Virus record (IMG/VR): IMGVR_UViG_3300027969_000039 | Location: 1-64,000 of that record | Length of the DNA: 64,000 nucleotides | Reading direction: 5' to 3' (one strand) | In this document: piece by piece, positions 1-64,000 of the stretch | Layout of the letters: each line of letters starts with the position of its first letter | How positions within the stretch are numbered: the stretch's first letter is position 1 | The notes under the pieces: generated by a model | Seen by the model: the letters and a program-made list of their open reading frames with translations, nothing else | Database searches by the model: none | What the model was told of the DNA's origin: nothing | Program-made: the position numbers and the translations under genes

Positions 1-452
1 ATTGCTGAATCATACCATTTAGGATCAGGTCCACGCTTTACTCTAAGTGCTATTCCACCTGCATTTTTGATGGCAGCAACTTCATTACTAAATCTACAGT
101 CTGTAATTACAATATCTTCTTTGGAATTGATTAGCTTGTGTTCTACACTAGCGACCCAGATATCATTATGAAAGTGATTGCGACATAAGTCCGTACCCCA
201 ATATTGTAATATCCATCTTGGTGTAATGTCCATACCTAAACGATTACTCCACCATTCGTCTTTCTGTTCACGCCATGCTCTACTTGCTTTTGTCGTCCCC
301 TCTAGGTATTCTCGGTCCCAACCAAAGACTGCTGCTACTGCATCTTTAAGACTAGCAGCAAAACTAACTCGTTTGAATCCCTGGTAAGTTGTGAGATAAT
401 CGGCAATCGTGTCTTTTCCTGAACCAATTAAACCAGTGATACCTATAATCAT
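1..452 (-). CDS. deoxynucleoside monophosphate kinase (T4 gp1-like), 3' end runs off window
   Basis: Manual translation from ATG at 452: MIIGITGLIGSGKDTIADYL...SFAASLKDAV...TPRWILQYWGTDLCR; P-loop GxxGSGKD; AGGAG RBS 6 nt upstream. Not in ORF track (no stop in window). Confidence 0.9.
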   Translation of the reverse strand, partial: MIIGITGLIGSGKDTIADYLTTYQGFKRVSFAASLKDAVAAVFGWDREYLEGTTKASRAWREQKDEWWSNRLGMDITPRWILQYWGTDLCRNHFHNDIWVASVEHKLINSKEDIVITDCRFSNEVAAIKNAGGIALRVKRGPDPKWYDSA

Positions 453-511
453 GCAATGCTCCTATAAGTACTTATTATATTACAGGGGCATGACAATATA
501 AAGCATTTAGG

Positions 512-1309
512 TTAGCCTTGTACCCATGTCAATGGCTGACTGTAATCTACATATTTCTTCAATTCTTCGATCAATAATTCCATCGCTGCTTTACCTTCTG
601 CTTTCATAGCAGTACCGTTCAGTGTAGTACCGCCACCTGGACCAGCAATAGTGCCAAATTTCTCGCGGGCTTCACCAATCATAAGTTTAAGATTAGCTAA
701 AATAAAGTCTCCAATCCATACACCAGCGCCCGGATCTTGTAATAGTATTTCTTCTGTCTTTTGTACATCAGCCCATATCAATACACGCTCACCGGATCCT
801 TTTGGATCACGAACAATACGCAATACTTTAGACACTGGGTTGAATGTGTATGTTACATAACCACCGAACATCCTTGCTGCTAACTCAACATAACCTGCAT
901 AAAAGTCATATGTTGCCATACCACCTGCATAGTTATAGTTAAGCAAATATGTGTTTAGAATCGCACTAGAGAACGGATCAAAACTGCTGCTTGATGGTCC
1001 TGTTTCTAAACCAATTGTTCTACGGAAAATACTACGCACATTGATAAACTCAGCAGGAAGTGTGTAAGTATCTACATTCTTTTCAATAGTCATCAAAATA
1101 TAAGATTCTTCTGTAGCGGCTTGTGCCCGTTGACGATAGACTTTAATAGCGTAGTTATACGCTGCCTCATAATGTTGAGGATCCAATTCAATATCTATCA
1201 TGCCGTCACCTAGACGAAATCTAAGATTGGTAAATAGTCCCTCTTTTAACTCATCTAAGGTCAACCCTGAAGGGGTAGAAAGAGGACTAGCAGTTGGATA
1301 TGTTGACAT
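512..1309 (-). CDS. gp13: neck protein / head-tail adaptor (T4 gp13-like)
   Basis: N-term LRFRLGDGMIDIELD and C-term GGTTLNG..MKAEG match gp13 family pattern; near gp14/gp15 homologues. Confidence 0.75.
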   Translation of the reverse strand: MSTYPTASPLSTPSGLTLDELKEGLFTNLRFRLGDGMIDIELDPQHYEAAYNYAIKVYRQRAQAATEESYILMTIEKNVDTYTLPAEFINVRSIFRRTIGLETGPSSSSFDPFSSAILNTYLLNYNYAGGMATYDFYAGYVELAARMFGGYVTYTFNPVSKVLRIVRDPKGSGERVLIWADVQKTEEILLQDPGAGVWIGDFILANLKLMIGEAREKFGTIAGPGGGTTLNGTAMKAEGKAAMELLIEELKKYVDYSQPLTWVQG

Positions 1310-1343
1310 AAGTGTTACCTAATAATACTATTTATCAGGAGAC

Positions 1344-1607
1344 TTATGGATTGGGAGATTTGCCCCTCATAAATCTTAAGAAAGGAATATCACTCTCAGG
1401 AATTAATTTTGATTCTGGGAATTCATCCGTCCACAAATGCTTATATCCATTTTCAGTATTACGATTATTATCCCCTTCGCACACCGGGCACTCGTACATT
1501 CCATTAAGAGGCTTCATTAACACATGACATAGCGTACAACTAGGATATCCAAGACTATCCATCAAAGGTCCTTGAGGTCTGTAGGCAACACCATTCGGAA
1601 GTAACAC
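1344..1607 (-). CDS. hypothetical protein with CxxC...CxxC zinc ribbon
   Basis: CTLC / CPVC pairs. Confidence 0.6.
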   Translation of the reverse strand: MLLPNGVAYRPQGPLMDSLGYPSCTLCHVLMKPLNGMYECPVCEGDNNRNTENGYKHLWTDEFPESKLIPESDIPFLRFMRGKSPNP

Positions 1608-1609
1608 TG

Positions 1610-2056
1610 CTATAGATCGCCGTCTTTACGATTTTCGCTGTAAAATGCGTCAAACTTTCCACCGGGATAGCGTGACTCTAACTTGCGTATATTCTCAGCA
1701 ATCACTTCGTTGGGGTCAAGATTCAACGCACGACATGCATTTACCCAGTACCACATAATGTCACCGAGTTCACGTTTCATATGAAATACATTCTCGTCAG
1801 TCAATGCTTTGCCCTGAAAAATAATCTTCTTGGGCACTTCAATAAACTCGCCGCTTTCTGCTGCTAATCCAAAACATGCTGTAATTAATAGTGGAATATT
1901 AACATCAGGGCCATGCTTCATCTGATTGTCTGCCGTGTCTAGTTCATAGTTAGCATCTAACCGATCTATCGTATCATGGAATGTAGTTAAATCATTACTT
2001 GCTTGACTAGTAACCGCTTCTACAAACTCTTGGTATTTGTTTAAATCAATTTTCAT
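1610..2056 (-). CDS. mazG: MazG-like nucleotide pyrophosphohydrolase
   Basis: GLAAESGEFIEVPKK...RELGDIMWY...NIRKLESRYP motifs. Confidence 0.88.
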   Translation of the reverse strand: MKIDLNKYQEFVEAVTSQASNDLTTFHDTIDRLDANYELDTADNQMKHGPDVNIPLLITACFGLAAESGEFIEVPKKIIFQGKALTDENVFHMKRELGDIMWYWVNACRALNLDPNEVIAENIRKLESRYPGGKFDAFYSENRKDGDL

Positions 2057-2229
2057 GGTGTTGTTGCAGTGTCAATTGCAATGACGCCCCCTAAAAAAAG
2101 TTGTAGCCAGCCGTTTGTGTTTTGTCCACTAGAAAGCAAACTTAACCCACTCAAAATATTGATACCGGCAACTGTATATCCAATCGTTTTACGGTTACGA
2201 TCAAACCACATAAAAAATTTATCTGACAT
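2053..2229 (-). CDS. small membrane protein (58 aa)
   Basis: Manual translation MSDKFFMWFDRNRKTIGYTVAGINILSGLSLLSSGQNTNGWLQLFLGGVIAIDTATTP; ATGA overlap with mazG start. Confidence 0.7.
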   Translation of the reverse strand: MSDKFFMWFDRNRKTIGYTVAGINILSGLSLLSSGQNTNGWLQLFLGGVIAIDTATTP

Positions 2230-2231
2230 AA

Positions 2232-3395
2232 TTAAAACGCTTTCAAAATAATCATATTCTCATTAAAGCGACCATTAGGGACTGCCCCTACCGCTTTAAT
2301 ATCTTTGAAATACTTACGTGCCGCGGGCTTGCTTCCCATCACTTCTTTAAGTTGCTCACCGGGCTTACGTAGTGTTTTCATTTCACTTGTATTTGCATCA
2401 AATCCTAGCAATGTGTTACCTTTAACACTAAACACTTTGCTATACTCGTCGGCAATGTAATGATGTAGCTTGCGCTTACCAGTATCATAAACCCACGCTT
2501 CACTTGCACCGTGTAGTTTTGTAGGGTGTACACTAACTAAATCAATTTTTGCAGCCACATCCTTGAACAACTTCAAGTACTTTAATTTAGCAACAATCTT
2601 TTCAACAGGTACTGCTTTGCGCTTACGCGGAGCCTTGCTTGCTTTCTTAATGCTAATATAACTGTTCAAGTCACCTAGCACACCCTCAATAAATTTGAGA
2701 ATGTTACGAATTTGAATTTTACCTAGGAACGCATAACCCTCTTTTAGAGACTCGTCACCGTCACTTAGACGCTGGAATTCATCTTGCTTACGTTTCCAGA
2801 TTTCAACAATGATTGGAATATGTTGTGGCATGACATTGTATTTTGCAACAATATCAACTGTCTTTTCCGATGCTTTGCCCTTAGTAACAAAATCGTCAAT
2901 CATCCCTTCCATTTCACCGGCAGCATCACGCGCCTTTTCTTTCAGAATTTCCTGAATGTTAGGACGATTCGAAACTACTTCTTCCTTAACAATACTAGTT
3001 GCACTAGTTTTCACTTCTGTTTCGGTTAGTGTCTTAATCAGTCTAGTGATTTCGTTTTGTAGGTTAAGTTCTTCATGCTCGGTTAATTCTAACCCTCGCA
3101 TTGTCATGCGTGATACCCAGCATAGTGTAAGAATGTATTCGCTTTCATGTACCTTTCTGAGTAGCTTAGCCTCATCAGTACGTTTATTGTAATCCAGATA
3201 TTGGCACAATAGTTCTTTTGCATCTTTTTTGGTATAGAATCGGCTATACCAAGTAAAACTTCTAGCAAGCGCCGAGAATCTTGATTCGGGGTCGGGTTGA
3301 ATTGGGAAGAAAGGTTCTTCACCCATGTATTTTGTGTCAGCATCACGCGGGTTGAGTGCTTTTACAAAGTGGTCCTCAGACTGTTTTCTAGCCAT
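2232..3395 (-). CDS. conserved T4-like phage hypothetical protein (early)
   Basis: 387 aa; C-term VKGNTLLGFD...KTLRKP...PNGRFNENMIILKAF resembles a conserved T4-like hypothetical; preceded by sigma70 promoter. Confidence 0.6.
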   Translation of the reverse strand: MARKQSEDHFVKALNPRDADTKYMGEEPFFPIQPDPESRFSALARSFTWYSRFYTKKDAKELLCQYLDYNKRTDEAKLLRKVHESEYILTLCWVSRMTMRGLELTEHEELNLQNEITRLIKTLTETEVKTSATSIVKEEVVSNRPNIQEILKEKARDAAGEMEGMIDDFVTKGKASEKTVDIVAKYNVMPQHIPIIVEIWKRKQDEFQRLSDGDESLKEGYAFLGKIQIRNILKFIEGVLGDLNSYISIKKASKAPRKRKAVPVEKIVAKLKYLKLFKDVAAKIDLVSVHPTKLHGASEAWVYDTGKRKLHHYIADEYSKVFSVKGNTLLGFDANTSEMKTLRKPGEQLKEVMGSKPAARKYFKDIKAVGAVPNGRFNENMIILKAF

Positions 3396-3425
3396 ATATT
3401 ACTCCAAAGTTTCAATTGAATACGT

Positions 3426-3454
3426 ATTATAGCACAGGAACCATTTAATGTCAA
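3426..3454 (-). promoter_or_regulatory. sigma70-type early promoter (variant of repeat family)
   Basis: TTGACA-TTAAATGGTTCCTGTGC(17 nt)-TATAAT. Confidence 0.85.
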
Positions 3455-3486
3455 CTGTTTGGTAATACGTCCTCGTCTGTATTTAC

Positions 3487-3494
3487 GATAAATA
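3487..3494 (+). promoter_or_regulatory. T4-type late promoter for gp14-gp15
   Basis: GATAAATA; the same xxTAAATA core precedes most structural genes in the window. Confidence 0.7.
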
Positions 3495-3514
3495 AGTAAT
3501 AAAGTGAATTAAAT

Positions 3515-5224
3515 ATGCCTAGACTATCGCTTTGGCGTCCCAATAAAACGAACGATTACAACTTTTTTGATAGAACAATATCAGAACAGTTTACCGCAGG
3601 TGCCACGGATTTATATGTACATAAGTATCTAGGTCCTACTAATCAAGGAACCTCAACTGATTATACACAACCACAGTATGATGTATTAGATCCAACTAAC
3701 ATACAAGACTTGTTATTTTTAGAAAACCGTGATAGAACATATGATCCAAATATCTATCGTTTACGCGGTCACTATAATGTGCAGAATTTAGATTTCAATT
3801 TAAGTCAATTTGGATTATTTTTAAACAATGATATCATATTCATTACTGTACATTATAATGATATGATTCAGTTGGTTGGTAGAAAACTAATGGTAGGTGA
3901 TGTAATTGAATTACCTCATTTACTTGATTATAATCCATTGAAAGAAACTATCCCAGTTGCATTGAAAAGATTTATGCAGATTACCGATGCTGAATTTGCA
4001 AGTGAAGGATTTAGCCCAACATGGTTCCCGCATCTATGGCGTATCAAATGTGAACCGCTAGTTGATAGTGAAGAATTTAGTCAGATACTAAGTGCGCCAA
4101 TTGACCAAGATACTTATCTGGGTATATGGGATAAAGAAAAACCATATCCTGCAGGTTATGTTATTACGTATGGTGATAAAAATTATAAAGCATTAATTGA
4201 TGTACCGGCTGGCACCAATCCTCCTAACGCAACATATTGGCAATTAGATACAGCAGATAATCTTAAAGATATTCTTGCTACATATAATAAGAACATTGCA
4301 ATCAATGATGCTGCATTACAAGAAGCAGAACGTCTTGTACCTAAAGCAGGATATAATAGAAAGAATTTATATATTGTACCTACATACGGTGAGTATTCAA
4401 GCAATGGTGTATTATCCATGGCAAACAATAACCCTGCTCCACCGGTTGCAGTTAATACAAACGGCGGAGATCCTAACACCACAGTAACTGGTACAGTTAT
4501 GATGATGAGTAGCCCTAAATATAAAAATTCTAGCCCTGTTATTAAAATACCAAAAGCAGCAATAAAAAGTATTTGGGATAGTACAGCGGACATGGGTTAC
4601 GAAAAATTAGATATTTTTAGTACAACACATTTAGAAACTATAACATTAGCACCTAGAAGAACTGATACTAATTCAGGACCAGTAAGTGGAGATACAATTT
4701 TAACAGTATATTCAATGGGACAAATTACCGGACCGTACGGTACTGCTGATAATACATATGCTACTGCTGATGCTAATCCAGAAGCGCCCGGATTCACTGG
4801 AACAATTAGTCAACAAATGGACTGGAGAGCAGATTGTGATCCGGCATTTCAGTTTATAGCACGTAGTAGCCCGCGTAGTTTTGGTTATAGTACAGGTTAT
4901 TTAGATGGTACCGGTGAAGCACCAAATGGATTCCCAACCGGTGCTGGAATAAGTTTCCCACAAAATCCGCAAGTAGGAGATTACTTCTTACGTATTGATT
5001 ACTTCCCGCAATTATTATATCGTTGGGACGGTAGAATATGGGTTAGAATATCTCAGAACGTTAGAACACAAACTGGCATGACTTCGGCAGACAAGTCGTT
5101 AAAATCTACGTTTGTCAACAATACTGGAGTTACAGAACTTACAGATGGTACATATATACCAGAACGTCAAGCATTATCAACTATTTTAGGATTGGCACCC
5201 GATCCACTTCCCCCACAAGTATAA
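3515..5224 (+). CDS. gp14: neck protein / head closure (T4 gp14-like), extended, with CBM-like insert
   Basis: Position between gp13 and gp15; QDLLFLENRDR..D motif, FGLFL..D..FITVH and GD(V)IELP; insert WDKEKPYPAGYVITYGDKNYKAL...PPNATYWQ. Confidence 0.7.
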   Translation: MPRLSLWRPNKTNDYNFFDRTISEQFTAGATDLYVHKYLGPTNQGTSTDYTQPQYDVLDPTNIQDLLFLENRDRTYDPNIYRLRGHYNVQNLDFNLSQFGLFLNNDIIFITVHYNDMIQLVGRKLMVGDVIELPHLLDYNPLKETIPVALKRFMQITDAEFASEGFSPTWFPHLWRIKCEPLVDSEEFSQILSAPIDQDTYLGIWDKEKPYPAGYVITYGDKNYKALIDVPAGTNPPNATYWQLDTADNLKDILATYNKNIAINDAALQEAERLVPKAGYNRKNLYIVPTYGEYSSNGVLSMANNNPAPPVAVNTNGGDPNTTVTGTVMMMSSPKYKNSSPVIKIPKAAIKSIWDSTADMGYEKLDIFSTTHLETITLAPRRTDTNSGPVSGDTILTVYSMGQITGPYGTADNTYATADANPEAPGFTGTISQQMDWRADCDPAFQFIARSSPRSFGYSTGYLDGTGEAPNGFPTGAGISFPQNPQVGDYFLRIDYFPQLLYRWDGRIWVRISQNVRTQTGMTSADKSLKSTFVNNTGVTELTDGTYIPERQALSTILGLAPDPLPPQV

Positions 5225-5233
5225 AGAGTAAAC

Positions 5234-6610
5234 ATGGCACAATATTTTTATGACAGTCAGATACGCAGATTTTTAATACAGTTTGCAAAAATATTCAGTA
5301 ACTGGGAAGTTACCAAAGGTAAAGACCCTGCAGGCAATAATATTATTGTACGGGTACCTATTATGTACGGTGATAGTAGTAGACAAGCGGCTACAATTCT
5401 TGCTAACAATAGTGCTAGCAATTTACCCAGTGCCCCATTGATAACATACTATATTAGTGCTTTAGAATATAATCAAAAGTGGACACAAGACCCTACTTTT
5501 GTAGATAAAATAAATGTACGTCAACGTGCATATAATCCAGATACACAACAATATGAAACTGTGCAAGGACAAGCATTTACTATCGAAAGATTAATGCCAG
5601 TACCATACACATTGAGAATTACTGTTGATTTTTGGACTACTAACTATCAACAAAAACTAGAACTTATTGAACAATTAGGTACACTATTCAATCCAGCACT
5701 AGAGATACAAAGTACAGATAATTTTATTGATTGGACTAGTCTTAGCGCAGTATTCCAAGATGGATTAACTTTTAGTAATCGTAGTATTCCGGTAGGGACA
5801 GGTAATCCAATTGACATTATGAGTTGGAAATTCTATATGCCAATATGGATCACTAATGCAAGTAAAATTAAGAAGATGGGCGTTATTGAAAAAATCATTG
5901 CATCAATCTTTAAAGGCAATGCATTACAAGACATGCAAAATGATGATATGTTATTAGGTACTAGACAAAAGATTACTCCATATGGTTATAAGGTATTGTT
6001 GATAGGTAATACGTTACAGATACTACCACAAGCAATAGCATTTTATCCAAGCAATGCTAATTTAGATTTGCCACCTAATCCGGATACAGATATATATTGG
6101 ACCAGTGTACTTAATGTATATGGTACCATGAAACCGGGCATTAGTCAAATTTGGTTACAAAATCCATTTATGGATCACGAAATTGTAGGTACTATTGTAC
6201 TCAATCCCAATGATGATAGATTGTTAATCTATAACATTGACCCAGATACATTACCTCAGAATACATTAGACCCAGTTGATGGTGTAATTAACCCATTAAT
6301 CACTGGTCCAAATGCAGGACTACCTGGACCAGTAAATGGTCGTAGATATTTAATTGTTGAAAATATTGGTTCAGCCGGTGACAGCACAGTTGCATGGGGT
6401 GATGTAGTTGCACATGCTAATGATATTATTGAATATAATTCAAGTACTGGGCAATGGTTTGTTAGTTTTGATAGTACAGAAGCAACACCCACAACATTAG
6501 AATATGTAACTAATCTTACTACAAATGTTCAATATCGTTTTGTAGATGATACCTGGATGAAATCATTTGAAGGATGGTATGATCAAGGGGATTATTCTAT
6601 CGTCATCTAA
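5234..6610 (+). CDS. gp15: tail sheath stabilizer / tail terminator (T4 gp15-like), C-terminally extended
   Basis: YFYDSQIRRFLIQFAKIF...VRVPIMYG...PVPYTL...QKLELIEQL..LFNP. Confidence 0.8.
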   Translation: MAQYFYDSQIRRFLIQFAKIFSNWEVTKGKDPAGNNIIVRVPIMYGDSSRQAATILANNSASNLPSAPLITYYISALEYNQKWTQDPTFVDKINVRQRAYNPDTQQYETVQGQAFTIERLMPVPYTLRITVDFWTTNYQQKLELIEQLGTLFNPALEIQSTDNFIDWTSLSAVFQDGLTFSNRSIPVGTGNPIDIMSWKFYMPIWITNASKIKKMGVIEKIIASIFKGNALQDMQNDDMLLGTRQKITPYGYKVLLIGNTLQILPQAIAFYPSNANLDLPPNPDTDIYWTSVLNVYGTMKPGISQIWLQNPFMDHEIVGTIVLNPNDDRLLIYNIDPDTLPQNTLDPVDGVINPLITGPNAGLPGPVNGRRYLIVENIGSAGDSTVAWGDVVAHANDIIEYNSSTGQWFVSFDSTEATPTTLEYVTNLTTNVQYRFVDDTWMKSFEGWYDQGDYSIVI

Positions 6611-6629
6611 TACTGTGATAAATCATAGT

Positions 6630-7046
6630 ATGAGCAATACATCGGCAGGAGTTTTCTTTTATAGTAATAAAACAAACCGATACCTATATCTATTACGCAC
6701 AGACAATAAGAACCCAGGAAACTGGGGAATCCCCGGAGGAAAGATAGAAGATAATGAAACTCTTTTTGAAGGTATTGCTAGAGAATGTGCAGAAGAAATT
6801 GGTTTCTTTCCTTCTAATGCAAAACTAGTACCTATTCAGAAATTCATCAATCATACATTTACTTACCATACTTTCTTTTGTGAAGTAGTTGATGAGTTTG
6901 TTCCCATACTGAATGAAGAACATTGTGGTTATGCATGGGTAGGAGATAATCAATATCCTAAACCATTACATCCCGGGTTGTTTAGTACAGTTAATTTTGA
7001 TGTTGTTCAGGACAAGTTAAAGACACTTACAAAAAAAGAGACCTAA
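6630..7046 (+). CDS. Nudix hydrolase
   Basis: Nudix box GGKIEDNETLFEGIARECAEEIG; start refined to ATG 6630. Confidence 0.88.
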   Translation: MSNTSAGVFFYSNKTNRYLYLLRTDNKNPGNWGIPGGKIEDNETLFEGIARECAEEIGFFPSNAKLVPIQKFINHTFTYHTFFCEVVDEFVPILNEEHCGYAWVGDNQYPKPLHPGLFSTVNFDVVQDKLKTLTKKET

Positions 7047-7058
7047 GTCTCTTTTTTT
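7031..7058. terminator. bidirectional intrinsic terminator
   Basis: A-tract-GAGAC-CTAA-GTCTC-T7 between convergent genes. Confidence 0.85.
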
Positions 7059-7371
7059 ATTTTAGCAATGTTGACACTGTATTGAATCCCATTGAGCCGA
7101 TTATTACACCTGCTCCCATCATCATCCAGCGCCATTTCTCTAATACTGAAATCTTACTAGCTAATTCACCGTGTTCCTTAACATCTTGTTCACGCATAGT
7201 CTTTAACATTTGTCTAGTTTCTTCTGCGTTCTCGTCTAGGGCATCACGAATTGACTTCAAATCCATTTTAAGATCACCAATTTTATCCTCGATGTTCTTA
7301 ACTTGGATCTGAAGTACCGCAATTTCAGTTTCTGGTTGCATTTTAGGTGCCTTACTTGATGCGGTTGCCAT
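7057..7371 (-). CDS. coiled-coil protein with C-terminal TM helix (XhlA/holin-like)
   Basis: heptad coiled coil then LEKWRWMMMGAGVIIGSMG. Confidence 0.5.
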   Translation of the reverse strand: MATASSKAPKMQPETEIAVLQIQVKNIEDKIGDLKMDLKSIRDALDENAEETRQMLKTMREQDVKEHGELASKISVLEKWRWMMMGAGVIIGSMGFNTVSTLLK

Positions 7372-7373
7372 GA

Positions 7374-8648
7374 TTAAGCACTTGCAATAGTAACTAATTC
7401 ATACGGTTGACCGTTATCTGCATTAGCAACTGCTGCTGTATTGAATGTTGCAAATACTGGAGCAGCATTTTGGAACACGATATTACCAGTAGCAATTGGA
7501 CCTGAAGTAGCAGTAAACAACTCACCGGTGTGGTCAGAAAGACTTTGAACTGTTTGAGTAGCACTATTAGCATATGTAGCAAGGATACGCATTGTGTTTG
7601 GTGTCAACGCTGTATTTGCAAGATTTGCAGTAAAGCATTGTGCTGTCAACCCACTTGTTGAACCTGTTACTAGATACTTTTGTTTTCCTTTTTGACGAAC
7701 AATGTAACCTGCTTCATCATTTGCATACACGAATGCTGCATTACTTGCGATAACATTTGCATTAGCTGTTAGCACAACACGATTCATAATAGCATTTCCG
7801 GTAACACTTGCATTAGCTGTAAGCTGAACTGGTGATCCACCTTGATCAACAGAAACTGTAAATGCAGCAGCATTAGCAATAGTTTTAACAAAATATGTTG
7901 TACCAGCAGTTAATCCACCAAAAGTTGCATCAAATGTAATTGGCATATTTAATGCAAGAGTTTGTGCATTACCTGAAGTTCCAATAACATTTCCTGACAC
8001 TACTGTATTAGCAACAGCAACTGTAACATTACCTTTTGTTGCACTTGCAAAACCTAAATCAACATAATTAGTACTACCATTGATATTAGCTACAGCAACT
8101 TGTAGTGCTGCACCAGTAGTTATATTAGCTAGATCAGTACCTACACCTGCTATTACTGTACTAGTATTAACAGCGACTGGAGTATATAATGTACCTGTTC
8201 CATTGACACCAATAGCAACTTGTGCCAATACTTGTTTACCAATGATTGCTGTATTACCACCAACTACACTATATGTGTTACTATTTGTAGTAGGGAAACC
8301 TACTCCACCAAGTGGGTTATTGAAATATGCATCAACAACATTAAATGAAACACTAACTGAACCACCGGTGGTGTCTGTCAATGTTTGCATTACTTGTGGT
8401 TGTACACTTAATTGAGTTTGTGATACATCAAATGTATCATTTGACAATATTGAATTTACATAATAAATTGTGTTAGCTGTTAATCCACCAACGGTAGTAG
8501 CAACTATAAATGACATACCTTTAGCTACACCTACAGTAGGGCTTGTAGTTAAATTTCCACCTGATACTGTGACGATACTGCCTGTTTCTGCTGTATCAGT
8601 GATTGTTAAGACTGCTTGAGCCTTTGCGATTTTTAGAGGGCGTCCCAT
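7374..8648 (-). CDS. virion structural protein
   Basis: 424 aa T/A/G/N/V-rich beta protein with an internally duplicated motif (GMSFIVATTVGGLTANTIYYV / NMPITFDATFGGLTAGTTYFV); late promoter. Confidence 0.65.
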   Translation of the reverse strand: MGRPLKIAKAQAVLTITDTAETGSIVTVSGGNLTTSPTVGVAKGMSFIVATTVGGLTANTIYYVNSILSNDTFDVSQTQLSVQPQVMQTLTDTTGGSVSVSFNVVDAYFNNPLGGVGFPTTNSNTYSVVGGNTAIIGKQVLAQVAIGVNGTGTLYTPVAVNTSTVIAGVGTDLANITTGAALQVAVANINGSTNYVDLGFASATKGNVTVAVANTVVSGNVIGTSGNAQTLALNMPITFDATFGGLTAGTTYFVKTIANAAAFTVSVDQGGSPVQLTANASVTGNAIMNRVVLTANANVIASNAAFVYANDEAGYIVRQKGKQKYLVTGSTSGLTAQCFTANLANTALTPNTMRILATYANSATQTVQSLSDHTGELFTATSGPIATGNIVFQNAAPVFATFNTAAVANADNGQPYELVTIASA

Positions 8649-8668
8649 TTGTTTCTCCTTGAAATATT

Positions 8669-8736
8669 AGTGAGTTCTAGTCACTACGCGGCGGGGACCG
8701 CATAAACTCGCCGAATGCGAATGTATAATATATTTA
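8669..8736 (-). promoter_or_regulatory. late promoter plus three-hairpin structured 5' leader
   Basis: TAAATA (8731-8736) then UCGC/GCGA, UAUGCGG/CCGCGUA and AGUGA/UCACU stems, then AAGGAG RBS. Confidence 0.55.
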
Positions 8737-8760
8737 TCTCAAGGAGTAAAAATTAACCTA

Positions 8761-9288
8761 TTAGGTCATGTAACCATTTACTACATTAGGATGTGGCATA
8801 CCTAATTCAGTAATACTGAATTCAGTTCCTGCACCGCCACCAGTAGTAATAAATGCTACTACATTGCCTTGACCACAATAAACAGTATTATACTGACCTT
8901 GTGCTGGAAAAATTTGTGACTGCTGTGTAGCAATTGCGTAAGGAACACCTGCATTATTGAAAGTGTATGCAACATTTGATAGTGCTACTCCTGCATTAGC
9001 AGTAAGCGTTAAACTAGTGGCGTTTGCAATACTTGATACGATTCCCACTGTTGTTCCGGTAGTATTTCCTATCCAAGCACCAACTTCAAGCTGAGTGTTA
9101 AATGCTGTTCCCGATCCAGTGACTGTTGCACTATTAGTTGCTGCTGTCGCTGCTCCTGTGCCTGCTACTCTAGGATATCCAGTTACAGCATGAATACCAG
9201 TACCAGTAGTAGATATTCTAATCTTATCTGTTGCTATATTTGCTGATTGTTGCGATACTAAATTACCTGTATATACATATGATGTCAT
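8761..9288 (-). CDS. putative virion structural protein
   Basis: T/A/G-rich 175 aa within late structural cluster. Confidence 0.55.
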   Translation of the reverse strand: MTSYVYTGNLVSQQSANIATDKIRISTTGTGIHAVTGYPRVAGTGAATAATNSATVTGSGTAFNTQLEVGAWIGNTTGTTVGIVSSIANATSLTLTANAGVALSNVAYTFNNAGVPYAIATQQSQIFPAQGQYNTVYCGQGNVVAFITTGGGAGTEFSITELGMPHPNVVNGYMT

Positions 9289-9315
9289 TTTATTATTCCT
9301 ATATCTTATTTATTA

Positions 9316-11949
9316 TTAAAGTCTGCCAATCGCTACTTCAATAACGCCTTCGCCTTCAAAGTTTTCTAGTGATTTACCAATTACTGTACCCATTAATGGA
9401 ATTGTCGATGGACGAGCAAAGCCGCCGCCAGCACTCACTAGCATATCACCTTTACGAATAGGCCCACGAACTTTACACGGAACTCGACCTTGAAGTGCAA
9501 GTGCTACAATGTGTTCGCCTTTGCAAGTTGAATTCATTACATAAGCAGGGTTAGTAGATACTACACCTGCTACTCTTGGTGTCAGTGCTTCTGCTAATGT
9601 AACTTCTTTCTTGCCGCCAAACTCTAGTACAGTGCCTACTTCATAATCAGTGTCTGCTTCATAATATTCTGCCAAGTCAGCATATGTTGCTATTAATCTA
9701 CTACCTGCACTTAAAGCAAAATTACCAGTTAAAGTTCCAACGTTAGTATTTGAGCCCATTGATATGGTTGAATTATTAGCAAATGTTAATCCAGTCAATG
9801 TACCAACACTAGTAATATTTGGTTGAGCAGCAGTTGTTACTGTACCAGCCGTTGTTGCTGCACCACTTAGTGCGCCCACAAATGTAGTTGCTATGAATGC
9901 ACCATTTGCTATGTTAGCAGAGAAAGATGTATTTGAGCCTTGTGCATAGTTTGCTGCTGCTGTACCAGACACAAATGCAGGATAATATGTGCCAGTTGTA
10001 AGTACTGACATTGAAGTGAAATCAGTTACATTGGCATATGCTACGTTTAAATTATTAACACGAGTGGTGCTTGCTATTGTTAATGGTGCAGTACCTGTTA
10101 CTACATTTGATTCTAATATACTAGCAATAACTCTAGTAGTACCTAAATTACCAACGTTAGCATTACCTGCACCTGTATTAAAAGTACCTGCAACATTAAC
10201 ACCCGTTCCAGTGATAGTTACTATTGCATTACTAGTAGCGGTTAATGTGATATTTCCATTTGATGTGATAGCAATATTACTATTACCATTTTGTCTCAAT
10301 CCACTATTAATAGTACCGATGTTACCAGTTGTCATATTACCAGTAGTTAGATTTGCAGTAGTGGCACCAATGTTACCCACATTAGCATTACCTGTTCCTG
10401 TACTAAAAGTACCGGCTACGTTTACACCTGTACTAGTAACAACTAATACATTAGCCACACCATTTGATGATATGTTAACATTGCCTGCTGCTGCTGGAAT
10501 ACTTATACTACTATTGCCATTGGCATGTATACCAATAATATTACCAGTAGTAATATTACTGGTAACAGTTAAATTACCCAATGTGCCAAGGCTAGTTACA
10601 TTTGGTTGTGCTGCTGTTGTTAATGTACCGGTAAGTAATGTGGCACTTAATGCGCCGGTGGCTGCATTAAATGATAAGTTTGCATTACTTGCATGTGCAT
10701 AATTGGCAGTAGAATTTGCATTAACAAATACTGGATAGAATGTTCCTGTTGTTTGTGTTGTTACAACCCCAAAATCTGCTACGTTTGCACGTGCCACATA
10801 TAAATTAGGTACAAGTGTAGTACTTGTCACTGTTATTGGTGCAGTACCGGTTGCAACATTAGATATTAATCTAGGTGATGTTACCAATGCTGTTGCATTG
10901 ATATTTGCTGTATTGACGTTACCTGAAGTAACGGTCAATGTAGTTGTAGTTTTATCAAATGTAAATCCAACAACACCGTTTGAAACATTCTGATCATTGA
11001 ACTGTACTGTAGTATTAGAACCTCCTACTCCACTTCCACCACTAGTTCCCGAATTTAATACTGAAGTTGCTATAGCATTTGGAGCATTTGTATATGTTAA
11101 ACTTGTTCCATTAGCACCAACTGTTCTACCTACGTCAGTATATAATCTAACATTACCTGTTGTTGGGTAATTACTAGCCAATGTCATATAAAAAGATAAA
11201 CCATTAACATTGGCATTAGCAACACCTGTTACTCCTGTTATAGTAACAGAAGTTCCATTGATGTATGGTATTGTATTTGCCACTTGCATTATCAGCGGAC
11301 CGTATAAGGTTCTAGATGCAATTGTTTGAGAATTATTAACAGTGTAAGTACCTGTTCCGCCCGTGCCAGTTCCAAACTCAGTAATATAAGTGCCGGCTGT
11401 TACACTAGTACCGGTTATATAAGTACCAATGCCAACACTACCAGAAGTAACTGCTGTAATAGTAAGCGTAGTAGTTGCTATGCTTCCCGTAAATGTTGTG
11501 GGGAATAAGTTAGCAATATTGCTATATAGTGAACCTTTTGGTGTCCAACTTAAGTTACCGATACCATCTGTTTCTAATACGTAGCCAGCTGCGCCACCGT
11601 CAATTTGAATATTGCTAGCATTAGTTAGTTTTAGTTTTGCATTACTTAATTGGGTAGATCCAGTAAAGTTTTCCCATGTATCAGTGCTTGATACATACGT
11701 CAATATTTGACCGTTAGTTGGAGTAGTGATGTTTAAATTCCCGCCGTAACTCCCGTCAATTTGACTAAAACTAATATCAGAATAAGTAGTTAAAACTTCT
11801 ATGTTTTCATCGGTGTAGGTATTACCTGTTCTACCAATAAAAAGACGATTAGTGTCGGTTGCCCAACCAAATTCAGCATTATCTAATTGAGGTAAGTCAA
11901 CTAGATTACCTGCTCGTTGTTGGATCTTAGAGATTTGTACTATGGCCAT
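9316..11949 (-). CDS. tail fibre/spike: Mtd_N-like N-terminus, beta-repeat shaft, C-terminal intramolecular chaperone (peptidase G2-like)
   Basis: [14 protein letters not shown]...[21 protein letters not shown]; C-term [10 protein letters not shown]...GTVL.FGG...[14 protein letters not shown]...[10 protein letters not shown]. Confidence 0.78.
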
Positions 11950-12000
11950 AAGTGTAATTCTTCACGTTTACACTTATTTATCATAATATTGACTTAATCG

Positions 12001-12690
12001 CTATAGGAATTTCATATAGTATTGCTCTACACGCTTAAACCACATGTCAGAATACTTGTCAAAATCACTACCCTCAATAATAAATTCTTGGTAAATGTTG
12101 TCTTGTGTACACATAAAAATTACACCCTTGCGTATTTTTGTCCCGTGTACTTCATTGTGAGCATTAGCATATGCAGCTAATTGAACAAAATAATCATCAA
12201 TCCATTCACGCTTTTTTAATTTGTTAGATTGTTTGTGGTCCATAATAGCATCACTTCCATCATGTACTCCACACAAGTCAGTTGTGCCGGCATAAATCTT
12301 AGGGAAATACAGGGGAACTTCTGTTCCCCAGTATTCATTGCATTTTACTAATCCCTGCTCAATGATACTCTTTGCCATTTTGTGACTTTGAATACTGTAG
12401 GGATTACTTCCTGGTTCATTAACTATACCAGTCTTAATATAATCTTCAATAAACTTATGCATTCGTGTTCCACGACCTGCTGCTTCAGTTGTAATTGCTT
12501 GTGCTTTTTGAGGGCCCATTCGTTTACGCCACTCATTTAATGCTTTTTTAGATTCTTCTGATTTAGTAGCATCTAGTATTGTTGTAACACTAGGTAGCTT
12601 TTCACCATCCGGCGTAGCATATCTACGTTTACCTTCAATTTCTACCCTACTCATGGGCACATAGTTATATTTGTTTGGATTATACATCAA
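12001..12690 (-). CDS. PD-(D/E)XK exonuclease (Cas4-like, T4-like phage type)
   Basis: LPSVTTIL, RGTRMH, EVPLY..YAGTTD, DHKQS, QLAAY motifs. Confidence 0.85.
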   Translation of the reverse strand: MMYNPNKYNYVPMSRVEIEGKRRYATPDGEKLPSVTTILDATKSEESKKALNEWRKRMGPQKAQAITTEAAGRGTRMHKFIEDYIKTGIVNEPGSNPYSIQSHKMAKSIIEQGLVKCNEYWGTEVPLYFPKIYAGTTDLCGVHDGSDAIMDHKQSNKLKKREWIDDYFVQLAAYANAHNEVHGTKIRKGVIFMCTQDNIYQEFIIEGSDFDKYSDMWFKRVEQYYMKFL

Positions 12691-12732
12691 TATAATTATA
12701 TCAGATAGTATTCTGAAAGTAAATTGATTTGG

Positions 12733-13053
12733 TTAGACTCTAAAACTTTCACCACATCCGCATTTATCACGTTCATTTGGGTTAATAAATTCAAACCCTT
12801 CATTAAGTCCATTGCGGACATAATCTATTGTCATGCCCTGTAGATAAGCACAACTTTTTGGATCAACATATAAAGCGCATCCATCACACTCTATCTTTAT
12901 ATCTTCTATCATTGGTTGATCAACGTATTCAAGTACATAGGCTAAACCAGAACAACCTGTCGTTTTGACACCTATTCTGATTCCTAATCCCTTGCCTCTT
13001 TTTGCAAGAGTTTGTTTTACTTTGTTTGTTGCTTTATCTGTAACAGTTATCAT
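12733..13053 (-). CDS. iscA: iron-sulfur cluster assembly A-type carrier IscA
   Basis: GIRIGVKTTGCSGLAY ... F.F.NPN..DKCGCGESF with all three conserved Cys. Confidence 0.93.
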   Translation of the reverse strand: MITVTDKATNKVKQTLAKRGKGLGIRIGVKTTGCSGLAYVLEYVDQPMIEDIKIECDGCALYVDPKSCAYLQGMTIDYVRNGLNEGFEFINPNERDKCGCGESFRV

Positions 13054-13382
13054 TGTGTTGGCATAGCACTTTGTGCCATTTGTTGTACAACTTGTTGATT
13101 TTGTGTTTGATCTGGGGAAGGTTGAGTTTCATCATGCCCCTTAAAGATAACTTTATCACCTTGGATATTAGATATAATTGTATTCAACGGCGGATTTTTT
13201 ATCATATCATACAAGTCGGTTATATCTAAAACGATACCACCTTTCTCTTGTAGATAAGTTAAAAACTCGTCCGTTGTGTAACTACTAGGATCTATTATAC
13301 CGTTGTCTAAATCAGTTTTAAGTTGATTAACAAGAACGATAAGTTTAGCACTCGCCGGATCAGCAAGTTCAAAGAGAAACAT
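13050..13382 (-). CDS. hypothetical protein
   Basis: ORF in late operon; start refined to MFLFEL. Confidence 0.55.
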   Translation of the reverse strand: MFLFELADPASAKLIVLVNQLKTDLDNGIIDPSSYTTDEFLTYLQEKGGIVLDITDLYDMIKNPPLNTIISNIQGDKVIFKGHDETQPSPDQTQNQQVVQQMAQSAMPTQ

Positions 13383-13383
13383 A

Positions 13384-14100
13384 TTATCTCTTTGCTCTAC
13401 CAACACCGCCTGATGGTGGCATTTCTGGTTCTTCTACTGGGCCCATATCTATGTCAGCATCAGCAGCCATATCAGCGCCCATATCTTCACCGGCATCTAA
13501 TCCAGCATCCATACCAGCTTCGGCACCCATATCAGCACCTGCATCAAATGCAGCATCGACTGCTTGACCAGTAACACCATTCAATGCATTCTTCAACGCA
13601 GCGGTAGATTCTTTTAATGCAGCAGATAATGTATCTAACTGAGCAGAAACCGCATCATTGTATGCTTGACTTTCGTTAACACCAATTTCGCTTTCAATGC
13701 TTGATACTAATGCAGGTAATTCTTTAACTTGCATTTGACCTACATCTTCAAGCATCTTCTGTACTTGATCAACCATATCTTGTGCTGCTAGTACAACTTG
13801 TGACTTTTCAACTTCTTCGTTCTCAACCATGATTCTTGCTCTAGGTTGTAAACGTAATTCGTTAAAATGTTCAGCAAGTGCCTGCTCCATAAAAACCAAC
13901 TTCATATAAGAAGGAGATGTTTGACTATTGTGATAGTCAGGAGATTGTCTTGATTCATTCATCAACCCACGAACTTTTGTAAGCATTGTTCTTGTAGCAG
14001 ACATAGACATGTTTCCTACATTGAATGAGGTTTCATATTGTTCATTTAATACTCTAGCAGAGTAATTGCGGCGATTGTTGTTTAGTTCGGTTAGTTTCAT
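13384..14100 (-). CDS. acidic coiled-coil protein, possible prohead core/scaffold or internal head protein
   Basis: MKLTEL N-term, xxE motifs, acidic A/D/G/M-rich tail; late promoter at about 14129-14134. Confidence 0.5.
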   Translation of the reverse strand: MKLTELNNNRRNYSARVLNEQYETSFNVGNMSMSATRTMLTKVRGLMNESRQSPDYHNSQTSPSYMKLVFMEQALAEHFNELRLQPRARIMVENEEVEKSQVVLAAQDMVDQVQKMLEDVGQMQVKELPALVSSIESEIGVNESQAYNDAVSAQLDTLSAALKESTAALKNALNGVTGQAVDAAFDAGADMGAEAGMDAGLDAGEDMGADMAADADIDMGPVEEPEMPPSGGVGRAKR

Positions 14101-14148
14101 ATTTGTATTCCAGAGAAATATATAATATATTTATCTTTTCTTTCTTTA

Positions 14149-14622
14149 TTATGCGGATTTGTTAAATCGTTTTTCTTGCCAAATTCTAGAACTAGACACA
14201 TATCCAGCCAATTCTTCGGTTATCTGTTTACGTTCCATCTTTTCTTCACCCAATTTAGCAAGATAAATCAATTTTTCTTCCAAATTTTTAGCCTTTTTAA
14301 CTAACTTTTGGTGTACTTGAATTTCACTATCTACGCTAGCTAATCTAGTATCCAAATCAATGATTCGGTTAGATTCGTAAATGCTGTTTTGTTTGTCAAA
14401 GGTACACCATGATACTGCATTTTTTAATACGTTGAATGTTTTGATCCCTGCAATATTGTCTTTTTCTACTGTATAGCAATCATTATTCTTTTTAATTGAA
14501 TATTTATTGAACAGAAAATAAGAACCATCTGGTCCTTGAATTATAGTTAATTCACTTAATTTTTCCATATCCGAATTGGATATTGTTTTTGTAAATTTAT
14601 TTAGTAATTTATCACTAATCAT
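14149..14622 (-). CDS. hypothetical protein
   Basis: 157-aa ORF. Confidence 0.55.
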   Translation of the reverse strand: MISDKLLNKFTKTISNSDMEKLSELTIIQGPDGSYFLFNKYSIKKNNDCYTVEKDNIAGIKTFNVLKNAVSWCTFDKQNSIYESNRIIDLDTRLASVDSEIQVHQKLVKKAKNLEEKLIYLAKLGEEKMERKQITEELAGYVSSSRIWQEKRFNKSA

Positions 14623-15064
14623 TTGTTAATACTTTAAAATATATGTTTCTTAATTCATCACTTGAATCTAAGAATGATGGAAGTTTATCCCATTCTGTCC
14701 CGCATTTAATCATTGGAACACGGTCACAATCACTATATAATGCCCCCAATTCACTTACCCCATCATAGAACACACTTGGATGTTGTACCTCAAAATCAAA
14801 GGACCAACACGGATGTGCTTCATCTTCTTCTTGTTCAAATAAGAAACCAAAATCTGTAAATTTATCAAATTGTATCAGTGTTTTTATTGGAGTACGCACA
14901 TTTTCAGGTTGACTACGCAATGAAATTGCTTGTTGCACCGTGTCAAAATTACTTTGAGTATTGCGTTTATGGCGCAATTCTTGATTCATATCTGGACGGT
15001 GACGGTTGAGTACATTAGTCTGTGTGATATCAAATAAGGTATAACAAGTGATTGTGTAACTCAT
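14615..15064 (-). CDS. hypothetical protein
   Basis: 149-aa ORF directly after TAAATA late box. Confidence 0.55.
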   Translation of the reverse strand: MSYTITCYTLFDITQTNVLNRHRPDMNQELRHKRNTQSNFDTVQQAISLRSQPENVRTPIKTLIQFDKFTDFGFLFEQEEDEAHPCWSFDFEVQHPSVFYDGVSELGALYSDCDRVPMIKCGTEWDKLPSFLDSSDELRNIYFKVLTND

Positions 15065-15082
15065 ATAGTATTTAACAGAGGT

Positions 15083-15113
15083 AAAAAAACCCTAGAAATT
15101 CTAGGGTCTTTTT
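15083..15113 (-). terminator. intrinsic terminator
   Basis: ACCCTAGA-AT-TCTAGGGT inverted repeat with A/T tracts. Confidence 0.75.
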
Positions 15114-15126
15114 AGACAGATATTGA

Positions 15127-15516
15127 TTAACCTGTGAATGTAGCTGAAGCTGAAACAACTACTGAATTTGCAGCACCGCCAGCTGTTAAGCCTGCACGAA
15201 TAGCTGTTTGCAATGTTGCTGTAGTCCATGCAGCGACTGGATAAACAGCCATTGCCAATGTATCAGGACCTGCAGTTGTGAACTCATAGATGTAAACTGT
15301 AGCTAATTGCTGTGTAGCTTGAATAGCTAAAGAAACTTGAGTACCTGTCAATGCGCTTGAACCAGATGCTGTGACTGTGAAGAAGTCTAGCTTAGGACCT
15401 TGAGGTTGAACTGTTGCCGCAGAACTAACTGCGTTTGCACCACTGTTTGTGTATGCTGGTGAGTCAAAGTTGATTACCGGTAGAAAGTCACCGTTAACTT
15501 TTGTAAATTGTGCCAT
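15127..15516 (-). CDS. small virion structural protein (possible capsid decoration)
   Basis: A/T-rich 129 aa with its own late promoter, strong RBS and terminator. Confidence 0.5.
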   Translation of the reverse strand: MAQFTKVNGDFLPVINFDSPAYTNSGANAVSSAATVQPQGPKLDFFTVTASGSSALTGTQVSLAIQATQQLATVYIYEFTTAGPDTLAMAVYPVAAWTTATLQTAIRAGLTAGGAANSVVVSASATFTG

Positions 15517-15597
15517 TTTGAAATTCCTTTTAATATTTTGAAGCCTACTGCCTCATACATATATTTATGCCAGAACCAAAAAAAACACGGATTTGGA

Positions 15598-16797
15598 TTA
15601 GCGGCCGGCTAGATTTTGACGGCTAAATCCCATTCTATCAACAAATTTTAAGCCATTTGATACGAAACCTTCGTGTGTTTCTGTGCCGTCATCTAAATAA
15701 CCTTTGACCGGGGACTCTCTTGCTGCTTTATTAAGCTGTTCTACAATAGACATTTTCAACTTATACATCTCTACCCAGATGGTAAATGCACCTTTAATAG
15801 CTTCTGTATTTTGTTGAAGATAGCCCGGCACAAGAACTTCTTTCTTTGTAGCAGGATCTAATGTCGTGTAGCCTAATAATTTCTTCTTCATGGGTTCAGT
15901 CATTGGTCTAGCTTTGACAAAATCCATAAACCCTTGTGCTAAATCATTCAAATTACCTTCAACAATTCGTTTGTTAATGAATACAGTAAACAATTGATTA
16001 AATGTATTTCGTGCTTGGGGCGCATTATCCATAAATTGATCTACTACTGCCCCGTATTTACTGATGGCATTTTTAACATCTTTAGCCATAGATGTATCTA
16101 ATTTAATCTTAGGAGTTATAGGCATGGCACTAGGGACAATTGCAACATTGCTATTGTTTTTAAGTTGTCCAATCGATCCATTCAATGGAGTAGCATCATC
16201 AGTTGTCATAGCATTGGGATCAAGATATTGATGAACAGCAATTCCAGCTTGTTTACCTGTCATTAATCTACCCAAATCACTATCAACAACAACTTTATAA
16301 GCAATGCCTTTAGGATTTGCTTTGAAAGTGTACATACCATTTTGTTCTTGTAGTGTTTGACTGAACAATAAATCACCCCAATAATAACCTTTGCCACCAC
16401 TGGAAGCTGATTTTAATCCTGGCCATATCTCTGCCATTAAACTGTGTAATCCAGAACGGTCAACTCCCCTAGCTTGGTCATACTGCACAAACTGCTCAGG
16501 ACTGAACACTTGACGACCACTTCCATCTTTCTTATTGAACATATGCTTGTCCATTATAGAAAACTGTCCACGACTGTTGCGTCCAAATATTAATGCAGGA
16601 TATCCGTCCCACTTAATAGTAACAGTTTTAGGATTTTTCACAGTAGCAATTGCCGCTTGCAATGCACGATTTGCGCCTTCGCTACCTCCTAAAAAGATTA
16701 AATCTTCCGGATGGTCTAGATGTCCTTTGTCCTCAGTAATAGCAGATATTTTGTTTACTTTATCTCTTAATACTGCTAGTGATTCAGCCAGGTTCAC
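15598..16797 (-). CDS. DUF6267-like protein, ligase/capping-type nucleotidyltransferase motifs
   Basis: HLDHPED, TIKWDG (motif I KxDG), HEGFV (IV), KFVDR (V). Confidence 0.6.
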   Translation of the reverse strand: MNLAESLAVLRDKVNKISAITEDKGHLDHPEDLIFLGGSEGANRALQAAIATVKNPKTVTIKWDGYPALIFGRNSRGQFSIMDKHMFNKKDGSGRQVFSPEQFVQYDQARGVDRSGLHSLMAEIWPGLKSASSGGKGYYWGDLLFSQTLQEQNGMYTFKANPKGIAYKVVVDSDLGRLMTGKQAGIAVHQYLDPNAMTTDDATPLNGSIGQLKNNSNVAIVPSAMPITPKIKLDTSMAKDVKNAISKYGAVVDQFMDNAPQARNTFNQLFTVFINKRIVEGNLNDLAQGFMDFVKARPMTEPMKKKLLGYTTLDPATKKEVLVPGYLQQNTEAIKGAFTIWVEMYKLKMSIVEQLNKAARESPVKGYLDDGTETHEGFVSNGLKFVDRMGFSRQNLAGR

Positions 16798-17033
16798 GGC
16801 TTTTTCCTTAAAGTTTTAGCAAATCTCTGCTGGTCTTTGCTCTTTATGGAACTTAATAACTTACGCTCTAGTATTTGCGCTTGTTCTTCTGGGTAGTGTT
16901 TATTGATCATCTCAATTAAATTAATAGCACTGGTGATAATATTATGCGCTCTACTCTCAATGATGTGGGTAGTGTCACGGTTAGTACCAAGTGCTTCTAA
17001 TTCCTGCAAGAGGGAGCGGGTTTGTTTTTGCAT
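16794..17033 (-). CDS. hypothetical protein
   Basis: 79-aa ORF with RBS and late box. Confidence 0.55.
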   Translation of the reverse strand: MQKQTRSLLQELEALGTNRDTTHIIESRAHNIITSAINLIEMINKHYPEEQAQILERKLLSSIKSKDQQRFAKTLRKKP

Positions 17034-17071
17034 ATAATTATCCTACTTGTATTTATGCGATTCCAGAATAA

Positions 17072-18514
17072 TTATTTCTTTAATGAGTTTAACAAGGACT
17101 TTAATTTAGACCCTTGTGCATCTGCGTGTACTGTCCTAGTTAACGGTTCTAATGTAATTTCACCTGTAGTTTGATCAACCGTATAATCTGTAACTGTAGC
17201 TTGTGGTTTTAGTGTACTTATAATATCATTTGCACTAGGCTTTGGAGTATAACTCTGTTCTCCGTCAATTCCCGGGTCGCTAATACGCATAGTTTCAACA
17301 TCATATTCTAAATCAATCTTCATACCAACACCAGTTGAACTACGACTTTTCATACATTGAATCTGATATTTACCGCGCTCACGCATACTGCGGCTTGTGA
17401 AAATACCAAACACATTATCTGCTGTGTTAATCTTACTGATACCACCTGCAATGTGACTATGATCAAACTCAATTTCATCAACCGCTGTACGATTCAATTG
17501 ACTTGCTGTAACTAATAATACACCAAGTTCCTTCGCTAGATTACGCAATTCTTCTGCTACATACTTGTCTTTAATAAACTGGTCAGTTGGATTGACTTTG
17601 ATACTGACTGGCATAACTAAATCTAAGTAATCAACCATAACAAAGTCAATCTTAATCCCAGTCTGAATCTGTACCTCTTTCAAATAAGCACGGATATCAT
17701 TGACATTACTCTGAGCAGGTAAATTCTTAACACGATACTTACCAGACTTCTTGCCTGCCATTTTAACTCTAAGTTCTGTTGTATCAATGTCTTTACGAAT
17801 TGCTTTTGTACCCATCATGGTTAACATTGCATCAGTACGCAAACTTGTTAATTCTTCGCTCAATTCTAATGTAATGTAAACACCACTCATGCCCATCTGT
17901 AACCAGCTTAATGCAATGTTCATCATCACCAATGATTTACCTGAACCTGAACCACCTGCAAAGATATTCAACTCACCTCTACTCATGCCACCATAGAGAA
18001 TCTTATCCATCTGTGGCCAGCCTGTACTTACTTGTCCACCGCTGTTAAAGTATTTGTTGATGCGACCTTTAGGATCAGCAAAGTAATCTGTACCCATGTC
18101 TTTCTGTAAACTAATCTGTACCGCATCTTTGATTAGTTTTTCAACTGGTTCAAACTCACCCTTCTCCAACAAGTCTGCTGCTTTAAGAATTGCTCGTTCT
18201 AATTCTTGTCGTTTAGTAAATGATTCAAATTCATCAAAGAACCATTCATAATGTCCATCGTTCAATTCTGGAATAGGATCAATGTCTATTCCAGTTGTTG
18301 CTTTGATTTGTGTTGCATCTGGCAATACTCTATATTTGTCTGTGTGTGACTTGAACAACTCAGCCACTGGTCTAATAGAACGGTCAAAGTTTTCGCTATT
18401 CATTATGTTCATTACACGGGTATACAACTCCGCGTTTGTAACCATCATCCTCAGAAAGAGTTTCTGAACATCTGTTGTATATTCTAATTGTTTTTTAGTT
18501 TCCTGCTTTGCCAA
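17072..18514 (-). CDS. gp41: replicative DnaB-like helicase (T4 gp41-like)
   Basis: GGSGSGKS Walker A, ITLELSE, VMVDYLD, TASQLNR motifs. Confidence 0.93.
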   Translation of the reverse strand: MAKQETKKQLEYTTDVQKLFLRMMVTNAELYTRVMNIMNSENFDRSIRPVAELFKSHTDKYRVLPDATQIKATTGIDIDPIPELNDGHYEWFFDEFESFTKRQELERAILKAADLLEKGEFEPVEKLIKDAVQISLQKDMGTDYFADPKGRINKYFNSGGQVSTGWPQMDKILYGGMSRGELNIFAGGSGSGKSLVMMNIALSWLQMGMSGVYITLELSEELTSLRTDAMLTMMGTKAIRKDIDTTELRVKMAGKKSGKYRVKNLPAQSNVNDIRAYLKEVQIQTGIKIDFVMVDYLDLVMPVSIKVNPTDQFIKDKYVAEELRNLAKELGVLLVTASQLNRTAVDEIEFDHSHIAGGISKINTADNVFGIFTSRSMRERGKYQIQCMKSRSSTGVGMKIDLEYDVETMRISDPGIDGEQSYTPKPSANDIISTLKPQATVTDYTVDQTTGEITLEPLTRTVHADAQGSKLKSLLNSLKK

Positions 18515-19469
18515 TTTTCTTCCTCTGCATTTCTATTTTGATTTTACTATTTGTTGCACACTGTAGTATACTTAATAGGGTAGGTAGCTTACCATATTTA
18601 ACTACTGCATCATTTACATCTTTTACATCAACATCCCAATTAGGTAAGCTGACGCTATAACCTAATTCCAATGCTTTATCACATAGTGCTAGTCCTGTCT
18701 TATCTCTATCTGGAACTAGTATCATTTGCTTGTTCAATGTACTAAGTAGCAATGCTTGGTCGCTACTAATGTCATTGTGCATCAATGCCACCCCATCAAT
18801 ACTTAGTGCATCAAATATACCCTCTGTAACAATACACACTTGCCATTCAGGCTTTTGCATATCAATATTAAACACATACCCGGGTTGTTGTTCGTTGATG
18901 TACTTAGGGATTTTGTTATCTAAGAACCTGCTCGTATGTCCTACAATCTTGTTCTTATATGTGTAGGGTATTATAACCCTATTACCCATCCTACCCGGTT
19001 CATTTGGAGTTATCAAGAAAGGATATTCATTACTATCTATCTTCCTACTTTGCAGATATTCTACATACACTTTGTGCAATGGATTATCACTATCTACAAT
19101 CTCGCCTTCGGGTAGTTTGTGGTCATTGAATTTGATTTTTATCTTTTGTTTCTTTGGCTGAGTAAAGTCTATCAAGTCTTTTTGTTGTAAACTTTCTAAA
19201 CTCCAGCGTTTAACTTGATGGTCATCAATGCCAGACCATACTAATAGATTGCGAGTTTTTGTACTGATTGACCGACCCAATACAAAGTTACACTTGAACC
19301 CACAATTGAAACAATGCATAGACCAGTTAGTGCCATCAAACTTGATACCACCCCGCATCCGTTTGTCCTGTCTGTGACCAAAGTGGGTACAGCAGATAGC
19401 GTTAAAGCTAGTCCAACCTGAACTTGTTTGTTTCTTTTTACCGGGTAATATAGACAGGATATCAAACAT
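18495..19469 (-). CDS. gp61: DNA primase (T4 gp61-like)
   Basis: Zn finger CC.H...HCFNC; TOPRIM VTEGIFDA, PDRD..G, KDVND. Confidence 0.9.
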   Translation of the reverse strand: MFDILSILPGKKKQTSSGWTSFNAICCTHFGHRQDKRMRGGIKFDGTNWSMHCFNCGFKCNFVLGRSISTKTRNLLVWSGIDDHQVKRWSLESLQQKDLIDFTQPKKQKIKIKFNDHKLPEGEIVDSDNPLHKVYVEYLQSRKIDSNEYPFLITPNEPGRMGNRVIIPYTYKNKIVGHTSRFLDNKIPKYINEQQPGYVFNIDMQKPEWQVCIVTEGIFDALSIDGVALMHNDISSDQALLLSTLNKQMILVPDRDKTGLALCDKALELGYSVSLPNWDVDVKDVNDAVVKYGKLPTLLSILQCATNSKIKIEMQRKKIGKAGN

Positions 19470-19505
19470 CTATTGATTGTAACACAATCATAATGTTAAA
19501 GCAAA

Positions 19506-20270
19506 TTATCTGGTCAATATATTTGTTACTGCGCCCGCATTGCTAGTGAATTGCATGCGGATATAAGGATGAAATCCTTGTATAACATAACCCACTGTTT
19601 GAGTAACATTGGATACTTCTTCTGTAGTAACAATGTCATACCAATCATTGTCTACGATACTGCTACCTTGAATTGTGGTGTTTCCATAGAATTCAATGTA
19701 TTCAGTTTGGATAGTTAGTATTGGATTGTTATTTGTACTTAACACACTGGTAGTGTATGTCAAGCTGCTTCCGTTAGAGCCGTGACTGTTAGGGAATGCT
19801 TGACCAGTTGGAATAGTGATACTATATGATGGAACAAAGTTAGGTAATACACTATTAACTATGTTCATCACCCCACGAGCACCTGCATTTTGATCTACAA
19901 ATACAGGGAAATCAAATTCATTGACTGGAATTTCTAATGTGTAATAACATTTTTGAGCCTCAATATTCTCTAAGTCCGCTGCGTTTAAAAACAATGCACA
20001 TATGCCAGTGGCAGCAAACTGTAAGGTCAATGCTTTTTGTACCAAAATTTCATTACCGGTATAATTTAATATACGGCAAGTAATGCTTTTTCCAGTAATA
20101 TCTATGGGTTTTTGTTCCTGATTAATGAACTGAAACTGGATTTGATTATCAACTCCCTTGTGTAAAGTTAATGGTTTTGCGTAGACTGGCATATATCTCC
20201 TCGGTGAATAGCCTGACAATAACACAACAATGTTGCGCTGGACGTAATAAAATACTGATGTTGAATACAC
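19506..20270 (-). CDS. putative structural protein (BppU/Ig-like N-terminus)
   Basis: LHKGVDNQIQFQFINQEQKPIDITG pattern; GTG start with AGGAG RBS; late box. Confidence 0.45.
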   Translation of the reverse strand: MYSTSVFYYVQRNIVVLLSGYSPRRYMPVYAKPLTLHKGVDNQIQFQFINQEQKPIDITGKSITCRILNYTGNEILVQKALTLQFAATGICALFLNAADLENIEAQKCYYTLEIPVNEFDFPVFVDQNAGARGVMNIVNSVLPNFVPSYSITIPTGQAFPNSHGSNGSSLTYTTSVLSTNNNPILTIQTEYIEFYGNTTIQGSSIVDNDWYDIVTTEEVSNVTQTVGYVIQGFHPYIRMQFTSNAGAVTNILTR

Positions 20271-20356
20271 AAATGTAGGCTCCTATCAACTATTTAGTAT
20301 AATATATTAATTTAATTAACTTTGGTTACCCGATAAATAAACTGTTCACTATAATA

Positions 20357-20737
20357 ATGATCCAAAACGAATTCTTTAACCGCCTGACTCAAAATCACCC
20401 GTTCATAACAGTGTGTTCATATGCCAACCAAGATTATGTTGGAATTGTTCAAAACCGTGATGACATGGTTACCACTATCTATGACTATGGATCCATACTT
20501 GATAATGATGTGAAAGAGAAGTTTTTAGAACTTGGAGAAGTTTGGTGGTGGGAAAGTAATAGATTAATCCCCATCAATTTGTTCTTAAAAAACGAATGGT
20601 CTATGTTTAGACCTTATCTCAGAACTTTCAATAACAAAAGTCTAGTAATTGTGCATGGTCCGATATGCAGCATGAACGAACTAAGTAAGCGCCGTAGTAA
20701 ACGCCGTAGCATCACCCTCGTCAAAAGAATGCCCTAA
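20357..20737 (+). CDS. hypothetical protein
   Basis: 126-aa ORF after GATAAATA box. Confidence 0.55.
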   Translation: MIQNEFFNRLTQNHPFITVCSYANQDYVGIVQNRDDMVTTIYDYGSILDNDVKEKFLELGEVWWWESNRLIPINLFLKNEWSMFRPYLRTFNNKSLVIVHGPICSMNELSKRRSKRRSITLVKRMP

Positions 20738-21292
20738 TAGGTTCATGTGAACCACAACTAATTGAGCATAAGCAATTGCATGTGCTTTTTTGAATACATA
20801 TCCGTCAGTTCCCTTATCCCATACAGTTTTACTAATCTCAGACCATACTTTACCAATTAAATGCTTCTTACCGGGACGAATAACTGCAAGAAACATAGCT
20901 AATCTTGGGATGCTATCTATGGGTTCTGGCATCTTCTCTAAGTTATAAAACTGATTATTCAGGTGAATCAGTTTCTCAACAAAACTTTTATCTTTCAGTT
21001 TACTCCAATCAGGTTCAACCATCAACTCGTTAAGATGTTGTTCATCTCTGACATTCTCATACACATGAACATTCAATAAGTCTAGTTTAAAATATCCACG
21101 TTTGTCTGCTATTGTATAATCAATACTTGCTATATCTAGCACTGGATCATAGGGGATAGGGGTGACATATACACCAGTGGCATGTTTACGAATAGGATTA
21201 ACATTACGCATTGCCGCACTTGTATGCTTAATTAGTTCAAGCAATCTATCTCTTGAACCAAAGTCAATATCAATATCACTATCTATTCTCAT
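20681..21292 (-). CDS. dnaE: minimal DNA polymerase III alpha-like (family C) catalytic core
   Basis: DIDIDF, KHATGV, GYFKLDLL, AVIRPG, GYVFKKAHAIAYA in only 203 aa. Confidence 0.82.
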   Translation of the reverse strand: MRIDSDIDIDFGSRDRLLELIKHTSAAMRNVNPIRKHATGVYVTPIPYDPVLDIASIDYTIADKRGYFKLDLLNVHVYENVRDEQHLNELMVEPDWSKLKDKSFVEKLIHLNNQFYNLEKMPEPIDSIPRLAMFLAVIRPGKKHLIGKVWSEISKTVWDKGTDGYVFKKAHAIAYAQLVVVHMNLLGHSFDEGDATAFTTALT

Positions 21293-21837
21293 CTTGGTTG
21301 AATCAATCCTGCTTTAATTAATTTCATATATGCAGATTGAACAACAATAGCTTGTCGTTCAGCATCTTCTACCGCTTTGTGTGTCGTAACATGATTACCA
21401 TCTTTAAGACTAACACCAGTGATATCAAATAATGTTCGGGTGTCCCTAACATTATAATAAGGCCAAGGTAGCATTTGACCAGTCTGTCTCCAAGCATGTT
21501 CTATTGCAACCACATCAAATGCTGATCCATGACTCCACGGTTTGCCATGATTTAAACAAAATTTATACAATTGATACATTGCTTCTTTAAATGATACACG
21601 GTCTCTATCACCCATAGCTTCTTCAATAGCCTCTGGGTTTTGTTTACCCCACCATTCTAATGTTGCTTCATTGATACTACGATTATAAATCTCTGTTTGA
21701 TCCTCAATCGTAGGTCTAATCTCAATCTTGTCGATGATTCCTTGACCACGCGGATCAAATAATACTGCACCAATTGTAAGAATCACACAATCTGGTGTTG
21801 TATCAAGTGATTCAATATCTATCATAATATCGGCCAT
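21289..21837 (-). CDS. 3'-5' DEDDh exonuclease (Rv2179c/DUF5051-like)
   Basis: IMIDIESL, HGSAFD, RDTRT, HKAVEDA. Confidence 0.85.
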   Translation of the reverse strand: MADIMIDIESLDTTPDCVILTIGAVLFDPRGQGIIDKIEIRPTIEDQTEIYNRSINEATLEWWGKQNPEAIEEAMGDRDRVSFKEAMYQLYKFCLNHGKPWSHGSAFDVVAIEHAWRQTGQMLPWPYYNVRDTRTLFDITGVSLKDGNHVTTHKAVEDAERQAIVVQSAYMKLIKAGLIQPR

Positions 21838-21839
21838 AA

Positions 21840-22076
21840 CTATCCTTTTTTAGTTTTACTGTAAGCTGTTTCTACCCTTGGCATACCACATTTCGCACAA
21901 TAGCATGTTGCATGGCTTACATGTCCCTTACTCCAGACTTCATCCCATATCTCCCAGTTAGTCCACTGATGCCAACCAAACCTACATTGCAGTGATTGGA
22001 CCGGTTCTAGTTCCTTGAGTATTCTCCAAGTGTTTCGCTTCTCATGTTTTTCACGCTGTTCTATCATGTTTGCCAC
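21840..22076 (-). CDS. small Cys/His protein (possible zinc binding)
   Basis: CRFGWHQW...CYCAKCG. Confidence 0.5.
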   Translation of the reverse strand: MANMIEQREKHEKRNTWRILKELEPVQSLQCRFGWHQWTNWEIWDEVWSKGHVSHATCYCAKCGMPRVETAYSKTKKG

Positions 22077-22339
22077 ATTTCATACATTGTTATCAATCTA
22101 TCATCCCATATCTCTATTGTAACACATCCTCCAGCTAAGGAGAAGTCCCAACCTTGGTGTCTTTCACCGAAATTTCTTCTCATCCATTTTACTATAACTG
22201 CTGGATCTTCTTTATGAAATAAACAATCTCTAAGATAGACTTTTTTATGTCCATCTTTGTAGTTGTTATCCCTGCATAAAGAGGTTGCGGTCTTGGGATA
22301 TGTTACTGCGAATCCTTTTGTGTATGTTGTTATTGCCAT
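22064..22339 (-). CDS. FxLRW-family small protein, copy 10
   Basis: KWMRRNFG..W...IEIWDDRLITMYEMWQT. Confidence 0.6.
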   Translation of the reverse strand: MAITTYTKGFAVTYPKTATSLCRDNNYKDGHKKVYLRDCLFHKEDPAVIVKWMRRNFGERHQGWDFSLAGGCVTIEIWDDRLITMYEMWQT

Positions 22340-22340
22340 A

Positions 22341-22571
22341 TTACCATCTCAATCTTGCTAAAATATAATCACGCTCATATCTAAATTTAATTTTAAATAA
22401 CCAAACTTCATCATATACCCAAGTATACAAACAATGTCTATCTGGGTTTTGTATGTTTCTCAGTATCCAATCTACTAACTCTATCCTTTGTGGTATCGGG
22501 TCATGTTCATCAAGTTTAATAACTATTTCATGCCATCCTGGCTTGATGTTTTCCCAATCTGTATTTCTCAT
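22341..22571 (-). CDS. FxLRW-family small protein, copy 9
   Basis: DWILRN...FKIKFRYERDYILARLRW. Confidence 0.65.
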   Translation of the reverse strand: MRNTDWENIKPGWHEIVIKLDEHDPIPQRIELVDWILRNIQNPDRHCLYTWVYDEVWLFKIKFRYERDYILARLRW

Positions 22572-22843
22572 TGAAACCTCAATAAGAATATCAAATACTT
22601 TTGTTCATCTACTATTTTGTAACCATCAGTAATGTTACCATTAACCATGTTCATCTTTATACCATACTTATTTTCAATGTAAGTTTCAAAATCATAGGCA
22701 TCAAACTGTGTTTTATCTTCCATGAATTCTTTTCTAACTAATTTGAGCAGGTTCCAATACTTCCATCTATTCTTTCTAAAATGAAGTTCAGGATCATCGT
22801 CATCATAATCTTGAAATGATTTTGTTATATTACTCACATCCAT
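22568..22843 (-). CDS. FxLRW-family small protein, copy 8 (divergent)
   Basis: ends IVDEQKYLIFLLRFQ. Confidence 0.6.
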   Translation of the reverse strand: MDVSNITKSFQDYDDDDPELHFRKNRWKYWNLLKLVRKEFMEDKTQFDAYDFETYIENKYGIKMNMVNGNITDGYKIVDEQKYLIFLLRFQ

Positions 22844-23040
22844 CTCAATGCAAAATAGGTGCTATATTCTTCTTTGTAGAAATTGAATATTGTATAACAA
22901 TAAGCTGGTTCAGCAAATGATTCTGCTTTATGATATGCCCAATCAAAATCTACTTTATCTACCCAACCATGTTGTTTCATCTGATGCACTATATCTATAA
23001 TTTCAAGTACTGGTACGTTTGTAACAGTTATAGTTTTCAT
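22834..23040 (-). CDS. FxLRW-family small protein, copy 7
   Basis: ends FNFYKEEYSTYFALRWM. Confidence 0.65.
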   Translation of the reverse strand: MKTITVTNVPVLEIIDIVHQMKQHGWVDKVDFDWAYHKAESFAEPAYCYTIFNFYKEEYSTYFALRWM

Positions 23041-23282
23041 TCCCAGCGTAGTAAAAACATAGTCAAATCTTCATCACGGGTAAGCATTATCTCGCACTGC
23101 TTAATGTTATCTACCCAACGATTACTTCCAGTTTCATCATCATAACCTGAATTGCCGTAATTCTTTTTACACCATTTCTTGATTTCTTTGGTGTCAATAT
23201 CATCTTGACCTTTCCAAGAGACTGTATGTATATTAACTTTGCTACCAAAATAGCGTTCTGTTTTGTGTGTAAATTTGCTCAT
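23037..23282 (-). CDS. FxLRW-family small protein, copy 6
   Basis: KWCKKNYG...LTRDEDLTMFLLRWE; start refined to ATGA overlap. Confidence 0.65.
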   Translation of the reverse strand: MSKFTHKTERYFGSKVNIHTVSWKGQDDIDTKEIKKWCKKNYGNSGYDDETGSNRWVDNIKQCEIMLTRDEDLTMFLLRWE

Positions 23283-23524
23283 GACCATCTCAATATAAAC
23301 CATGCTGCCAATTTAGGATCTTTAACTGTGATAGTAGGAACATATCTAATAGATATGTCACGCGGATCAAACGCTTCATGTGGTTGCGGATACATTCGCA
23401 CACGCTCATAGAACCAGGCATAATTAGGGCTATCTTTAATATCAGTCATATTGCCTCTGCCCACATGTTCGTTTAACCATTCGGTACAACCTGCAGGCAC
23501 CCCCTGTCTAAACTCTACTCTCAT
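23279..23524 (-). CDS. FxLRW-family small protein, copy 5
   Basis: EWLNEHVG...VKDPKLAAWFILRWS. Confidence 0.65.
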   Translation of the reverse strand: MRVEFRQGVPAGCTEWLNEHVGRGNMTDIKDSPNYAWFYERVRMYPQPHEAFDPRDISIRYVPTITVKDPKLAAWFILRWS

Positions 23525-23763
23525 GACCACACCAACGTAAAATGCGTGGCTATTTTGCCGTCATTGAAATGAAAGTCAACCTCTCCCCAGTACCACTCAC
23601 GAATCCACCCTCTGTGGTAATGTTTTTCACACCAATGTGTCATATCATCTACCTTGTCATCCCAATCATTAGTGAGCATATTTGGAGGTGCTTCAATGCT
23701 CACTGTGTATCGGTAATTGTTTTTAATATACCGTGTTGTTTTTCTACGCTGCTTACTGTTCAT
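23521..23763 (-). CDS. FxLRW-family small protein, copy 4
   Basis: HWCEKHY...FHFNDGKIATHFTLVWS. Confidence 0.65.
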   Translation of the reverse strand: MNSKQRRKTTRYIKNNYRYTVSIEAPPNMLTNDWDDKVDDMTHWCEKHYHRGWIREWYWGEVDFHFNDGKIATHFTLVWS

Positions 23764-24041
23764 GACCATCTCAATATGAAAAAGGTTCTGTCTGCTGCAT
23801 CACGGAACCAGTACTTACGATCACTTCCTACCCAACGACAATTAGGTATGCCCCAATGACCGCTGCCAAATGTGTCTATCATCCAAACATTCATATCCAA
23901 CCACTCTATTGCAGAGTAGTTCAATGGTTTGACCCAATAAGGATATTTAGGTTGATTGTCGGCATAACCAGTTTCAAGTCTTTTCATAGTGGTTAATTCA
24001 GATACCCATCTAGCTTCATTCATGGCGCGTTTCTTAATCAT
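23760..24041 (-). CDS. FxLRW-family small protein, copy 3
   Basis: VWMIDTFG...YWFRDAADRTFFILRWS. Confidence 0.65.
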   Translation of the reverse strand: MIKKRAMNEARWVSELTTMKRLETGYADNQPKYPYWVKPLNYSAIEWLDMNVWMIDTFGSGHWGIPNCRWVGSDRKYWFRDAADRTFFILRWS

Positions 24042-24307
24042 AGCCACCTCAACAAGAACATGGTTAGATCCTGTGGTCGTTTAAAAAACCACCTATCGTT
24101 GTAATAGCTATGTGTACCAGAACGGAAAGTATCTTCGCACCATTTAATTTGATCTTGCATCTCACGGCTGAGAATATAAGCCGACGGGGTGCTATGAGTC
24201 AGGCGAACTTTGCGGTTACCGTAATCAATTATCAATACGGGTTCCTCTGTTGTCATGTTCCATGTTATCCCAGACCTGGGACGTTCGTACCGAATCTTGT
24301 GTGTCAT
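24038..24307 (-). CDS. FxLRW-family small protein, copy 2
   Basis: KWCEDTF...WFFKRPQDLTMFLLRWL. Confidence 0.65.
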   Translation of the reverse strand: MTHKIRYERPRSGITWNMTTEEPVLIIDYGNRKVRLTHSTPSAYILSREMQDQIKWCEDTFRSGTHSYYNDRWFFKRPQDLTMFLLRWL

Positions 24308-24531
24308 AAGCAACTTAAATTAAAATGTATAGCATCACGCTCGTCATAGAAATAAAAATCCATATAATCTTCTGTGGCATGCGTGTAATATCTTTCACCG
24401 GGCAAGCCAAAGTGTTCTATCGCATAGCCACATACATCATTCCACTTATATGAAGTATCGCCTTTTACCCATGGTACGCGAACTCTAGTAGCCTGCCTCT
24501 TTGATTGTATCTTTGACTCTTTTTGTAACAT
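24304..24531 (-). CDS. FxLRW-family small protein, copy 1
   Basis: GYAIEHFG...FYFYDERDAIHFNLSCL. Confidence 0.6.
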   Translation of the reverse strand: MLQKESKIQSKRQATRVRVPWVKGDTSYKWNDVCGYAIEHFGLPGERYYTHATEDYMDFYFYDERDAIHFNLSCL

Positions 24532-25186
24532 CCATATCTCGCTTAAACTTTATCGCCCACTGTTCTGGATTTATATAATCAATAATCATTTTAACATGAC
24601 CTTCATTTAATGTATCTAGAAAATGGGTACCACTGTCACTCTGATACAACAACCATGGACTAATCTTGCCCGTTGTAATAGCATAACATAGTTTGTTTGC
24701 ATTCCCATAACGCAACATATCATGTGGTTGTATGTTTGCGTCCTCAGCCAACTTGATGCAAGTCTCTACGCTACGATGTATCGCATCGAATGGATCCTCA
24801 TGCCTTAGATACTCAATGAGATATTTGGTATAGACACTATCGCTACACCAATTGTCAATCTTAATCTGATTCTTTAACAACCATTCAACATATCGTGTTA
24901 TGTTGATAGCATTAATGTTAAGACAATAGTTACCAAACTTAGTAAACGCAGTATAGTATGCACTACGAATGAATTCTTCATAGGTACGATGCTTGCGACT
25001 AGATGTGTTCTTTTTATAAAACTGTACCCAAGTCTGAAATCCAAACTGATTACCACGTAAATCTTTGTCTAGCCATCTACGCTTGTTTTCACAGATGTGT
25101 TTAGCTACCGTGCTTTCTTTCAAGAATTCACGTTTGCAGAATTCACAACCATACTTGACTGGTTCAGTTACCGAGGTCTCTTTCAT
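24485..25186 (-). CDS. hypothetical protein with N-terminal C2H2-like zinc finger
   Basis: YGCEFCKREFLKESTVAKHIC; start refined. Confidence 0.6.
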   Translation of the reverse strand: MKETSVTEPVKYGCEFCKREFLKESTVAKHICENKRRWLDKDLRGNQFGFQTWVQFYKKNTSSRKHRTYEEFIRSAYYTAFTKFGNYCLNINAINITRYVEWLLKNQIKIDNWCSDSVYTKYLIEYLRHEDPFDAIHRSVETCIKLAEDANIQPHDMLRYGNANKLCYAITTGKISPWLLYQSDSGTHFLDTLNEGHVKMIIDYINPEQWAIKFKRDMDVTKRVKDTIKEAGY

Positions 25187-25757
25187 ATTGCTTAAGTTGC
25201 TCGTCTGTGATAGTTTCATTTAGTGTCTCAATGTCTGTTATTTTCATGTTGGGGAATAGTTCTGCTAATCTAAGTTTACGCTTTTGACTATCTACAAACG
25301 CTTGACTTACCTCTGTGATATCATCTTCATGTGCTTTAGGATATATCTTCTTGTAGTATTCTCTTATATCTTTAATCTTTGCAGGCGCTTGTAGTTTACT
25401 TACTTTGGGGCTGATGTTAGGTATCCACTGATGAAATTGTTTTCCCAATGCCGGACTACTAGCACACAACATCAACCATTGTAGTTTAGGATGCTTTTGT
25501 ACATTCTCATTGAATAGATATTTGTTTGCGTGATATTCTACACTCATCAAATAATATCCTTGCAAATCACCTGATGCTTTAATCGCACTCATCCATTGAA
25601 TCATTGTGAATGGTACAAACTTCTTTTGTTGTTCTATTGATAACTTATCATAGAAGCCATAGTCTTTCTTATCTAATGCAGCAAGGACCTCAAACAAGTC
25701 TAAATCTTGTTTATCAAACTTTTCATCAACCGGGATTGCTGCTTTTCTTGTTGCCAT
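25164..25757 (-). CDS. clamp loader small subunit (T4 gp62-like)
   Basis: LFEVLAALDKKD...FVPFTMIQWMS...HPKLQWLML...FHQWI pattern; within replication cluster. Confidence 0.5.
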   Translation of the reverse strand: MATRKAAIPVDEKFDKQDLDLFEVLAALDKKDYGFYDKLSIEQQKKFVPFTMIQWMSAIKASGDLQGYYLMSVEYHANKYLFNENVQKHPKLQWLMLCASSPALGKQFHQWIPNISPKVSKLQAPAKIKDIREYYKKIYPKAHEDDITEVSQAFVDSQKRKLRLAELFPNMKITDIETLNETITDEQLKQYERDLGN

Positions 25758-26257
25758 TAAAATGCCTGACTATAATCTACTATCTCACAATTACGACTAA
25801 TCTCTTTTACAAAATATATACATGCGGGTTTAGGACCATCTTCAATTGGCACACATAGAAACTGCCCGTTCTTTAATCTAGGTGCATACCATGTTACATC
25901 GTGATAGATATCTAATATCTCAATGGGCAAGAATGTAGGACTGAAACTACTCAATGGATTAAACTCAAACGCATTAAATCCCCTATCATTGATACTTGTT
26001 AATGGTAGTGTTTCTAAGTCACCGTGTTCTTTTTCACCAATCAATATCTGCCAGTCTACTGGCATCTTAATTGTGTGTTTACCAATCTTCAATACAAGTG
26101 CAGGGGCATTAAAACTTTCTAAAAAGATTAATGGTATATAATGATAATCTACATTACTTGGGTTACTGTTATCTAGTATCGCAAATCGTAAATCATCTAT
26201 CTCCTCTGGCAATGTCTCTAAGTTATAGTATTCGTTATCTAGGGTCAAAATTCTCAT
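25757..26257 (-). CDS. hypothetical protein, possible Hint-like beta fold
   Basis: beta-rich; LVLKIGKHTIKMPVDWQILI resembles Hint block B spacing. Confidence 0.4.
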   Translation of the reverse strand: MRILTLDNEYYNLETLPEEIDDLRFAILDNSNPSNVDYHYIPLIFLESFNAPALVLKIGKHTIKMPVDWQILIGEKEHGDLETLPLTSINDRGFNAFEFNPLSSFSPTFLPIEILDIYHDVTWYAPRLKNGQFLCVPIEDGPKPACIYFVKEISRNCEIVDYSQAF

Positions 26258-26269
26258 AGTGTTATTATA

Positions 26270-27757
26270 TCATTTGTATGTAAGTTTTTCAACATCAAAT
26301 GGATAATTAGCCTCTTTATAAAATGCTTTTCTTTGTGTAAGATGCCGTTTTGCAAACTTACAATTACTTGTGATATCCCAAATCTGCACGAAATTTTTAT
26401 CTTCTGCTTTACGGATACCACGACCAATACTTTGTATCACCCGAACAAAACTCTTACCCGGTTCAATAAGAACAAGATTAAAGATTCGGGGAATGTTAAT
26501 ACCAACTGCTGCTACACCATAGGTAGCGATAATGATTTTGTTAGTTGCTGTTGCAACTTCATCATATTGTTCTTTGCGTTCATCCATACCAGTATTGCCT
26601 GATACAAACACCACATCATATTCTGTTTTAAAATTACGCAATAGTTCGGCTAATTTGTTATGTAATTCTTTACCGGCTGCCACCCTATCAACAAGTATCA
26701 ATGTATTACCACTGTTCTTAATTGTATCAACCAATTGAGTAATTTTATTTAATCGTTTATCATCTTCAAGTAAGTATTTCAACTCACTCTGGTAGTTACT
26801 AAACTCGACACCATCTTGTAATTGAACAATGTTAACATGGCATTGTGATAATACACCTCTATCTTGCAATTCACTAGCAGATAGTTTGTTAATAACATTA
26901 CCTAGACTGATAAAGATAGCTTGACTTGCGAATTTTTCTTTAGGAATAGTACCAGTCAGTCCCCAACGAATTGGAATCGTACTCATTATTCCAGTCAACA
27001 GTTCTTTTAGTGCATCTGCTTTGGCCATGTGAACCTCGTCTACCATGACACAAACTACACCTTCAAGGAAGTCACCAATCTCAACTTCTGCTTCACCTGC
27101 TTTTGTTTTCTTAAGCATGTTGTTAAGACTCTGCCAAGTACAGATCGTATGTGTCTTGTTGTATTCTTTTCTATCACCAAAGTATACACCAACATCTAAT
27201 CCTAGATTAATGTAATCGGCTTCGGTTTGTGTTACAAGACTTTTGTTTGGAACGATAACAATACTGCGCCCGTAACTTTCAATAGACCAGCTTAGTGCTG
27301 CTGTGATTAATGTCTTGCCAGCGCCTGTAGCAATCTCTTGTAATGATTGTGGGTTCTTTAGAAACTCATTAATGATTGATATCTGATAGTCACGCAATAC
27401 TACAGGTTGTCCTGCGATTGGATGACCTTCGGGCCAATTCTTATGTTTGAATGTCTCTTCGGACACTTCAGCAAAATTGAAAGTTGTACCGTATGTTCGC
27501 AAATCCTCTAGTTCAATATCATAGTCCCTGCTATCAATAAAGGGTAGTATTTCGGGTAGTAGATTGACATAGCTACTACCAGCAAGACTAAAGAAACTTA
27601 CCTTACCATTCCATCTACCTAACCGTACCGCAGGAAGATACCTTGCACCGGGCACTTCATACTCAAACATCTTTACCAATGCTTTTCGTTCACTTAATTC
27701 TAAGCCTTCGATTTTTACATTGACCTCATCCTTGACAATTATTTTGCATTGTTTCAT
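26270..27757 (-). CDS. uvsW: UvsW-like SF2 DNA helicase
   Basis: LRDYQ, ATGAGKT, VDEVH, GLTGT, GINIP, QSIGRGIR. Confidence 0.93.
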   Translation of the reverse strand: MKQCKIIVKDEVNVKIEGLELSERKALVKMFEYEVPGARYLPAVRLGRWNGKVSFFSLAGSSYVNLLPEILPFIDSRDYDIELEDLRTYGTTFNFAEVSEETFKHKNWPEGHPIAGQPVVLRDYQISIINEFLKNPQSLQEIATGAGKTLITAALSWSIESYGRSIVIVPNKSLVTQTEADYINLGLDVGVYFGDRKEYNKTHTICTWQSLNNMLKKTKAGEAEVEIGDFLEGVVCVMVDEVHMAKADALKELLTGIMSTIPIRWGLTGTIPKEKFASQAIFISLGNVINKLSASELQDRGVLSQCHVNIVQLQDGVEFSNYQSELKYLLEDDKRLNKITQLVDTIKNSGNTLILVDRVAAGKELHNKLAELLRNFKTEYDVVFVSGNTGMDERKEQYDEVATATNKIIIATYGVAAVGINIPRIFNLVLIEPGKSFVRVIQSIGRGIRKAEDKNFVQIWDITSNCKFAKRHLTQRKAFYKEANYPFDVEKLTYK

Positions 27758-27807
27758 ATTAGTACTTAGTATAACATAAAGTAATTAGTAAATGCAAACA
27801 TAAAGGT

Positions 27808-27832
27808 AAAAAAAGGGGAACCTAAGTTCCCC
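27808..27832 (-). terminator. intrinsic terminator
   Basis: GGGGAAC-ctaa-GTTCCCC with T-tract on minus strand. Confidence 0.85.
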
Positions 27833-27855
27833 TGAAAATCAGTAAGTAAATCTAC

Positions 27856-28887
27856 TCAAAGATTCTTCATGCAAGTTGACTTCGCAAGTTCATGCCAGTT
27901 GCCAGGGTTGATCTTTACCAAGTCAGCAATCTTCAACACCATACGCAGGCTGATCTCACGCAATTGATTGCAGTTGGCCCACATGTATTCCATGACACTT
28001 TCTTCCTGCTCTTTAGTAAAAGCATAGTCAACAAACAAGCCGGGGTCAGCATCACGATGCACCTGCTTGATACGCATCATTTTATCACGTTCGGTGTTGA
28101 TAGTCAAATCCAGAAAGTGACAACGACTTTGCAATGCATCCAAATGAGGTTGCATTTTACCTGATTTTTTAGAATCAAACGATTTGTTTGTGATGAAGAT
28201 GATAGAGCCGTGAAAGTTGAAAGTATTGGGCACTCCCTCTTCGCGTAGAATACGTGAATCTTTGTTGTAAGAGATACGCCGTGTCTTGCTAGAATCCAAT
28301 GCACCTTTCAGGATGTTGACCGCATCTTGATCGTCCCAGATATCACAGTCATCAAACACCAACACGTTTTTAGCGTCAGAATATTTGTACAGTAATACGA
28401 ACAAGCCGATAGCAGACATCGCGCCTTTGACAGTCTCAAAACGGATCTTGCGATCTGCAATATGATCAAACATGCTAGCTTTTTCCATCTGCAATGTCAC
28501 GCCGTGACTCTTGCCGACACCGGGAGGGCCTGTCACAATCATAGCACGGATATCACCGTTGATACATGCTTTTGACATCTCATCCAATACTGCAAAACGA
28601 CCTGCGATACGGTCCATCGCTTCCTTATCAGTCTCGGTAGACACTTCTGCCTTTGCCTTGAATTCTACTGTATTGCCTACCACCGTTTCTCCATTCATGA
28701 ATTGAATATCTTCAATGCTTCCGACATTGACACGGACCTGAGGTCCACCCACTGCAAACTGACCATCATTCTTAACAGTAACAAATCCACCCTTCTTACC
28801 AACTTGATAACCTTTGACTAGGGTGAACACTTCACCAGATACAGGGTTATTGCGATAAGAACCAGAGAGAATGCGAATTGTTGACAT
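27856..28887 (-). CDS. AAA+/P-loop ATPase (early)
   Basis: GPPGVGKS Walker A; VLVFDDCD Walker B; IIFITN; ALQSRC. Confidence 0.85.
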   Translation of the reverse strand: MSTIRILSGSYRNNPVSGEVFTLVKGYQVGKKGGFVTVKNDGQFAVGGPQVRVNVGSIEDIQFMNGETVVGNTVEFKAKAEVSTETDKEAMDRIAGRFAVLDEMSKACINGDIRAMIVTGPPGVGKSHGVTLQMEKASMFDHIADRKIRFETVKGAMSAIGLFVLLYKYSDAKNVLVFDDCDIWDDQDAVNILKGALDSSKTRRISYNKDSRILREEGVPNTFNFHGSIIFITNKSFDSKKSGKMQPHLDALQSRCHFLDLTINTERDKMMRIKQVHRDADPGLFVDYAFTKEQEESVMEYMWANCNQLREISLRMVLKIADLVKINPGNWHELAKSTCMKNL

Positions 28888-28920
28888 AGATAAAATCCTT
28901 TATTAACTGATTAAGTAAGC

Positions 28921-28949
28921 ATTATACACTAATGCCCATTTGTTGTCAA
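28921..28949 (-). promoter_or_regulatory. sigma70 early promoter (variant)
   Basis: TTGACA-17 nt-TATAAT followed by family-type leader CTTAATCAGTTAA..AAAGGA. Confidence 0.85.
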
Positions 28950-29164
28950 GCCTTGAGTATGTCCACGATACGCTGATGTATCAGGTCCATTTCAGCCTGC
29001 TCAACATAGAAGTCGGTCTTGGGGTCATAGTACTGACCTTGGGCAGTATCGTAGTACAGGACATGACCGGAGAAATTGAAGGGACCTTCTAGACCCTTGC
29101 GAGGACCATACTTGGTACGCATCTCATCCATTTGCGTCTTGTCTGCGATAACTTTGTAACCCAT
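28946..29164 (-). CDS. small early hypothetical protein (cassette gene)
   Basis: MGYKVIADK...LYYDTAQGQYYDPKTDFYV; AAGGAG RBS; stop TGA inside next TTGACA. Confidence 0.75.
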   Translation of the reverse strand: MGYKVIADKTQMDEMRTKYGPRKGLEGPFNFSGHVLYYDTAQGQYYDPKTDFYVEQAEMDLIHQRIVDILKA

Positions 29165-29194
29165 CAGAAACTCCTTTTGACTGAATAAGACTCT

Positions 29195-29223
29195 ATTATA
29201 TACCCAAAACCATTTAATGTCAA
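29195..29223 (-). promoter_or_regulatory. 29-bp repeated early promoter, copy 1
   Basis: TTGACATTAAATGGTTTTGGGTATATAAT. Confidence 0.92.
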
Positions 29224-29414
29224 CTAAAATCACAAGCCTTATAGACTGCTTCCTGTACTGCGGTATCAGTAACTTCCTCAAAACGCTCGTCCTGAGCCAA
29301 GGCCTTGAGCAATCCTCGAACAACAGACCAACTCAAGTTTTGACTGATTGCCAACTTTACTATGGATCCAACTGCATCATTACCAGCGTCTGTAAACATT
29401 GCGAAATTTGTCAT
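29220..29414 (-). CDS. small early hypothetical protein (cassette gene)
   Basis: 64 aa; RBS; stop in -35 of next promoter. Confidence 0.75.
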   Translation of the reverse strand: MTNFAMFTDAGNDAVGSIVKLAISQNLSWSVVRGLLKALAQDERFEEVTDTAVQEAVYKACDFS

Positions 29415-29448
29415 TTTCTAAGTCCTTTAATTAACTGTCTAAGTATGT

Positions 29449-29477
29449 ATTATATACCCAAAACCATTTAATGTCAA
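29449..29477 (-). promoter_or_regulatory. 29-bp repeated early promoter, copy 2
   Basis: identical to copy 1. Confidence 0.92.
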
Positions 29478-29662
29478 GCCGGTAGAACAACTTCAGTTGG
29501 AATTTGAGACTCACGCCAGGCATTCATATAGGCTTCACGCTCGGCCCGAACCTTGAGGATGCTCCGACTAAAGCGGCGGTCATAGTAGGCCCACGCACCG
29601 CTATCTACCCAGGTTTGGCGGCTGCATCGGACTTTGTTTACCTTGTGTTTTCTCATTTTCAT
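29474..29662 (-). CDS. small basic hypothetical protein
   Basis: 62 aa; stop in -35. Confidence 0.65.
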   Translation of the reverse strand: MKMRKHKVNKVRCSRQTWVDSGAWAYYDRRFSRSILKVRAEREAYMNAWRESQIPTEVVLPA

Positions 29663-29665
29663 ATA

Positions 29666-29932
29666 TTAAGCCCGGTAAGTAGAATAATTACGGATTTTGC
29701 TTTGTTTATTAGCATGGCTTTCGTTGAATTTAATCTCATAACCACGCTGACGTAGTGCATTGATCAGTACTGACAGGTCGCAGTCTTCTTCCAAGAAAGC
29801 ATTGGTACCGTTCTGGTAGCTGTAAGTACTAATCTTATCAGCGATACCAAGTGCTACCAACTTTGCTTTGGGGAAGCGGGCCCATGCATGACCCGGGTCT
29901 GCGAACACTTTGATAGAGATTTTTTTAGTCAT
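29666..29932 (-). CDS. conserved hypothetical protein
   Basis: DPGHAW...ISTYSY...FLEEDCD motif seen in phage/mobile-element proteins. Confidence 0.7.
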   Translation of the reverse strand: MTKKISIKVFADPGHAWARFPKAKLVALGIADKISTYSYQNGTNAFLEEDCDLSVLINALRQRGYEIKFNESHANKQSKIRNYSTYRA

Positions 29933-29943
29933 TTTGAGGTCCT

Positions 29944-30198
29944 TTACAATACTTGAGAAACTGAATAGTTATTCACTTTTGTGATATTTTCAACATGCCA
30001 ATCAATTATAGACTGTTCAGTATTGAGCGGCAATTCTCTAAAGTAAAGAGTTTTGCCTAGCATTACTTTATCTTTTGCGTTTAGCTTAGTGTAGTCACTA
30101 GCAGCAATCAGCAAACAAATTTCTTCGTTGCTGTAGGGCCGCTTTTTGACAGACACTTTAAAATACAAAGTACTGATTGCATTTGCTTTGAATTTCAT
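29944..30198 (-). CDS. small early hypothetical protein
   Basis: 84 aa directly after promoter copy 3. Confidence 0.7.
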   Translation of the reverse strand: MKFKANAISTLYFKVSVKKRPYSNEEICLLIAASDYTKLNAKDKVMLGKTLYFRELPLNTEQSIIDWHVENITKVNNYSVSQVL

Positions 30199-30225
30199 AG
30201 AGACCTTTCAACTGAATAAGACTCT

Positions 30226-30254
30226 ATTATATACCCAAAACCATTTAATGTCAA
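30226..30254 (-). promoter_or_regulatory. 29-bp repeated early promoter, copy 3
   Basis: identical to copy 1. Confidence 0.92.
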
Positions 30255-30469
30255 CCAAGGACCTCAGTCACAGTATAATTATACCGTGTATAACCAACGT
30301 CAGTGGATCCACCATAACCAGCAAAACTCTTATTGTTCATTGCCAACTTAGCAGTACCCTTCCGAGCCATTTTTTGTGCCTCGTTGTACCAATAAGCGCC
30401 TTCAGTTATCCGTGTATGTCCACTAGCGGTTTCACGCCGTACTACATCAAAATTAAAACTGCGTACCAT
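30251..30469 (-). CDS. small hypothetical protein
   Basis: start refined to MVRSFNF; stop in -35. Confidence 0.6.
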   Translation of the reverse strand: MVRSFNFDVVRRETASGHTRITEGAYWYNEAQKMARKGTAKLAMNNKSFAGYGGSTDVGYTRYNYTVTEVLG

Positions 30470-30470
30470 T

Positions 30471-30602
30471 TTATTGCTCCATCGGGTCACCAAGTGTATA
30501 CTCGGTGATCCATTCAATTGTAAAATCTTCACCTCTATGTTCTGCAACATAGATGCAAAGTGCTTCCAGCGTACGGAAAATCAAATCGCCAATTCTATAC
30601 AT
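30471..30602 (-). CDS. 43-aa hypothetical protein
   Basis: MYRIGDLIFRTLEALCIYVAEHRGEDFTIEWITEYTLGDPMEQ; TAATG coupling to upstream gene. Confidence 0.55.
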   Translation of the reverse strand: MYRIGDLIFRTLEALCIYVAEHRGEDFTIEWITEYTLGDPMEQ

Positions 30603-30976
30603 TATGCCACCTTCCGAAAATATTGATAGGGCAAGCCCAGATCATAGCACAGATATTCCCAGTCGCCATTAGCGTTGCTAGCGTCCATGATCCAGCGCAA
30701 TGCAGTCTCACGGTCACGCGCGCCCATGCAGATAGTGTTGGTGACATGCTGCTCAAACTTATCCACAGCTTCCTTCTCAGCAACCTTACGCTGGGCTTCC
30801 TCACGCACGATCACAGCTTCCAAACTTGCAAACTCCAGTTGGAAGTCTTGCAGCGTCCAAGTGCTGGTGTCGATACCACGAGGGCGAACACCATGTGCGT
30901 CCTTGTACATATCCCAGTAGATGCACTGGGCTTGTTCCAAGTCAGACATTTGTTCCCAAGTAGTGAATTCAGACAT
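30602..30976 (-). CDS. conserved phage hypothetical protein
   Basis: IYWDMYKDAHGVRPRG motif; start refined to MSEFTTW. Confidence 0.75.
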   Translation of the reverse strand: MSEFTTWEQMSDLEQAQCIYWDMYKDAHGVRPRGIDTSTWTLQDFQLEFASLEAVIVREEAQRKVAEKEAVDKFEQHVTNTICMGARDRETALRWIMDASNANGDWEYLCYDLGLPYQYFRKVA

Positions 30977-31005
30977 ATTTGTTCCTTTAATCAATCTAAG
31001 CCTCT

Positions 31006-31034
31006 ATTATAGACCCAAAACCATTTAATGTCAA
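31006..31034 (-). promoter_or_regulatory. 29-bp repeated early promoter, copy 4
   Basis: TTGACATTAAATGGTTTTGGGTCTATAAT (1 mismatch). Confidence 0.92.
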
Positions 31035-31228
31035 CCGAAAACAAATTCCCTGACCCACTCAAAACGGGTAGTAGAAGGGACCCACTTGAAGTGTTCCCGC
31101 TTGCGGCTTATCTTCTCAAAATCCATGCAGACCATGACCCAACCCTTCTCAGGGCTGAAGCCAACTGTTTCTGCAACACGGACTACTTCGACCATGCTGC
31201 CGTCTGTCATCTTTGCTACAGTAGTCAT
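31031..31228 (-). CDS. small hypothetical protein
   Basis: 65 aa; GGAG RBS; stop in -35. Confidence 0.7.
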   Translation of the reverse strand: MTTVAKMTDGSMVEVVRVAETVGFSPEKGWVMVCMDFEKISRKREHFKWVPSTTRFEWVREFVFG

Positions 31229-31238
31229 TTTCTACTCC

Positions 31239-31400
31239 TTACGCAAACGATCCACGCACTTCTTTAGCGCCGGGGATTTCTTCACATTCACATACCCAGT
31301 CAGAGAATGATTCGTAGTATCCCACGAAATACTCCGGACGCATTTCAGTCTTGCAGTATGGGCACACTGGCATCACAATTGGTTCTATTTTTTCAGACAT
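31239..31400 (-). CDS. 53-aa zinc-ribbon protein
   Basis: MSEKIEPIVMPVCPYCKTEM...WVCECEE; AAGGAG RBS; below ORF-track cutoff. Confidence 0.7.
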   Translation of the reverse strand: MSEKIEPIVMPVCPYCKTEMRPEYFVGYYESFSDWVCECEEIPGAKEVRGSFA

Positions 31401-31430
31401 AATGTTCTCCTTTAATCAATCTAAGAGTAC

Positions 31431-31459
31431 ATTATATACCCAAAACCATTTAATGTCAA
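31431..31459 (-). promoter_or_regulatory. 29-bp repeated early promoter, copy 5
   Basis: identical to copy 1. Confidence 0.92.
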
Positions 31460-31602
31460 GTTTGGGTAACCTTATTTACCGCAGATTCAGCATCTTTTTT
31501 TCCTGTAGGACCGAAAAAGTGCCATGGATATCCGTGTACTACGGCTACCCACCCGGGGGTTTTCCTGCCGTAGTACACGCTTGCTTTTACCAAAAAAGCC
31601 AT
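31456..31602 (-). CDS. 48-aa ORF starting at the ATG inside a degenerate promoter repeat
   Basis: MAFLVKASVYYGRKTPGWVAVVHGYPWHFFGPTGKKDAESAVNKVTQT; AAGGA 10 nt upstream; stop in -35 of copy 5. Confidence 0.5.
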   Translation of the reverse strand: MAFLVKASVYYGRKTPGWVAVVHGYPWHFFGPTGKKDAESAVNKVTQT

Positions 31603-31608
31603 TTAATG

Positions 31609-31884
31609 TCAATCCTTTTTCATAACATATTCAAACAGGATCCACTTGGCACGATTGAGACATTGACGGGCATCTTCGGCCCGCATGAAGTCAACTTCAC
31701 CGTACTCGGTGCTGACCATTTCTTGGGCGTCACTCATCAGGCTAGCAGCCATCATAGCAGGACCGGAGAATTTGAAAGTGAAACTAGATTCCACAGACTC
31801 ACGCATACCTGCTTCGGTCACGCCATACATGCGGACTTCACGCTTTTGTTTCTCGGTCAGTAGATCATACACGGTTGCAGTCAT
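31609..31884 (-). CDS. small early hypothetical protein
   Basis: 91 aa; AAGGAG RBS; stop in degenerate -35 at 31607-31612. Confidence 0.75.
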   Translation of the reverse strand: MTATVYDLLTEKQKREVRMYGVTEAGMRESVESSFTFKFSGPAMMAASLMSDAQEMVSTEYGEVDFMRAEDARQCLNRAKWILFEYVMKKD

Positions 31885-31917
31885 AAAAAGCTCCTTTAGT
31901 TAACTGTCTATAAGAGC

Positions 31918-31946
31918 ATTATATACCCAAAACCATTTAATGTCAA
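31918..31946 (-). promoter_or_regulatory. 29-bp repeated early promoter, copy 6
   Basis: identical to copy 1. Confidence 0.92.
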
Positions 31947-32818
31947 GTTTTGGTAAAGTCTATTTCCCAGTTTTTTAGATGAAAATAACTAATTCCGTCC
32001 CGTTCCATATGCTTATAAAGCCCTTCTAGGGGAACAGAATCTTGCTCAAAAAAGTGTTCCCAAAGATGATTCAATTTGTTGTCAAGTGGAATTTCAATTT
32101 TGCAAAGTTTGTTGTCATCATCTTTCAACCAGTATTCTGAAAATTTATTTGTTTTATGTTTAACAACAAACTTTTTAATAGGCTTTAAAGTTTTTGTACC
32201 TGACCAGGCTGTAGTGTGTACGGGGAATTCAAACCTTGTATTCAATTCTCTAACCATTTCATCAAATTCAATATCATATTCATAGAATTCAGGTAGACGA
32301 TAAATTATCGGCATCAATTCTTCTCTGACTACTTTACTATCACCGTGGATAAATGTACTTAAATCTTTTCTAAATTTAGTTAACCTTTGTTCACGCAAGG
32401 TCAACACCACGAGTTTCTTGCTGTAATAATCACGGATGACATTAGCCTTATCTCTATCTTCCTGAATCATTTCTCTGAACAAGATACTATCAGTAAGTTT
32501 AGTCGGTCTATCATTGGGATTAGCTAAAATATCAATTTTGTGACTGAGCAGTGTTCGCAATCTATGCCAAGTAACACTCAATGCTAATACATCTTCTGTA
32601 GTCTCATACACTTCATATTTTTTTACATACGAACTATCTTGATACAAGTCATCCCAAGATGTAGTACCATTCAATCCTGCAAGAGTATGAATATTGAGTG
32701 GTGAGGGGTTTTGTGTAGTAGCCCCGATGCTACCTTTAGTGATAGCATTACCATATATTGCAAGTTGTTTCTGTACTGCAAGTTGTTTCTGTAGTATGTT
32801 TATGCTTGAATTAGCCAA
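31943..32818 (-). CDS. hypothetical protein
   Basis: 291 aa; own TTGACA-17-TAAAAT promoter at 32845-32873; stop in -35 of copy 6. Confidence 0.65.
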   Translation of the reverse strand: MANSSINILQKQLAVQKQLAIYGNAITKGSIGATTQNPSPLNIHTLAGLNGTTSWDDLYQDSSYVKKYEVYETTEDVLALSVTWHRLRTLLSHKIDILANPNDRPTKLTDSILFREMIQEDRDKANVIRDYYSKKLVVLTLREQRLTKFRKDLSTFIHGDSKVVREELMPIIYRLPEFYEYDIEFDEMVRELNTRFEFPVHTTAWSGTKTLKPIKKFVVKHKTNKFSEYWLKDDDNKLCKIEIPLDNKLNHLWEHFFEQDSVPLEGLYKHMERDGISYFHLKNWEIDFTKT

Positions 32819-32955
32819 TTGTATATTCCATGTTAATATGAGTTATTTTACTATAGAAAATAAAGAATGTCAATATTTTTTTGCCCTATTACGCCTGCGG
32901 GTTGCTTCTTCTTCCCCAAATATTTCTTCCCAAGTTTTTCCTTTTTATCAAAATA

Positions 32956-33417
32956 TTACGATATTGATATATCTTCCATGCCGGCCGCTCTTAAACGTAC
33001 AATGTGACCTAGCATGAAATTTTTTGATTCAAATGCTTTGATTATACCAAGCCAACGATTCCTTAATAATGCTACTTCGTTAATCAATATTTCATATTCA
33101 ATAACTTCATCTTCACCCTCAACATACTTGTCAGCATCACGGCTTGTCAATGCTCTATTATATGCTTCTAAATATTTTTGAAAATGTGTTCGGCGAATTT
33201 TCCGTAACTGAATATTCAAGTAGTTAAGTACCGCTTCCACTTCTTGTAACTGATTGAATCTATGTTCGGTAATGCCGGGTAAAGCGGCAATGTTCTTTTC
33301 AACATTGCCGTATATCTTTACCTCTTTCTTAGCATTATCTAATTCAGTTTCAAAGTGTTGAATAAAATCAGGTATCACAGCCAGATTGACTGTTATCCTT
33401 GTGTACCAATTTGACAT
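32956..33417 (-). CDS. uvsY: recombination mediator UvsY
   Basis: KYLEAYNRALTSRDADKYVEGE...IIKAFESKNFMLGHIVRLRAAG; next to uvsX. Confidence 0.85.
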   Translation of the reverse strand: MSNWYTRITVNLAVIPDFIQHFETELDNAKKEVKIYGNVEKNIAALPGITEHRFNQLQEVEAVLNYLNIQLRKIRRTHFQKYLEAYNRALTSRDADKYVEGEDEVIEYEILINEVALLRNRWLGIIKAFESKNFMLGHIVRLRAAGMEDISIS

Positions 33418-33660
33418 TTAATCCCATTCGTCTAAGTCATCTTCTTCAAAATCTTCATCTTCCTCTGGAAAATGCTCGTCTGCATAACCCTTCAATGCTT
33501 TAGTGATATCTTTGTCCTTGAAGGCATCTTTGATATCTTCAATCTCATAATTGTTATCAATTAAAAAATTAACAAGAGTATCTGCCGCATCATCACGCTC
33601 ACTTAAATCAATATGTTCACGCAATGCATCCCAAACTTCAGCGATTATATCTAAACTCAT
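33418..33660 (-). CDS. small acidic hypothetical protein
   Basis: 80 aa, D/E-rich tail. Confidence 0.65.
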   Translation of the reverse strand: MSLDIIAEVWDALREHIDLSERDDAADTLVNFLIDNNYEIEDIKDAFKDKDITKALKGYADEHFPEEDEDFEEDDLDEWD

Positions 33661-34724
33661 TCTGTAACTTCCTCCTTAGATGTTACATTACTTATCACAC
33701 TTTTAGTTTTTCCTGTATATTCAAGCATTACTTTATCTAGTATGCCGTCTTTGTTAGCTTCCCAACCTTTGCGAAACGCTTTGAGAATCTCGCCATCTTC
33801 GGTAGTGTAAACTAAACTGTTGCCTTCTTTCTTCAAAGCACCGGACTTCTCAAGCATATCAGTTAAGCCACTGTATGGACTCATGCCTGTCTCGTATGGA
33901 ATCTTGACTTGGATGCTCTCAAAAGGTTTCGCATAGCGAGTTTTCATAATCTTACAAGCAGCACGGATACCATTCACTTCAGCAACCTTGTTACCATCCT
34001 CATCCTCTTTAAGTTTGAGTTTTTTCATAGCAACAACAATTGAACTTGCGTAAACAAAACCTTGACCACCACTGATTTTATCATCTGGATCAAACATATC
34101 TTGACTTGCGTATGTGTGATTAGTAGCAACTAATCCTACATTGTGACTACCAAACATATTGACACAGTTACGAACAAGTGCTGTTAGTGCTTTGGGCTTG
34201 CGACCCATGTCACCTTTCATATCACCTGCTTCAAACTGATTAACGTCAGTTGGAGTCAATAGCATACCAAGACTGTCAATGACAAATAATACTTTTGGTT
34301 TGTCATCTTCTGACATTGCTTTATATGACTTCATAAATTCTGATATAGTTTTACCTACATCATCAATCATAGCCATGTTGAGTTTAAGCAATTTAGTTTC
34401 GCTTGTATCTACACCTAATGCGTGTAGCCATTTTTCATCTAAGGCATTTTCGCTGTCAATTAAGACAACATAGATTCCTTGTTGTTGTGCGTGTCTGACG
34501 AGGTTTCCGGAGCAGATGAAACTTTTTCCTGATCCAGACTCTCCGGCAAAGACAGTAACTTTACCAAGAGGTACACCTTTGTTAAAATCACCGCTAATGA
34601 GATAATTGAGTCCATAATTTCCTGTAGAGATCCAATCGGTTGGATCATTGTATCCTATGCTAAGTCCCTCAATACTTTTTGTAATCTCTCTACGGAACTT
34701 GCTTACATCAAATGGTTTTGCCAT
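33657..34724 (-). CDS. uvsX: RecA-like recombinase UvsX
   Basis: GESGSGKS, DSENA, VIDSLG, NHTY, SGGQG..YASS. Confidence 0.93.
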   Translation of the reverse strand: MAKPFDVSKFRREITKSIEGLSIGYNDPTDWISTGNYGLNYLISGDFNKGVPLGKVTVFAGESGSGKSFICSGNLVRHAQQQGIYVVLIDSENALDEKWLHALGVDTSETKLLKLNMAMIDDVGKTISEFMKSYKAMSEDDKPKVLFVIDSLGMLLTPTDVNQFEAGDMKGDMGRKPKALTALVRNCVNMFGSHNVGLVATNHTYASQDMFDPDDKISGGQGFVYASSIVVAMKKLKLKEDEDGNKVAEVNGIRAACKIMKTRYAKPFESIQVKIPYETGMSPYSGLTDMLEKSGALKKEGNSLVYTTEDGEILKAFRKGWEANKDGILDKVMLEYTGKTKSVISNVTSKEEVTE

Positions 34725-34744
34725 TGATAATCTCTCTTTCTTTG

Positions 34745-34984
34745 TTATCTGTTGTTTGTACCTGTTAAGTACAGTTTATCATTAAATGATAATTTATCAA
34801 GTATATCGGGACATTTTTCAGCCATTGAATCAATTTCCCAATCTTGTGGATAGTGTCTTAGTGCGGCTCTTGCACGATCTCTGATTAAACTAGGTACTCG
34901 TGGAGTACGACCAGGATCACACAATTCCTCTAATAATTTTTTACCTTGCTTCATGGCACGGTATCTTTCGTCTGGTAATGTCAT
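34745..34984 (-). CDS. conserved hypothetical protein (MTLPDER family)
   Basis: MTLPDERYRA...PRVP..IR..A...LRHYP. Confidence 0.65.
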   Translation of the reverse strand: MTLPDERYRAMKQGKKLLEELCDPGRTPRVPSLIRDRARAALRHYPQDWEIDSMAEKCPDILDKLSFNDKLYLTGTNNR

Positions 34985-34998
34985 AGTGTTCTCCTAAG

Positions 34999-35018
34999 AT
35001 AGGGGCCGTAGCCCCTAT
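34999..35018 (-). terminator. stable hairpin with cUACGg tetraloop after gene 32
   Basis: ATAGGGGC-TACG-GCCCCTAT; weak U-tract, so it may be a stabilising/processing hairpin. Confidence 0.5.
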
Positions 35019-35024
35019 ATAGAT

Positions 35025-36026
35025 TTAAGCAGCCTTTTGGCGACTACGAATCATCGCCAAAATATCTTGTGCTTTGTCACTTGATGTATTTGCTGCTGGA
35101 ACAACTACTGGAGCACTAGTGAAAGATGCTTCTGCTGCCGCAACATCATCTTCCCATGCGGGAGTATTAGTTGCTACTGGTGCAGTACGAACTGGCAATG
35201 CTGATTCAGTTACTGAACCTGCTGGAGCATCTAAGCCCCATGGGCGAAAGTAGTTACCCCAACGTTCGTTGTCGTAAGGTTGACCATCTACTGATGCCTC
35301 AAACATTTCTTTCATAATGCGTAGTTCAGCTTCACCTGGCTTCTTAGGCAAGAAGTCACTAAGATTAAACAATCCATGTGCTTCAATTGCTGCTTGTTCA
35401 GCCTCAGTCAATGCTGTTTCTCTACGTGCCCAGTTACTTGTACTGTAATCTGCATATCCACCCTTACTAGACTTCTTAATATTGAAGTCAAGACCGCGAA
35501 TATAGTCAGTTGGCAATTCCATGATTTCAGGATCAAGTAATCCACTCTTAACGATTGGGATGATTTGCGGGCTGATAACGAATCTACGAATTGGATTCGC
35601 AGGAGTCTTGTCATCACCCAATGGGTTTTGACGCACAAAGCCTTGAAAAATGTAACTACGCTTTTTCCAATACTTGTTAGCCATTTCTTTCAATGTCTCA
35701 TCTTTGTACCAAGGACGAACCTCAGCCAAGATAGGGCATGTAGAACCATCGTTATACATTTCTACGCATGGAACTTGTACAACTAATTGTTTTGCTCCAC
35801 TGTCACCTTTAACTCCATTGAATGGAAGTTTGATGATTTGTTTTTCTACCCAGAAAAATTCGTTCTTGGAATCACCATCGGGCAAGAAACGAATACTAGC
35901 AGTAGTGCCTTCGTCCATGTTCCAGTGGGGGTAGATAGAATTATCTGATTGGGTTGTAGAACCCTTGTTGTTTGACTTATTGTCTTGCGCTGCGATACGT
36001 GCGCGGATATCTGCTAATGATGCCAT
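35025..36026 (-). CDS. gp32: single-stranded DNA-binding protein (T4 gp32-like)
   Basis: IRFLPDGD, CPIL, YWKKRSYIFQGFV, GLDFNIKK..KGGYADY..S.W; acidic tail. Confidence 0.9.
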   Translation of the reverse strand: MASLADIRARIAAQDNKSNNKGSTTQSDNSIYPHWNMDEGTTASIRFLPDGDSKNEFFWVEKQIIKLPFNGVKGDSGAKQLVVQVPCVEMYNDGSTCPILAEVRPWYKDETLKEMANKYWKKRSYIFQGFVRQNPLGDDKTPANPIRRFVISPQIIPIVKSGLLDPEIMELPTDYIRGLDFNIKKSSKGGYADYSTSNWARRETALTEAEQAAIEAHGLFNLSDFLPKKPGEAELRIMKEMFEASVDGQPYDNERWGNYFRPWGLDAPAGSVTESALPVRTAPVATNTPAWEDDVAAAEASFTSAPVVVPAANTSSDKAQDILAMIRSRQKAA

Positions 36027-36155
36027 ATAAATATTCCTTATAAATTTGAGATGGTCTCGTTTTTAAATTCGCTACTTCACCATGAAGTAACTAACACGAT
36101 GAGTAAGTATAGCATACTTTCTCAACCTGTCAATAGTATTTATCTTTGTTATGGC

Positions 36156-36182
36156 AAACCTCACCTTTTAAGTGAGGTTTTT
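36156..36182. terminator. intrinsic terminator
   Basis: AAACCTCAC / GTGAGGTTT inverted repeat. Confidence 0.75.
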
Positions 36183-36198
36183 GATAAGTAATTTACCC

Positions 36199-38994
36199 TT
36201 ATCTTCTGTGATTCATAATCTGTAAGATACGGTCTAAGTCATCTTGACCTTCTTTTACATCTTTCTTGTCATCTTTTTTAGCCATTGATTTGGTAAGCGT
36301 ATCTAGCGCGTGTTTGACCATTTTTTCTTTTGATATTGGCTTTGCTTCTTTATCAGGACCAGGACGCGGATCAGTATCACGACCTGTATACGCGCTTGGT
36401 TGGCTCTTGTCCATTTCTTCTAATACGCTACCAATATCAGTATCACGCTTGTCATGTTGTGGTGATTTTGGTTTTTCTAATCTCTTTAGTATACTTGAGA
36501 TTTTCTGATGTATTCTATCTGAGCCAGCCTCGATAGGATCTCTGCTCCAGTCTGTGTTGGAACGCTCATAATCATTTGGATTCAAATCTCTATCATATTG
36601 TGTATGAGTACCTTCATCCATTTCATCTTCAGTTGTAACTGCTTGAGCATCCATGTTGATGAAGTTTTCTTTCATTTTACGGTCGCCGTATAATTCTTTA
36701 TCAGTAATCTTATCAGCAGCAGCAACTGCATCTTTGCCAAACTTTTTTTCTACTCTCTTTTCGGTTGCATCTGCTTTGCGGTGTGCCTCGTCATCTCCCC
36801 ATCCATCCATACCATGCGCTCTGCGTTTACCTAAAGTTTTTACTGCTAATTCTTGTGAAATTTCATCTAGTTGACTTTCATTAGCACCGACTAGTTTACC
36901 TACTGCACCTTTTGGGCCTACTTTTTCTGTAGGTCCTAATTGACCTACACGCTTTTGATTAGCATCAAGACCTTCATCTACTTCTTTTTCTTTTTGACGT
37001 TGTTCTAACTCTTTGCCATACTTCTGTACTTTTTCGCGGAAGCTTTTCTCTTGTTCTTTGCTAGTCTCGCCTTTAGTAGACTTACGTGCATCATATTGAC
37101 CCATGTCTACTTCTTCAGATACACCTTCTTCTTTGTGACTAAATTTAGCACGAATGTTTTGCATTTTTTCTTTACCAGCATGTTCACGACCTGCTTTGCG
37201 TAATGCGTCCATACCTTTTTCACCGTACTTCTTATTACCTAAGTATGCTTGCAATGCACTTTCTTCAACTTCTTCTTCTGGCAATACACCTTTTGGTCCG
37301 CCACGCATTGTATATTGACTACTTGCTTTCATGTCACCCATGCGGCCTTTAGTTAGAGTTCCTTTTTTGCCTGCTTTATCTGTTTTGTACACATCATCTG
37401 GTCCAGCTGATTTTTTTAAAGCAAGTGTATCATAGTTAGGTTTCTTACCTGAGTTGTATCTTCTTTGAGTTGTTATATTTCCAAGGGCATTCATAGCATC
37501 ACCTATAGAATCAAAGGTCGAATGAATATCATCAGTACCGTAATAACCGTTATTAACATTAAAGTCTACTTTAATTTTACCAGTTTTTAAATCTTGTATA
37601 ACGGTACCGCTAGCATCATATCCATCTTCATCATCATCAAAATCAAATTGTCTTGTATTAGGTTCATCTGGGTCAACTTCATACCAGCCGTGTAAATTTT
37701 CAATTGCTTTACCAAAATCTCCTTTACCTTCAGCGATACCATTCAATGATTGTGTAACTTGCTTGACCCAACCACTAACATCACTACCGCCAATTTCTTC
37801 AACATCACCTACATATTCAGCAACGCTATCAATAGCATCTCCTACTTTTTCAGGGCCATATTTCTGCAATAAATCTGGGTGTTGCATTAGTATGCGTCTT
37901 GTTATAGCTTGTGTAACCGGACTATACTGGTCTAAACTTTCAGGAATGCCAACTGGGTTATTGCTTGTAAGGCTTTCTTCTTCGACCAAACTGTCAGCCC
38001 ACTCTGCTAGCTTGTTCATCTCTTTATCAACCACTGATTCAGAAACTTTTTTATGTATTCTATTCAATATAGGCATTACACTTTCAATACGTGGATCTAA
38101 TGTTTCTTGTACAAACAATTCATTTAGATTAGATTCATCACCTTCAGTTTCCATCAATGCAGGAGTCCAGCTTTCAAAGTAAGCATTGTATCCACGCTTA
38201 CCAGTCATGCGGCTCAATGATTCGCGTAGACTTTGATAGTGTGCGATACCTTCATTGACTAATGATTGTGCTGATTCATTGAATTGACCATTACGTGTAG
38301 CACGAACGAATCCAGCCATCTTGCTATATTCTTCACATAGGCTATGAACATGGTTCCAACGATCATCATTGACTTTGCCACCTTCAGCGATATGTCTAGC
38401 ATATACACGGGCGATACCTGGCTTCTTAGTATCAAGTAGATAGCGTTCGCCTTCTTGATTCTCTAGGAATATCCTATTGATGTTACGATAGCGTTGTTCA
38501 CCTTCTTCAATGACACGGCTGTGTTCAATGACAATCTTGACTGTAGGTATAGCATCGCTATAACTTGCTTTTCTGCCCATTGGGTAGTAACCCTCTGCTA
38601 TTTTGTCTTTGTCTCTCATATGTTTCCTTCTTGCCATATCGTCATTAACATGGTCTTTGTTCTTTGTATTAAATCCTTTAAGTCCTCTAGTCATTCTAAA
38701 AGAACTTAATTGATGTAAAAATCCGCTCCAAGAATCATCATAATCTAATCCCGGGGTTTTATCACCAGGACTATTAGATACATCATCACCGAAATATACA
38801 GTTAATACTCTATCATCATCTAATGTAACAAAGACGGTTCCGTATTCTTCCCCGTCTTTAGTAAATTCAAACTTGAAAATGTCTGCTTCATCTGGAACTG
38901 GAGTAGCTTTACCTGTTGCGTCTAACGGTTTTGGTTTATATTTGGACAACAATTGATAAAGTTGACGGTTGAGGGTTTCTGTATTAGTTGGCAT
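36199..38994 (-). CDS. large highly charged late protein, probable internal head protein
   Basis: 931 aa; repeated EEVxE / xDEG linkers between short modules; late box 5 nt before ATG; next to terminase. Confidence 0.5.
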   Translation of the reverse strand: MPTNTETLNRQLYQLLSKYKPKPLDATGKATPVPDEADIFKFEFTKDGEEYGTVFVTLDDDRVLTVYFGDDVSNSPGDKTPGLDYDDSWSGFLHQLSSFRMTRGLKGFNTKNKDHVNDDMARRKHMRDKDKIAEGYYPMGRKASYSDAIPTVKIVIEHSRVIEEGEQRYRNINRIFLENQEGERYLLDTKKPGIARVYARHIAEGGKVNDDRWNHVHSLCEEYSKMAGFVRATRNGQFNESAQSLVNEGIAHYQSLRESLSRMTGKRGYNAYFESWTPALMETEGDESNLNELFVQETLDPRIESVMPILNRIHKKVSESVVDKEMNKLAEWADSLVEEESLTSNNPVGIPESLDQYSPVTQAITRRILMQHPDLLQKYGPEKVGDAIDSVAEYVGDVEEIGGSDVSGWVKQVTQSLNGIAEGKGDFGKAIENLHGWYEVDPDEPNTRQFDFDDDEDGYDASGTVIQDLKTGKIKVDFNVNNGYYGTDDIHSTFDSIGDAMNALGNITTQRRYNSGKKPNYDTLALKKSAGPDDVYKTDKAGKKGTLTKGRMGDMKASSQYTMRGGPKGVLPEEEVEESALQAYLGNKKYGEKGMDALRKAGREHAGKEKMQNIRAKFSHKEEGVSEEVDMGQYDARKSTKGETSKEQEKSFREKVQKYGKELEQRQKEKEVDEGLDANQKRVGQLGPTEKVGPKGAVGKLVGANESQLDEISQELAVKTLGKRRAHGMDGWGDDEAHRKADATEKRVEKKFGKDAVAAADKITDKELYGDRKMKENFINMDAQAVTTEDEMDEGTHTQYDRDLNPNDYERSNTDWSRDPIEAGSDRIHQKISSILKRLEKPKSPQHDKRDTDIGSVLEEMDKSQPSAYTGRDTDPRPGPDKEAKPISKEKMVKHALDTLTKSMAKKDDKKDVKEGQDDLDRILQIMNHRR

Positions 38995-39013
38995 AATTGT
39001 ATTTATCTTAATC

Positions 39014-40567
39014 TCAACTTAGTACGGCAAAGAATGGTAGTGGAGCAATGAATTCCTCGTGGTCCTTAACATAACTGTCTAATTCAAAGTGATATGAACC
39101 TAATTCCTGTATCATTCTGACAGATAATAAGCTGGCCATAATCAAGTCGTCCGTATCCCCAACTTTAGCAGCATAACTACCCGCATGTGCTACAAACGCT
39201 TTTAATTCGCTGATAAGACTACGACTATTTACGGTTAGTTTCTTGCTTTCAAGCAATGTCTTAAACTTAGCGCAAGCAGTTAATTTGCTCTTATTTGTTG
39301 TATTGAAACCTTTACGCTTCTTTCCAGGTTCACTGATAAAAATTCCTGGAATATTATTCTCTCCATATTCGTTTAATGATACCAATGCTGCTTCGCCAAT
39401 ACTATTGTTCTCTACACTATAATAGACATTGTTTGGTTCATTTGTACATTCAACAATATACTTGTTTATCTGAGCCATTAGTTTAATCTGTGTTGGGATA
39501 TCAGTTTTATTGTGCTTCCATTCACCAACTTGTGTAACTGTATTTGCCTCATATATTTGTATAGCAGCTGGGTCATTGCCTGTGCCAATACTAGGGTCTA
39601 ATGCTACTGTATAGATATTGCCTTTGACTGGTTTCTGATACCAACGAACTTGCCCCATTCTACTTACTGGTTCTATACCCTGTAAATCAAGCAATGTGTT
39701 TGGATTAATAAGTGTTTCATCTGCAATAATGAATTCACAACCAATTTCACGACGGAATCTATCTTCACCTAATTGTGCTTTCATTTCATCAGCCCACTTT
39801 TGGTCTCTGCCAGGTTGTTCTTGCCAGTCTGCTCTATATGCTTTGAATCCGTTGATACCTAGTTCTGTTGTGTTACCAAATTCATCTTCAGTTTTGTTAG
39901 CACCTTTCCAGATGAAAGCAAATTGATCCTCATCACTATTTGGGGTACTTGTGATAATTGCTTTACCACCAGTACTTAATGTTGGTGTAATGGCTGTCCA
40001 GAATTCTTTAGCGATACTTGGTCTAACGAACGCAAACTCGTCTAGGTATAACAATGTAATAGACATACCACGACCTGTATTTTCAGTAGTAGTTGCAGAA
40101 ACAATACGACTACCATTTTCAAAGTCTAATGAGCCTTTGTTATAAGTTGTTACACCTGCTTTGATATAGTCTGGGCAGTTTTCATATGCATAACGAACAC
40201 GCTGCATAATTTCTTGTGCGCCTGTGTATTTGTGTGCTGCTATAAGAATAGTACTGTCTGGTACAAACATAGCATACCAAAGTAAGTACCCAGCTGCACT
40301 AGTTGATTTGCCTGATTGTCGAGGCATTAAACTGATACTGTAGCGATAGTTATGATATGTGTTAATTAATCGTTTCTGATAGTCATAGGGATGATACACC
40401 ATACTTCCCTTAGTAGGGTGTTGTATCATAAAGAAGTTATCCATGAAGTATAGATAACCTGTGTCAGGGTCGCAACACTTTATAAAGTCCTGTAATTCCT
40501 TATCGTTCTTAAATTTTGTTTTAGTATAAGGATCTTTTACTAGAGATGCTTGACCTGTTTTATTCAT
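39014..40567 (-). CDS. terL: terminase large subunit (T4 gp17-like)
   Basis: PRQSGKS Walker A, LYLDEFAF Walker B, ITSTPN, nuclease ALDPS..G.D and DDLIMA. Confidence 0.95.
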   Translation of the reverse strand: MNKTGQASLVKDPYTKTKFKNDKELQDFIKCCDPDTGYLYFMDNFFMIQHPTKGSMVYHPYDYQKRLINTYHNYRYSISLMPRQSGKSTSAAGYLLWYAMFVPDSTILIAAHKYTGAQEIMQRVRYAYENCPDYIKAGVTTYNKGSLDFENGSRIVSATTTENTGRGMSITLLYLDEFAFVRPSIAKEFWTAITPTLSTGGKAIITSTPNSDEDQFAFIWKGANKTEDEFGNTTELGINGFKAYRADWQEQPGRDQKWADEMKAQLGEDRFRREIGCEFIIADETLINPNTLLDLQGIEPVSRMGQVRWYQKPVKGNIYTVALDPSIGTGNDPAAIQIYEANTVTQVGEWKHNKTDIPTQIKLMAQINKYIVECTNEPNNVYYSVENNSIGEAALVSLNEYGENNIPGIFISEPGKKRKGFNTTNKSKLTACAKFKTLLESKKLTVNSRSLISELKAFVAHAGSYAAKVGDTDDLIMASLLSVRMIQELGSYHFELDSYVKDHEEFIAPLPFFAVLS

Positions 40568-40611
40568 AACTTTATTTATGTGGATAACTACCCAATTATA
40601 TAATTAGGTAA

Positions 40612-45378
<4,767 letters not shown>

Positions 45379-45393
45379 CTATCTATTTAACTG

Positions 45394-47112
45394 TTAAAGA
45401 GTAATGTAACCCCAATTTACTACTTGTGATGTTCCGCTATTGTTTGTAATACCAAATGTAAACACATTAGCAGTTGTAGTACTAACCACAGCATTACTAA
45501 TATTGTTCACAGTTCCAACAATCTGCGTGGGTATCGCTGTAAGTACTAATGCATTACCTGCTGCATAATACCAACCATAACTACTACCTACTACCGGAAC
45601 ATTGGTATTTGTAACAACCACTGTAGCAGTATATGTAACAATACCATTTGGAATATTTCCTCTAACCCATAATGAGTAAGTACCGTTTATAGGAACCGTA
45701 ATACTTACTGTGTTAGTACCTGCTGATAATGTCCAACTACCAGTTGTTGAGCCTGCACCCACACCAGTAGCACCTGTAATGCCTGTACTACCAGTTGCGC
45801 CAGTTGGTCCTGTAGCACCACTAGCGCCAGTTGTACCTACACCAGTAGCACCTGTGGCGCCCGGGCCAGTAGCACCGGTCGAACCATTGTATCCAGTAGC
45901 ACCAGTTGCGCCTGTACTTCCTACTCCTTGTACTCCTGCGATACTAGTATCAAGCCACAATATATTATGATCGACAGGAGCAGTAGATTGAGCAATTAAA
46001 CCTTGCTCACCTGTTGCACCTGTGCTACCTAAACCAGTTGCTCCAATGGCACCTGTTGCACCTGTGCTACCTAAACCAGTTGCGCCCGTAGCGCCTGTTG
46101 TACCTATATAACCAGTTGCGCCAGTAGCACCTGTTGTGCCTATATAACCAGTTGCGCCAGTAGCACCTGTTGTGCCTACAAAACCGGTTGCTCCTGTTGC
46201 ACCTGTACTACCAATATAACCCGTAGCACCCGTTGCTCCAGTTGTACCTACAACGCCGGTGGCGCCAGTAGTGCCTGTGGCGCCAGTGGTACCAATCTCG
46301 CCTGTTGCACCTGTTGCGCCTATCCCAGTAGCGCCAGTGGAGCCTTCATTGCCTATATTACCAGTAGCACCTGTTGCACCATTGTAGCCGGTAGCACCAG
46401 TAGACCCAGCCCCGGCTGGTCCGGTTGCACCTGTTGATCCTGTACCAGATGGTCCGGTTGCTCCTGTACTACCTATTGCACCTGTTGCACCAGTAGAACC
46501 ACCAGCTCCCCCACCGCCACCAGCGAAAGGGGTGCCATTAGCATAGAAATAGTTGTCAGTATAAATTGCGTTTGGTACTACATTGCCACTTGCATTTAAA
46601 TTTATCGTATCAACATTGCCATATATCAATGCATATGATGCTGAAAAATTTGTAGTGTTAAGTGCAGCATTTGCTTGATCCCAAGTTAAACTAGGACTAC
46701 CATCAAAGTTACCTGTATTGTTAAATTGAATCTGTCCATTGCCACCGCCTACTTCGCCGTTACCGGATCCACCACCTGTAACCCAAGTAAGATTACCGGC
46801 TCCATCTGTTACTAAATATTGACCGCTATTGCCACCGGTGACTTTGAATGTACCTATACTTAAAGTACCAACTCGTGTGATATTGGGTTGTGCTGCATTT
46901 ACTACAGAATATGCTAAATTAGCTAATGCTGCCGGTGCAAAATTTGCACCTCCTGCACCGGATAATATTAAATTTCCTGCAACTTGCATGTTAGCTTTTT
47001 GTGTTACAGGGTCTCCGGACATGTTAACAACCGGAAATAACGAATTAGCCGCTATATTGCTACCTATATTAGGTAACTCTGTTATTTTAATTGTTAAATT
47101 AGACGTAGCCAT
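45394..47112 (-). CDS. collagen-like tail fibre protein
   Basis: long G-X-T repeat; N-term KITELP..; start refined to MATSNL with AAGGA RBS. Confidence 0.78.
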
Positions 47113-47154
47113 TAAATATCCTTTTATTCTTGTATTTATCAACAGTGGACATGG

Positions 47155-47178
47155 AAAGACCGAGCATGCTCGGTCTTT
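47155..47178. terminator. perfect 24-bp palindrome, probable terminator
   Basis: AAAGACCGAGCATGCTCGGTCTTT. Confidence 0.65.
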
Positions 47179-47194
47179 GATAGGTTAAATACAA

Positions 47195-47896
47195 TTATTT
47201 GATATCTAGAGGTCTTTGCTTAGTAGCAACGATACAGTAAAAATGTTCTTTTGCTTTTTTCTTTTCACCTTCTGGATCTGCATCATTCGGAAATTCAATA
47301 TCAAATTCAAAGTTTTGAAACAAGTCAATGTTGAATCCAGTGCGTGTAATCAATGCTGCTAGTTGATTCTTACCTAAAATACTATAGTGATTTAGGTTAA
47401 ATTCATGCTGTCTTTCAGTATCTGGGGCAGGAACTTCAATGTAAATCTTGCCAAACTGTTTAAGAATACGATTATATTCCATTAAGCTAAAGATAGGGTA
47501 TGGACTATGTTCCAATGCATGACGCAAAAAGATAAAGTCTACACTTTCATCATGGTATCCATCTTTTTGTGGGATAAAACTCAAGTCATATTTCTTAATC
47601 TTGTGACCTTTATCTTCACAGATTTTAATGTCTCCCGGGCTTAATGTTACACCAGTTAAATCAGTATAGCCTCTAGATTTCATTTGATCTAAGAAATAGC
47701 CTGGGCCACATCCTAAGTCTAAAATCTTGCTATCTTTTTTTAGATTTAATGGGTCGATATATTGTTCAACCACTGATTTAGTCAATGACGAATGCATTTG
47801 ACTATCGCCCTCATCATAGATGTGAGCAGTATACAACCATTCGTTGTAGAATTTTAACTTGATTAAGTCAAGTGTTTGGTTAATATCGATTATCAT
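47195..47896 (-). CDS. class I SAM-dependent methyltransferase
   Basis: ILDLGCGPG, DFIFLRHALEHS, RILK..GKIYIEVP. Confidence 0.88.
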   Translation of the reverse strand: MIIDINQTLDLIKLKFYNEWLYTAHIYDEGDSQMHSSLTKSVVEQYIDPLNLKKDSKILDLGCGPGYFLDQMKSRGYTDLTGVTLSPGDIKICEDKGHKIKKYDLSFIPQKDGYHDESVDFIFLRHALEHSPYPIFSLMEYNRILKQFGKIYIEVPAPDTERQHEFNLNHYSILGKNQLAALITRTGFNIDLFQNFEFDIEFPNDADPEGEKKKAKEHFYCIVATKQRPLDIK

Positions 47897-47948
47897 TAAG
47901 GTTCCTATAATTTGATATAATTACTTATTCTAGGAATATGATGATTGA

Positions 47949-48326
47949 TTATTTTCTTTTGTAACCTTTGAATGGTTTCACAATACTTTGCGTATTGGTA
48001 TCAGGCAATTCTATACTTTCATCATCTCCATGATTCAAGTCCACAATATCACTACCCACTGCTTTATATGCTTGCTTGAGCATTTTTGATTCTATATCAG
48101 TATATGGATGTGCTGTATTATAACGACCACTCCATGTTTCTGCATCTATCTCTAATGGAGTAGTTCCATCTGCGCTAGCAACTGCCATCATAATACGATT
48201 CAATTCATAAGTACGGTCATACCCACCCGGATCACGAAACTTATGTAACCCACGCATGGCAAAGGATTGTCTTTTGGTAGGTGTACCGATCGTTCGTTGC
48301 TCAGTTAAAAACTCACTTGCTCTCAT
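47949..48326 (-). CDS. putative internal head protein (capsid-targeting-like N-terminus)
   Basis: MRASEFLTE; paralogue of upstream gene. Confidence 0.55.
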   Translation of the reverse strand: MRASEFLTEQRTIGTPTKRQSFAMRGLHKFRDPGGYDRTYELNRIMMAVASADGTTPLEIDAETWSGRYNTAHPYTDIESKMLKQAYKAVGSDIVDLNHGDDESIELPDTNTQSIVKPFKGYKRK

Positions 48327-48715
48327 TTTGGATAACCTTTAAATGCTTTAACTGGACTGACCTTAACTACATCAGTTGCTTCTTCACTTTTGTTAGTACT
48401 GATTAGTACTTTCTTACCTGGAACACCTGTTTCTTTCATTGCATAGTCAATATCTTTTTCAATATCACCATCCATATATGAACTTACAATCATATTCTCT
48501 CCCCATGGAGTTTCTTTTTCAAAATTATAAGCTGGAATACTATCTTGCACTCTTTCTAGTTGCCCACGAGCACCGGCCAATGCTACACCAAACCGATATT
48601 GTTTATAGAAATCACTGTTGGGCAATCCTGGAATAGTATATGTGCCCGACAATGCTCTAGCAACATCAACTGATAATGCAGCACGATTTTCCGTTATGAA
48701 TTCTTTTGCTCTCAT
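48323..48715 (-). CDS. putative internal head protein (capsid-targeting-like N-terminus)
   Basis: MRAKEFITE; shares C-term V(K)xFKGY. Confidence 0.55.
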   Translation of the reverse strand: MRAKEFITENRAALSVDVARALSGTYTIPGLPNSDFYKQYRFGVALAGARGQLERVQDSIPAYNFEKETPWGENMIVSSYMDGDIEKDIDYAMKETGVPGKKVLISTNKSEEATDVVKVSPVKAFKGYPK

Positions 48716-49251
48716 ACTGTTATTTCGTTTTCCGTCTGTATGTTGAAATTGTTTTCAGTATCAATTAAGTCACTAGTTGTTTCTGTTTGTAAATCTAAGC
48801 CCGGTACAGGAACACCTGTCCATGTAATCTGTGCTGATATAAAATGAAACATGGTTGTATTTACTAACGGATTAACTAATATGCGAACATTTGACGCAAA
48901 AATATCCATATTATAACCGGTCAACGCATTGCCATTGAAAATAGTACTATGTCCACTCCATTTGATATTACTACCATCTGTTAATATAGTAGCAGTTAAT
49001 GTGATATTTTCACTATCATTACTAGAAACATCATTGGAATTAATTTGAAAAACACCTTGCGTAAATGATGTAGCAGGTGTTTGAAATATTACTTGATTAG
49101 GAATAGCTCCTGTTGAATATGCACTTGAAGTAAAAAATCCTGTACTGAATAATTGTGTGAAATTGTTGTTAATCTTCTGAAAGGCCGTACGTAACGGATC
49201 ACCTTCACCGTCGTTAGGTTGAGCACCTACATTAATTATTTCTTGTGTCAT
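48712..49251 (-). CDS. baseplate wedge / tail fibre connector-like protein (T4 gp9/gp10 N-term)
   Basis: INVGAQPNDGEGDPLRTAFQKINNNF. Confidence 0.75.
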   Translation of the reverse strand: MTQEIINVGAQPNDGEGDPLRTAFQKINNNFTQLFSTGFFTSSAYSTGAIPNQVIFQTPATSFTQGVFQINSNDVSSNDSENITLTATILTDGSNIKWSGHSTIFNGNALTGYNMDIFASNVRILVNPLVNTTMFHFISAQITWTGVPVPGLDLQTETTSDLIDTENNFNIQTENEITV

Positions 49252-49292
49252 ATCTAAATCCTAAACTATAGTGTATTTATCACTATTTTGGA

Positions 49293-49562
49293 TTAGTTAG
49301 CTTCATCCCATAACTTCTTCTGAGTCAGGTACCACTCAATCCAGCTGTCATATTTACTTGCACATTCGTGGTATGTGCCGTAGTTTTTAATGACGGATTT
49401 AGTAAAATCTACGATTGTGACGGTATCACCTTCAATAGTTTCTAGTTGCTTAGGGCAACCTTTTAATAAAGTAGCAGGAGCCTCAGGGAATTTAGGAGTT
49501 AATGGAACAGGAGTGCTGCAAGATGTTAGGAAAACAGCGGCTAGTATAATTAAGTATTTCAT
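49293..49562 (-). CDS. outer-membrane spanin (Rz1-like lipoprotein)
   Basis: lipobox FLTSC, Pro-rich N-term, YHEC motif. Confidence 0.75.
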   Translation of the reverse strand: MKYLIILAAVFLTSCSTPVPLTPKFPEAPATLLKGCPKQLETIEGDTVTIVDFTKSVIKNYGTYHECASKYDSWIEWYLTQKKLWDEAN

Positions 49563-50020
49563 TTTGTTATTTCGTGTGGTATTGTTGCTGCTTCATTCAC
49601 AGATTTTAATATAACTTGAGGAATCGCAGGACAGTTCTCAATATATTTGATTACCTCGTTGTCTTTGACTACTTCCTTGTCAATATATTTTATAATATCT
49701 TGACCTTTTGTTCTGATGTATTCTGTTTTGGTGACTACTTTTTCTACAATTTTTACATTTTCTTCTTGTGAAACTGCTTCTTTTGTCGCTAGTTTAGCTT
49801 CAACCTCTTTGACTTTTAGTTGCCAAGATTCTTCGTTAGCTAACCCGCCTTCTATATAAAGTCCAAAACTCAATAATAATAAACTGATTATCTGTATGGG
49901 TAGTTGATATGTTCTGATGAAGGGGATGAAACCTAGAATAAATCCAGCGATAGTTCCTAATATTCCCGCTATTAATATTAGATGAGTTACTAAATCAGGA
50001 AGAAAGTGTAGTATGAACAT
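49559..50020 (-). CDS. inner-membrane spanin (Rz-like)
   Basis: N-term TM helices, coiled coil, overlaps o-spanin gene. Confidence 0.7.
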   Translation of the reverse strand: MFILHFLPDLVTHLILIAGILGTIAGFILGFIPFIRTYQLPIQIISLLLLSFGLYIEGGLANEESWQLKVKEVEAKLATKEAVSQEENVKIVEKVVTKTEYIRTKGQDIIKYIDKEVVKDNEVIKYIENCPAIPQVILKSVNEAATIPHEITK

Positions 50021-50028
50021 GCATATAT

Positions 50029-50988
50029 TTATCTATAATAGTCTGAGTTTTTCAACCAGTTGTAGTAGTTTTGAAAGCCTTCTTCCACATCAGTTTTAGG
50101 ATTGAATCCAAAGTCTTGTCTAGCTGCATCAATATTCAATGCTCCGCGACTTGGAAAATCAATATCTTTTGCGCCAACTTCTAAATGACCGCCACCAGCT
50201 AATTCTAGTGCCATCTGTGCAGCCTTGAGTAGGGTGACGCTGTGGCTCTTTGTGATGTTGTATGTCTTGTTCTCTGTATTGTCGCTTAATGCTGCTGCTA
50301 CAATACCATCAGCCGCATCATCTACATAAGTGAAGTCTAGTTTTTCATGCTCACCATTGACTTTCAGTACTTTGCCCCGCATTGCTGTGAGTAAGAATTT
50401 GCTGATGACACGATCCTCTACATCGAATGGTCCATAAACAGCACTGGGGCGAATAATAGTATGAACAAGATTAGTACGGCGAGTATAGTCTTTAACAAGC
50501 CATTCACCCGCGAGTTTGAGTATTCCATATTGTCCTTGTGGTTTGCATTCATAATCTTCCTTTACATCATCTTTAAAATCACCATATACCATAGACGAAC
50601 TAATATAGATGAACTTACGAACATCGTAATTGTTACTAGATTCTAATAGATTGAGTAATCCTTCGCTCATAGTACGGCTACCTAATGCTGGATTACTATT
50701 GACAACTTTCTGTCTAGGAAAGCTAGCCATGTGAATCACGATCTCCGGTTCTTCAATTCTAAAAATGTTATCTATTTCTTTAGCGTATGTGATATCTGTC
50801 ACATACTGAAAACTCGTATCACCAATCTTCTTTTGTCGTTCAGCCATGAGATAATCAATCTCACTTTGAGGGATGATACCATAGTTAGTCTTGTTATCAA
50901 TTATTGATACTGTATGTCCTTGATCCTGTAATCGTTTTACTACATTGTGACCGATTAGGCCCATACCGCCTGTTACTAATATGTTCAT
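50029..50988 (-). CDS. NAD-dependent NDP-sugar epimerase/dehydratase
   Basis: GGMGLIG, SSSMVYG, YGILK, RPSAVYGP, DFTYVDD. Confidence 0.9.
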   Translation of the reverse strand: MNILVTGGMGLIGHNVVKRLQDQGHTVSIIDNKTNYGIIPQSEIDYLMAERQKKIGDTSFQYVTDITYAKEIDNIFRIEEPEIVIHMASFPRQKVVNSNPALGSRTMSEGLLNLLESSNNYDVRKFIYISSSMVYGDFKDDVKEDYECKPQGQYGILKLAGEWLVKDYTRRTNLVHTIIRPSAVYGPFDVEDRVISKFLLTAMRGKVLKVNGEHEKLDFTYVDDAADGIVAAALSDNTENKTYNITKSHSVTLLKAAQMALELAGGGHLEVGAKDIDFPSRGALNIDAARQDFGFNPKTDVEEGFQNYYNWLKNSDYYR

Positions 50989-51230
50989 TGGAATTTTAAT
51001 TTAAAATAAGTGTGGTCGATAGCTTTGAGTTTTGCTGTTATAGTATATACATGCCCATAATTGAATTGATCAGAAGTTCTATTCCACATTGGAACATCTA
51101 CTGCATTATCCATGACCCATCTACCTGCTTCTGATTGTTGCCATTCCCATAATGGATGTGCTATATACAAATCGGGATCTTCTACATCTCCCATTTTTAT
51201 TGTATGTACTACGCACTCTACTATATTCAT
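50985..51230 (-). CDS. small hypothetical protein, distant FxLRW-family member
   Basis: GRWVMDNA...HTYFKLKFQ. Confidence 0.5.
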   Translation of the reverse strand: MNIVECVVHTIKMGDVEDPDLYIAHPLWEWQQSEAGRWVMDNAVDVPMWNRTSDQFNYGHVYTITAKLKAIDHTYFKLKFQ

Positions 51231-52135
51231 ACTGCCATATCAGCTTTGATAGCAGTATGGCATTTATAATCAACTAACTCAATATCATCCATCGTGAATT
51301 CTTCAATAGTTTTTATATCCTTATTGAGTTTCAATACTGGTAATGGTAATGGATCACGGCTCAACTGCTCTTTAACTTGTTCAACATGATTAGTATAGAT
51401 ATGTGTGTCACCAGTACTGATGACTAATTCACCAACACCTAACTCGCATACTTGTGCTATTAAATGAGTGAGTAACGCATAGCTACTAATGTTAAAAGGT
51501 AAACCAAGAAACACATCCACACTACGCTGGTACATATGGCAAGATAATTCTTTATTCTTGTTGACATAGAATTGACATAAGACATGACACGGTGGCAAAG
51601 CCATCTGGTCTAACTCACCCGGGTTCCATGCAGTAAGTATGTGTCTACGACCATTAGGGTCTTTTTGTATACCCTCTATTAGAATTTTTAACTGGTCTAC
51701 TTCTTTATGATGTATACTACCTTGACGATTGTAATGATTGCCAAAGTCATCTTTAAAAACTTCAGTTTTATGTGATACAGGAGTAAGCCAATGTCTCCAT
51801 TGTACTCCATATACACGACCTAAGTCCCCATGGAACTTTGCTTTATCTTTCCAGTAAGGAGCATAAGCATTTGGTGTCCATATGGTAACTGCCCCTGTTC
51901 CACCATGTGTAATTTCTGCTAATCTGCGTTCATCTCCGCTTCCTTCGATGAACCAAAGTAGTTCTCCTACACACGCTTTCCAAGCAAGTTTTTTAGTAGT
52001 GACGGCTGGAAAACCCCTACGCAAATCAAAGCGAAGGTGATGTCCAAACATACTAATAGTCCCAGTGCCAGTTCTATCATCTTTTGTTTCTCCATTAGTT
52101 AGAATATCTTGTAATAATTCTAAATATTGTTTCAT
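51227..52135 (-). CDS. thyA: thymidylate synthase
   Basis: DDRTGTGT, ELLWF, LGRVYGVQWR, MALPPCH, YQRSVDVFLGLPFNI, GDTHIY. Confidence 0.97.
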   Translation of the reverse strand: MKQYLELLQDILTNGETKDDRTGTGTISMFGHHLRFDLRRGFPAVTTKKLAWKACVGELLWFIEGSGDERRLAEITHGGTGAVTIWTPNAYAPYWKDKAKFHGDLGRVYGVQWRHWLTPVSHKTEVFKDDFGNHYNRQGSIHHKEVDQLKILIEGIQKDPNGRRHILTAWNPGELDQMALPPCHVLCQFYVNKNKELSCHMYQRSVDVFLGLPFNISSYALLTHLIAQVCELGVGELVISTGDTHIYTNHVEQVKEQLSRDPLPLPVLKLNKDIKTIEEFTMDDIELVDYKCHTAIKADMAV

Positions 52136-52428
52136 AGGTTACCTAGTATCTTATCTGTTTCTGGTTGGACAGTATCAGCAATACTTTGTACATTAAGTAG
52201 AAATTCTACACCAACCACAGAGTCATCTAACTCTTGTAGTTTTCTACTTACCACTTCTTCTATCTGGTCTGCGTCCAATCCTTGATTTAAAAATTTTTCA
52301 ATGTTTAATGTTTGTTGTCTCTTACCTTCTAATTTAATTATTAATTTCTTAATGAATTGAACGGGTATTTTATTTTTCTCAACATCTTCAAGGATATGTT
52401 CCCACTTTTCGATGAATTCTGGGCTCAT
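52132..52428 (-). CDS. hypothetical protein
   Basis: 98-aa ORF coupled to thyA. Confidence 0.6.
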   Translation of the reverse strand: MSPEFIEKWEHILEDVEKNKIPVQFIKKLIIKLEGKRQQTLNIEKFLNQGLDADQIEEVVSRKLQELDDSVVGVEFLLNVQSIADTVQPETDKILGNL

Positions 52429-53156
52429 TATGCACTAACTTTTGCTCTTGTTTTCTTTACTTTAGGTGCAGGTGTAGCAACTGGTGCTTCAACTACAACT
52501 GCTTTCTTACTTGCTCTTGGCTTTTTCTCCATTACAGGAGGATCCATCTCTGCTGCTTGTTTCAATAGATCAGCACTTTCAGCCATCAATCCTTTGGCCT
52601 CTGCTGCCATTCTAGCTGCTTGTTGACGCAAGTTATTTGCTATTGCACTATCACCCAATGCATCATTGCTGCTAGCAACCAATGGTGGTTGTTGAACCTT
52701 AGCATCACGGGTTTTGTTTTCACGCTGTCTACGTGCTACCTCTGCGGGAGTTTGCATTCCTCTGCTTTGGTCAATGTCAGCCATGCGTTTAACAGCATCT
52801 TCTCCCTGTTTCATCTCAGTCAAAATTTTATTGAGTTCATTCAATTTAATTTTAGTCTGTGGATTTGGTGTGACAACGATATTCTCTGTATTAACTTTCT
52901 TTAGTAAACCTTCACGGTGTAATACTTGTAGTATTGGCTTACCATCTAAACCCAAGGTGCGGTTTAAAGCATCCGACAGCGATTCGCTATGTTGTCCAAT
53001 ATCACTTTCAATACAACGAATCAATGGATCGTGTATATGCTGATTTAGTGTTTCAGTGTATGTTACCAGACACATGTGAGATTCACCTGGAACCTCACGA
53101 AAAATGATAGCAACCTTACGATCACCGTGTTTACCGACATGTTTTAAAAAACTCAT
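52428..53156 (-). CDS. hypothetical protein
   Basis: 242 aa, AGGAG RBS, K/A/P-rich tail. Confidence 0.65.
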   Translation of the reverse strand: MSFLKHVGKHGDRKVAIIFREVPGESHMCLVTYTETLNQHIHDPLIRCIESDIGQHSESLSDALNRTLGLDGKPILQVLHREGLLKKVNTENIVVTPNPQTKIKLNELNKILTEMKQGEDAVKRMADIDQSRGMQTPAEVARRQRENKTRDAKVQQPPLVASSNDALGDSAIANNLRQQAARMAAEAKGLMAESADLLKQAAEMDPPVMEKKPRASKKAVVVEAPVATPAPKVKKTRAKVSA

Positions 53157-53223
53157 AAATTATTCTCCTTGAGTACATAGATATTTAATATCTAATGTAT
53201 ACAAGTAAATATTTTTATGAGTG

Positions 53224-53634
53224 TTATTGGGTCAATGAGTCAAGCAGTTTATAATGCTCGTATGCTTGCACGACCGCAGGTGTACTGTTGCGGCTCTTAG
53301 GAGATACTTCTACCCAAATATCTTGGCTCAAATTAGGATGAATGAACTGACTGCCTAGGCTTGCAAAATTCCGTGGCTGGTGAATCTTACCACCATGATA
53401 TAACTGTGTTGCAAGTTCTTCTACCTCATTCCATGGCTTGACCGCAAGATCATATTCTTCAGGGCGGCTTGAAGAAAAATTACTATCCTCGTAGTATTCT
53501 TTTACCACAAAAAGAAATTGTTCAAGGTCTTTAGCCTTAGTGCGAGTGATAATCAATAGTACATCATCCACGGACACTTCGTCCATTAACAGACTACGCA
53601 AGCACCTACCTAAACTTGTACCAATATACATCAT
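53224..53634 (-). CDS. hypothetical protein
   Basis: 136-aa ORF. Confidence 0.6.
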   Translation of the reverse strand: MMYIGTSLGRCLRSLLMDEVSVDDVLLIITRTKAKDLEQFLFVVKEYYEDSNFSSSRPEEYDLAVKPWNEVEELATQLYHGGKIHQPRNFASLGSQFIHPNLSQDIWVEVSPKSRNSTPAVVQAYEHYKLLDSLTQ

Positions 53635-54002
53635 ACAATCACCTGCTGTTTCTTATTTGCTCTATCGCTATAAAATTTATGTCCTACATTACGAATACAA
53701 TCAGCTATTACCTGTGGACTATTTTCAAATGTTTCTCTAATATCTTCTTCGGATAACTCTGAATCAAAGGCATAGATTTCATAATGCCGTTGAGTATTTG
53801 CCCTAGCCCTCATTATCATCATATCTAATGGAACATATGCTGGCTTAAGTGTTTGATTTTGTTCTTTGAGAATACGAAAGATATTTTCTTTTTCCCATTG
53901 TTCATGTTCTTTTTCTATTTTTGTGACATTGATGAGGCACTCAAGCCCAGTCATGTCCCACATGGCAACGAATCTAGTTGTTTTCTTCTTTGAGTAACGC
54001 AT
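53631..54002 (-). CDS. hypothetical protein
   Basis: 123-aa ORF. Confidence 0.6.
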   Translation of the reverse strand: MRYSKKKTTRFVAMWDMTGLECLINVTKIEKEHEQWEKENIFRILKEQNQTLKPAYVPLDMMIMRARANTQRHYEIYAFDSELSEEDIRETFENSPQVIADCIRNVGHKFYSDRANKKQQVIV

Positions 54003-54222
54003 AAACTGTTTCAGCTTTTTCTACTAAATCACGCAAGCTAGGTTCTGTTTCAGATAACTTGAGTATGTCTTTCCAAGTAAACCATCTTTGAGTAACTTTT
54101 GTTAAAGGGTCCTCTTGTAACAAAGTACGGACAGACGATCCACTCTCTCGGGAGTAGATCGTCTTACCATGATCAGGGCTTTCTAATACTTTACCTTTAT
54201 ACTCATCAATTTGTTTCATCAT
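53974..54222 (-). CDS. hypothetical protein
   Basis: ESPDHGKTIYSRESG motif; start refined. Confidence 0.55.
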   Translation of the reverse strand: MMKQIDEYKGKVLESPDHGKTIYSRESGSSVRTLLQEDPLTKVTQRWFTWKDILKLSETEPSLRDLVEKAETVYALLKEENN

Positions 54223-55501
54223 ATAGTGCAAAAGTACCGAATGGGGGATTCGGATTTTTGTCACCATGAATGATCCAAGTTGTATCACAATAATCAGGGT
54301 CGCCCCAGCTACCACAGGGATATCCATCAGTGAATACGATCAATCGTTTAGGATCAATTGCATTTTCTTTCAAGTATTCAAAGATACAATCAAAGTCAGT
54401 ACCACCACCACCTTGTGGTTCATACTCATCAATAGTATCCATGCTATCGCTATTGAAGTCTTGTGGATTGTAAGTATTAGTATCAAAGCAGAATACATGG
54501 ACCTTGTATCCATCAAACGCATCCATCATGCCACCGATCTCACCCAAGAATGCTTGTGCTTGACTGTTGCTAATACTACCACTCATATCAAGTGATACAA
54601 CAACATCAATTTCTTCACCGGGGTTCATGCCGGGCATGATAGCATCCATGTGCCAACCTCTGCGAGAAGGGCGCATCCAAGAATAATCTGCACGGATAGC
54701 ACTAATCAGATTAGTCTGAATCAGTTCGCGCCAGGGCATGACTGGGTCAGTATGTTGTTTGATTAAACGCTCGACACCTAAGGGCAACTGACCGGCTTCG
54801 CAAGTACTTGCGGCGCTGATGATTGCTTGTTTCATTTCTTGACGCAAACGCTCACGCTCTTCGGGAGACATTTTAGGACGACCTTTGCCATTGGCTTCTT
54901 TGTCGCCATCACCATCTCCATCGTTATCTCCCTCACCTTCATCTTCAAGGTGATCGTCAATCATTTGATCCAGCAAACTATCAATATCAATATGCTTGAC
55001 ATTCTTCATCAAGTCATCATAGATTTCCTCGCTGGGCTTACCATCATACTTGCGTTCGTACAAGCATGGGACACTTGTAATAAATGTGCCGACACCGTGT
55101 CGTTTCAAGTCTGCGTTAACTGCATAGTCATTGGCGATGTTAAACATCTGAGGGTCACGATTGCCGATACGACCCATATGATCATACACTACATGCAATA
55201 CTTCATGTCCAACTAGAAACTCAACCTCTTTGGGTTTCAATAGCATAATGAAACGGCTATTGTAATAGAATTTTTGACCATCAGTAGCCGCTGTAGCGCA
55301 CCACTCGTCAGCATTAGTTAATTTGAGGCGTGTAGCAAGATTGCCAAAGAATGAATGACGCAATAGCAAACCCACACGTGCCGAAATCAATCGTTCACGG
55401 GCTTGTGCATCAATCTTAGGGTCAGTAGGTCCAACAAGTTTATCAAACTTGTCGCTACGCTTTTTCTTTTTTGTTGGGGCAATTACGCTACTCATATACA
55501 A
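54206..55501 (-). CDS. HExxH metallopeptidase + vWA domain protein (DUF2201-like)
   Basis: AATDG, HEVLH; MIDAS DMSGS, GGGTDF, FTDG. Confidence 0.88.
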   Translation of the reverse strand: MYMSSVIAPTKKKKRSDKFDKLVGPTDPKIDAQARERLISARVGLLLRHSFFGNLATRLKLTNADEWCATAATDGQKFYYNSRFIMLLKPKEVEFLVGHEVLHVVYDHMGRIGNRDPQMFNIANDYAVNADLKRHGVGTFITSVPCLYERKYDGKPSEEIYDDLMKNVKHIDIDSLLDQMIDDHLEDEGEGDNDGDGDGDKEANGKGRPKMSPEERERLRQEMKQAIISAASTCEAGQLPLGVERLIKQHTDPVMPWRELIQTNLISAIRADYSWMRPSRRGWHMDAIMPGMNPGEEIDVVVSLDMSGSISNSQAQAFLGEIGGMMDAFDGYKVHVFCFDTNTYNPQDFNSDSMDTIDEYEPQGGGGTDFDCIFEYLKENAIDPKRLIVFTDGYPCGSWGDPDYCDTTWIIHGDKNPNPPFGTFALYDETN

Positions 55502-55552
55502 TCCTTTATCAAATATGCTGTATTATAGCATACAAATTATTTTATAGCAAGT

Positions 55553-55584
55553 AAAAAGAGTGAGAATGTTCACACCATTCTCAC
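55553..55584 (-). terminator. intrinsic terminator
   Basis: GTGAGAATG / CATTCTCAC stem plus T-tract on minus strand. Confidence 0.7.
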
Positions 55585-55593
55585 CCATAAACT

Positions 55594-56700
55594 TTAGTTA
55601 CCTGCGTCTACAATGTACTTGCCGTACTTCTTGTGGAAGTCATCAAAGTGTTTTAGTTGACTAGGCTCAATCGGCAACTTGTAAGTCTTAAGCGCAATCT
55701 TAGCACCCATCACAACCAATTCAGTTTCAAAGTTCTTCATCATGTAAGACAAGAAATTGTCAGACATTTCATGGAACTTCTTCATAGTTACCTTTTGATG
55801 TTCCAATGCATCACGCAATTCATAGCACAATGAAATTGTTAGTGAATACATTGCAGAGATTTCCTTAACATTCAAGTCAGTAACTTTACCTGACAAGATA
55901 TCGCTCGGCTCGGGCAACTTGCCAGAAATCTTGCGGTGTGCAGAAAACTTAACAGCAAGCCCTTCACCGACACTACCTGCAATCAGATTGAACAGTGTAT
56001 CAGTATCAGTGTCTGCCTCGTCATCCAACAAGTCAGACACAAAGCACCAGCTACGTGGGGTAGCAAATGCACGGCTTGAAGATTTGCTATTGAAATCGTA
56101 CAAGTCCTGTTTTGCAAAACTCAAGTAACCAACCACGTCCTTATGAATGCCTTTGTTGACTGCCCATGTCTGCCATGAAGTAAAGTCAGGGCGCATTTCC
56201 AAGTGCAAGAAACGATTAGCAAGGGGCATCGGCATACGATAAGTAACACCTTTGTCACTATCACGATTACCTGCTGCCACGATAACAACATTGTCAGGCA
56301 ACTTGTACTTACCAACACGGCGATTCAAAATTAGTTGATAGCCAGCAGCCTGTACAGCAGGCATTGCACTATTCATTTCATCTAAGAAAAGAACAATGAT
56401 AGGATATTGTGATGCGAGTTCCTCGTCAGGCAAGTCGATTGGAGCAGCCCAATCCATCTTATTGAGGTCCTTGTTGAAGTATGGGATACCGCGAATGTCA
56501 GTGGGTTCCATTTGAGCCATACGCAAGTCAATCATATGACCACCAAGTTCGGCAGTAATGTCTGCTACAACTTCGGATTTACCGATACCGGGAGGGCCCC
56601 AGAGAAACAAGGGACGCTTTGCTTTGAATGCTTTCAGAATAGCTTTGCGGGCTTGTACTGATGTTACTGTGAGATTGTCAGAGACTTGAGGTGATGCCAT
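55594..56700 (-). CDS. MoxR-like AAA+ ATPase
   Basis: GPPGIGKS, LFLDEMN, AAGNR..D, LANRF, FATPRSW. Confidence 0.9.
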   Translation of the reverse strand: MASPQVSDNLTVTSVQARKAILKAFKAKRPLFLWGPPGIGKSEVVADITAELGGHMIDLRMAQMEPTDIRGIPYFNKDLNKMDWAAPIDLPDEELASQYPIIVLFLDEMNSAMPAVQAAGYQLILNRRVGKYKLPDNVVIVAAGNRDSDKGVTYRMPMPLANRFLHLEMRPDFTSWQTWAVNKGIHKDVVGYLSFAKQDLYDFNSKSSSRAFATPRSWCFVSDLLDDEADTDTDTLFNLIAGSVGEGLAVKFSAHRKISGKLPEPSDILSGKVTDLNVKEISAMYSLTISLCYELRDALEHQKVTMKKFHEMSDNFLSYMMKNFETELVVMGAKIALKTYKLPIEPSQLKHFDDFHKKYGKYIVDAGN

Positions 56701-56743
56701 TATTAACTCCTATATGTTAGTGGCTTGCTTGAAAAGAAATTCT

Positions 56744-56772
56744 ATTATATACGAAAACTGATTTGTTGTCAA
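56744..56772 (-). promoter_or_regulatory. sigma70 early promoter
   Basis: TTGACA-17 nt-TATAAT. Confidence 0.85.
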
Positions 56773-56798
56773 TCGTGATTGAATGTTTTGGGTAAACA

Positions 56799-57218
56799 TT
56801 ATTCCTCAAACGCGCGGCGCAGAATCAACTCTTGGCGACTGAAGGCTTCAATCTCCCAGGGTTGGTCCAAGTAAGGTGTTTTCTTGCTGTACTTTTTACC
56901 TGCCCATGTATGACCATGCTTACCTTGTTTCAATGTACCTTTTGCAAACTGTTTCACATGGACCAATTCATGCGCTAGGGTGAGGCCAATTTGATACAGA
57001 CTACGATGGGGTTTGATGACTACCAGATATGCACCAGTGTACTGTGATAGGTCGAGTGTCAAGCCTGCATTGTCACCTTCGCATTCATCATATACACGGA
57101 TAAGCAATGCTTTGCGGCAACGCTCAAGACCAAGCTGGGTAATCATTGAAGGAAGTAGTGCCTCAACAAATTTTTTATTACGGCGACTACCTTCAACTTT
57201 GATTTCCATCATAATCAT
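56799..57218 (-). CDS. small HExxH zinc metallopeptidase
   Basis: LAHELVHVKQF...PWEIEA. Confidence 0.8.
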   Translation of the reverse strand: MIMMEIKVEGSRRNKKFVEALLPSMITQLGLERCRKALLIRVYDECEGDNAGLTLDLSQYTGAYLVVIKPHRSLYQIGLTLAHELVHVKQFAKGTLKQGKHGHTWAGKKYSKKTPYLDQPWEIEAFSRQELILRRAFEE

Positions 57219-57242
57219 ATATTTATTTCCTAGAGTAATTTA

Positions 57243-57458
57243 TTACTCAATCAATTCCGACAATTTACCAATGTATGTTAATTCGCTAGGTTCGTACCAT
57301 GCAGCCTTTTGTGTAGAATTGTCAGGCAATACAATGCTAACCTCACCTCTACTGTTAACACTGTCTACAACTGTTATTGTTTTAAATTTTGTCATAACCA
57401 CATCAAGCGGTTTAAATTTAAACTTTTCCGTTTTCATTACATGCTCCAGTAAATTCAT
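57243..57458 (-). CDS. small hypothetical protein (SH3-like)
   Basis: 71 aa; AAWYEPSELT. Confidence 0.55.
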   Translation of the reverse strand: MNLLEHVMKTEKFKFKPLDVVMTKFKTITVVDSVNSRGEVSIVLPDNSTQKAAWYEPSELTYIGKLSELIE

Positions 57459-57474
57459 TGAAAATGATTAAATC

Positions 57475-57753
57475 TTAAGAGGACCAAAAAGTTTCGCTAG
57501 CAGGGGAACAGCACAGGGGAGTGTTAACATCTTCCTGATATTCGATACCGCTCATGAGGTTCTTGCGAGTTACCATGTTAGGCTTGTAATGCTGAGTGTT
57601 TACGATACTCAGTTCACCGGCAGACCAACCTGACTTGTTGCACAGACGGGTGCGAGTAGCACGGGCTGCCGCAAAAGTTTTGTATGCACGGGTACGATTA
57701 GAACCGTCAGTAACGATAAGACCAGTACCACGGGCGATAACATAATAAGACAT
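57475..57753 (-). CDS. small early hypothetical protein
   Basis: ends EDVNTPLCCSPASETFWSS; follows promoter copy 7. Confidence 0.7.
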   Translation of the reverse strand: MSYYVIARGTGLIVTDGSNRTRAYKTFAAARATRTRLCNKSGWSAGELSIVNTQHYKPNMVTRKNLMSGIEYQEDVNTPLCCSPASETFWSS

Positions 57754-57787
57754 TTAGAAATTCCTTTAACTAACTGATTAAGACTCT

Positions 57788-57816
57788 ATTATATACCCAA
57801 AACCATTTAATGTCAA
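57788..57816 (-). promoter_or_regulatory. 29-bp repeated early promoter, copy 7
   Basis: identical to copy 1. Confidence 0.92.
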
Positions 57817-57820
57817 CTGT

Positions 57821-58048
57821 TTACGCACAGATTTCAAACAACATTTCGCTACTGGAACCGTTGACTACACGGACTTTTTTGTCATTAACCATGATGTAGC
57901 CATAGTTGCCGTTATCATAGATACCGTGAGGGCAGGGTTCAATCGTCACTTTACGGATAATTTCACAAAAACCCCAACGCTTAGTAGGCAACTTACCTTG
58001 AAACAATCGCATGTTTTCAAGGGAAGTAATGAGAATTTTTGCTTTCAT
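57821..58048 (-). CDS. small early hypothetical protein
   Basis: 75 aa after promoter copy 8. Confidence 0.7.
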   Translation of the reverse strand: MKAKILITSLENMRLFQGKLPTKRWGFCEIIRKVTIEPCPHGIYDNGNYGYIMVNDKKVRVVNGSSSEMLFEICA

Positions 58049-58081
58049 AATCTACTCTGTTCGTTGACTGTCTAAGTATGT

Positions 58082-58110
58082 ATTATATACCCAAAACCAT
58101 TTAATGTCAA
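58082..58110 (-). promoter_or_regulatory. 29-bp repeated early promoter, copy 8
   Basis: identical to copy 1. Confidence 0.92.
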
Positions 58111-58193
58111 CCGAAATATTGAGTGTGTACGATTACCAAAATGGCTATATATGCTCCGACCACGATCCCAACTAGCATTCCAAGAAAAAACAT
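58107..58193 (-). CDS. 28-aa single-TM peptide
   Basis: MFFLGMLVGIVVGAYIAILVIVHTQYFG; AGGAG RBS; stop in -35 of copy 8. Confidence 0.6.
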   Translation of the reverse strand: MFFLGMLVGIVVGAYIAILVIVHTQYFG

Positions 58194-58203
58194 CTCCTAC
58201 TCC

Positions 58204-58461
58204 TTACGCAAATTCGTAGAATTTAACAGTAGGATCCAACTTTTGTAGTTCTTTTGCAGCCTGTGACAATGCACGATGCTTGGCCTGAACCTGACTACGG
58301 GGCAGTTCACCGTCACAGGTCAAGTTCTCAGGGCTGAGGTCGCTGTCCAGACAAGCAGCAACTACCTGACGACCTTTAGCAGTCTGTATCTCATACTGAG
58401 GACCTTTGAACAATTTGTTCCATTTGTTCTTTTGATCAATGTATTTTTGCAATGCTGACAT
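58204..58461 (-). CDS. small early hypothetical protein
   Basis: LSPENLTCDGE motif; follows promoter copy 9. Confidence 0.7.
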   Translation of the reverse strand: MSALQKYIDQKNKWNKLFKGPQYEIQTAKGRQVVAACLDSDLSPENLTCDGELPRSQVQAKHRALSQAAKELQKLDPTVKFYEFA

Positions 58462-58494
58462 AATTAACTCCGTTTGTTGACTGTCTAAGCCTCT

Positions 58495-58523
58495 ATTATA
58501 GACCCAAAACCATTTAATGTCAA
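58495..58523 (-). promoter_or_regulatory. 29-bp repeated early promoter, copy 9
   Basis: identical to copy 4 (GGGTCTATAAT). Confidence 0.92.
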
Positions 58524-58525
58524 CC

Positions 58526-59317
58526 TTACGGGGCTAGCCCTTCCCTAGTTTTTGCACGTTTTACATTCGCATAAAGTACAACTTGAGTTGGAACCGGTGC
58601 TAAATATCTCTTTACCCAAGACCTGTAAACACCATATTTAAAATATATCCCATTGCCTTCAGTTGTTTTTCCTTTGAAACTATATTTCAAAATTCCATTT
58701 GCATAGACTTCAAAAAAGCCATCGTCCAAATTAGACCATTTTGCATGGACTTCAATTTTGTTCCAATTTCCAAGTAACTCCTTATCAGTTAGTATGGTTA
58801 CATATTCTTGTGTTGCACATCTATGGTGTCTATCTATAGTTAGCCCACCTCGCAATGCTCCCCATCCTGCACTATTTTGAAACATGAATGATGAGCAAGT
58901 GGGACTGTCAATAGCCCCATCAATATTATAAAATTGTCCTAAGGTGACATTGACGGGCCACACATTGATATGGTCTTTGGGTACAAAAATAGACCATCCA
59001 TACCAGTATTCAGAGTTTGAGTAATTATTTCTATCTGTTGATATCTCAGAACGTTCCCTACTTCCAACCCTAGATCCAGTTTGACCTTCAATAGAACAAT
59101 CTCCCCCTGAACATTCTCCGCTTCTGACTTCAAATCTTTCAACCATTTTCAATGGTGCAGAGCCCGTTGGATCAGATACTATTTGATATCCGTGCGGTGT
59201 TGTACTATTTGATCTAGTGAACTCCTTAAGGTTTCCATGATCAAGTGAATTAGCGGAATTAGTAGCACAGCCACCAATCAATAATATTAAAATAATTGAT
59301 ATAAAAAGTTTTTTCAT
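58526..59317 (-). CDS. lipoprotein polysaccharide lyase-like protein (beta-jelly-roll)
   Basis: lipobox LIGGC; RFEVRSGE, RERSEI, YWYGWSIFVP, TLGQF, YFKYGVYRS. Confidence 0.72.
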   Translation of the reverse strand: MKKLFISIILILLIGGCATNSANSLDHGNLKEFTRSNSTTPHGYQIVSDPTGSAPLKMVERFEVRSGECSGGDCSIEGQTGSRVGSRERSEISTDRNNYSNSEYWYGWSIFVPKDHINVWPVNVTLGQFYNIDGAIDSPTCSSFMFQNSAGWGALRGGLTIDRHHRCATQEYVTILTDKELLGNWNKIEVHAKWSNLDDGFFEVYANGILKYSFKGKTTEGNGIYFKYGVYRSWVKRYLAPVPTQVVLYANVKRAKTREGLAP

Positions 59318-59344
59318 AATAACTACATCAGGAAATAAAAACTT

Positions 59345-59373
59345 AGTATAGCATTGAATGTATTTATTGTCAA
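59345..59373 (-). promoter_or_regulatory. sigma70 early promoter
   Basis: TTGACA-17 nt-TATACT. Confidence 0.8.
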
Positions 59374-59416
59374 GGTAGGAATGCCCTAAATCAATAGGGC
59401 ATTATTTGAGTAAGAA

Positions 59417-59686
59417 TTACTTCTTAGGTGTGTTTTGATTTACAAAAGCATACATCTTTTCAGCAGTGTCCAAAACTTTTTCAAGTCCTGGAAATTCAGG
59501 CATGTCTACTTTGGTTATGATCTGACCAGTAGCACTATCCTTGGAAGCAGTCATCTGCCATCCTGAAAACTTCATATGGAAATCTTCCATGACTAATGAT
59601 TTAGCCATGTCCAAGATATCTGTACGAATCTCGTAGCCGTTCTTGTTGAATTTTACTTCGGGTAATTTTGGTGTGAAATCTGACAT
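59417..59686 (-). CDS. conserved phage hypothetical protein
   Basis: KNGYEIRTDILDMAK...VLDTAEKMYAFV. Confidence 0.65.
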   Translation of the reverse strand: MSDFTPKLPEVKFNKNGYEIRTDILDMAKSLVMEDFHMKFSGWQMTASKDSATGQIITKVDMPEFPGLEKVLDTAEKMYAFVNQNTPKK

Positions 59687-59723
59687 AATAATCTCCTTGT
59701 GTTAATGTCGGTGTGTGAATAGC

Positions 59724-59969
59724 TTATTTTTTCGCAGTCTTTGCCTTGACTGTTTCATCCTCACCTTGAGAATAAATCGTTTTGTTCATACTGTCAACAG
59801 TATAAGACAACATCTCTATTGTATTCTTTGCCATCATCTTTGCAAAGATCGTTTGGGCATCTATAAAGTCGTTGGCGACCTTATTCAATCTCTCGTCTTT
59901 GAAAATCTGATTGGTTGCCATCCTTTTTGAAGTCTGGAACATCTCTATATAAAAATCTGGTGTAAACAT
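59724..59969 (-). CDS. hypothetical helical protein, phasin-like
   Basis: amphipathic helices, K/A-rich tail. Confidence 0.35.
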   Translation of the reverse strand: MFTPDFYIEMFQTSKRMATNQIFKDERLNKVANDFIDAQTIFAKMMAKNTIEMLSYTVDSMNKTIYSQGEDETVKAKTAKK

Positions 59970-59978
59970 AATTATCCT

Positions 59979-60101
59979 TTAAATATCACTTGTCATTAGT
60001 TTTTGTGCAGCAGCATATTGTCCTCTACGGGCAAGGTACGATGCTGCACGGACGCGACCCACTTCTTTTAGAAAATTGTAAATTGATTTAAAGATGTTCA
60101 T
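59979..60101 (-). CDS. 40-aa hypothetical protein
   Basis: MNIFKSIYNFLKEVGRVRAASYLARRGQYAAAQKLMTSDI. Confidence 0.55.
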   Translation of the reverse strand: MNIFKSIYNFLKEVGRVRAASYLARRGQYAAAQKLMTSDI

Positions 60102-60102
60102 A

Positions 60103-60288
60103 TTACACCATCCAACTCTTATTACGTGCTGAATACAATAATTCAAATTGACGCTCTAATTGTTCAACTTGTGCGGTACTCGTGGGATTGTGTGATACGA
60201 TGTATCGTTCTAGTGCTGAACCGTATGACTGGGGTTCACTGAATTTTTCTAATAGGCTATAAAGATAGCCGGTAAATCGTTTTAACAT
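60103..60288 (-). CDS. DUF3563-like small protein
   Basis: LERYIVSHNPTSTAQVEQLERQF pattern. Confidence 0.45.
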   Translation of the reverse strand: MLKRFTGYLYSLLEKFSEPQSYGSALERYIVSHNPTSTAQVEQLERQFELLYSARNKSWMV

Positions 60289-60342
60289 ATATTTTCCTGT
60301 GTAAGTGTGTTAAAGAGTTTTATACAGAACTCTTAACTGTAT

Positions 60343-60543
60343 TTATACTTCCTTATAGATTTCTCTATATTTCTGCATGGCCTTTGCCCTCGCAACAGCT
60401 AACCTAACGGTCACATAATCTGATAATGGTTCATCATCAAAATCAGTAACCTTTTCTTCTACCTTGTGTACTTTAGGACGACTGTATGCACGATGATAAT
60501 CTTGTTCTCCTGAATCATCATCGTCATCACTATCGTCAAATAT
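60343..60543 (-). CDS. hidden acidic ORF lacking ATG (ATA start or +1 frameshift)
   Basis: IFDDSDDDDDSGEQDY...LSDYVTVRLAVARAKAMQKYREIYKEV; frame open 60343-60660. Confidence 0.45.
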   Translation of the reverse strand: MFDDSDDDDDSGEQDYHRAYSRPKVHKVEEKVTDFDDEPLSDYVTVRLAVARAKAMQKYREIYKEV

Positions 60544-60547
60544 AGTA

Positions 60548-60757
60548 TTACTTAGTAGCGGCTTTTGCAGGCTCAGTTTTAGTTGTAGCTTTTTTGTCTT
60601 TGACAGTTTTAGAACTTTTGGTAGAGTCCTGTTTGGAACCCTCCTTTTTCTTAGCCAACTTCATTTCTTCCTTAGCTGGAGCAGCAGGTTTGGCAGGCTC
60701 AGTAGCAAAAGCAATAGTTGTAGCCAAAGTAGCGATAAGAATAGCGAGAATTTTCAT
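60548..60757 (-). CDS. small secreted K/A/P-rich protein
   Basis: signal peptide MKILAILIATLATTIAFA, low-complexity mature part. Confidence 0.7.
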   Translation of the reverse strand: MKILAILIATLATTIAFATEPAKPAAPAKEEMKLAKKKEGSKQDSTKSSKTVKDKKATTKTEPAKAATK

Positions 60758-61022
60758 TTAAGTTTCCTTTAAAGTTAATGATATTTATGTTTGATATATT
60801 CATCCTTCAATCTACATGGTCCAATACGCTTTTCATCACAATTGGATTTTCTCCAATCATAACCAGTGGGCAAATATTGTTCCTGATACGATTCAGTTTT
60901 ATCCGTTTTCGTAACATCGTAGCATTCAGTTTGATTTTTATCTTGCATACATATATAACGACCCTCAGGATAAAACCGTTGACAAGATACAAAACTCTTT
61001 TCCCATTTACGCTAAATAGTTG

Positions 61023-61511
61023 ATGCAATACATATCTTACCAAGGAATTTATGACGGAACCAACTTTGAGGATGCTGCTACGCCCAAACAAATAACCAAA
61101 TCCATGAATGCTGGGTTTAGCACTATGGTAAATGTTTGGCGAATTAGCGGAAAACTCTATTTAGGTGTTACCCAACCCATAACCGAAGTGACCGAAAAGT
61201 ATCTACAAGGTCCTAGGTTTTGGTTGAATGCTATGAATACTGATATGCAATCATGGATAGTAACTCAACCAATTAAGTCATATCCAAATTACTTTTGGTT
61301 TCCTACTGATACAGAAAGTACCCCAGTGACCGCAAGTAATGGAAAAATTATTACTCCTGGAACAGTTGCTATAAACAACACCAGTGTTATATTTCTGCCT
61401 GAGATACAGGATAGAGGAATGTTTAGTACAGTACACCTAAAATGTTTCGGTGTATGTAGTAACTACTTGTCTTTTATTAAACGAATGCGTAACGAAGGTG
61501 AGTGGTATTAA
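61023..61511 (+). CDS. GDPD/PLC-like TIM-barrel homologue with degenerate catalytic residues
   Basis: ISYQG..., MVNVW, LYLGVT align to SHRG, EIDVW, LYLGHD; start refined to ATG 61023. Confidence 0.5.
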   Translation: MQYISYQGIYDGTNFEDAATPKQITKSMNAGFSTMVNVWRISGKLYLGVTQPITEVTEKYLQGPRFWLNAMNTDMQSWIVTQPIKSYPNYFWFPTDTESTPVTASNGKIITPGTVAINNTSVIFLPEIQDRGMFSTVHLKCFGVCSNYLSFIKRMRNEGEWY

Positions 61512-61678
61512 CCACCGCGCCCTGCTCTACGCACAACACTAGCCCCACCAAATCCTTTACTATTAGCTTTAGGACCTTTACTTTTAGGAGCCTTACCTAA
61601 TCCAGAATTTGCCATTGCGTTTTTCTTTTTAGCTTCTAATGCCATTGCTATTGGATTCTTTTTCTTTTCTTCGGTCAT
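61508..61678 (-). CDS. 56-aa basic protein
   Basis: MTEEKKKNPIAMALEAKKK...VRRAGRGG; coupled to upstream gene. Confidence 0.6.
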   Translation of the reverse strand: MTEEKKKNPIAMALEAKKKNAMANSGLGKAPKSKGPKANSKGFGGASVVRRAGRGG

Positions 61679-62064
61679 TGTCTTATCCTCACTGATTCTA
61701 AATAACTTTCTATATCACCATATAGTGCTAGCATCATTGCTATCTTACTATCATAAAGTCTGATGAAAGGTTCTTTTGACTCTGCATCCTTATTTACACT
61801 AAAATAATATGGACATTTAATTTTCTTATTACATTCAGTTAAAAATTTATACCAATTAGTTTTCTTAACTTTAACAGGAAGATCAAAGAATTCTATTTGC
61901 GCCTGTCTAAAATTTATATCACCTTGTGGTGTCAGACGCAGGCTATCACCTGATTTGGTGAACCACCAATCACTTATGATTGTTTCAAATGGAATATTAT
62001 TGCTAGGCAGTTGATCCATAACTGCCTTAGTGATAGTGTATTTTAGTTTTTTTCTGTCACTCAT
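61675..62064 (-). CDS. hypothetical protein
   Basis: GDSLRLTPQG...CPYYF motif. Confidence 0.6.
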   Translation of the reverse strand: MSDRKKLKYTITKAVMDQLPSNNIPFETIISDWWFTKSGDSLRLTPQGDINFRQAQIEFFDLPVKVKKTNWYKFLTECNKKIKCPYYFSVNKDAESKEPFIRLYDSKIAMMLALYGDIESYLESVRIRQ

Positions 62065-62350
62065 CCGGGTACACAGTAGTACCGTTGTTCATAAAAACGA
62101 CAGTAAACTTATCTGTCTTGAATTGATTGTTTAGTTTACGACAGAGGTTTCGTGCATGACCAGGATTACTGAAACTTGTTTTCTTATACTTAGGTGTAGC
62201 CTCATTGTCTAAGTAATGCTGAGATTTTAAGTTGATAGGTTGTCTATCATAGAATACAGCCCATATGCCACTTGCTTCTACAATTTGGTCGCACTTATAG
62301 GTAGTTTTATCTACTAGTTCTAATAATACTTTTGGTTGTGTTCTACTCAT
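62057..62350 (-). CDS. conserved phage hypothetical protein
   Basis: PKYKKTSFSNPGHARNLCRKLN. Confidence 0.65.
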   Translation of the reverse strand: MSRTQPKVLLELVDKTTYKCDQIVEASGIWAVFYDRQPINLKSQHYLDNEATPKYKKTSFSNPGHARNLCRKLNNQFKTDKFTVVFMNNGTTVYPDE

Positions 62351-62550
62351 TAAAATTTACCTCCGATGACTTCTATTTCAATCACTTCGGAAGTGTTCTT
62401 CTTTCCTTCAGTAACTTCATAGTGATCTATCAATAATTTAGCCAATTCATCACGCAAACTTCTAGCATCTGATAATGGAATTACCACATCTTTACCTTGT
62501 CTACCTTCGATAACAGCTACTCTATCAATAAATCTTTTTATATGAAACAT
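62350..62550 (-). CDS. hypothetical protein
   Basis: 66 aa; late box 4 nt before ATG. Confidence 0.6.
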   Translation of the reverse strand: MFHIKRFIDRVAVIEGRQGKDVVIPLSDARSLRDELAKLLIDHYEVTEGKKNTSEVIEIEVIGGKF

Positions 62551-63008
62551 CAGATATTTATCAACTTTTTAGCTTCGTCCTCAGTTTTGTACGGACCCTC
62601 ATACTCATAACGCTGTATAAAGATGTATTTAGGGCAAAAAACTACTGTAGGTTCTTCACTTTGATACATAACATACCATCCTGCCGCATGATAACACTTG
62701 CTTTTAGTTGTTTTAGTGAATAAATGTATTTTGCGCTTGATGTCCAACATAGAATTGTAGACCTTCTTTGTTGTTGGATATTCATTAAAAGGTATTTCTT
62801 TTTTAATCTTTTCTGCTTTTGTTTGTTGAAACTCTATGCTAGTTTGTTTTTTAATAGCACTAGTGTTTTTAAAATGAGTTTTACTGCCGTTGAGTTTTAC
62901 TTCAAAGCCTGAACCATCAGCAATAACATTTCCTACCTTTGATGTACCATCAGTAACAATCCAGAATTGATTCTTAACTACGGGTTTTGCGATTAGTGGT
63001 TTTGACAT
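62550..63008 (-). CDS. hypothetical protein
   Basis: KSKCYHAAGWY...FCPKYIFIQRY.Y.GPYKT. Confidence 0.6.
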   Translation of the reverse strand: MSKPLIAKPVVKNQFWIVTDGTSKVGNVIADGSGFEVKLNGSKTHFKNTSAIKKQTSIEFQQTKAEKIKKEIPFNEYPTTKKVYNSMLDIKRKIHLFTKTTKSKCYHAAGWYVMYQSEEPTVVFCPKYIFIQRYEYEGPYKTEDEAKKLINI

Positions 63009-63264
63009 TTTCTTCCATTTCTATTAATTTTGTAATCTTTTTAAAACTACTTTGTTTATCTACTATAACATTATAAGTAGAATTCTCATAACGAATTGGT
63101 AAATCTAAATGAATACTGTACTGTGGTCCAATTGTTTCATTGATTACAGTATCATTTCCAACTGTACCGACAAATGGAATATTATTCCAGTATCCAAATA
63201 TCCGTTGACCAAATTCATATTTAGCCACATGGCGATTCTTCTCAAAATATTCTGCTTGATTCAT
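62974..63264 (-). CDS. hypothetical protein
   Basis: start refined to ATGA overlap. Confidence 0.55.
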   Translation of the reverse strand: MNQAEYFEKNRHVAKYEFGQRIFGYWNNIPFVGTVGNDTVINETIGPQYSIHLDLPIRYENSTYNVIVDKQSSFKKITKLIEMEENVKTTNRKTRS

Positions 63265-63539
63265 TTGTAACTTTCCCAAGTGTTTTGATCATAATTCCAA
63301 TGCCGGGTGTCGTAGAAGTCTAATTCAACTTCGTACCCAAACAATCCGAGCATTAATCTAGCACCTGCGTGGTCACTTTGGAATGTTAATTGAAACTCTA
63401 TATTGATGATATGTCCAGTACGATATCCGTTAAACTCCCATGCTTTGTTCTTTGTGATAGATCCATATTTACTCCACAGGATATTCCAAACTTTATTGGT
63501 TCTACGTGGGTTGACTATGTTAAAGTTTAGCTGTATCAT
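63261..63539 (-). CDS. hypothetical protein
   Basis: start refined to MIQLNF. Confidence 0.55.
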   Translation of the reverse strand: MIQLNFNIVNPRRTNKVWNILWSKYGSITKNKAWEFNGYRTGHIINIEFQLTFQSDHAGARLMLGLFGYEVELDFYDTRHWNYDQNTWESYK

Positions 63540-63759
63540 TTTTTCCTTTAGGGTTTTGTATCTTAGCATTGATACAAGTACCTTCTAATACTTCAACTTT
63601 ACCTTGATTAGATTTTTCCGCTATCTCAGTCAAATGAATTTTTTGTTTATCGACTGAATCTCTGCATCGTTCTTCAATTGTATAATAGGACTGTGCTTGC
63701 ATGAAATTACAATTGCCATTAAAGCACATAAACAATACAGGTATAAAAATCTCAATCAT
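63520..63759 (-). CDS. hypothetical protein with Cys pairs
   Basis: MCFNGNC...RC...GTC. Confidence 0.55.
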   Translation of the reverse strand: MIEIFIPVLFMCFNGNCNFMQAQSYYTIEERCRDSVDKQKIHLTEIAEKSNQGKVEVLEGTCINAKIQNPKGKNDTAKL

Positions 63760-63974
63760 TCTTCGACTCCGTATTCTTTTTTAAGGGCTTCTAATGCTTT
63801 GCGAACCTGTTCGGCTACGGGACGATACTTCACAGGGTCTATAGGGTGATATGTATATTCAAACCCTGACCAAGTTTTGTCACCATCCAACAACTTATCA
63901 ACCACCGCTAGCATTTGAAATCTAGGATCACACCACATCTTGATTAGACTGTCGGGCGCTATGGGCGTGTTCAT
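63756..63974 (-). CDS. hypothetical protein
   Basis: 72-aa ORF with ATGA couplings. Confidence 0.55.
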   Translation of the reverse strand: MNTPIAPDSLIKMWCDPRFQMLAVVDKLLDGDKTWSGFEYTYHPIDPVKYRPVAEQVRKALEALKKEYGVEE

Positions 63975-64000
63975 TTTTCAACTCCAAAATGTTCTCTAAT

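Follow-up and report, generated by a model that had tools for sequence, protein, structure and literature searches.

We found that the late-promoter box of an uncultured freshwater jumbo phage lies 4-5 nt before the start codons of a set of genes without an SD, and this close spacing is confirmed as real and far above chance. The DNA analysed here (the window, 64 kb) is the first part of a 303-kb IMG/VR contig, a record that is 86% complete. The phage genome has 37% GC, and its kin are PA5oct, GAP32 and Phosso; its large terminase (TerL) is 43-50% identical to those of Rak2-like phages (CBB, GAP32), PA5oct and Phosso.

We consider it likely that the phage as a whole combines two promoter types with both leaderless and SD-led mRNAs. 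The phage would use host RNA polymerase at ordinary sigma70 promoters, TTGACA-N17-(TGn)TATAAT, and, with a gp55-family sigma factor of its own, at T4-type late promoters, (G)ATAAATA(C). The spacer between box and start codon is 4-6 nt (occasionally 7) long at roughly half of the putative late promoters, and in a smaller set of candidate sigma70 promoters 6-7 nt separate the -10 hexamer from the start codon. The transcription start would then coincide with the A of the ATG or differ from it by no more than a base or two. Since such mRNAs have no room for an SD, their translation would have to be leaderless, with the ribosome binding the 5'-terminal AUG. The remaining late promoters, 14-27 nt or more upstream, would yield short leaders, most with a canonical SD. 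Two modes of initiation would thus work side by side in this phage, any regulatory purpose being presumptive. Polycistronic read-through transcripts probably also exist; hence, translation by coupling or another SD-independent route could occur as well. The same would hold in its relatives, where about half of the T4-style late promoters and some ordinary early promoters likewise lie close enough to the start codon for the mRNA to begin with the AUG.

Spacing of the late box across the genome

The distance d was taken from TAAATA (335 sites in the 303-kb genome) to the first ATG of an ORF from our own ORF calls, at sites chosen so that this ATG was first in frame. The histogram had the sharp peak at 4-5 nt that the original prediction expected for SD-less genes: 17 genes without an SD fell there (10 at d=4 and 7-8 at d=5). 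About 40 genes formed a second mode at d=17-26, with an SD between box and ATG, and d=8-12 was almost empty. When hexamers 4 nt before first-ATG ORFs were scanned, TAAATA was the commonest and the sole non-SD hexamer enriched. The pattern recurred genome-wide in relatives: a 524-kb one, G006, had 45 genes of the 4-5 nt type, 21 at d=4 and 24 at d=5, and G007 had 3 and 8.

It is very improbable that these sites arise by chance or annotation artefact, with the true starts lying downstream behind an SD. TAAATA is indeed common at 37% GC and the gene calls are home-made, but same-composition control hexamers and the reverse complement TATTTA were flat. T4, PA5oct, GAP32 and Phosso, all of similar or lower GC, had the SD-led mode only and no 4-5 nt peak, so that boxes at 4-5 nt numbered 17 of 335 here versus 2 of 1146 in these four phages (Fisher, p = 8e-10). 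The spacing is also conserved in 60-plus diverged relatives. In addition, the ATGs are first in frame, nearly all of them also lacking an upstream in-frame GTG or TTG in the phage's own genome, and the JGI gene calls give the same starts for TerL and a 931-aa virion structural protein.

Both spacing classes, leaderless-type and SD-led as originally proposed, shared one extended box context, with A at -1 in 72% of the boxes of either class (22% background), and also G at -2 and C at +1. Hence, the box appears to be one DNA signal rather than a separate RNA element. At the leaderless-type sites the median anti-SD energy was +0.6 kcal/mol, and only 3 of 90 were at or below -5. Alternatively, the box could act in RNA, as an A/U-rich element of polycistronic late transcripts from starts further upstream, where it would enhance translation without an SD or serve as a ribosome standby site. 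Many genes lie 4-22 nt behind a same-strand gene, SD use is low (32% of long ORFs versus 60% in T4), and a 4-6 nt spacing resembles that from SD to AUG, all of which would suit such an element. We nevertheless regard it as improbable, because the same motif and flanks occur 14-27 nt before SD-led genes, where they cannot substitute for an SD, and because the box lacks complementarity to the anti-SD that other genes clearly use. Also against it, the phage encodes a sigma factor predicted to read the box, sigma70 -10 hexamers peak equivalently at their own +1 distance, and several of the genes have a terminator or a divergent gene immediately before them.

The late box and its sigma factor

The late-box consensus, (G)ATAAATA(C), is TATAAATA-like and has no conserved -35 element; positions 5' of the box carried zero information in 64 aligned TerL promoters and in 184 pooled boxes. 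T4 late promoters are alike in their (G)ATAAATA box (TATAAATA, -13 to -6), in lacking a conserved -35, in their gp55-family sigma factor and in placing the box before virion genes (PMC2988020). Here, boxes precede the genes for TerL, virion structural proteins, tail fibres, baseplate wedge and hub, portal and head-tail adaptor, and the major capsid gene is directly 3' of a box-preceded gene. A few boxes precede metabolic genes (the SD-led RNR, ligase and PstS), and these may be chance or dual-use sites.

We found a gp55-family sigma factor gene at 219954-220865 of the phage genome (G000, plus strand, 303 aa), which matched phrog_12791, 'sigma factor for late transcription' (7e-73), and phrog_234 (3e-21); T4 gp55 matched it by tblastn with E = 1.4e-5. 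PA5oct, Phosso, GAP32 and the close relatives G006-G009 have orthologs, and ATAAATA was predicted as a late promoter in CBB and GAP32 (PMC5259590). These features support the assignment of the box as a putative T4-type late promoter.

With the T4 box at -13 to -6, a 5-nt spacer places the A of the ATG at +1, and spacings of 4, 6 and 7 nt would need a start-site shift of 1-2 nt from the T4 rule, or a leader of 1-2 nt. T4 has the co-activator gp33 and the sliding clamp gp45; here neither gave a significant tblastn match and Pfam DNA_PPF had none in the 86%-complete record, while a gp44 clamp-loader homolog was found (1e-23). CBB is reported to show the same lack of gp33 and gp45 (PMC5259590). 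With no match to either protein, the late machinery, and hence the start-site distance, may differ from those of T4.

Close-spaced late boxes in the window

The original prediction named eight ATGs with TAA(A/G)T(A/C) 4-5 nt upstream and no SD. All eight are present and none has an SD, with anti-SD duplex energies of -1.4 to +1.7 kcal/mol versus -5 to -12 in SD-led genes. Six have an exact TAAATA, at d=5 (minus-strand starts 40567, 38994 and 50020) or d=4 (15064 and 62550, minus strand; 61023, which is on the plus strand, a correction), and two have variant boxes at 5 nt, TAAATC before a Nudix hydrolase gene (6630, plus strand) and TAAGTA before a UvsW-like helicase gene (27757, minus strand). 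The pattern holds for the first seven and is weak for UvsW, which fits a sigma70 promoter better and is not conserved.

The TerL start (40565-40578, minus strand) has TAAATA at 40573-40578, a 5-nt spacer and the ATG of the large terminase gene (39014-40567), with no SD (+1.6 kcal/mol). Among relatives with TerL 80-98% identical, 64 of 67 distinct upstream regions had the box 4-6 nt before the ATG, although the rest of the upstream DNA is not conserved. By eye, terminator-like hairpins and T-runs were seen upstream in several TerL relatives. The 931-aa virion structural protein (38992-39005, minus strand; gene 36199-38994) has its box at 39000-39005, 5 nt from the ATG, and a spacing of 4-7 nt was found in 57 of 61 distinct relatives, with protein identities as low as 42%.

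Before the 149-aa protein (15062-15125, minus strand; gene 14615-15064), an intrinsic terminator hairpin and T-run (~15087-15112) are followed by the box (15069-15074), 4 nt and the ATG, a leaderless-type layout that G006 and G007 share, with d=5. Because of the terminator, a transcript would have to start within the 22 nt between stem and ATG. For the 162-aa protein (61013-61025, plus strand; gene 61023-61511), the box at 61013-61018 lies between divergent genes, 4 nt before the ATG, and G006 keeps d=4. For the Nudix hydrolase (6619-6632, plus strand; gene 6630-7046), TAAATC at 6619-6624 is 5 nt from the ATG. Its orthologs have the same spacing, with ATAAATC in G006 and ATAAATG in G007, and the ATG is first in frame in both; in the window an upstream in-frame ATG with a weak SD lies at 6579.

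Two further sites adjoin an upstream stop codon. The 153-aa protein (50018-50031, minus strand; gene 49559-50020) has its box at 50026-50031, 5 nt from the ATG, and the TAA of the box doubles as the stop codon of an epimerase-like gene; orthologs have d=5 in G007 and d=8 in G006. The label i-spanin given to this protein could not be confirmed, as it matches only the PHROG 'signal peptide motif'. For the 66-aa protein (62548-62560, minus strand; gene 62350-62550), the box at 62555-62560 is 4 nt from an ATG that overlaps the upstream gene's stop codon, with d=4 kept in G006, and translational coupling is possible.

Such sites invite the reading that boxes are promoters for downstream genes only, with the adjacent ATG served by termination-reinitiation coupling and the spacing a by-product of short intergenic regions. 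The genome is compact, about half of the leaderless-type genes lying only 4-22 nt behind a same-strand gene. However, the spacing is equally tight in long intergenic regions (44, 62, 96 and 265 nt) and in divergent ones (five leaderless-type genes, 49-265 nt). Coupling predicts a 0-15 nt spread, whereas we found a 4-5 nt peak and an 8-12 nt gap. Moreover, the TAA of the box is a stop codon in the epimerase-like case only, and among relatives, as for the 931-aa gene, the upstream gene ends at differing positions while the box-ATG spacing is retained. We therefore think this explanation improbable as well, and retain promoters that would start leaderless mRNAs.

Late boxes followed by longer leaders

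The 1585-aa tail-fibre protein (45367-45389, minus strand) belongs to the short-leader class, with its box at 45384-45389, 14 nt from the ATG. Late genes with long SD-containing leaders had been placed at 7374, 15127 and 45394, which are stop ends of minus-strand ORFs; the starts are 8648, 15516 and 47112. All three do have an SD in the leader, with boxes 82 nt (8731-8736), 45 nt (15562-15567) and 20 nt (47133-47138) upstream, the first two giving long leaders. The last is the 572-aa tail-fibre protein (47110-47138, minus strand), with AAGGA as the SD; a TTG at 47142 sits inside the box, and hence ATG 47112 is the likely start. A 424-aa protein designated gp13 has no PHROG match, leaving that label unconfirmed.

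Further SD-led boxes between 1307 and 20339 are 1329-1334 (19 nt to the ATG), 3489-3494 (plus strand, 20 nt), 9307-9312 (18 nt), 11975-11980 (25 nt), 14128-14133 (27 nt), 17050-17055 (16 nt) and 20334-20339 (plus strand, 17 nt). On the minus strand between 49249 and 60787 they are 49274-49279 (22 nt, ATG 49251), 53182-53187 (25 nt, ATG 53156) and 60782-60787 (24 nt, ATG 60757). A late box also lies 37 nt before the gene for bS21.

Sigma70-type promoters abutting start codons

Restricting close spacing to late promoters proved too narrow, since sigma70-type extended -10 promoters (TTGACA-N17-TGnTATAAT) also lie 6-7 nt from the ATG of primase, exonuclease and other genes. Across the genome TATAAT peaks at d=6, exactly the distance that places the A of the ATG at +1.

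The 166-aa protein (26255-26292, minus strand; gene 25757-26257) has TTGAAA (26287-26292), N17, TGaTATAAT (-10 at 26264-26269), 6 nt and the ATG, and G006 keeps TTGACA-N17-TATAAT with 6 nt. It is predicted to be a leaderless-type early or middle gene. DNA primase (19467-19504, minus strand; gene 18495-19469) has TTGCTT, N17, TGtTACAAT (-10 at 19476-19481), 6 nt and the ATG; with TGnTATACT, 6 nt and ATG in G006 and G007, the arrangement is found in 3 of 3 genomes. For the exonuclease (12685-12700, minus strand; gene 12001-12687), the extended -10 TGaTATAAT (12695-12700) is 7 nt from ATG 12687, and G006 has TTGCAT-N17-TATAAT, 6 nt and ATG.

The UvsW-like helicase (27755-27850, minus strand; gene 26270-27757) has a terminator (~27810-27835), TTGCAT (27792-27797), an 18-nt spacer ending in TGt, TATACT (27768-27773), 10 nt and the ATG, with TAAGTA at 27763-27768 and no SD. 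Neither G006 nor G007 has kept this upstream arrangement. The transcript would be near-leaderless whether it came from a variant late box or from a sigma70-type promoter, the better fit.

Comparison with known systems

Leaderless transcripts have been mapped in the Thermus phages phiYS40 (YS40) and Lalka27a, whose late promoters, like those here, lack a -35 element and need a phage factor (bioRxiv 10.64898/2026.04.20.719267). Their host phylum is Deinococcus-Thermus, where leaderless genes are the norm. Those promoters are sigmaA-based (TAGGGT-type -10 in Lalka) and most of the transcripts are leaderless, whereas here the promoters are gp55-type, the two classes are about equal in size with many SD-led genes, and starts are deduced from sequence.

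A -10 element adjoining the ORF is accepted as a mark by which leaderless genes are recognised (PMC3160421, PMC12340547), and it was found here as peaks at d=4-5 (late box) and d=6 (TATAAT) conserved among relatives (TerL, 931-aa gene, primase). The 'TA-led' genes of Actinobacteria and Deinococcus-Thermus, and lambda cI from PRM, likewise have a -10 a few fixed bases before the ORF, no SD and an AUG, and the primase, exonuclease and 166-aa protein genes, with their sigma70-type promoters, resemble them in this. Those genes are cellular or from a temperate phage, whereas here dozens of genes in a lytic-type jumbo phage and two promoter classes are involved.

In T4 the box lies at least 12 nt, mostly 17-30 nt, before the start and never at 4-6 nt, unlike about half of the boxes here. 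CBB, GAP32, PA5oct and Phosso are alike in TerL kinship and a gp55-like sigma factor, and the late motif is reported for CBB and GAP32 (PMC5259590); PA5oct, GAP32 and Phosso differ in having SD-led spacing only. The gene after TerL has a box and SD leader in PA5oct, Phosso, GAP32 and Atu_ph07; here it is the 931-aa gene and leaderless-type. Leaderless phage mRNAs are already known from Thermus phages, and what appears new is the conserved gp55-type layout, lacking in T4 and the named relatives compared.

A broader proposal seems unlikely: a widespread freshwater clade of jumbo phages would run a dual initiation programme, with leaderless mRNAs from about half of the gp55-type late promoters and part of the sigma70 promoters, and the phage's own IF1 and bS21 would adjust host ribosomes during infection so as to favour or balance the leaderless and SD-led classes. 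The earlier idea that the classes separate low-copy from high-copy proteins is only loosely consistent with their membership: the leaderless-type genes include those for TerL, a gp5-like hub and a small wedge protein, and a strong SD precedes the major capsid gene, but a deoxyribonucleotidase is in the leaderless class too, and RNR, ligase and PstS are among the SD-led genes with boxes.

The phage and its relatives

The record (G000) is linear, 303,057 bp long, 37% GC and 86% complete by CheckV; the window covers its bases 1-64000, where the minus strand carries most genes. Megablast of 12 kb against a phage collection found no near relative among named phages, and kinship to these is detectable at the protein level only: the terminase large subunit (TerL; window 39014-40567, -) shares 43-50% identity with its counterparts in Sinorhizobium phage Phosso, Pseudomonas phage PA5oct, Agrobacterium phage Atu_ph07 and the GAP32/CBB group. 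In IMG/VR, TerL has at least 600 matches, in genomes of up to 524 kb, including the relative G006 (524,565 bp, rated complete; TerL 87% identical), and JGI lake-metagenome contigs of up to 363,713 bp carry the same TerL protein. The clade is large, environmental and apparently abundant. Since the longer JGI contig Ga0209087_1000001 (363,713 bp; L189) has an identical TerL, the 303-kb record probably falls short of the full genome, which may be about 360 kb. Gene calls were our own; the two checked against JGI calls, TerL (517 aa) and the 931-aa gene after it, have identical starts.

Late boxes peak 4-5 nt before start codons

We measured, over the whole genome, the distance (d) between the late box TAAATA and an ATG opening an ORF of at least 60 codons, and found the peak at 4-5 nt that the original prediction had called for. 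The distances are bimodal, with 10 cases at d = 4 and 8 at d = 5, almost none at d = 8-12, and a second, wide mode spanning d = 17-26 in which a Shine-Dalgarno (SD) motif (AGGA, GGAG or AAGG) lies between box and ATG. Control hexamers of the same composition gave 0-2 cases per bin (isolated bins up to 8), and the reverse complement TATTTA gave zero at d = 4-5. In an unbiased count of every hexamer that ends 4 nt ahead of a first-ATG ORF, TAAATA ranks first and is the sole non-SD hexamer enriched there. Nearly all of the ATGs at d = 4 or 5 are the earliest possible start in their frame. Boxes at these two distances make up 17 of 335 here versus 2 of 1146 in T4, PA5oct, 320 kb of GAP32 and 400 kb of Phosso (Fisher p = 8e-10), phages that have the SD-led mode only. 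The peak recurs in G006 (21 at d = 4, 24 at d = 5) and in a second relative, G007 (191 kb; 3 and 8). We refer to genes with a box 4-6 nt (occasionally 7) from the ATG and no SD as leaderless-type, a class defined by layout.

All eight sites first proposed for this layout are present, and six have the exact box: at d = 5 before ATGs 40567 (TerL), 38994 (931 aa) and 50020, and at d = 4 before ATGs 15064 (149 aa), 62550 (66 aa) and 61023 (162 aa, + strand). The other two have variants at d = 5, TAAATC before the Nudix gene (6630) and TAAGTA before UvsW (27757). The absence of an SD also held, with anti-SD duplex energies of -1.4 to +1.7 kcal/mol versus -5 to -12 kcal/mol for SD-led neighbours. 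The SD-led genes named for comparison do have a box and an SD in the leader, but the positions given for them (7374, 15127 and 45394) are ORF stop ends; the corresponding starts are 8648, 15516 and 47112, with the box 82, 45 and 20 nt upstream, respectively.

At window 47112-47142, the longest ORF of the tail-fibre gene (572/582 aa, -) opens at TTG 47142, which falls inside the late box region (TTGATAAATA). ATG 47112, with its AAGGA SD and 20 nt past the box, is likely the start.

The box and the late sigma factor

The original prediction took the box for a T4-type late promoter, and in agreement with this, the phage encodes a gp55-family sigma factor (G000 219954-220865, +; phrog_12791 'sigma factor for late transcription', 7e-73; T4 gp55, 1.4e-5). 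For CBB and GAP32, an ATAAATA motif preceding structural genes has been reported, along with a gp55-like protein (PMC5259590). Since the 8-bp late box of T4 starts at -13 (PMC2988020), it ends at -6, and a 5-nt spacer sets the A of the ATG at +1. Pooling the boxes of this genome and two relatives (90 leaderless-type, 94 SD-led), we found A at flanking position -1 in 72% of each class versus 22% at other TAAATA sites; G at -2 and C at +1 are enriched in both classes as well. Hence, a box adjoining an ATG and one placed 20 nt upstream represent a single signal. No match to gp33 or gp45 was found with T4 queries or Pfam DNA_PPF. Similarly, the Pfam gp19 tube and sheath models had no match; a PHROGs tail-sheath family matched at window 5234-6610.

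In the mechanism we propose, host RNA polymerase carrying the phage gp55-like sigma factor would initiate late transcription at the purine of the ATG, host sigma70 polymerase would do so at early or middle genes, and the resulting 5'-AUG mRNAs would enter the leaderless translation route, with the remaining late genes using short SD leaders.

The layout is conserved

Among 80 IMG/VR loci with TerL 80-98% identical (of at least 600 matches), TAAATA lies at d = 4, 5 or 6 before TerL in 64 of 67 distinct upstream sequences (6, 28 and 30, respectively). The other upstream positions hold essentially zero information, and the first codons vary mostly at synonymous positions. A hairpin and T-run just before the box were noted by eye in several of these relatives. 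For the 931-aa virion protein, the box is at d = 4-7 in 57 of 61 distinct upstream sequences (29, 20, 1 and 7), and the spacing is kept down to 42% protein identity. In distant MAG-binned relatives (TerL 52-76%), the TerL layout is mostly gone, whereas the 931-aa ortholog often retains its own. In comparison, the gene after TerL has a box and an SD leader in PA5oct, Phosso, GAP32 and Atu_ph07. The d = 4 spacing is kept in orthologs of the 162-aa and 66-aa genes, and ATAAAT(C/G) at d = 5 in Nudix orthologs. In the clade, the coupling of promoter to start codon is maintained by selection in dozens of genes.

Sigma70-type promoters also adjoin start codons

TATAAT peaks exactly 6 nt before first ATGs (9 matches against a background of about 1), and in 5 of the 9 the ATG is the first in its frame. 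Most of these sites have an extended -10 (TGn) and, at 17 nt, a TTGACA-like -35 element. For sigma70, 6 nt after the -10 element likewise sets the A of the ATG at +1. Hence, the ATG-adjacent layout is not specific to late promoters. In the window, this arrangement precedes a 166-aa gene (26257), an exonuclease (12687), where d = 7, and DNA primase (19469), where the hexamer is TACAAT. The primase layout recurs in each of the three genomes, and those of the 166-aa and exonuclease genes are shared with G006, where TATAAT occurs 12 times at d = 6 and 6 times at d = 5.

UvsW was put forward as a late leaderless gene, and it does have TAAGTA at 5 nt and no SD, but upstream of its ATG we found, in order, a terminator, TTGCAT, an 18-nt spacer, TGtTATACT and 10 nt. 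The sigma70-type class thus fits better than the late class. Since its layout is not conserved, UvsW is the weakest of the eight cases.

Upstream context limits the transcript start

At the 149-aa gene (15064), the stem of an intrinsic terminator ends 22 nt before the ATG; the box is the only conserved element between them, and orthologs keep the order terminator, box, ATG. Within this genome, we detected a terminator directly upstream in only two cases, 15064 and 27757. Five leaderless-type genes (61023, 172317, 112874, 124057 and 144859) have a divergently oriented neighbour 49-265 nt away. About half of the leaderless-type genes have a same-strand gene 4-22 nt upstream, and with gaps this short, read-through transcripts and translational coupling may contribute to expression. 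At 62550, the ATG and the upstream stop codon overlap. We also considered stop-start coupling in which the box's TAA doubles as the stop codon of the upstream gene; this is true at 50020 only.

Late boxes 12-14 nt before the ATG were seen at the portal gene (G000 230232, +; d = 12, no evident SD) and a tail fibre gene (window 45369, -). A start 6 nt past the box would leave a 6-9 nt leader, cutting into or excluding an SD, and these boxes may form an intermediate, short-leader class.

What the two classes encode

Among late genes, the leaderless-type class includes TerL, two virion proteins (931 and 204 aa), a small wedge protein of the baseplate, a deoxyribonucleotidase and, at d = 6, a 1344-aa gp5-like hub/lysozyme; many further ORFs in it have no assigned function. 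SD-led boxes precede genes for tail fibres, a gp6-like wedge protein, virion proteins, an adaptor, ribonucleotide reductase (RNR), ligase and PstS. The 70 nt before the major capsid gene (Pfam Gp23, 8e-99) contain a strong GGAG and lack the box; the gene's upstream neighbour is a box-bearing 366-aa gene. These assignments are loosely in line with the suggested division into low-copy and high-copy virion proteins, read as enzymes and low-copy parts leaderless and the capsid SD-led; this support is anecdotal, and counter-examples exist. TAAATA lies 18-26 nt upstream, with an SD, of the genes for a PstS-like phosphate-binding protein (G000 160556-161551, -), the RNR large subunit (G000 267518-269833, +) and DNA ligase (G000 152811-154145, -); either these are expressed late too, or the boxes occur by chance.

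Host and initiation factors

Among long ORFs, 32% here have an SD duplex at or below -5 kcal/mol versus 60% in T4, which is compatible with a host that initiates translation well without an SD. We also found a near-identical early promoter and leader cassette of about 75 nt in at least 11 copies in G000, six of them in the window (28887, 29414, 31884, 57753, 58048 and 58461, all -) and at least five elsewhere. Each runs TTGACA, a conserved 17-nt spacer, TATAAT and a 32-34-nt leader with an SD, followed by small ORFs of 64-343 aa; the conserved leader core (CTTAGACAGT-like) could be a regulatory RNA or a protein-binding site. The repeated consensus TTGACA-N17-TATAAT cassettes argue for a host with a canonical sigma70 and, with the canonical SDs, would speak against a Bacteroidota host. 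MAGs containing contigs of the clade (L193-L200) are labeled Chitinophaga, Haliscomenobacter, Lishizhenia, Crocinitomicaceae, Aquiluna, Legionellales, Polynucleobacter and Gammaproteobacteria; as host evidence we set these aside, since they probably reflect bin contamination. Atlas look-ups for the host returned viral or mixed taxa.

Two translation genes lie outside the window: IF1 (71 aa; PF01176, 4e-21; G000 122177-122392, -; L202:1495-1710) and bS21 (73 aa; PF01165, 1.6e-13; G000 146895-147116, -; L201:1453-1674). No match to IF3_C was found. IF1 is directly upstream of a leaderless-type 184-aa gene, Fe/Mn superoxide dismutase-like by eye, and bS21 has TAAATA 37 nt upstream and is preceded by a ClpX-like 402-aa ORF.

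Relation to known leaderless mRNAs

T4-type late transcription is a textbook system whose mRNAs are assumed to be SD-led. Leaderless transcripts were mapped in Thermus phages YS40 and Lalka27a, according to a preprint (bioRxiv 10.64898/2026.04.20.719267), and the AR9 paper describes phage transcripts as often leaderless. A -10 box adjoining an ORF is an accepted signature of leaderless genes (PMC3160421, PMC12340547). The PA5oct transcriptome paper gives TATAATA/TTGAC promoters only, and a survey of huge phages lists IF1 and S21 genes with leaderless mRNAs unmentioned (PMC7162821). In the literature searched, we found no report of leaderless mRNAs from T4-type late promoters, nor, by targeted search, from jumbo phages or cyanophages. 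What appears to be new here, from sequence, is a T4-type late promoter coupled directly to the start codon in dozens of genes. This offers a testable case in which a lytic phage could split its proteome between two initiation pathways; it suggests a concrete role for the initiation factors and bS21 carried by huge phages, and the host would be expected to translate 5'-terminal AUGs well. SD-reliant gene finders will misplace starts in these genomes; the box-to-ATG rule locates starts precisely and maps the promoters as well, with sequence as its only input.

Divergent gene pairs and clustered ATGs

Divergent gene pairs about 30-65 nt apart have late boxes that are back-to-back or overlapping palindromic (e.g. 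TATTTATAC-GTATAAATA). In G000 these are 287528(-)/287585(+), 95538(-)/95571(+), 144859(-)/144916(+) and 172252(-)/172317(+), and their arrangement suggests bidirectional late promoters. At window 57209-57218 (-), a 139-aa ORF has three in-frame candidate start ATGs after TAAATA, at d = 1, 7 and 10.

What the first reader, a model, noticed from the sequence alone, without database searches (positions are those of the whole stretch)
20681..21837. 203-aa minimal family C polymerase coupled to a stand-alone DEDDh exonuclease
Seen: DIDIDF (two catalytic Asp) near the N-terminus, then KHATGV, GYFKLDLL (third Asp), AVIRPG and GYVFKKAHAIAYA, in DnaE order but with no PHP, OB or clamp-binding regions. 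The upstream exonuclease overlaps it by ATGA. Established: cellular DnaE is over 1000 aa and T4-like phages replicate with a family B polymerase. I recall short PolIII-like genes in some jumbo phages but no established function. Inference: a primer-extension, repair or nucleotidyltransferase module using the exonuclease as an epsilon-like partner.
Basis: partly seen in the sequence, partly recalled or inferred. Interest (0 to 1): 0.65.

Follow-up and report, generated by a model that had tools for sequence, protein, structure and literature searches.

The report
Half of a split mini-polymerase III
The 203-residue gene is not a complete tiny polymerase but the metal-binding half of a two-gene, stripped-down DNA polymerase III core that many jumbo phages carry beside their ordinary T4-type polymerase; this kind was described in 2021 and its job is still untested.

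Summary
The ORFs, the motifs and the ATGA overlap are all real. The 203-aa protein folds like the palm and fingers of family C polymerases. VIA-align gives PolC Z 9.7 and E. coli DnaE residues 397-791 Z 8.1; the next unrelated hit scores Z 3.0. It keeps three invariant Asp residues and the RPG and KKxH motifs.

It is not stand-alone. The segment that precedes it in DnaE, with the GRGS nucleotide-binding motif (E. coli 278-393), is a separate 169-179 aa gene about 95 kb away in the same 303-kb phage genome. Both pieces occur in about 95 sequenced jumbo phages and are always far apart. The N-piece almost always ends at the same ...EFL[KR] point. A complex model scores 0.91 against 0.27 for the best control.

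Iyer et al. 2021 (PMC7824862) already described this split minimal Pol III alpha in group 2.2 jumbo phages, beside PolB. This genome has a 904-aa PolB frame.

The upstream exonuclease is a T4 DexA relative (PF16473). It abuts the gene only in this freshwater lineage (74/74 close loci, 0/80 diverse ones). It is absent beside the gene in PA5oct, Atu_ph07 and RaK2, and it evolves independently. An epsilon-like partnership is therefore unsupported.

Verdict: a new member of a known but biochemically untested kind.

The parts
20681..21292 (-). C-terminal (metal-binding and reduced-finger) subunit of the split minimal Pol III alpha. The conserved core is aa 1-187 (about 20732-21292). The tail at 20681-20731 is not conserved.
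   Evidence: ORF list. phrog_11778 'DNA polymerase', E 4.9e-55. AF2 model with pLDDT 90.7. VIA-align: PolC 3f2b_A Z 9.7, Taq 3e0d_A Z 9.0, E. coli 2hnh Z 8.1 over residues 397-791, next unrelated Z 3.0. Invariant D6/D8/D10/D71/R139/K168/H171. dN/dS 0.083. Stops in relatives only at position 188 or later.
21289..21837 (-). DexA-type 3'-5' exonuclease (Rv2179c-like family). Its stop codon overlaps the start of the C-piece.
   Evidence: PF16473, E 8e-33. phrog_255 exonuclease, E 1.1e-40. T4 DexA (PDB 8KEL), E 6e-5 over aa 1-102. It is the only copy in the genome, and there is no PF00929 (DnaQ-type) hit.
21289..21292 (-). ATGA stop/start overlap between the exonuclease and the C-piece.
   Evidence: Sequence read. 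An abutting or overlapping junction occurs in 61 of 74 close relatives. In the other 13, 186-820 bp are inserted.
20357..20737 (+). Convergent 126-aa ORF of unknown function (phrog_11637). It is the most constant neighbour of the C-piece, and its 3' end overlaps the C-piece tail.
   Evidence: phrog_11637, E 3.3e-32. Present convergently in 78 of 80 diverse IMG/VR loci and in PA5oct, Atu_ph07 and RaK2. dN/dS 0.062.
17072..20270 (-). Conserved downstream context: a virion-protein-like gene (19506-20270), a gp61-like primase (18495-19469) and a gp41/DnaB-like helicase (17072-18514).
   Evidence: Pfam and PHROG hits. The same gene order occurs in PA5oct, Atu_ph07 and RaK2. Primase lies downstream in 54 of 80 diverse loci.
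21840..24531 (-). Run of about 11 abutting small ORFs (68-95 aa). Together with the exonuclease it separates the C-piece from its ancestral upstream neighbour, so it is a lineage-specific insertion.
   Evidence: ORF list. The Zn-finger-like gene at 24485-25219 matches the gene that directly precedes the C-piece in PA5oct.
24485..27757 (-). Conserved upstream context: a Zn-finger-like gene (24485-25219, phrog_11058), two conserved genes of unknown function (25164-25757 and 25757-26257) and a UvsW-like helicase (26270-27757).
   Evidence: tblastn against the PA5oct, Atu_ph07 and RaK2 loci, E 1e-9 to 3e-156. PHROG hits. UvsW-type domains in the PA5oct homologue.

Best explanation
The 203-aa ORF encodes the C-terminal subunit of a two-gene, heterodimeric 'mini Pol III alpha'.

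The partner is a 169-179 aa protein encoded about 95 kb away in the same genome (G000:C1:116150-116689, minus strand). It supplies the N-terminal half of the palm, including the GRGS loop that in DnaE holds the triphosphate of the incoming nucleotide. The window's protein supplies the strand with D8/D10 (DxDxD), the third carboxylate D71, and a shortened finger region with R139-P140 and K168/H171.

The two proteins most likely assemble without a covalent link and rebuild one Pol-beta-like nucleotidyltransferase active site. There is no room for intein halves at either end. That site would add nucleotides to a primer 3' end with two Mg2+ ions.

The pair has no PHP domain, no thumb, no clamp-binding motif, and no HhH or OB module. 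It should therefore be distributive on its own. It probably acts as an accessory polymerase beside the phage's PolB. The likeliest role is short-patch or primer-extension synthesis at the fork, given the gene's fixed place in the UvsW-primase-helicase module.

Shown here: homology, the split, co-occurrence of the pieces, purifying selection and a predicted interface. Inferred: the catalytic activity, the substrate and the role in the replisome.

The upstream DexA-type exonuclease is most likely an independent nucleotide-scavenging or recombination gene that landed in a variable slot next to the C-piece in this freshwater lineage.
For: Fold of the C-piece:
- The AF2 model has pLDDT 90.7.
- The top 12 structural matches are all family C polymerases, with Z 5.8-9.7. 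E. coli DnaE residues 397-791 are covered. The next unrelated hit is Z 3.0.
- An ESM Atlas cluster of 190-aa viral look-alikes carries PF17657 (DNA_pol3_finger) in 12% of its members.

The N-piece:
- It matches PF07733 above the curated cut-off.
- A profile built from it hits DnaE chains at E. coli residues 322-392.
- Its model, aa 73-169, aligns to E. coli 278-393 with Z 10-12.
- The N-piece therefore ends at about residue 393 and the C-piece starts at about 397 of the same parent fold.

The split and co-occurrence:
- 69 N-piece sequences have an invariant G-x-G-R-G-S-S motif.
- Nearly all of 80 N-pieces end at ...EFL[KR]-stop.
- The C-piece occurs in 96 phage records and the N-piece in 95, and the host-name tallies of the two sets are nearly the same. 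The pieces lie 31-182 kb apart.
- Neither piece lies within 2.5 kb of the other in 160 IMG/VR loci.
- Each piece is present once in this genome.

Assembly, selection and prior description:
- The complex model scores ipSAE 0.91 against 0.27 for the best of 3 controls. That mark was reached by 58 of 80 solved complexes and by 2 of 110 mismatched pairs. The runs agree in at least 97% of contacts, and the partner's pLDDT is at least 89. C-piece residues 9-11 touch N-piece residues 134-135.
- dN/dS is 0.083, similar to primase at 0.064.
- The kind was described by Iyer et al. 2021, PMC7824862.
- A PolB frame of 904 aa is present in the genome.
Against: - No biochemical study of any member was found in the paper library that was searched. 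Polymerase activity is therefore an inference.
- The C-piece has no Pfam hit and no sequence-level match to solved DnaE chains, even as a profile. Its assignment rests on structure prediction, motif order and the PHROG label.
- The complex score may reflect the model's memory of intrachain DnaE contacts rather than real binding.
- My own alignments were used for the complex, so the calibration counts hold only roughly.
- The absence of thumb, HhH and OB parts makes it uncertain whether the pair can hold primer-template DNA at all.
- Contigs of the one run on record as RNA (the freshwater metatranscriptome X24) covered the neighbouring genes but not the C-piece core. This proves nothing either way.
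Confidence: 0.8

Rival explanations
1. The 203-aa protein is a self-sufficient minimal family C polymerase that uses the translationally coupled upstream DEDDh exonuclease as an epsilon-like proofreading subunit.
For: - The catalytic Asp triad and finger motifs are present and invariant.
- The ATGA overlap is real.
- The exonuclease lies directly upstream in all 74 close relatives that have enough upstream DNA.
Against: - The protein lacks the GRGS nucleotide-binding half of the palm. That half sits on a separate, co-occurring gene.
- The exonuclease is absent within 2.5 kb in 80 of 80 more distant relatives, and beside the gene in PA5oct, Atu_ph07 and RaK2.
- In 13 of 74 close relatives, 186-820 bp separate the two genes. 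In the two inserts examined these are homing-type endonuclease genes.
- Exonuclease divergence is uncorrelated with C-piece divergence (Spearman 0.11, p 0.40). It is bimodal at 63-69% versus 88-100% identity, which points to modular replacement.
- The exonuclease is a DexA/Rv2179c-type enzyme, not a DnaQ-type one.
Confidence: 0.05
2. The heterodimer is a nucleotidyltransferase but not a templated DNA polymerase. It might be a terminal transferase, an RNA or DNA 3'-end modifier, or a maker of small nucleotide products used in conflict with the host.
For: - The pair keeps only the Pol-beta-like catalytic core and loses every DNA-holding module of DnaE: thumb, HhH, OB and the clamp-binding motif.
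- No activity has been reported for any member.
Against: - The finger motifs RPG and KKxH are invariant. From my own recollection of the Taq Pol III alpha ternary complex, these contact the incoming dNTP and the template side.
- The gene sits in the same place in the UvsW-primase-helicase replication module in all lineages examined.
- Iyer et al. read the C-terminal unit as Mg2+- and template-binding.
Confidence: 0.12
3. The gene is a decaying remnant of a captured bacterial dnaE with no present function.
For: - The protein is very short compared with DnaE.
- It has no Pfam hit.
- Phage CBB's annotators called the sister piece 'truncated'.
Against: - dN/dS is 0.083.
- The core is open in 159 of 160 loci.
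- Catalytic residues are invariant across lineages at 40-85% identity.
- At least 7,952 database proteins match at E <= 0.001, and that search was saturated.
- The split point is the same in distant lineages.
Confidence: 0.01
4. The two halves are joined covalently after translation (split intein) or at the RNA level (trans-splicing) to give one chain.
For: dnaE is the classic host of naturally split inteins in cyanobacteria (my own knowledge).
Against: - The N-piece ends at ...EFLK-stop.
- The C-piece begins only 5 residues before the DxDxD strand.
- Neither end has room for an intein half (about 100 aa and about 35 aa), and neither shows the Cys/Ser/Thr junction residues.
- No group I or II intron features were looked for.
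Confidence: 0.02

Closest known systems
Split minimal DNA polymerase III alpha of 'group 2.2' jumbo phages (Iyer, Anantharaman, Krishnan, Burroughs & Aravind 2021, Viruses 13:63, PMC7824862). The pieces are phrog_11127 (N) and phrog_11778 (C). Examples are RaK2 ORF124, PA5oct EST35_0220 and Atu_ph07 gp074.
   Same: - The two-gene architecture is the same: an N-terminal NTP-binding piece and a C-terminal Mg2+/template piece, encoded far apart.
- No other Pol III domains are present, and a PolB co-exists in the genome.
- The C-piece has the same flanking genes: UvsW ... C-piece, convergent small ORF, virion protein, primase, helicase.
- The window's protein is 38-49% identical to those of cultured phages.
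   Different: - This member comes from an uncultured freshwater lineage.
- That lineage has inserted a DexA-type exonuclease and a run of small ORFs directly upstream of the C-piece.
- The window's ORF also carries a 16-residue non-conserved tail.
Bacterial replicative family C polymerases: DnaE (E. coli, Taq, M. tuberculosis) and PolC (Geobacillus).
   Same: - The palm fold and motif order are shared.
- The N-piece (aa 73-169) corresponds to E. coli 278-393, and the C-piece spans 397-791.
- The GRGS loop, DxDxD, the third Asp, RPG and K-x-H motifs are kept.
   Different: - The phage form is about 370 aa in two chains, against 1,100-1,400 aa in one.
- There is no PHP domain, no clamp-binding region and no HhH or OB module.
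- The C-piece's 203 residues span 395 residues of E. coli DnaE, so roughly half of that range is deleted. From my own knowledge of the domain limits, this includes the thumb.
- Sequence similarity is too low for HMMER to link the C-piece to DnaE.
T4 DexA exonuclease A (PDB 8KEL) and the Rv2179c-like family PF16473. This applies to the upstream gene.
   Same: - The upstream gene is a full-length PF16473 match, E 8e-33.
- Its N-terminal 102 residues align to T4 DexA at E 6e-5.
[quoted passage not shown]
   Different: - The window's gene is 182 aa, against 227 aa for DexA.
- Here it is translationally abutted to a polymerase piece.
- No activity is known for this copy.
E. coli Pol III core, in which alpha (DnaE) pairs with epsilon (DnaQ) for proofreading in trans.
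   Same: A polymerase subunit and a separate DEDD-type 3'-5' exonuclease are encoded side by side in this lineage.
   Different: - The exonuclease belongs to another DEDD subfamily. PF00929 gives no hit anywhere in the genome.
- Epsilon docks on the PHP domain of alpha (my own knowledge), and that domain is absent here.
- The gene association is not conserved across the family.

Membership tests
Split minimal Pol III alpha of group 2.2 jumbo phages (Iyer et al. 2021) | A C-terminal unit of about 190 aa carrying the Mg2+-binding carboxylates and a template-side finger remnant. | tested here: met
   phrog_11778, E 4.9e-55. D6/D8/D10/D71, R139, K168 and H171 are invariant. The fold matches DnaE 397-791.
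Split minimal Pol III alpha of group 2.2 jumbo phages (Iyer et al. 2021) | A separate N-terminal NTP-binding unit encoded by a distant gene in the same genome. | tested here: met
   The gene lies at G000:C1:116150-116689 (-), about 95 kb away. It matches PF07733 at 34 bits, above the cut-off, and phrog_11127 at E 8.5e-38. It ends ...DEFLK-stop.
Split minimal Pol III alpha of group 2.2 jumbo phages (Iyer et al. 2021) | Co-exists with a family B polymerase and T4-type replication genes. No other Pol III domains are present. | tested here: met
   The PF00136 match lies in a 904-aa open frame. A gp41-like helicase and a gp61-like primase lie next to the C-piece. PHP, finger and HHH_6 searches of the genome found nothing. 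The record is only 86% complete.
Split minimal Pol III alpha of group 2.2 jumbo phages (Iyer et al. 2021) | The two units form one active enzyme. | tested here: inconclusive
   The complex model scores ipSAE 0.91 against 0.27 for the best control. That mark was reached by 58 of 80 solved complexes and 2 of 110 mismatched pairs. Contact agreement is at least 97%, and the partner's pLDDT is at least 89. This is a prediction only and may reflect memory of intrachain DnaE contacts.
Family C DNA polymerase (DnaE/PolC) | A Pol-beta-like palm with three catalytic carboxylates and a GS nucleotide-binding loop. | tested here: met
   The feature is met only across the two chains together.
Family C DNA polymerase (DnaE/PolC) | An N-terminal PHP domain. 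| tested here: not met
   PF02811 has no match in the genome at E <= 1. The DnaE-like part of the N-piece starts at E. coli residue 278, just after the PHP domain.
Family C DNA polymerase (DnaE/PolC) | A full finger domain, the clamp-binding region, and HhH and OB modules. | tested here: not met
   PF17657 and PF14579 have no match. The C-piece ends at about E. coli residue 791. PF01336 (OB) was not searched separately.
Family C DNA polymerase (DnaE/PolC) | Template-directed DNA synthesis. | not testable with these tools
   This needs purified proteins.
Epsilon-type (DnaQ) proofreading partner of Pol III alpha | The exonuclease belongs to the DnaQ/RNase T family (PF00929). | tested here: not met
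   The genome has no PF00929 match. The gene is PF16473 and DexA-like.
Epsilon-type (DnaQ) proofreading partner of Pol III alpha | An association with the polymerase subunit that is conserved across the family. | tested here: not met
   The association holds in 74 of 74 loci in the close lineage. It holds in 0 of 80 diverse loci and in none of PA5oct, Atu_ph07 or RaK2. Divergence of the two genes is uncorrelated.
Epsilon-type (DnaQ) proofreading partner of Pol III alpha | Physical binding to the polymerase. | not tested
DexA / Rv2179c-like 3'-5' exonucleases (PF16473) | A full-length match to the family profile and similarity to T4 DexA. | tested here: met
   PF16473, E 8e-33, profile positions 2-175 of 177. 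8KEL, E 6e-5.

The most novel reading that the evidence does not exclude
The two-chain mini Pol III is a genuine second replisome polymerase. It would extend primase-made primers and hand them to PolB, in the way B. subtilis DnaE hands over to PolC. In this freshwater lineage it would also have captured a DexA-type exonuclease as a translationally coupled proofreader acting in trans. That would be an independent re-invention of the alpha-epsilon pairing without a PHP docking domain.
Probability: 0.1. Interest if true: 0.7.

Novelty: new member of a known kind. Interest (0 to 1): 0.3.

Why it matters
At about 370 residues in two chains, this is the smallest known version of the bacterial-type replicative polymerase core. 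Iyer et al. proposed it as a picture of the ancestral enzyme, but nobody has tested whether it polymerises, on what substrate, or why phages with a full PolB keep it.

The family is very abundant in freshwater and other metagenomes. The word search was saturated at 8,000 candidates, and 7,952 of them matched. The family is under strong purifying selection, and it exists in cultured model phages (PA5oct, RaK2, 121Q, Atu_ph07), so the question can be addressed at the bench.

For the scan itself the lesson is practical. A 'minimal' enzyme in a large phage genome should be checked for a missing half elsewhere in the genome before it is called stand-alone.

Tried and rejected
Searches that gave nothing for the C-piece:
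- Pfam had no hit.
- phmmer and a six-sequence profile against solved-structure sequences gave only chance-level matches.
- Foldseek alone gave only weak E-values, 6e-3 to 0.4. The VIA-align second look was needed.

Searches for further DnaE pieces in the 303-kb genome:
- PHP, finger and HHH_6 Pfam models found nothing.
- The family's own two profiles, run over all six-frame ORFs, found only the two known pieces.

Other negative or uninformative results:
- The word search for homologues returned only close relatives (79-93% identity) among the 120 rows listed, so it added no diversity. Diverse relatives came from IMG/VR pattern scans instead.
- Reads: contigs of the one run on record as RNA (the freshwater metatranscriptome X24), and of two runs labelled RNA-Seq that are probably DNA, were laid on 19400-22400 (3,001 letters). 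The RNA run covers the virion-protein gene and the convergent ORF but not the C-piece core. Contigs cannot show absence, so this is no evidence either way.
- The ESM Atlas gave no lead for the convergent 126-aa ORF.
- The PA5oct omics paper does not mention the polymerase pieces.
- A search for biochemical work on split or minimal Pol III found only Iyer et al..

Rejected readings:
- Split intein: there is no room at either end.
- Pseudogene: dN/dS is 0.08.

Not run:
- The statement that no fused single-chain form exists therefore rests only on 96 phage genomes and 240 IMG/VR loci.
- A complex model of the exonuclease with the polymerase pieces, because the single job went to the N+C pair.

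Only the standard bacterial code (table 11) was used.
Full report
**Observation**

The table-11 ORF list gives a 203-aa ORF at 20681-21292 (-) and a 182-aa ORF at 21289-21837 (-). The two share the four bases ATGA at 21289-21292. The upstream ORF is a full-length match to PF16473, the Rv2179c-like 3'-5' exonuclease domain (E 8e-33).

**Where the window lies**

The window is the first 64 kb of a 303,057-bp IMG/VR virus record that is estimated to be 86% complete. The neighbours of the ORF are a gp41/DnaB-like helicase, a gp61-like primase and a virion-protein-like gene. The genome also has a family B polymerase match inside a 904-aa open frame near 89-92 kb. The same DNA, or close variants of it, is found in freshwater, lake and river metagenomes from 16 studies.

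**What the 203-aa protein is**

It has no Pfam hit. It has no sequence-level match to solved structures, either alone or as a small profile. It does match phrog_11778, labelled 'DNA polymerase', at E 4.9e-55.

An AlphaFold2 model built on 65 relatives is confident (pLDDT 90.7, pTM 0.80). Foldseek ranks twelve family C polymerase chains first, but with weak E-values. The VIA-align second look gives these scores:
- PolC 3f2b_A: Z 9.7, rmsd 3.2 Å over 197 residues.
- Taq Pol III alpha 3e0d_A: Z 9.0, residues 459-848.
- E. coli DnaE 2hnh: Z 8.1, residues 397-791.
- The best unrelated chain: Z 3.0.

An ESM Atlas cluster of 190-aa viral look-alikes carries the DnaE finger family PF17657 in 12% of its members.

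Across 65 sequences at 40-85% identity, D6, D8, D10, D71, R139, P140, K142, K168 and H171 are invariant. The family C assignment is therefore sound, and the catalytic triad is under constraint.

**The missing half**

A search of the whole genome with PF07733 found one more place, G000:C1:116153-116392 (-). It lies in an ORF of 179 aa, or 169 aa from the first ATG. That ORF ends ...GVGRGSSVASYVLYLIGIHRINSLYYQLSVDEFLK-stop.

A profile of 69 such proteins hits DnaE chains at E. coli residues 322-392. Its model, aa 73-169, aligns to E. coli 278-393 with Z 10-12 and rmsd 2.0-2.3 Å. The N-piece therefore stops at about residue 393 of the parent fold, and the window's protein starts at about residue 397. 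The two are consecutive segments of one palm, cut a few residues before the DxDxD strand. The N-piece carries the invariant G-x-G-R-G-S-S loop. Each piece occurs once in the genome.

**Is the split real and old?**

By tblastn, the C-piece is in 96 sequenced phage records and the N-piece in 95. The host-name tallies of the two sets are nearly identical. They cover RaK2/121Q/GAP32-like phages, PA5oct-like phages, Atu_ph07, XacN1 and others. The two genes lie 43 kb apart in PA5oct, 182 kb apart in Atu_ph07, 34 kb in RaK2, 31 kb in 121Q, and 95 kb here.

In 80 close and 80 diverse IMG/VR loci around the C-piece, and in 80 diverse loci around the N-piece, the other half was never within the flanks. 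Nearly all N-pieces end exactly at ...EFL[KR]-stop. There is no room for intein halves at either end.

The C-piece core (aa 1-187) is open in 159 of 160 loci; one contig has a single in-frame stop. Stops in relatives fall only at positions 188-203, so the window's last 16 residues are a variable tail. Among close relatives dN/dS is 0.083, against 0.064 for primase. The word-indexed protein search was saturated, with 7,952 of 8,000 candidates at E <= 0.001.

**Do the halves fit together?**

A complex prediction of the N-piece (partner) with the C-piece scored ipSAE 0.91 (median of three runs) against 0.27 for the best of three controls. That mark was reached by 58 of 80 solved complexes and by 2 of 110 mismatched pairs. 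The runs agree in at least 97% of contacts, and the partner's pLDDT is at least 89. My own alignments were used, so these counts hold only roughly.

C-piece residues 9-11, the DxDxD strand, touch N-piece residues 134-135, the start of the GRGS loop. That is the geometry expected for a rebuilt active site. Both chains are fragments of a fold with solved structures, so the pass shows likeness and does not prove binding.

**Prior knowledge**

Iyer et al. [quoted passage not shown] They note that it accompanies PolB, and they suggest a role in synthesis of one strand or in repair.

Earlier genome papers had noted the N-piece as a 'truncated' alpha subunit in phage CBB and as an alpha subunit in Atu_ph07. 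I found no biochemical follow-up in the library. The window's gene is a new, uncultured member of this known kind.

**The exonuclease**

Its N-terminal 102 residues align to T4 DexA (PDB 8KEL, E 6e-5). [quoted passage not shown] The genome has no DnaQ-type (PF00929) match.

In the window's own lineage (C-piece at least 79% identical), an exonuclease gene lies upstream in all 74 loci that reach far enough. It abuts or overlaps the C-piece in 61 of them. In the other 13, 186-820 bp are inserted. Two of these inserts were examined. They encode an endonuclease VII-like protein (E 2.6e-13) and a weak, below-cut-off HNH match.

In 80 more distant relatives there is no exonuclease within 2.5 kb. There is none beside the gene in PA5oct, Atu_ph07 or RaK2 either. 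In those three phages the upstream genes are a Zn-finger-like protein and, in two of them, a coiled-coil protein. The window's homologue of the Zn-finger-like gene is at 24485-25219. The exonuclease and a run of about 11 small ORFs (21840-24531) are therefore an insertion into an otherwise conserved block: UvsW, two unknown genes, the Zn-finger-like gene, the C-piece, a convergent small ORF, a virion protein, primase and helicase.

Among close relatives, identity of the exonuclease to the window's copy is uncorrelated with identity of the C-piece (Spearman 0.11, p 0.40). It is bimodal, 63-69% versus 88-100%, even where the C-piece is at least 90% identical. The virion-protein gene and the convergent ORF do track the C-piece (0.81 and 0.61). 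This pattern suggests modular replacement rather than co-evolving partners. I therefore read the adjacency as a lineage-specific insertion. A functional link in this lineage is not excluded, and it was not tested by modelling.

**Mechanism, with its status**

Shown here:
- The window's protein is homologous to the family C palm and fingers.
- It is split from a co-occurring N-terminal half, and the split point is conserved.
- It is under strong purifying selection.
- The two halves have a predicted interface.
- No other Pol III domains are detected, and a PolB is present.

Inferred:
- The two chains form a heterodimer that uses two metal ions to add nucleotides to a primer.
- The GRGS loop and the RPG/KKxH finger remnant hold the incoming nucleotide. 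The role of those finger residues is from my own recollection of the Taq ternary complex and was not tested here.
- Without a thumb, a clamp-binding motif or HhH/OB modules, the enzyme would be distributive.
- It probably works as an accessory to PolB at the fork or in repair, as its fixed place in the replication module suggests.

A non-templated or non-DNA nucleotidyltransferase role remains possible; I put it at about 0.12.

**Verdict**

Novelty is a new member of a known kind. Interest is modest. The kind is remarkable and untested, but it has been published, and this copy adds only the lineage-specific DexA insertion and population-scale evidence of constraint.

Only table 11 was used. 

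Noticed in passing
window 20357-20737 (+): A 126-aa ORF of unknown function (phrog_11637) lies convergent to the C-piece. It is present in 78 of 80 diverse IMG/VR loci and in PA5oct, Atu_ph07 and RaK2, and its 3' end overlaps the C-piece's 3' end. It is under strong purifying selection (dN/dS 0.062). It could be just conserved synteny or a functional partner. The Atlas search gave no lead.
   Followed up: partly
window 20519-20578: Inside that convergent ORF (around ...ELGEVWWWESNR...), many metagenome and metatranscriptome contigs with unlike flanks on both sides pile up on a stretch of about 60 bp. The stretch is either very conserved across many related phages or is a repeated motif (tables 2 and 7).
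   Followed up: no
window 21840-24531 (-): About 11 abutting or overlapping small ORFs (68-95 aa) lie here, several ending in ...LRW[S/E/L]. Only two pairs are detectably similar by BLASTP (E about 5e-5). Together with the exonuclease they fill a slot that is empty in PA5oct. Their content varies among close relatives, which suggests a hyperplastic region.
   Followed up: partly
L014:3609-4004 (+), L075:672-1487 (+), L049:4585-5304 (-): Free-standing endonuclease genes are inserted at either flank of the C-piece in some close relatives. They are Endonuclease_7 (E 2.6e-13), HNH (weak, below the cut-off) and HNH_3 (E 9.4e-10). This looks like homing-endonuclease traffic around a conserved gene, next to a DexA-type exonuclease, and DexA has a known role in intron homing in T4.
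   Followed up: partly
G000:C1:114653-117892 (L001), outside the window: The N-piece has its own conserved neighbourhood in this genome, PA5oct, Atu_ph07 and RaK2. Immediately upstream is a 214-235-aa ORF (102 aa in RaK2) with no family hit. Downstream is a 113-136-aa ORF with a ...VDM..NARGD.. motif (phrog_14844), followed by a GroES/gp31-like head-morphogenesis gene (phrog_931).
   Followed up: partly
L001:1498-2007 (-), aa 1-72 of the N-piece: The first ~72 residues of the N-piece have no counterpart in the DnaE alignments, which start at aa 73. They are modelled with fair confidence and make predicted contacts with C-piece residues 43-51. They may stand in for a deleted DnaE element.
   Followed up: no
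L111:2507-3049 (+): One IMG/VR contig carries a single in-frame stop at about residue 78 of an otherwise intact C-piece. This may be a sequencing error or a rare pseudogene. It is the only such case among 160 loci.
   Followed up: no
PHROG hit table for the N-piece: The N-piece also weakly matches phrog_7513 (461 aa, unknown function) at positions 362-438 of that profile. This may be another truncated or split DnaE form in other phages.
   Followed up: no

Follow-up and report, generated by a model that had tools for sequence, protein, structure and literature searches.

The window analysed here, a stretch of 64,000 nt (positions 1 to 64,000 of IMG/VR record IMGVR_UViG_3300027969_000039), belongs to the 303-kb genome of a T4-like jumbo phage from freshwater metagenomes. 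Within the replication module of this phage, ten consecutive small ORFs (68-93 aa), already recognized as a tandem array in the initial annotation, are arranged head-to-tail on the minus strand at 22064-24531. The array keeps its position between the gene for the UvsW helicase and genes for an exonuclease, a polymerase piece, a primase and a helicase. Its genes (c10 to c1) and their neighbours are as follows, with E-values referring to the family HMM introduced below:

24485..25219, minus strand: 244-aa gene of phrog_11058 (unknown function), conserved and always upstream of the array
24304..24531, minus strand: c10, first array gene, 75 aa, ends FNLSCL (E 2.5e-7; dN/dS 0.28)
24038..24307, minus strand: c9, 89 aa from the ATG overlapping the c10 stop, ends FLLRWL, found in few close relatives only (E 6e-13; dN/dS 0.24)
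23760..24041, minus strand: c8, 93 aa, most canonical copy, ends FILRWS (E 8e-21; dN/dS 0.33)
23521..23763, minus strand: c7, 80 aa, ends FTLVWS, sporadic in relatives (E 3e-13; dN/dS 0.32)
23279..23524, minus strand: c6, 81 aa, helix 1 separated from the last strand by a long insertion, ends FILRWS, sporadic in relatives (E 2e-7; dN/dS 0.28)
23037..23282, minus strand: c5, 81 aa, most conserved copy with orthologues of 81-96% identity in most relatives, ends FLLRWE (E 4e-18; dN/dS 0.11)
22834..23040, minus strand: c4, 68 aa, shortest copy, ends FALRWM (E 2e-4, over the C-terminal two thirds of the profile; dN/dS 0.32)
22568..22843, minus strand: c3, 91 aa, most diverged copy, acidic N-terminal part, ends FLLRFQ (dN/dS 0.16)
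22341..22571, minus strand: c2, 76 aa, ends ARLRW (E 2e-8; dN/dS 0.20)
22064..22339, minus strand: c1, last array gene, 91 aa, has WMRRNFG, ends MYEMWQT (dN/dS 0.38)
21840-22076: non-member gene of 78 aa between c1 and the Rv2179c-like exonuclease gene
21289..21837, minus strand: gene for an Rv2179c-like 3'-5' exonuclease (PF16473, 8e-33), far boundary of the variable region and unchanged in position in related loci

The c10 gene overlaps the 3' end of the 244-aa phrog_11058 gene by 47 nt. In case of c5-c9, the five starts of the longest ORFs are probably too far upstream; a better ATG overlaps the preceding stop codon as ATGA, and the lengths thus corrected for c9, c8, c7, c6 and c5 (89, 93, 80, 81 and 81 aa, respectively) equal those of the orthologues. 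Stop and start codons overlap at eight of the nine internal junctions, with c2 and c1 being one base apart. Because of this dense packing, the array looks like one translationally coupled operon within the block of replication genes. Terminator-like sites were not seen on the coding strand inside the array, and promoter-like sites in the region showed no excess over shuffled sequence. Two runs labelled RNA, considered as evidence of expression, probably derive from DNA and contain related sequence only, thus giving no such evidence.

The array had been described as showing little nucleotide repetition, which is correct overall except for repeats of 14-22 nt at the gene junctions (TTGAGATGGTCATGA). 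The leucine of the C-terminal LRW motif is encoded by TTG in seven of eight motifs (22% genome-wide). With this codon, GAGA or GAGG comes to lie at -9 to -6 relative to the following ATG, where Shine-Dalgarno sequences of this genome most often occur. The conserved Leu-Arg codons near the C-terminus may hence double as ribosome-binding site for the following cistron.

A C-terminal motif shared by most of the ten genes had been noted in the initial annotation, and the genome-wide count bears this out: L[RK][WF] at most one residue from the C-terminus occurs in 11 of the 1414 genome ORFs of at least 40 aa, and seven of these 11 belong to the array (hypergeometric P 2e-14). The conserved tryptophan lies within two residues of the C-terminus in eight of ten copies (in c1 as MWQT), with c3 having phenylalanine instead and c10 ending in LSCL, where its orthologues have LRWL. 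The proposed central motif W-[CML]xxx[FY]-G is less uniform, being strict in c1, c5 and c8 and loose in c3, c6, c7, c9 and c10, while c2 retains merely the tryptophan and c4 lacks the motif. Direct BLASTP similarity among array copies is weak: the best local matches span few residues, with identity not exceeding about 38%, only the pairs c5-c9 and c8-c9 reach 1e-4, and the best match of every window copy is something other than another window copy.

Profile searches provide the more sensitive evidence. A family HMM was constructed from 148 representatives outside the window, without the sequences of the window, and run over the 1414 genome ORFs, of which the array ORFs occupy ranks 1-8, 10 and 11. 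Eight of the ten copies (c8, c5, c7, c9, c2, c6, c10 and c4) are significant, with E-values from 8e-21 to 2e-4. Orthologue profiles of c10 (hhalign 98%, 2e-13) and c2 (96.5%, 9e-10) match the family profile in register, and the representative P0203 forms a bridge linking c2 to canonical members. The two remaining copies, c1 (E 0.019, rank 10) and c3 (E 0.36, rank 11; P 3e-6 for both), are probably members as judged from profile comparison, since c1 (53 orthologues; hhalign 63.7%, P 6.7e-5) and c3 (32 orthologues; 64.5%, P 6.3e-5) align with the family in register, the latter up to the C-terminus, the test being somewhat circular, as c1 and c3 were part of the profile used to choose the outside set. 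Profile comparison thus supports the mutual relation, and no known housekeeping family was matched in Pfam, NCBIfam or PHROGs. Each paralogue has its own orthologues (45-98% identity) in related phages, in agreement with the earlier view of an old, diversified family. The array genes are therefore ten paralogues of ancient divergence, sharing a single small domain specific to phages, with c1 and c3 being probable members. This domain, here named LRW domain, comprises about 70 aa and always terminates the protein.

Three further ORFs of the genome came into consideration. A possible eleventh copy at 50985-51230 is rejected, since it belongs to a separate conserved family (56 homologues); it is absent among the 31 best family-HMM matches listed (E up to about 8), and its profile matches the family over the last helix only (21 columns, hhalign probability 14.9%). 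The ORF at 75868-76149 ends in LLRWM by chance (hhalign 1%), and the one at 134013-134213, matching over 16 columns only (63%), is at best a partial relative.

Beyond this genome, the LRW family forms 419 clusters at 50% identity among 1.84 billion proteins, its members all having 56-144 aa with the profile match running to the C-terminus. It appears to be restricted to phages, where it is widespread and present in multiple copies in large genomes; viral proteins make up 93-100% of the nearest Atlas clusters. Cultured carriers are known for Sinorhizobium meliloti (phage Phosso) and Pseudomonas aeruginosa (PA5oct), and copy numbers range from 31 in Phosso to four in Atu_ph07 and one or two in PA5oct. 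The Phosso copies represent a lineage-specific expansion and are dispersed among tRNA and small hypothetical genes, away from replisome genes. The array region, c9, c8 and the representative P0157 gave no match in GenBank phages at nucleotide and protein level. None of the curated collections provided a named family: neither the ten genes nor 139 family members matched an informative family in Pfam, PHROGs or NCBIfam, the PHROGs that were hit being function-less and each reached through single relatives. Anti-defence, toxin and regulator families were not matched by array genes or family members either, and a search of PDB sequences with the family profile returned nothing below E 0.9. The family is accordingly without Pfam or NCBIfam entry, named function or solved structure.

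The assumption of one small alpha/beta scaffold is supported by AlphaFold2 models of two paralogues, both displaying the order beta-beta-alpha-beta-beta-alpha. The c8 model (pLDDT 88.5, pTM 0.74) has strands at 21-26 and 35-40, a helix at 44-58, strands at 70-73 and 76-79 and a terminal helix at 82-92; the c9 model has a pLDDT of 69.6, with 76-92 in the C-terminal half. The LRW domain is hence predicted to adopt a two-layer beta-beta-alpha-beta-beta-alpha fold. The nearly invariant positions (W53, G59, W70, F79, D84, F88, L90, R/K91 and W92) are mainly aromatic or hydrophobic, along with a helix-capping glycine and aspartate and two basic residues, and no catalytic-looking set of residues is found among the conserved positions of the family. 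The basic R69 and R/K91 next to tryptophans could form a ligand site rather than a part of the core.

Comparison of the two models with PDB (Foldseek, VIA-align wide), BFVD, AFDB clusters, AFDB Swiss-Prot and ESM Atlas retrieved only uncharacterised viral proteins or generic alpha/beta proteins at noise level, the best fold-search Z of 5.6-5.8 lying below the stated noise level of the tool. DCoH/PCD, ACT and BMC shell proteins share the two-layer alpha/beta sandwich, and DCoH also the beta-beta-alpha-beta-beta-alpha order (1uso_B: Z 5.2, 63 residues, rmsd 2.9). Membership in a DCoH/PCD- or ACT-like family was nevertheless rejected (best Z 5.0-5.6, where unrelated models typically reach 7-8; Foldseek E >0.6; no Pfam match); the LRW domain has neither sequence similarity to DCoH nor its catalytic His triad, and the arrangement is merely common.

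The location within the replication block would fit a function at the replisome or on nucleic acid just as well as other roles. The products could be small replication- or transcription-associated binders of phage DNA or RNA, with an architectural role or a role in specificity, whose expansion would resemble that of the zinc ribbons of Bacillus phage G. The conserved array position between the UvsW helicase and replication genes and the conserved Arg-Trp pairs point in this direction, as does the precedent of a small-domain expansion of about 35 copies that is read as transcription factors or DNA binders in a jumbo-phage survey (PMC7824862). On the other hand, the pI of the copies spans 5.1 to 9.5, with the net charge being negative by at least 1 in four of them, which argues against a single charge-based ligand common to all copies; moreover, the fold searches revealed no known nucleic-acid-binding fold or motif, and the Phosso copies reside among tRNA and small hypothetical genes instead of replisome genes. 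A function of this kind is therefore considered unlikely.

The dN/dS values of the ten genes (0.11-0.38; flanking genes 0.10-0.13) reflect purifying selection and therefore indicate that the array genes are real. The N-terminal parts are conserved inside each orthologue group, where they have been kept over dS 0.14-1.06, and are unrelated across paralogues. At least one family ORF is present in 84 of the 87 related loci examined (L001-L087), forming arrays of differing content at the same site, which in the IMG/VR loci lies downstream of the phrog_11058 gene (432 relatives in IMG/VR). The number of significant copies varies from 3 to 10 in close relatives, where c6, c7 and c9 are independently present or absent, and the gene order c10..c1 is kept across relatives. 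The array genes thus behave as accessory genes.

This turnover bears on two further explanations. The initial annotation had offered subunits of a hetero-oligomer as one option, in which each paralogue would take a fixed place in one assembly. Co-transcription and translational coupling are typical of complex subunits, and two-layer alpha/beta proteins such as DCoH/PCD, BMC shell and ACT oligomerise, even if the matches to these are at noise level. The independent presence or absence of c6, c7 and c9 in close relatives, which also differ in total copy number, nevertheless weakens the case for an obligate assembly, and one or two copies in PA5oct as opposed to 31 in Phosso fit it poorly, rendering it very improbable. 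The frequent gain and loss, together with the junction repeats that could support unequal recombination, might alternatively reflect selfish or near-neutral gene cassettes, spreading by recombination at the conserved junction sequence with no benefit for the phage; given purifying selection on every copy, the long-term maintenance of the paralogue-specific N-terminal parts and the constant gene order, we regard this as highly improbable.

About 8% of the family representatives elsewhere carry an N-terminal part corresponding to the N-terminal region of the major capsid protein (T4 Gol region). The fused motif aligns to residues 93-122 of T4 gp23, which we take to be the Gol peptide. In T4, the Lit protease is triggered by the Gol region of gp23, a short motif of the capsid protein (PMC9712102; PMC8829019). 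Some fusions (P0229, P0145, P0146 and P0166) also include part of the propeptide, P0145 having 'KALLAE' where the capsid protein of the array phage has 'KQLLAE'. PF07068 (Gp23, T4-type major capsid protein) is matched by six of 139 relatives, at profile positions 2-34 only and via the added N-terminal segment, and by none of the ten array copies. In some relatives the fused motif is exactly the conserved capsid one; there it stands by itself as a module joined to the LRW domain and is encoded at a great distance from the capsid gene. Derivation of the LRW domain itself from the capsid N-terminus was rejected (unfused family versus capsid N-termini, hhalign 0.06%), and complex prediction for c8 with capsid protein residues 1-130 (score 0.01) was uninformative either way.

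The capsid-like N-termini could suggest that the proteins are packaged into the virion. They would enter the prohead by means of the N-terminal part, might be cut by the prohead protease, and would be injected together with the DNA so as to act ahead of any phage gene expression. In T4, internal proteins of this kind (IPI, IPII and IPIII), small and injected, are encoded by a variable locus and bear a capsid-targeting sequence at the N-terminus. These resemble the LRW family in forming variable sets of small accessory proteins with turnover between relatives, a subset of the family having an N-terminus derived from the capsid protein, and one family member matched phrog_6005 ('virion structural protein'). 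In contrast, there is no sequence relation to the T4 internal proteins, none of the ten window copies has a capsid-like N-terminus, and the genes are located in the replication block or in early-type arrays of small genes, outside the structural module. Furthermore, gp237 of PA5oct has no ESI-MS/MS note, unlike many of its neighbours, with the reservation that small proteins are easily missed by MS; in the text of the PA5oct paper, neither expression nor proteome data at the level of genes are given for gp237. Packaging is thus a rather unlikely explanation.

We tentatively favour, as the most likely reading, that the array products are accessory modules that bind proteins and serve host takeover or counter-defence, close to the effector role suggested by the initial annotation. 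Each product would be a small soluble module, whose C-terminal two thirds (WCxxxFG helix, RW strand and FxFxxExDxxxFxLRW) may serve as constant scaffold with an aromatic core, whereas the N-terminal part and the surface would be specific to each paralogue. During infection, the proteins would act on host or phage proteins, with copies being gained and lost by phages as accessory genes.

A more specific proposal, speculative and with rather little likelihood of being correct, regards the LRW domain as constant carrier displaying a variable N-terminal 'bait', such that the arrays would be libraries of decoys or blockers against host immune sensors or host factors recognising short conserved phage peptides. 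Short motifs are what Lit-like and CapRel-like sensors recognise in capsid proteins (bioRxiv 10.64898/2026.01.04.697583). The capsid-motif fusions could be readable examples of such decoys, e.g., against sensors of this type, and since they occur in early-type arrays they are presumably made ahead of the capsid protein.

A close parallel to the array as a whole is the zinc ribbon of Bacillus phage G (about 35 copies), a lineage-specific small-domain expansion in a jumbo phage (PMC7824862). Both cases involve many diverged copies of a very small domain in phages of >200 kb, with function deduced from context only. They differ in fold, the LRW domain having no metal-binding residues, and in distribution, as the LRW family occurs in Phosso, Atu_ph07 and PA5oct and also in numerous uncultured phages from freshwater; the passages of that survey retrieved by a term search do not show the LRW family.

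Much of the coding capacity of large phages consists of small genes of unknown function, and the LRW family is among the bigger blocks of these, with hundreds of sequence clusters and a confidently predicted fold that has no solved relative. Now that the domain has been delimited, profiled and modelled, and carriers in culture are known, the function of the family is directly testable. The fusions to a capsid motif that triggers an abortive-infection protease, in particular, provide a handle on how phages might deal with capsid-peptide sensing.

The array, ten ORFs in direct succession on the minus strand (22064–24531), is placed within the replication block of a 303,057-bp viral contig from freshwater metagenomes, the first 64 kb of which constitute the window. 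One flank carries genes for a DnaB-like helicase, a primase, a DNA-polymerase piece and an Rv2179c-like exonuclease, and the other those for a conserved 244-aa protein, two more conserved proteins and UvsW. The UvsW-type helicase shares 49–56 % identity with its counterparts in Phosso, Atu_ph07 and the Rak2/121Q/GAP32 group, and the major capsid protein of this genome is T4-type. GC content is 0.43–0.45 at 28000–32000 and 42000–46000, compared to about 0.36–0.38 in the rest of the window.

Array and adjacent genes
21289–21837, minus strand: Rv2179c-like exonuclease
22064–22339, minus strand: c1, last gene of the array
24304–24531, minus strand: c10, first gene of the array
24485–25219, minus strand: conserved 244-aa protein (phrog_11058)

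As read from the sequence, stop and start codons overlap at eight of the nine internal junctions, mostly as ATGA, and a single base separates c2 from c1. Upstream, 47 nt of c10 are shared with the end of the 244-aa gene. For c9, c8, c7, c6 and c5, the overlapping ATG is a more likely start than the upstream TTG, GTG or ATG used by the longest ORF; the resulting lengths (89, 93, 80, 81 and 81 aa, respectively) agree with those of the orthologues and, for c8, also with its ESM Atlas record. Right after c1, and joined to it by an ATGA overlap, follows a Trp-rich 78-aa ORF with a CxxC…CxxC-like ending (21840–22076), a non-member of the family described below (family HMM E 18).

No terminator-like sites were found on the coding strand inside the array, and the frequency of promoter-like sites in the array region does not exceed that in shuffled sequences. 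The best such site on the array strand (26292–26264) is located upstream of the three conserved genes preceding the array; one long, translationally coupled transcript may therefore be envisaged from these sequence features. The short nucleotide repeats at the junctions (22339–24310) represent the codons for L-R-W-S plus the following ATG. The Leu codon of this ending is TTG in seven of eight cases, as against 22 % of Leu codons in the long ORFs of the genome, and the Leu-Arg codons (TTG AGA or AGG) put GAGA/GAGG at positions −9 to −6 relative to the next ATG. Upstream of long ORFs, GAG peaks at the same distance, with GAGA/GAGG enriched 5–7 fold. This coincidence suggests that the conserved protein ending and the ribosome-binding site of the next gene use common bases.

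Pairwise BLASTP is nearly blind to similarity among the ten copies (1e-4 reached only by c5–c9 and c8–c9), and an HMM iterated within the genome joins only c5, c7, c8 and c9 (c6 at 0.011). The C-terminal ending, by contrast to chance expectation, is strongly non-random: L[RK][WF] at most one residue from the C-terminus occurs in 11 of 1414 genome ORFs, seven of them in the array (P 2e-14). A ten-copy profile retrieved 298 proteins from a 90 %-clustered collection and, from 1.84 billion proteins, 419 representatives at 50 % identity. All representatives have 56–144 aa, and the profile match runs to the C-terminus. When a family HMM built from 148 outside representatives only was run over all 1414 genome ORFs, the array ORFs ranked 1–8, 10 and 11. 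Overall, the tandem array of divergent paralogues noted in the initial annotation is confirmed and extended. Eight of the ten are significant (8e-21 to 2e-4), but c1 (0.019) and c3 (0.36) are not on their own. Orthologue profiles of c1 (53 sequences) and c3 (32) align in register to the family profile (P about 6e-5, probability 64 %), compared to 98 % and 96.5 % for c10 and c2; c1 and c3 are regarded as probable, strongly diverged members, although their membership test is partly circular because the outside set was collected with a profile containing both.

The shared C-terminal domain of about 70 aa, here termed LRW domain, starts with an aromatic strand and W-x-E-M-x-x-W-C-x-E-x-F-G, followed by a variable loop, R-W and the ending F-W-F-R-D-E-x-D-x-T-x-F-x-L-R-W-S. 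Conserved positions (c8 numbering) are W53 (99 %), C54 (80 %), G59 (92 %), R69 (70 %), W70 (96 %), F79 (95 %), E82 (73 %), D84 (92 %), F88 (97 %), L90 (91 %), R/K91 (98 %) and W92 (97 %). AlphaFold2 models with the family alignment have the common order beta-beta-alpha-beta-beta-alpha for c8 (pLDDT 88.5, pTM 0.74; residues 21–93 at ≥94) and c9 (pLDDT 69.6, C-terminal half high). This common topology supports the earlier suggestion of one diversified small-domain family. Aromatic and hydrophobic residues predominate among the invariant positions, joined by one Gly and one Asp at helix ends, so that these positions probably build up the structural core and not an active site; as candidates for a common ligand site, there are only the two conserved basic residues next to tryptophans. 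The c8 and c9 models matched no solved or annotated structure in PDB, BFVD, AFDB or Atlas: the best Foldseek E against PDB was 0.7, the best VIA-align Z of 5.6–5.8 (BMC shell, DCoH/PCD, ACT, eIF1/YciH) is under the tool's stated background of 7–8, and BFVD, AFDB and Atlas returned uncharacterised viral proteins only. Likewise, searches of Pfam, NCBIfam and PDB sequences gave no family match, and the few relatives belonging to PHROGs are in ones without function.

A possible eleventh copy at 50985–51230, located between an epimerase-like gene (50029–50988) and a thymidylate synthase gene (51227–52135), had to be discarded. It falls into a conserved small-protein family of its own, with 56 homologues and another core (MGDVEDPDLYxAxPLWEWQ), whose likeness to the LRW family is limited to the last helix (14.9 %, 21 columns). 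Beyond the window, a 66-aa ORF at 134013–134213 (minus strand; L115:714–914) that terminates in FYFEEERDYTAFVLWKQ has its family match confined to the last strand and helix (HMM 1e-3; hhalign 63 %, 16 columns); it is a doubtful relative, perhaps truncated or strongly diverged. The LRW-like ending of the ORF at 75868–76149 was put down to chance.

The 244-aa gene has 432 relatives in IMG/VR. Of 87 related loci examined (L001–L087), 84 contain one or more family ORFs, with up to ten significant copies per locus; in the loci from IMG/VR, these ORFs sit downstream of the 244-aa gene. The order c10-(c9)-c8-(c7)-(c6)-c5-c4-c3-c2-c1 is kept across relatives. While c10, c8, c5, c3, c2 and c1 are widespread, c6, c7 and c9 are sporadic even in close relatives; that all products are subunits of one complex appears very unlikely. 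The array site is an insertion hot spot for genes. All ten copies evolve under purifying selection (median dN/dS 0.11–0.38, versus 0.10–0.13 in flanking genes), and an interpretation as near-neutral cassettes is most improbable. Relative to the flanks, selection on most copies is relaxed 2–3 fold; c5 (0.11) and c3 (0.16) come near the flanking values. Related phages occasionally have further genes inserted at this site, among them one for a PhyH-like dioxygenase within the array, and an Endonuclease_7 gene follows that of the exonuclease (L006:5319–6008, L006:7316–7711; also L007).

The LRW family appears to be phage-only; it is multi-copy with turnover, small and soluble, and lacks a catalytic signature. 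It combines a constant core with a paralogue-specific N-terminal part, the latter conserved inside each orthologue group and unrelated among paralogues. The most likely reading, still tentative, is that of putative accessory modules that bind proteins in host takeover or counter-defence. The placement among replication or early-type genes would also fit nucleic-acid or replisome factors, an unlikely alternative for proteins with pI values of 5.1 to 9.5.

The architecture of constant carrier plus variable N-terminal module is supported by fusions: in 10 of the 148 representatives (P0163, P0213, P0263, P0245, P0220, P0189, P0166, P0229, P0145, P0146), the LRW domain is preceded by a segment with 31–63 % identity to this phage's major capsid protein, spanning its residues 24–101 approximately and in some cases including part of the propeptide. 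Fusions of this kind amount to about 8 % of family representatives and are seen at loci L089:6001–6327 and L090:2738–3091. Partial Pfam Gp23 matches of relatives stem from this segment. Residues 13–58 of P0163 match capsid genes of 109 cultured phages, in which its LRW part has no match. The fusion genes are found in small-gene arrays or beside recombination genes, far from the capsid gene. No trace of similarity to the capsid N-terminus is left in family members lacking the fusion, so the capsid motif is an added module. The motif common to the fusions is the most conserved one in the N-terminal part of T4-type major capsid proteins and corresponds, in an alignment with T4 gp23, to residues 93–122 of the latter, which we take to be the Gol peptide. 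The Gol peptide activates the Lit protease. Within gp23, Gol forms a short peptide (PMC9712102, PMC8829019). The fusions also motivate two readings, both quite unlikely: the LRW domain may display N-terminal baits as decoys for host sensors of short phage peptides, or the proteins may target the capsid to be packaged and injected. For c8 and the capsid N-terminus, complex prediction returned no usable result. Binding modules for takeover or counter-defence remain the preferred reading.

A family-profile search of whole records yielded 31 matches in Phosso, four in Atu_ph07 and two in PA5oct, but none in T4, CBB, 121Q and Xoo-sp13. Of the 17 genes called on a 4.6-kb metagenome contig, at least 12 are significant copies (E up to 1e-3). 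Annotated copies, including those in two Phosso regions examined, are all termed 'hypothetical protein'. For none of the ten window copies is the best match a second window copy, whereas 14 of 19 Phosso copies have theirs within Phosso; therefore, the window set is old and the Phosso set partly a recent expansion. Sinorhizobium phage Phosso (PV764938.1; 469 kb), with its copies in several clusters among tRNA genes (L094, L096, L098, L100, L102–L105), is cultured and represents a tractable model for the LRW family.

What the first reader, a model, noticed from the sequence alone, without database searches (positions are those of the whole stretch)
28921..31946. Gene-cassette array in which the upstream gene's stop codon is the TGA of each promoter's -35 box
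Seen: all eight -35 hexamers in this cluster (28944, 29218, 29472, 30249, 31029, 31454, 31607, 31941) contain the terminal TGA of the gene immediately upstream (stops at 28946, 29220, 29474, 30251, 31031, 31456, 31609, 31943). The same holds at 58107. The repeat reads T-TGA-CAT-TAA, two in-frame stops, while its other two frames stay open across the promoter, so arriving in this frame 8 out of 8 times is not expected by chance (the 31456 case depends on a 48-aa ORF I called by hand). Inference: each unit is promoter + leader + RBS + ORF(s) joined to the next unit at the -35 box, so the repeat may act as a crossover/capture site that supplies both termination and a new promoter (an integron-like or accordion-like mechanism). 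The array sits between uvsW and uvsY-uvsX-gp32, the machinery that could shuffle it. Mobile promoter cassettes (PeSLs) are known in RB49-type T4 phages, but I do not know of this stop-in--35 junction being described.
Basis: partly seen in the sequence, partly recalled or inferred. Interest (0 to 1): 0.85.

Follow-up and report, generated by a model that had tools for sequence, protein, structure and literature searches.

The report
Phage promoter repeats that end genes
An uncultured large phage carries an array of small genes separated only by near-identical strong promoters, and the upstream gene often uses the TGA inside the promoter's TTGACA box as its stop codon; this is a very compact variant of the known mobile promoter cassettes (PeSLs) of T4-like phages.

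Summary
On the minus strand, all eight TTGACA hexamers between 28944 and 31946 hold the stop codon of the gene just upstream, as does the copy at 58105. Two other copies of the same repeat, at 57811 and 58518, follow genes that end on their own TAA.

It matched no cultured phage searched.

- **Frequency:** of 285 distinct junctions, 132 (46%) use the -35 TGA, as do 41 of 89 upstream-gene families. RB49 shows this at 3 of 33 junctions.
- **Repeat supplies the gene end:** about 45% of these families end in Gly-stop, encoded by a conserved GG just before the -35.
- **Shuffling:** relatives differ by cassette gain, loss and relocation. Differences start at the repeat, and one promoter-to-promoter cassette sits in five different gene neighbourhoods.

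The best reading is PeSL-type homologous shuffling combined with extreme compaction and selection on reading frame. No integrase or attC-like site was found among the ORFs scanned. This is a new variant of a known kind, of moderate interest.

The parts
28921..28949 (-). Diverged promoter copy (TTGACAACAAATGGGCATTAGTGTATAAT). It drives the 343-aa gene 27856..28887. Its TGA (28946-28948) ends ORF 28946..29164.
28946..29164 (-). 72-aa cassette ORF (family 1, phrog_13298, function unknown). Its stop is the -35 TGA.
   Evidence: codon-position differences 136/103/479
29195..29223 (-). Full promoter repeat. The TGA at 29220-29222 ends ORF 29220..29414.
29220..29414 (-). 64-aa cassette ORF (family 52).
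29449..29477 (-). Full promoter repeat. The TGA at 29474-29476 ends ORF 29474..29662.
29474..29662 (-). 62-aa ORF (family 85) with no promoter of its own. It is absent from relatives L025, L080 and L106, where gene family 7 abuts the promoter directly.
29666..29932 (-). 88-aa ORF (family 7). In the window it ends on TAA. In 15 relative variants the -35 TGA occupies the same codon position.
29944..30198 (-). 84-aa ORF (family 16), the first gene of a three-gene cassette.
30226..30254 (-). Full promoter repeat. The TGA at 30251-30253 ends ORF 30251..30469.
30251..30469 (-). 72-aa ORF (family 51). A 99-aa reading from 30550 overlaps the next ORF. Homologues in L120 and L094 end on their own TAA, 17-18 nt before the -35, and have the same protein length.
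30471..30602 (-). 43-aa ORF. It matches a discrete 137-nt module in L025 and L080 at 91-95% identity. My assignment of that module to gene family 117 is inferred from position.
30602..30976 (-). 124-aa ORF (family 8, phrog_21968, function unknown).
31006..31034 (-). Full promoter repeat. The TGA at 31031-31033 ends ORF 31031..31228.
31031..31400 (-). Two-gene cassette: 53-aa ORF 31239..31400 (family 73) and 65-aa ORF 31031..31228 (family 46). Both are absent from L018 and L050.
31431..31459 (-). Full promoter repeat. The TGA at 31456-31458 ends the 48-aa ORF. The upstream arm ACCCAAAC pairs with the spacer GTTTTGGGT, giving a hairpin with the -35 in its loop.
   Evidence: (z-score -2.6)
31456..31602 (-). 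48-aa ORF (family 28). Its ATG lies inside the truncated repeat copy.
31599..31612 (-). Truncated repeat (TTGACATTAAATGG, no -10 box). Its TGA ends ORF 31609..31884. It forms a 14-nt direct repeat with 31446-31459, and the two copies flank the gene-28 insertion/deletion.
31609..31884 (-). 91-aa ORF (family 3). Among relatives its last residues vary (KRD, PKT, PKD), always ending on the -35 TGA.
31918..31946 (-). Full promoter repeat. The TGA at 31943-31945 ends gene 31943..32470/32818 (family 2). The upstream arm ACCAAAAC forms a hairpin around the -35.
   Evidence: (z-score -3.1)
26270..27757 (-). UvsW-type helicase, the downstream flank.
27856..28887 (-). 343-aa conserved AAA-like gene (phrog_1250), the first conserved gene after the array.
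32956..36026 (-). Upstream flank: UvsY-like 32956..33417, UvsX/RecA 33657..34724 and a gp32-like SSB 35025..36026.
57788..58523 (-). Second small array with three full repeat copies (-35 boxes at 57811, 58105, 58518). Only the 58105 copy holds the upstream stop. The gene-23 cassette 57788..58110 occurs in five different gene neighbourhoods across the window and related contigs.
3426..3454 (-). Isolated variant copy in a divergent intergenic region. It has no co-oriented upstream gene.

Best explanation
The locus is a hyperplastic region of an uncultured large myovirus. This phage has T4-type recombination and packaging genes, and its closest cultured relatives at UvsX are jumbo phages.

**Anatomy (shown).** Small ORFan genes under purifying selection are separated only by copies of one repeat. 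The repeat is (GG or ACCCAAAAC)-TTGACATTAAATGGTTTTGGGTATATAAT, followed by a leader of about 25 nt, a ribosome-binding site and an ATG. The repeat is the entire intergenic region.

**Why the stop falls in the -35 (part shown, part inferred).** An upstream ORF either ends on its own TAA flush against the repeat or runs into it. An ORF that runs in survives only in the frame where T-TGA-CAT-TAA terminates it. The other two frames would add a tail or fuse the ORF to the next gene. The frame bias is shown; selection as its cause is inferred.

**Mobility (shown by comparison, mechanism inferred).** The -35 and spacer stay linked to the upstream gene, while the leader stays linked to the downstream gene. 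Crossovers therefore fall within the 29-nt core, near the -10 box. Exchange between these repeats is most likely homologous recombination by the phage's own UvsX/UvsY/UvsW machinery. It deletes, inserts and relocates promoter-to-promoter cassettes, as described for PeSLs in RB49 and phi1.

Promoter activity itself is inferred from the perfect sigma-70 consensus.
For: **Repeat and stop overlap**
- establish the repeat and the stop codons in the window.
With up to six substitutions allowed, these hold 440 copies.
- 132 of 285 distinct junctions stop on the -35 TGA. About 70 more have a TAA 4-8 nt upstream, and only about 4 read through in another frame.

**Family-level counts**
- 41 of 89 upstream-gene families use the -35 TGA.
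- Genes with their own stop are spread evenly over the three frames (26, 24, 30). The TGA frame in total is 67 against 24 and 30 (chi-square 26.9, P = 1.4e-6).
- RB49 shows the overlap at 3 of 33 junctions (Fisher P = 3.5e-6 on junctions, 1e-4 on families).

**Repeat-derived gene ends**
- The terminal residue is Gly in 18.5 of 41 of these families, against under 5.5% in the background. GG at positions -2/-1 is also conserved where the gene has its own stop.

**Real genes**
- Substitutions are in excess at third codon positions in every family with at least four distinct homologues.

**Shuffling**
- Arrays at the same position between UvsY and UvsW differ widely among 55 contigs.
- 32% of homology end-points lie within 7 nt of a -35 edge, against 1.7% by chance.
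- L018 lacks genes 28-73-46, L050 lacks 73-46 and L108 lacks 28. In each case the two aligned segments overlap by 23-67 nt of repeat.
- Identity profiles place the switch point between core position 22 and leader position 30.
- The gene-23 cassette aligns from the first base of one -35 to the end of the next core in five gene neighbourhoods. One copy is 96% identical in a different array.

**Published precedent**
- PMC2839356 and PMC4122927 describe PeSL-mediated shuffling.
Against: - Synteny also breaks at gene junctions without a promoter, at a broadly similar rate. The next gene is the same in 0.67 of pairs without a promoter and 0.54 with one. The repeats are therefore not the only exchange points.
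- A conserved promoter flanked by variable genes would produce homology end-points at its edge whatever the mechanism.
- In 15 of 23 families the -35 TGA sits at the same codon position as the stop codon of homologues in another 3' context, rather than at scattered truncation points. In several of these pairs the homologue probably abuts a diverged promoter copy that my search missed. Simple random deletion does not obviously predict this precision.
- The stem-loop half of a PeSL is present in only a subset of copies. Overall covariation for it is weak.
- No transcript, promoter or recombination data exist for this uncultured phage.
Confidence: 0.75

Rival explanations
1. Pure compaction. The repeats are alike only because each is selected to be a strong consensus promoter. 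The TGA overlap is passive genome squeezing, like ATGA or TAATG start/stop overlaps. The repeats play no special role in recombination, and cassette turnover happens by illegitimate recombination at any gene boundary.
For: - Gene junctions without a promoter break synteny at a broadly similar rate.
- The overlap also occurs at 13 of 43 promoters with a different spacer in the same phages, and at 3 of 33 in RB49, including the annotated gene 59 / gene 32 junction.
- In family 159 a simple stop-loss (TAA to AAA or AAG) extends the ORF two codons to the TGA.
Against: - Spacer and leader positions that a promoter does not require are also conserved. The core is about 91% identical between unrelated junctions.
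- Deletion variants are bounded by two repeat copies that collapse into one.
- A promoter-to-promoter unit has moved between arrays.
- The leader follows the downstream gene while the -35 and spacer follow the upstream gene.
Confidence: 0.15
2. Integron-like site-specific capture. A dedicated recombinase recognises the repeat as an att-like site and inserts or excises circular cassettes there.
For: Cassette boundaries are sharp at the first base of the -35. The gene-28 insertion/deletion is flanked by a 14-nt direct repeat.
Against: - No integrase or recombinase domain was found in the flanking ORFs or the large ORFs scanned. Not every ORF in the window was scanned.
- Every cassette has its own promoter.
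- Most copies have no attC-like fold; four of six have fold z-scores no better than shuffled sequence.
- Overlap lengths at the deletion junctions vary from 14 to 67 nt, which fits homologous exchange.
Confidence: 0.03
3. Translation-coupled attenuation. In copies with the upstream arm, the stop codon lies in the loop of a hairpin (ACCCAAAAC / GTTTTGGGT). A ribosome terminating there would keep an attenuator hairpin from forming, so read-through transcription into the next cassette would depend on translation of the upstream gene. The stop position would then be functional, not incidental. This could coexist with the best explanation.
For: - Hairpins at copies 31454 and 31941 fold better than shuffles (z-scores -2.6 and -3.1).
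- The arm recurs before the -35 in nine junction types covering eight gene families, plus junctions with no called upstream gene.
- A compensated 11-bp variant, CACCCAATAC / GTATTGGGTG, occurs in L105, L037 and L042.
- The published PeSL subclasses include stem-loops that overlap the -35.
Against: - Six of the eight array copies lack the arm.
- Variant right arms usually pair worse, not better, with their own upstream sequence (16 better, 44 same, 62 worse).
- No U-tract follows the stem.
- The stop overlap is just as common without the hairpin.
Confidence: 0.1

Closest known systems
PeSLs (promoter-early stem-loops) of RB49 and phi1 (Arbiol et al. 2010, PMC2839356)
   Same: - Many copies of a near-perfect sigma-70 promoter (TTGACA, 17 nt, TATAAT).
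- Each ends in a Shine-Dalgarno sequence and the next gene's ATG.
- They are packed between small ORFan genes in hyperplastic regions.
- Insertions, deletions and replacements between relatives end in the motif.
- The published definition already starts the motif at the upstream gene's stop codon.
   Different: - In RB49 and phi1 the stop lies in an AT-rich tract upstream of the -35. In the RB49 sequence I examined it is a TAA 6-12 nt upstream, and only 3 of 33 junctions use the -35 TGA.
- Here there is no AT-rich tract, and 46% of junctions use the -35 TGA.
- The stem-loop is present in only a subset here, with one arm inside the upstream coding sequence.
- The host phage belongs to a different, uncultured clade nearest to jumbo myoviruses.
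PeSL variants of T4/PST and KVP40/nt-1 (Comeau et al. 2014, PMC4122927)
   Same: Clade-specific promoter cassette families serve as exchange points between otherwise unrelated sequences in hyperplastic regions.
   Different: Their -35 consensus is TTTACW or TTGYVH. TTTACW holds no TGA, and TTGYVH cannot form one at the TTGACA position. The stop overlap depends on a TTGACA-type box.
Integron gene cassettes (attC / IntI)
   Same: Arrays of small, unrelated, same-strand genes are bounded by a recurring element. Some integron cassettes also finish their ORF inside the recombination site (stated from general knowledge, not tested here).
   Different: No integrase was found among the ORFs scanned and there is no attC-like structure. 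Every unit has its own promoter, and exchange looks homologous rather than site-specific.
RB49 gene 59 / gene 32 early promoter junction
   Same: The RB49 record annotates a -35 at 142003-142008 and the end of gene 59 at 142005. The stop codon is therefore the TGA of that -35.
   Different: This is a single conserved-gene junction. It is not a repeated cassette rule.
Overlapping start/stop codons (ATGA, TAATG) in compact phage genomes
   Same: Nucleotides are shared between a gene end and the next functional element. Both forms occur inside these same arrays (for example TAATG and TGATG after family 8).
   Different: Here the shared element is a transcription signal, and the repeat also donates the last codon or codons.

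Membership tests
PeSL (promoter-early stem-loop cassettes of T4-like phages) | Multi-copy sigma-70-like early promoter (-35, about 17 nt, -10) | tested here: met
   Seven copies in the array match 12 of 12 consensus positions. The window holds 13 motif matches against 1.6 expected. Related contigs hold 440 copies.
PeSL (promoter-early stem-loop cassettes of T4-like phages) | Stem-loop associated with the promoter (terminator or attenuator) | tested here: inconclusive
   Two of the six full copies folded (31454, 31941) have a hairpin around the -35, with z-scores -2.6 and -3.1; the other four do not. Helices of 8 bp or more occur in 38 of 229 junctions against 11 after shuffling. Variant arms do not covary overall.
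PeSL (promoter-early stem-loop cassettes of T4-like phages) | AT-rich tract upstream of the -35 that holds the upstream stop codon | tested here: not met
   Positions -2/-1 are mostly GG, GC or AC. The stop is the -35 TGA in 46% of junctions, or otherwise a TAA flush against GG.
PeSL (promoter-early stem-loop cassettes of T4-like phages) | Sits in hyperplastic regions among small ORFan genes, ending in a Shine-Dalgarno sequence and the downstream ATG | tested here: met
   The array holds 13 ORFs of 43-124 aa. None has a PHROG match with a known function, and none of the three also scanned against Pfam has a hit. AAGGA or GGAG lies upstream of each ATG in the array.
PeSL (promoter-early stem-loop cassettes of T4-like phages) | Insertions, deletions and replacements between related phages end in the motif | tested here: met
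PeSL (promoter-early stem-loop cassettes of T4-like phages) | Measured promoter and terminator activity; encapsidated minicircles | not testable with these tools
   The phage is uncultured, and only assembled contigs are available.
Integron | Adjacent IntI tyrosine recombinase with an attI site | tested here: not met
   The flanking and large ORFs scanned are UvsW, an AAA-like protein, UvsY, UvsX, an SSB, TerL and structural proteins. Not every ORF in the window was scanned.
Integron | attC imperfect-palindrome site at each cassette end, with promoterless cassettes read from one Pc promoter | tested here: not met
   The recurring element is itself a promoter. Most copies show no significant fold.
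Gene accordion (tandem amplification) | Tandem copies of the same gene | tested here: not met
   The 12 array ORFs that were clustered fall into 12 different families; the 43-aa ORF 30471..30602 was not clustered.

The most novel reading that the evidence does not exclude
The repeat may be a portable combined gene-end and promoter module. Its 5' edge (GG, or ACCCAAAAC) together with the -35 donates the last one to three codons and a tandem stop (TGA CAT TAA) to whatever ORF is joined in frame. Stop-less ORF fragments could then be captured, terminated and followed by a fresh promoter in a single recombination event. In the hairpin-bearing copies, the stop in the loop could also couple read-through transcription to translation. 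This would be a general engine for ORFan gene turnover in a widespread uncultured phage clade.
Probability: 0.2. Interest if true: 0.65.

Novelty: new variant of a known kind. Interest (0 to 1): 0.45.

Why it matters
- It extends PeSL-type mobile promoter cassettes to an uncultured clade of large phages outside the groups where they were described.
- It supplies an unusually large natural dataset: more than 400 repeat copies and about 290 distinct junctions, across at least 120 stretches of viral contigs.
- It shows that a regulatory repeat can also provide coding sequence, namely the terminal codon and the stop. This explains how such arrays can reach zero non-functional intergenic DNA.
- It gives a concrete sequence rule for annotating small phage genes and early promoters in metagenomic contigs.
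- It does not reveal a new recombination system.

Tried and rejected
- **Cultured-phage matches:** megablast of the 6-kb locus and blastn of the 61-nt promoter plus leader against 50,697 phage records found nothing. No cultured close relative is available.
- **Hairpin covariation:** across 122 variant copies, pairing with the copy's own arm was better in 16, the same in 44 and worse in 62. Permuted arms gave similar helix counts. I do not claim a conserved stem-loop.
- **Synteny breaks at promoters:** my first pass found no enrichment (0.43 against 0.46). After filtering the difference was modest (0.67 against 0.54). The repeats are not exclusive breakpoints.
- **Closest cultured relative:** the syntenic 41 kb of Sinorhizobium phage Phosso has no TTGACA-N16-18-TATAAT site within one mismatch. 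The array is not a shared trait of that group.
- **Literature:** full-text searches found no description of a stop codon inside a -35 box as a recurring phage junction.
- **Rejected readings:** integron-like and accordion-like mechanisms (see the membership test).
- **Correction:** I first took the start of the family-51 gene as 30472. Re-reading the sequence puts the ATG at 30469-30467. The PHROG scan of the slightly longer translation gave no hit either way.

Full report
**1. What is in the window**

The genes of 28921-31946 lie on the minus strand. On that strand a repeat recurs: TTGACATTAAATGGTTTTGGGTATATAAT. This is a perfect -35 box, a 17-nt spacer and a perfect -10 box. A leader of about 25 nt, an AAGGA or GGAG ribosome-binding site and an ATG follow it.

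- Seven copies in the array score 12 of 12 against the sigma-70 consensus.
- The first 14 nt occur 13 times in the window, against 1.6 expected.
- The eighth site, at 31599-31612, keeps only TTGACATTAAATGG.

**2.

For all eight sites, the frame containing the TGA of T-TGA-CA is the long open frame upstream. It stays open for 48 to 299 codons (the 31607 case follows the 91-aa ORF 31609..31884). The other two frames stay open for at least 36 nt past the -35.

The copy at 58105 also ends a 28-aa hydrophobic ORF that has its own ribosome-binding site.

The same repeat at 58518 and 57811 follows genes that end on their own TAA, 5 and 7 nt upstream. The copy at 3449 has no co-oriented upstream gene. 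The window tally is therefore 9 of 11 applicable junctions.

The small ORFs are genuine genes. Substitutions against homologues concentrate at third codon positions in every family with at least four distinct homologues. None has a known function.

**3. Context**

- Downstream lie a 343-aa AAA-like gene and a UvsW helicase.
- Upstream lie UvsY, UvsX and a gp32-like SSB.
- Further upstream is a T4-type large terminase.
- There is no nucleotide match to any of 50,697 deposited phage records.
- UvsX is 65-68% identical to those of jumbo myoviruses: Phosso, Vibrio phage 2.275.O, XbC2, CBB, GAP32 and Atu_ph07.
- Phosso shares the gene order TerL, large protein, a 339-aa hypothetical protein where the window has its SSB, RecA-like recombinase ... 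helicase. It has no such promoters there.

The phage is therefore not RB49-type.

**4. The repeat defines a large uncultured family**

Some come from contigs of 171-303 kb. Several are identical to the window.

Allowing up to six substitutions, these sequences hold 440 copies, all on the gene strand.

| Class (285 distinct junctions with an intact TTGACA) | Count |
|---|---|
| Stop is the -35 TGA | 132 (46%) |
| Own TAA 4-8 nt upstream of the -35 | about 70 |
| Upstream ORF reads through in another frame | about 4 |

Counting unrelated upstream-gene families removes inheritance by descent. On that basis 41 of 89 families use the -35 TGA.

Genes with their own stop fall evenly across the three frames (26, 24, 30). 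The TGA frame in total is over-represented, at 67 against 24 and 30 (chi-square 26.9, P = 1.4e-6).

Two comparators:
- In 100 kb of RB49, only 3 of 33 TTGACA promoter junctions show the overlap (Fisher P = 3.5e-6). One is the annotated gene 59 / gene 32 early promoter.
- Promoters with an unrelated spacer in the same contigs show it at 13 of 43.

The arrangement is thus a trait of this lineage, is strongest at the repeat, and is not wholly unprecedented.

**5. The repeat supplies the gene end**

Positions -2/-1 are mostly GG. G makes up about 60-65% at -2 in both junction classes, and at -1 it is 64% where the gene has its own stop and 40% where it stops on the -35 TGA. So the repeat really starts at GGTTGACA.

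- The last residue is Gly (GGT) in 18.5 of the 41 families that stop on the -35 TGA, against under 5.5% in the background.
- A second class carries ACCCAAAAC directly before the -35. It appears in nine junction types covering eight gene families and gives endings such as P-K-T-stop.
- Within family 3 the last residues switch between KRD, PKT and PKD, always ending on the -35 TGA.
- In 15 of 23 families that occur in both contexts, the -35 TGA sits at the same codon position as the stop of homologues in another 3' context. In families 1, 7 and 24 the last Ala codon simply changes from GCA or GCG to GCT. In several of the 15 pairs the homologue probably abuts a diverged promoter copy that my search missed.
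- Family 159 shows the other route, a stop-loss (TAA to AAA or AAG) that adds two codons.

**6. Cassettes move, and the differences start at the repeat**

At the syntenic position between UvsY and UvsW, 55 contigs carry very different arrays built from a shared pool of gene families.

- Homology end-points between the window and non-identical relatives fall within 7 nt of a -35 edge in 32% of cases, against 1.7% by chance.
- L018 lacks genes 28-73-46, L050 lacks 73-46 and L108 lacks 28. In each case the two aligned segments overlap by 23-67 nt of repeat.
- L025, L080 and L106 lack gene 85.
- The gene-28 insertion/deletion is flanked by the 14-nt direct repeat TTGACATTAAATGG.
- Junction pairs with the same upstream gene but different downstream genes stay alike through the -35 and spacer, then diverge in the leader. 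Pairs with the same downstream gene show the reverse. The switch point lies between core position 22 and leader position 30.
- The gene-23 cassette aligns from the first base of its -35 to the end of the next core in five gene neighbourhoods. One copy is 96% identical behind genes 3-28 in L005. Copies of about 81% identity lie in the UvsY-UvsW array of other phages.

Caveat: gene junctions without a promoter also vary. The next gene is the same in 0.67 of pairs without a promoter and 0.54 with one.

**7. Stem-loop**

Copies 31454 and 31941 can form a hairpin, ACC(C)AAAC / GTTTTGG(G)T, with the -35 in the loop (z-scores -2.6 and -3.1). This is one of the published PeSL subclasses. A compensated 11-bp variant exists in three related contigs.

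Most copies lack the upstream arm, and variant arms do not covary overall. I leave this open.

**8. Mechanism and comparison**

The best-supported explanation is PeSL-type modular shuffling (PMC2839356, PMC4122927), taken to an extreme of compaction.

- The promoter repeat is the whole intergenic region.
- ORFs end flush against it or inside it.
- Only the TGA frame is viable, which yields the overlap.
- Homologous exchange within the 29-67-nt repeats relocates promoter-to-promoter units.

It differs from published PeSLs in four ways. The stop lies in the -35 rather than in an upstream AT-rich tract. The last codon is donated by the repeat. The stem-loop is inconsistent. The host clade is different.

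It is not an integron and not a gene accordion (see the membership test).

Promoter activity, recombination by UvsX/UvsY and any role of the tandem stops are inferred, not shown.

**9. Verdict**

The mechanism is a new variant of a known kind. Interest is moderate.

Noticed in passing
window 31599-31612 and 31456-31602 (minus strand): The 48-aa gene starts at the ATG inside a truncated repeat copy, giving the junction TGAcattaaATG. Relatives L018 and L108 have a full promoter there and no gene 28. The insertion/deletion is flanked by a 14-nt direct repeat.
   Followed up: yes
window 31431-31470 and 31918-31958 (minus strand): The last three codons of the upstream genes (ACC CAA ACT, ACC AAA ACT) pair with the promoter spacer GTTTTGG(G)T. 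This places the -35 and the stop codon in a hairpin loop.
   Followed up: partly
window 27814-27833 (minus strand): A strong terminator-like hairpin (AGGGGAACTTAGGTTCCCCT followed by a T-run) lies between the 343-aa gene and uvsW. It probably marks the end of the early-array transcripts.
   Followed up: no
L101, L120, L012, L046, L050, L054 (downstream of gene family 2): In these relatives a second subfamily of gene 2 (ending ...KWKLA) ends on its own TAA. A GC-rich hairpin of the type AAAACCCCCGATTCTGGGGGTTTTT follows, and the promoter lies about 50 nt further on. This is a classical terminator-then-promoter layout at the position where the window has the stop in the -35.
   Followed up: partly
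L122 (RB49 142003-142008): The RB49 record annotates the -35 of the gene 32 early promoter so that it contains the TGA stop of gene 59. This is a single precedent for the arrangement.
   Followed up: yes
window 58107-58193 (minus strand): A 28-aa hydrophobic mini-ORF (MFFLGMLVGIVVGAYIAILVIVHTQYFG) with its own ribosome-binding site lies between gene family 24 and the promoter. It is absent from L104, where gene 24 is followed by the promoter after a 9-nt spacer.
   Followed up: partly
window 40612-47142 (minus strand): Two large proteins with collagen triple-helix repeats (1585 aa and 582 aa) lie next to a T4-type large terminase at 39014..40567. They are probably fibre proteins.
   Followed up: no
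window 54206-56700 (minus strand): A MoxR-like AAA ATPase (55594..56700) sits next to a DUF2201 metallopeptidase/VWA protein (54206..55501). The ATPase gene is driven by a diverged TTGACA promoter at 56767-56772.
   Followed up: no
every full repeat copy, e.g. window 29196-29213 (minus strand): Each promoter spacer contains a mini-ORF, ATG GTT TTG GGT ATA TAA (MVLGI-stop). It would be present on read-through transcripts. Its significance is unknown.
   Followed up: no
related loci L058, L120, L088 and others: Tandem paralogue runs occur in related contigs away from the promoter repeats: family 0 three times in a row, and families 97, 98 and 180 twice each. They confounded the synteny statistics.
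   Followed up: no
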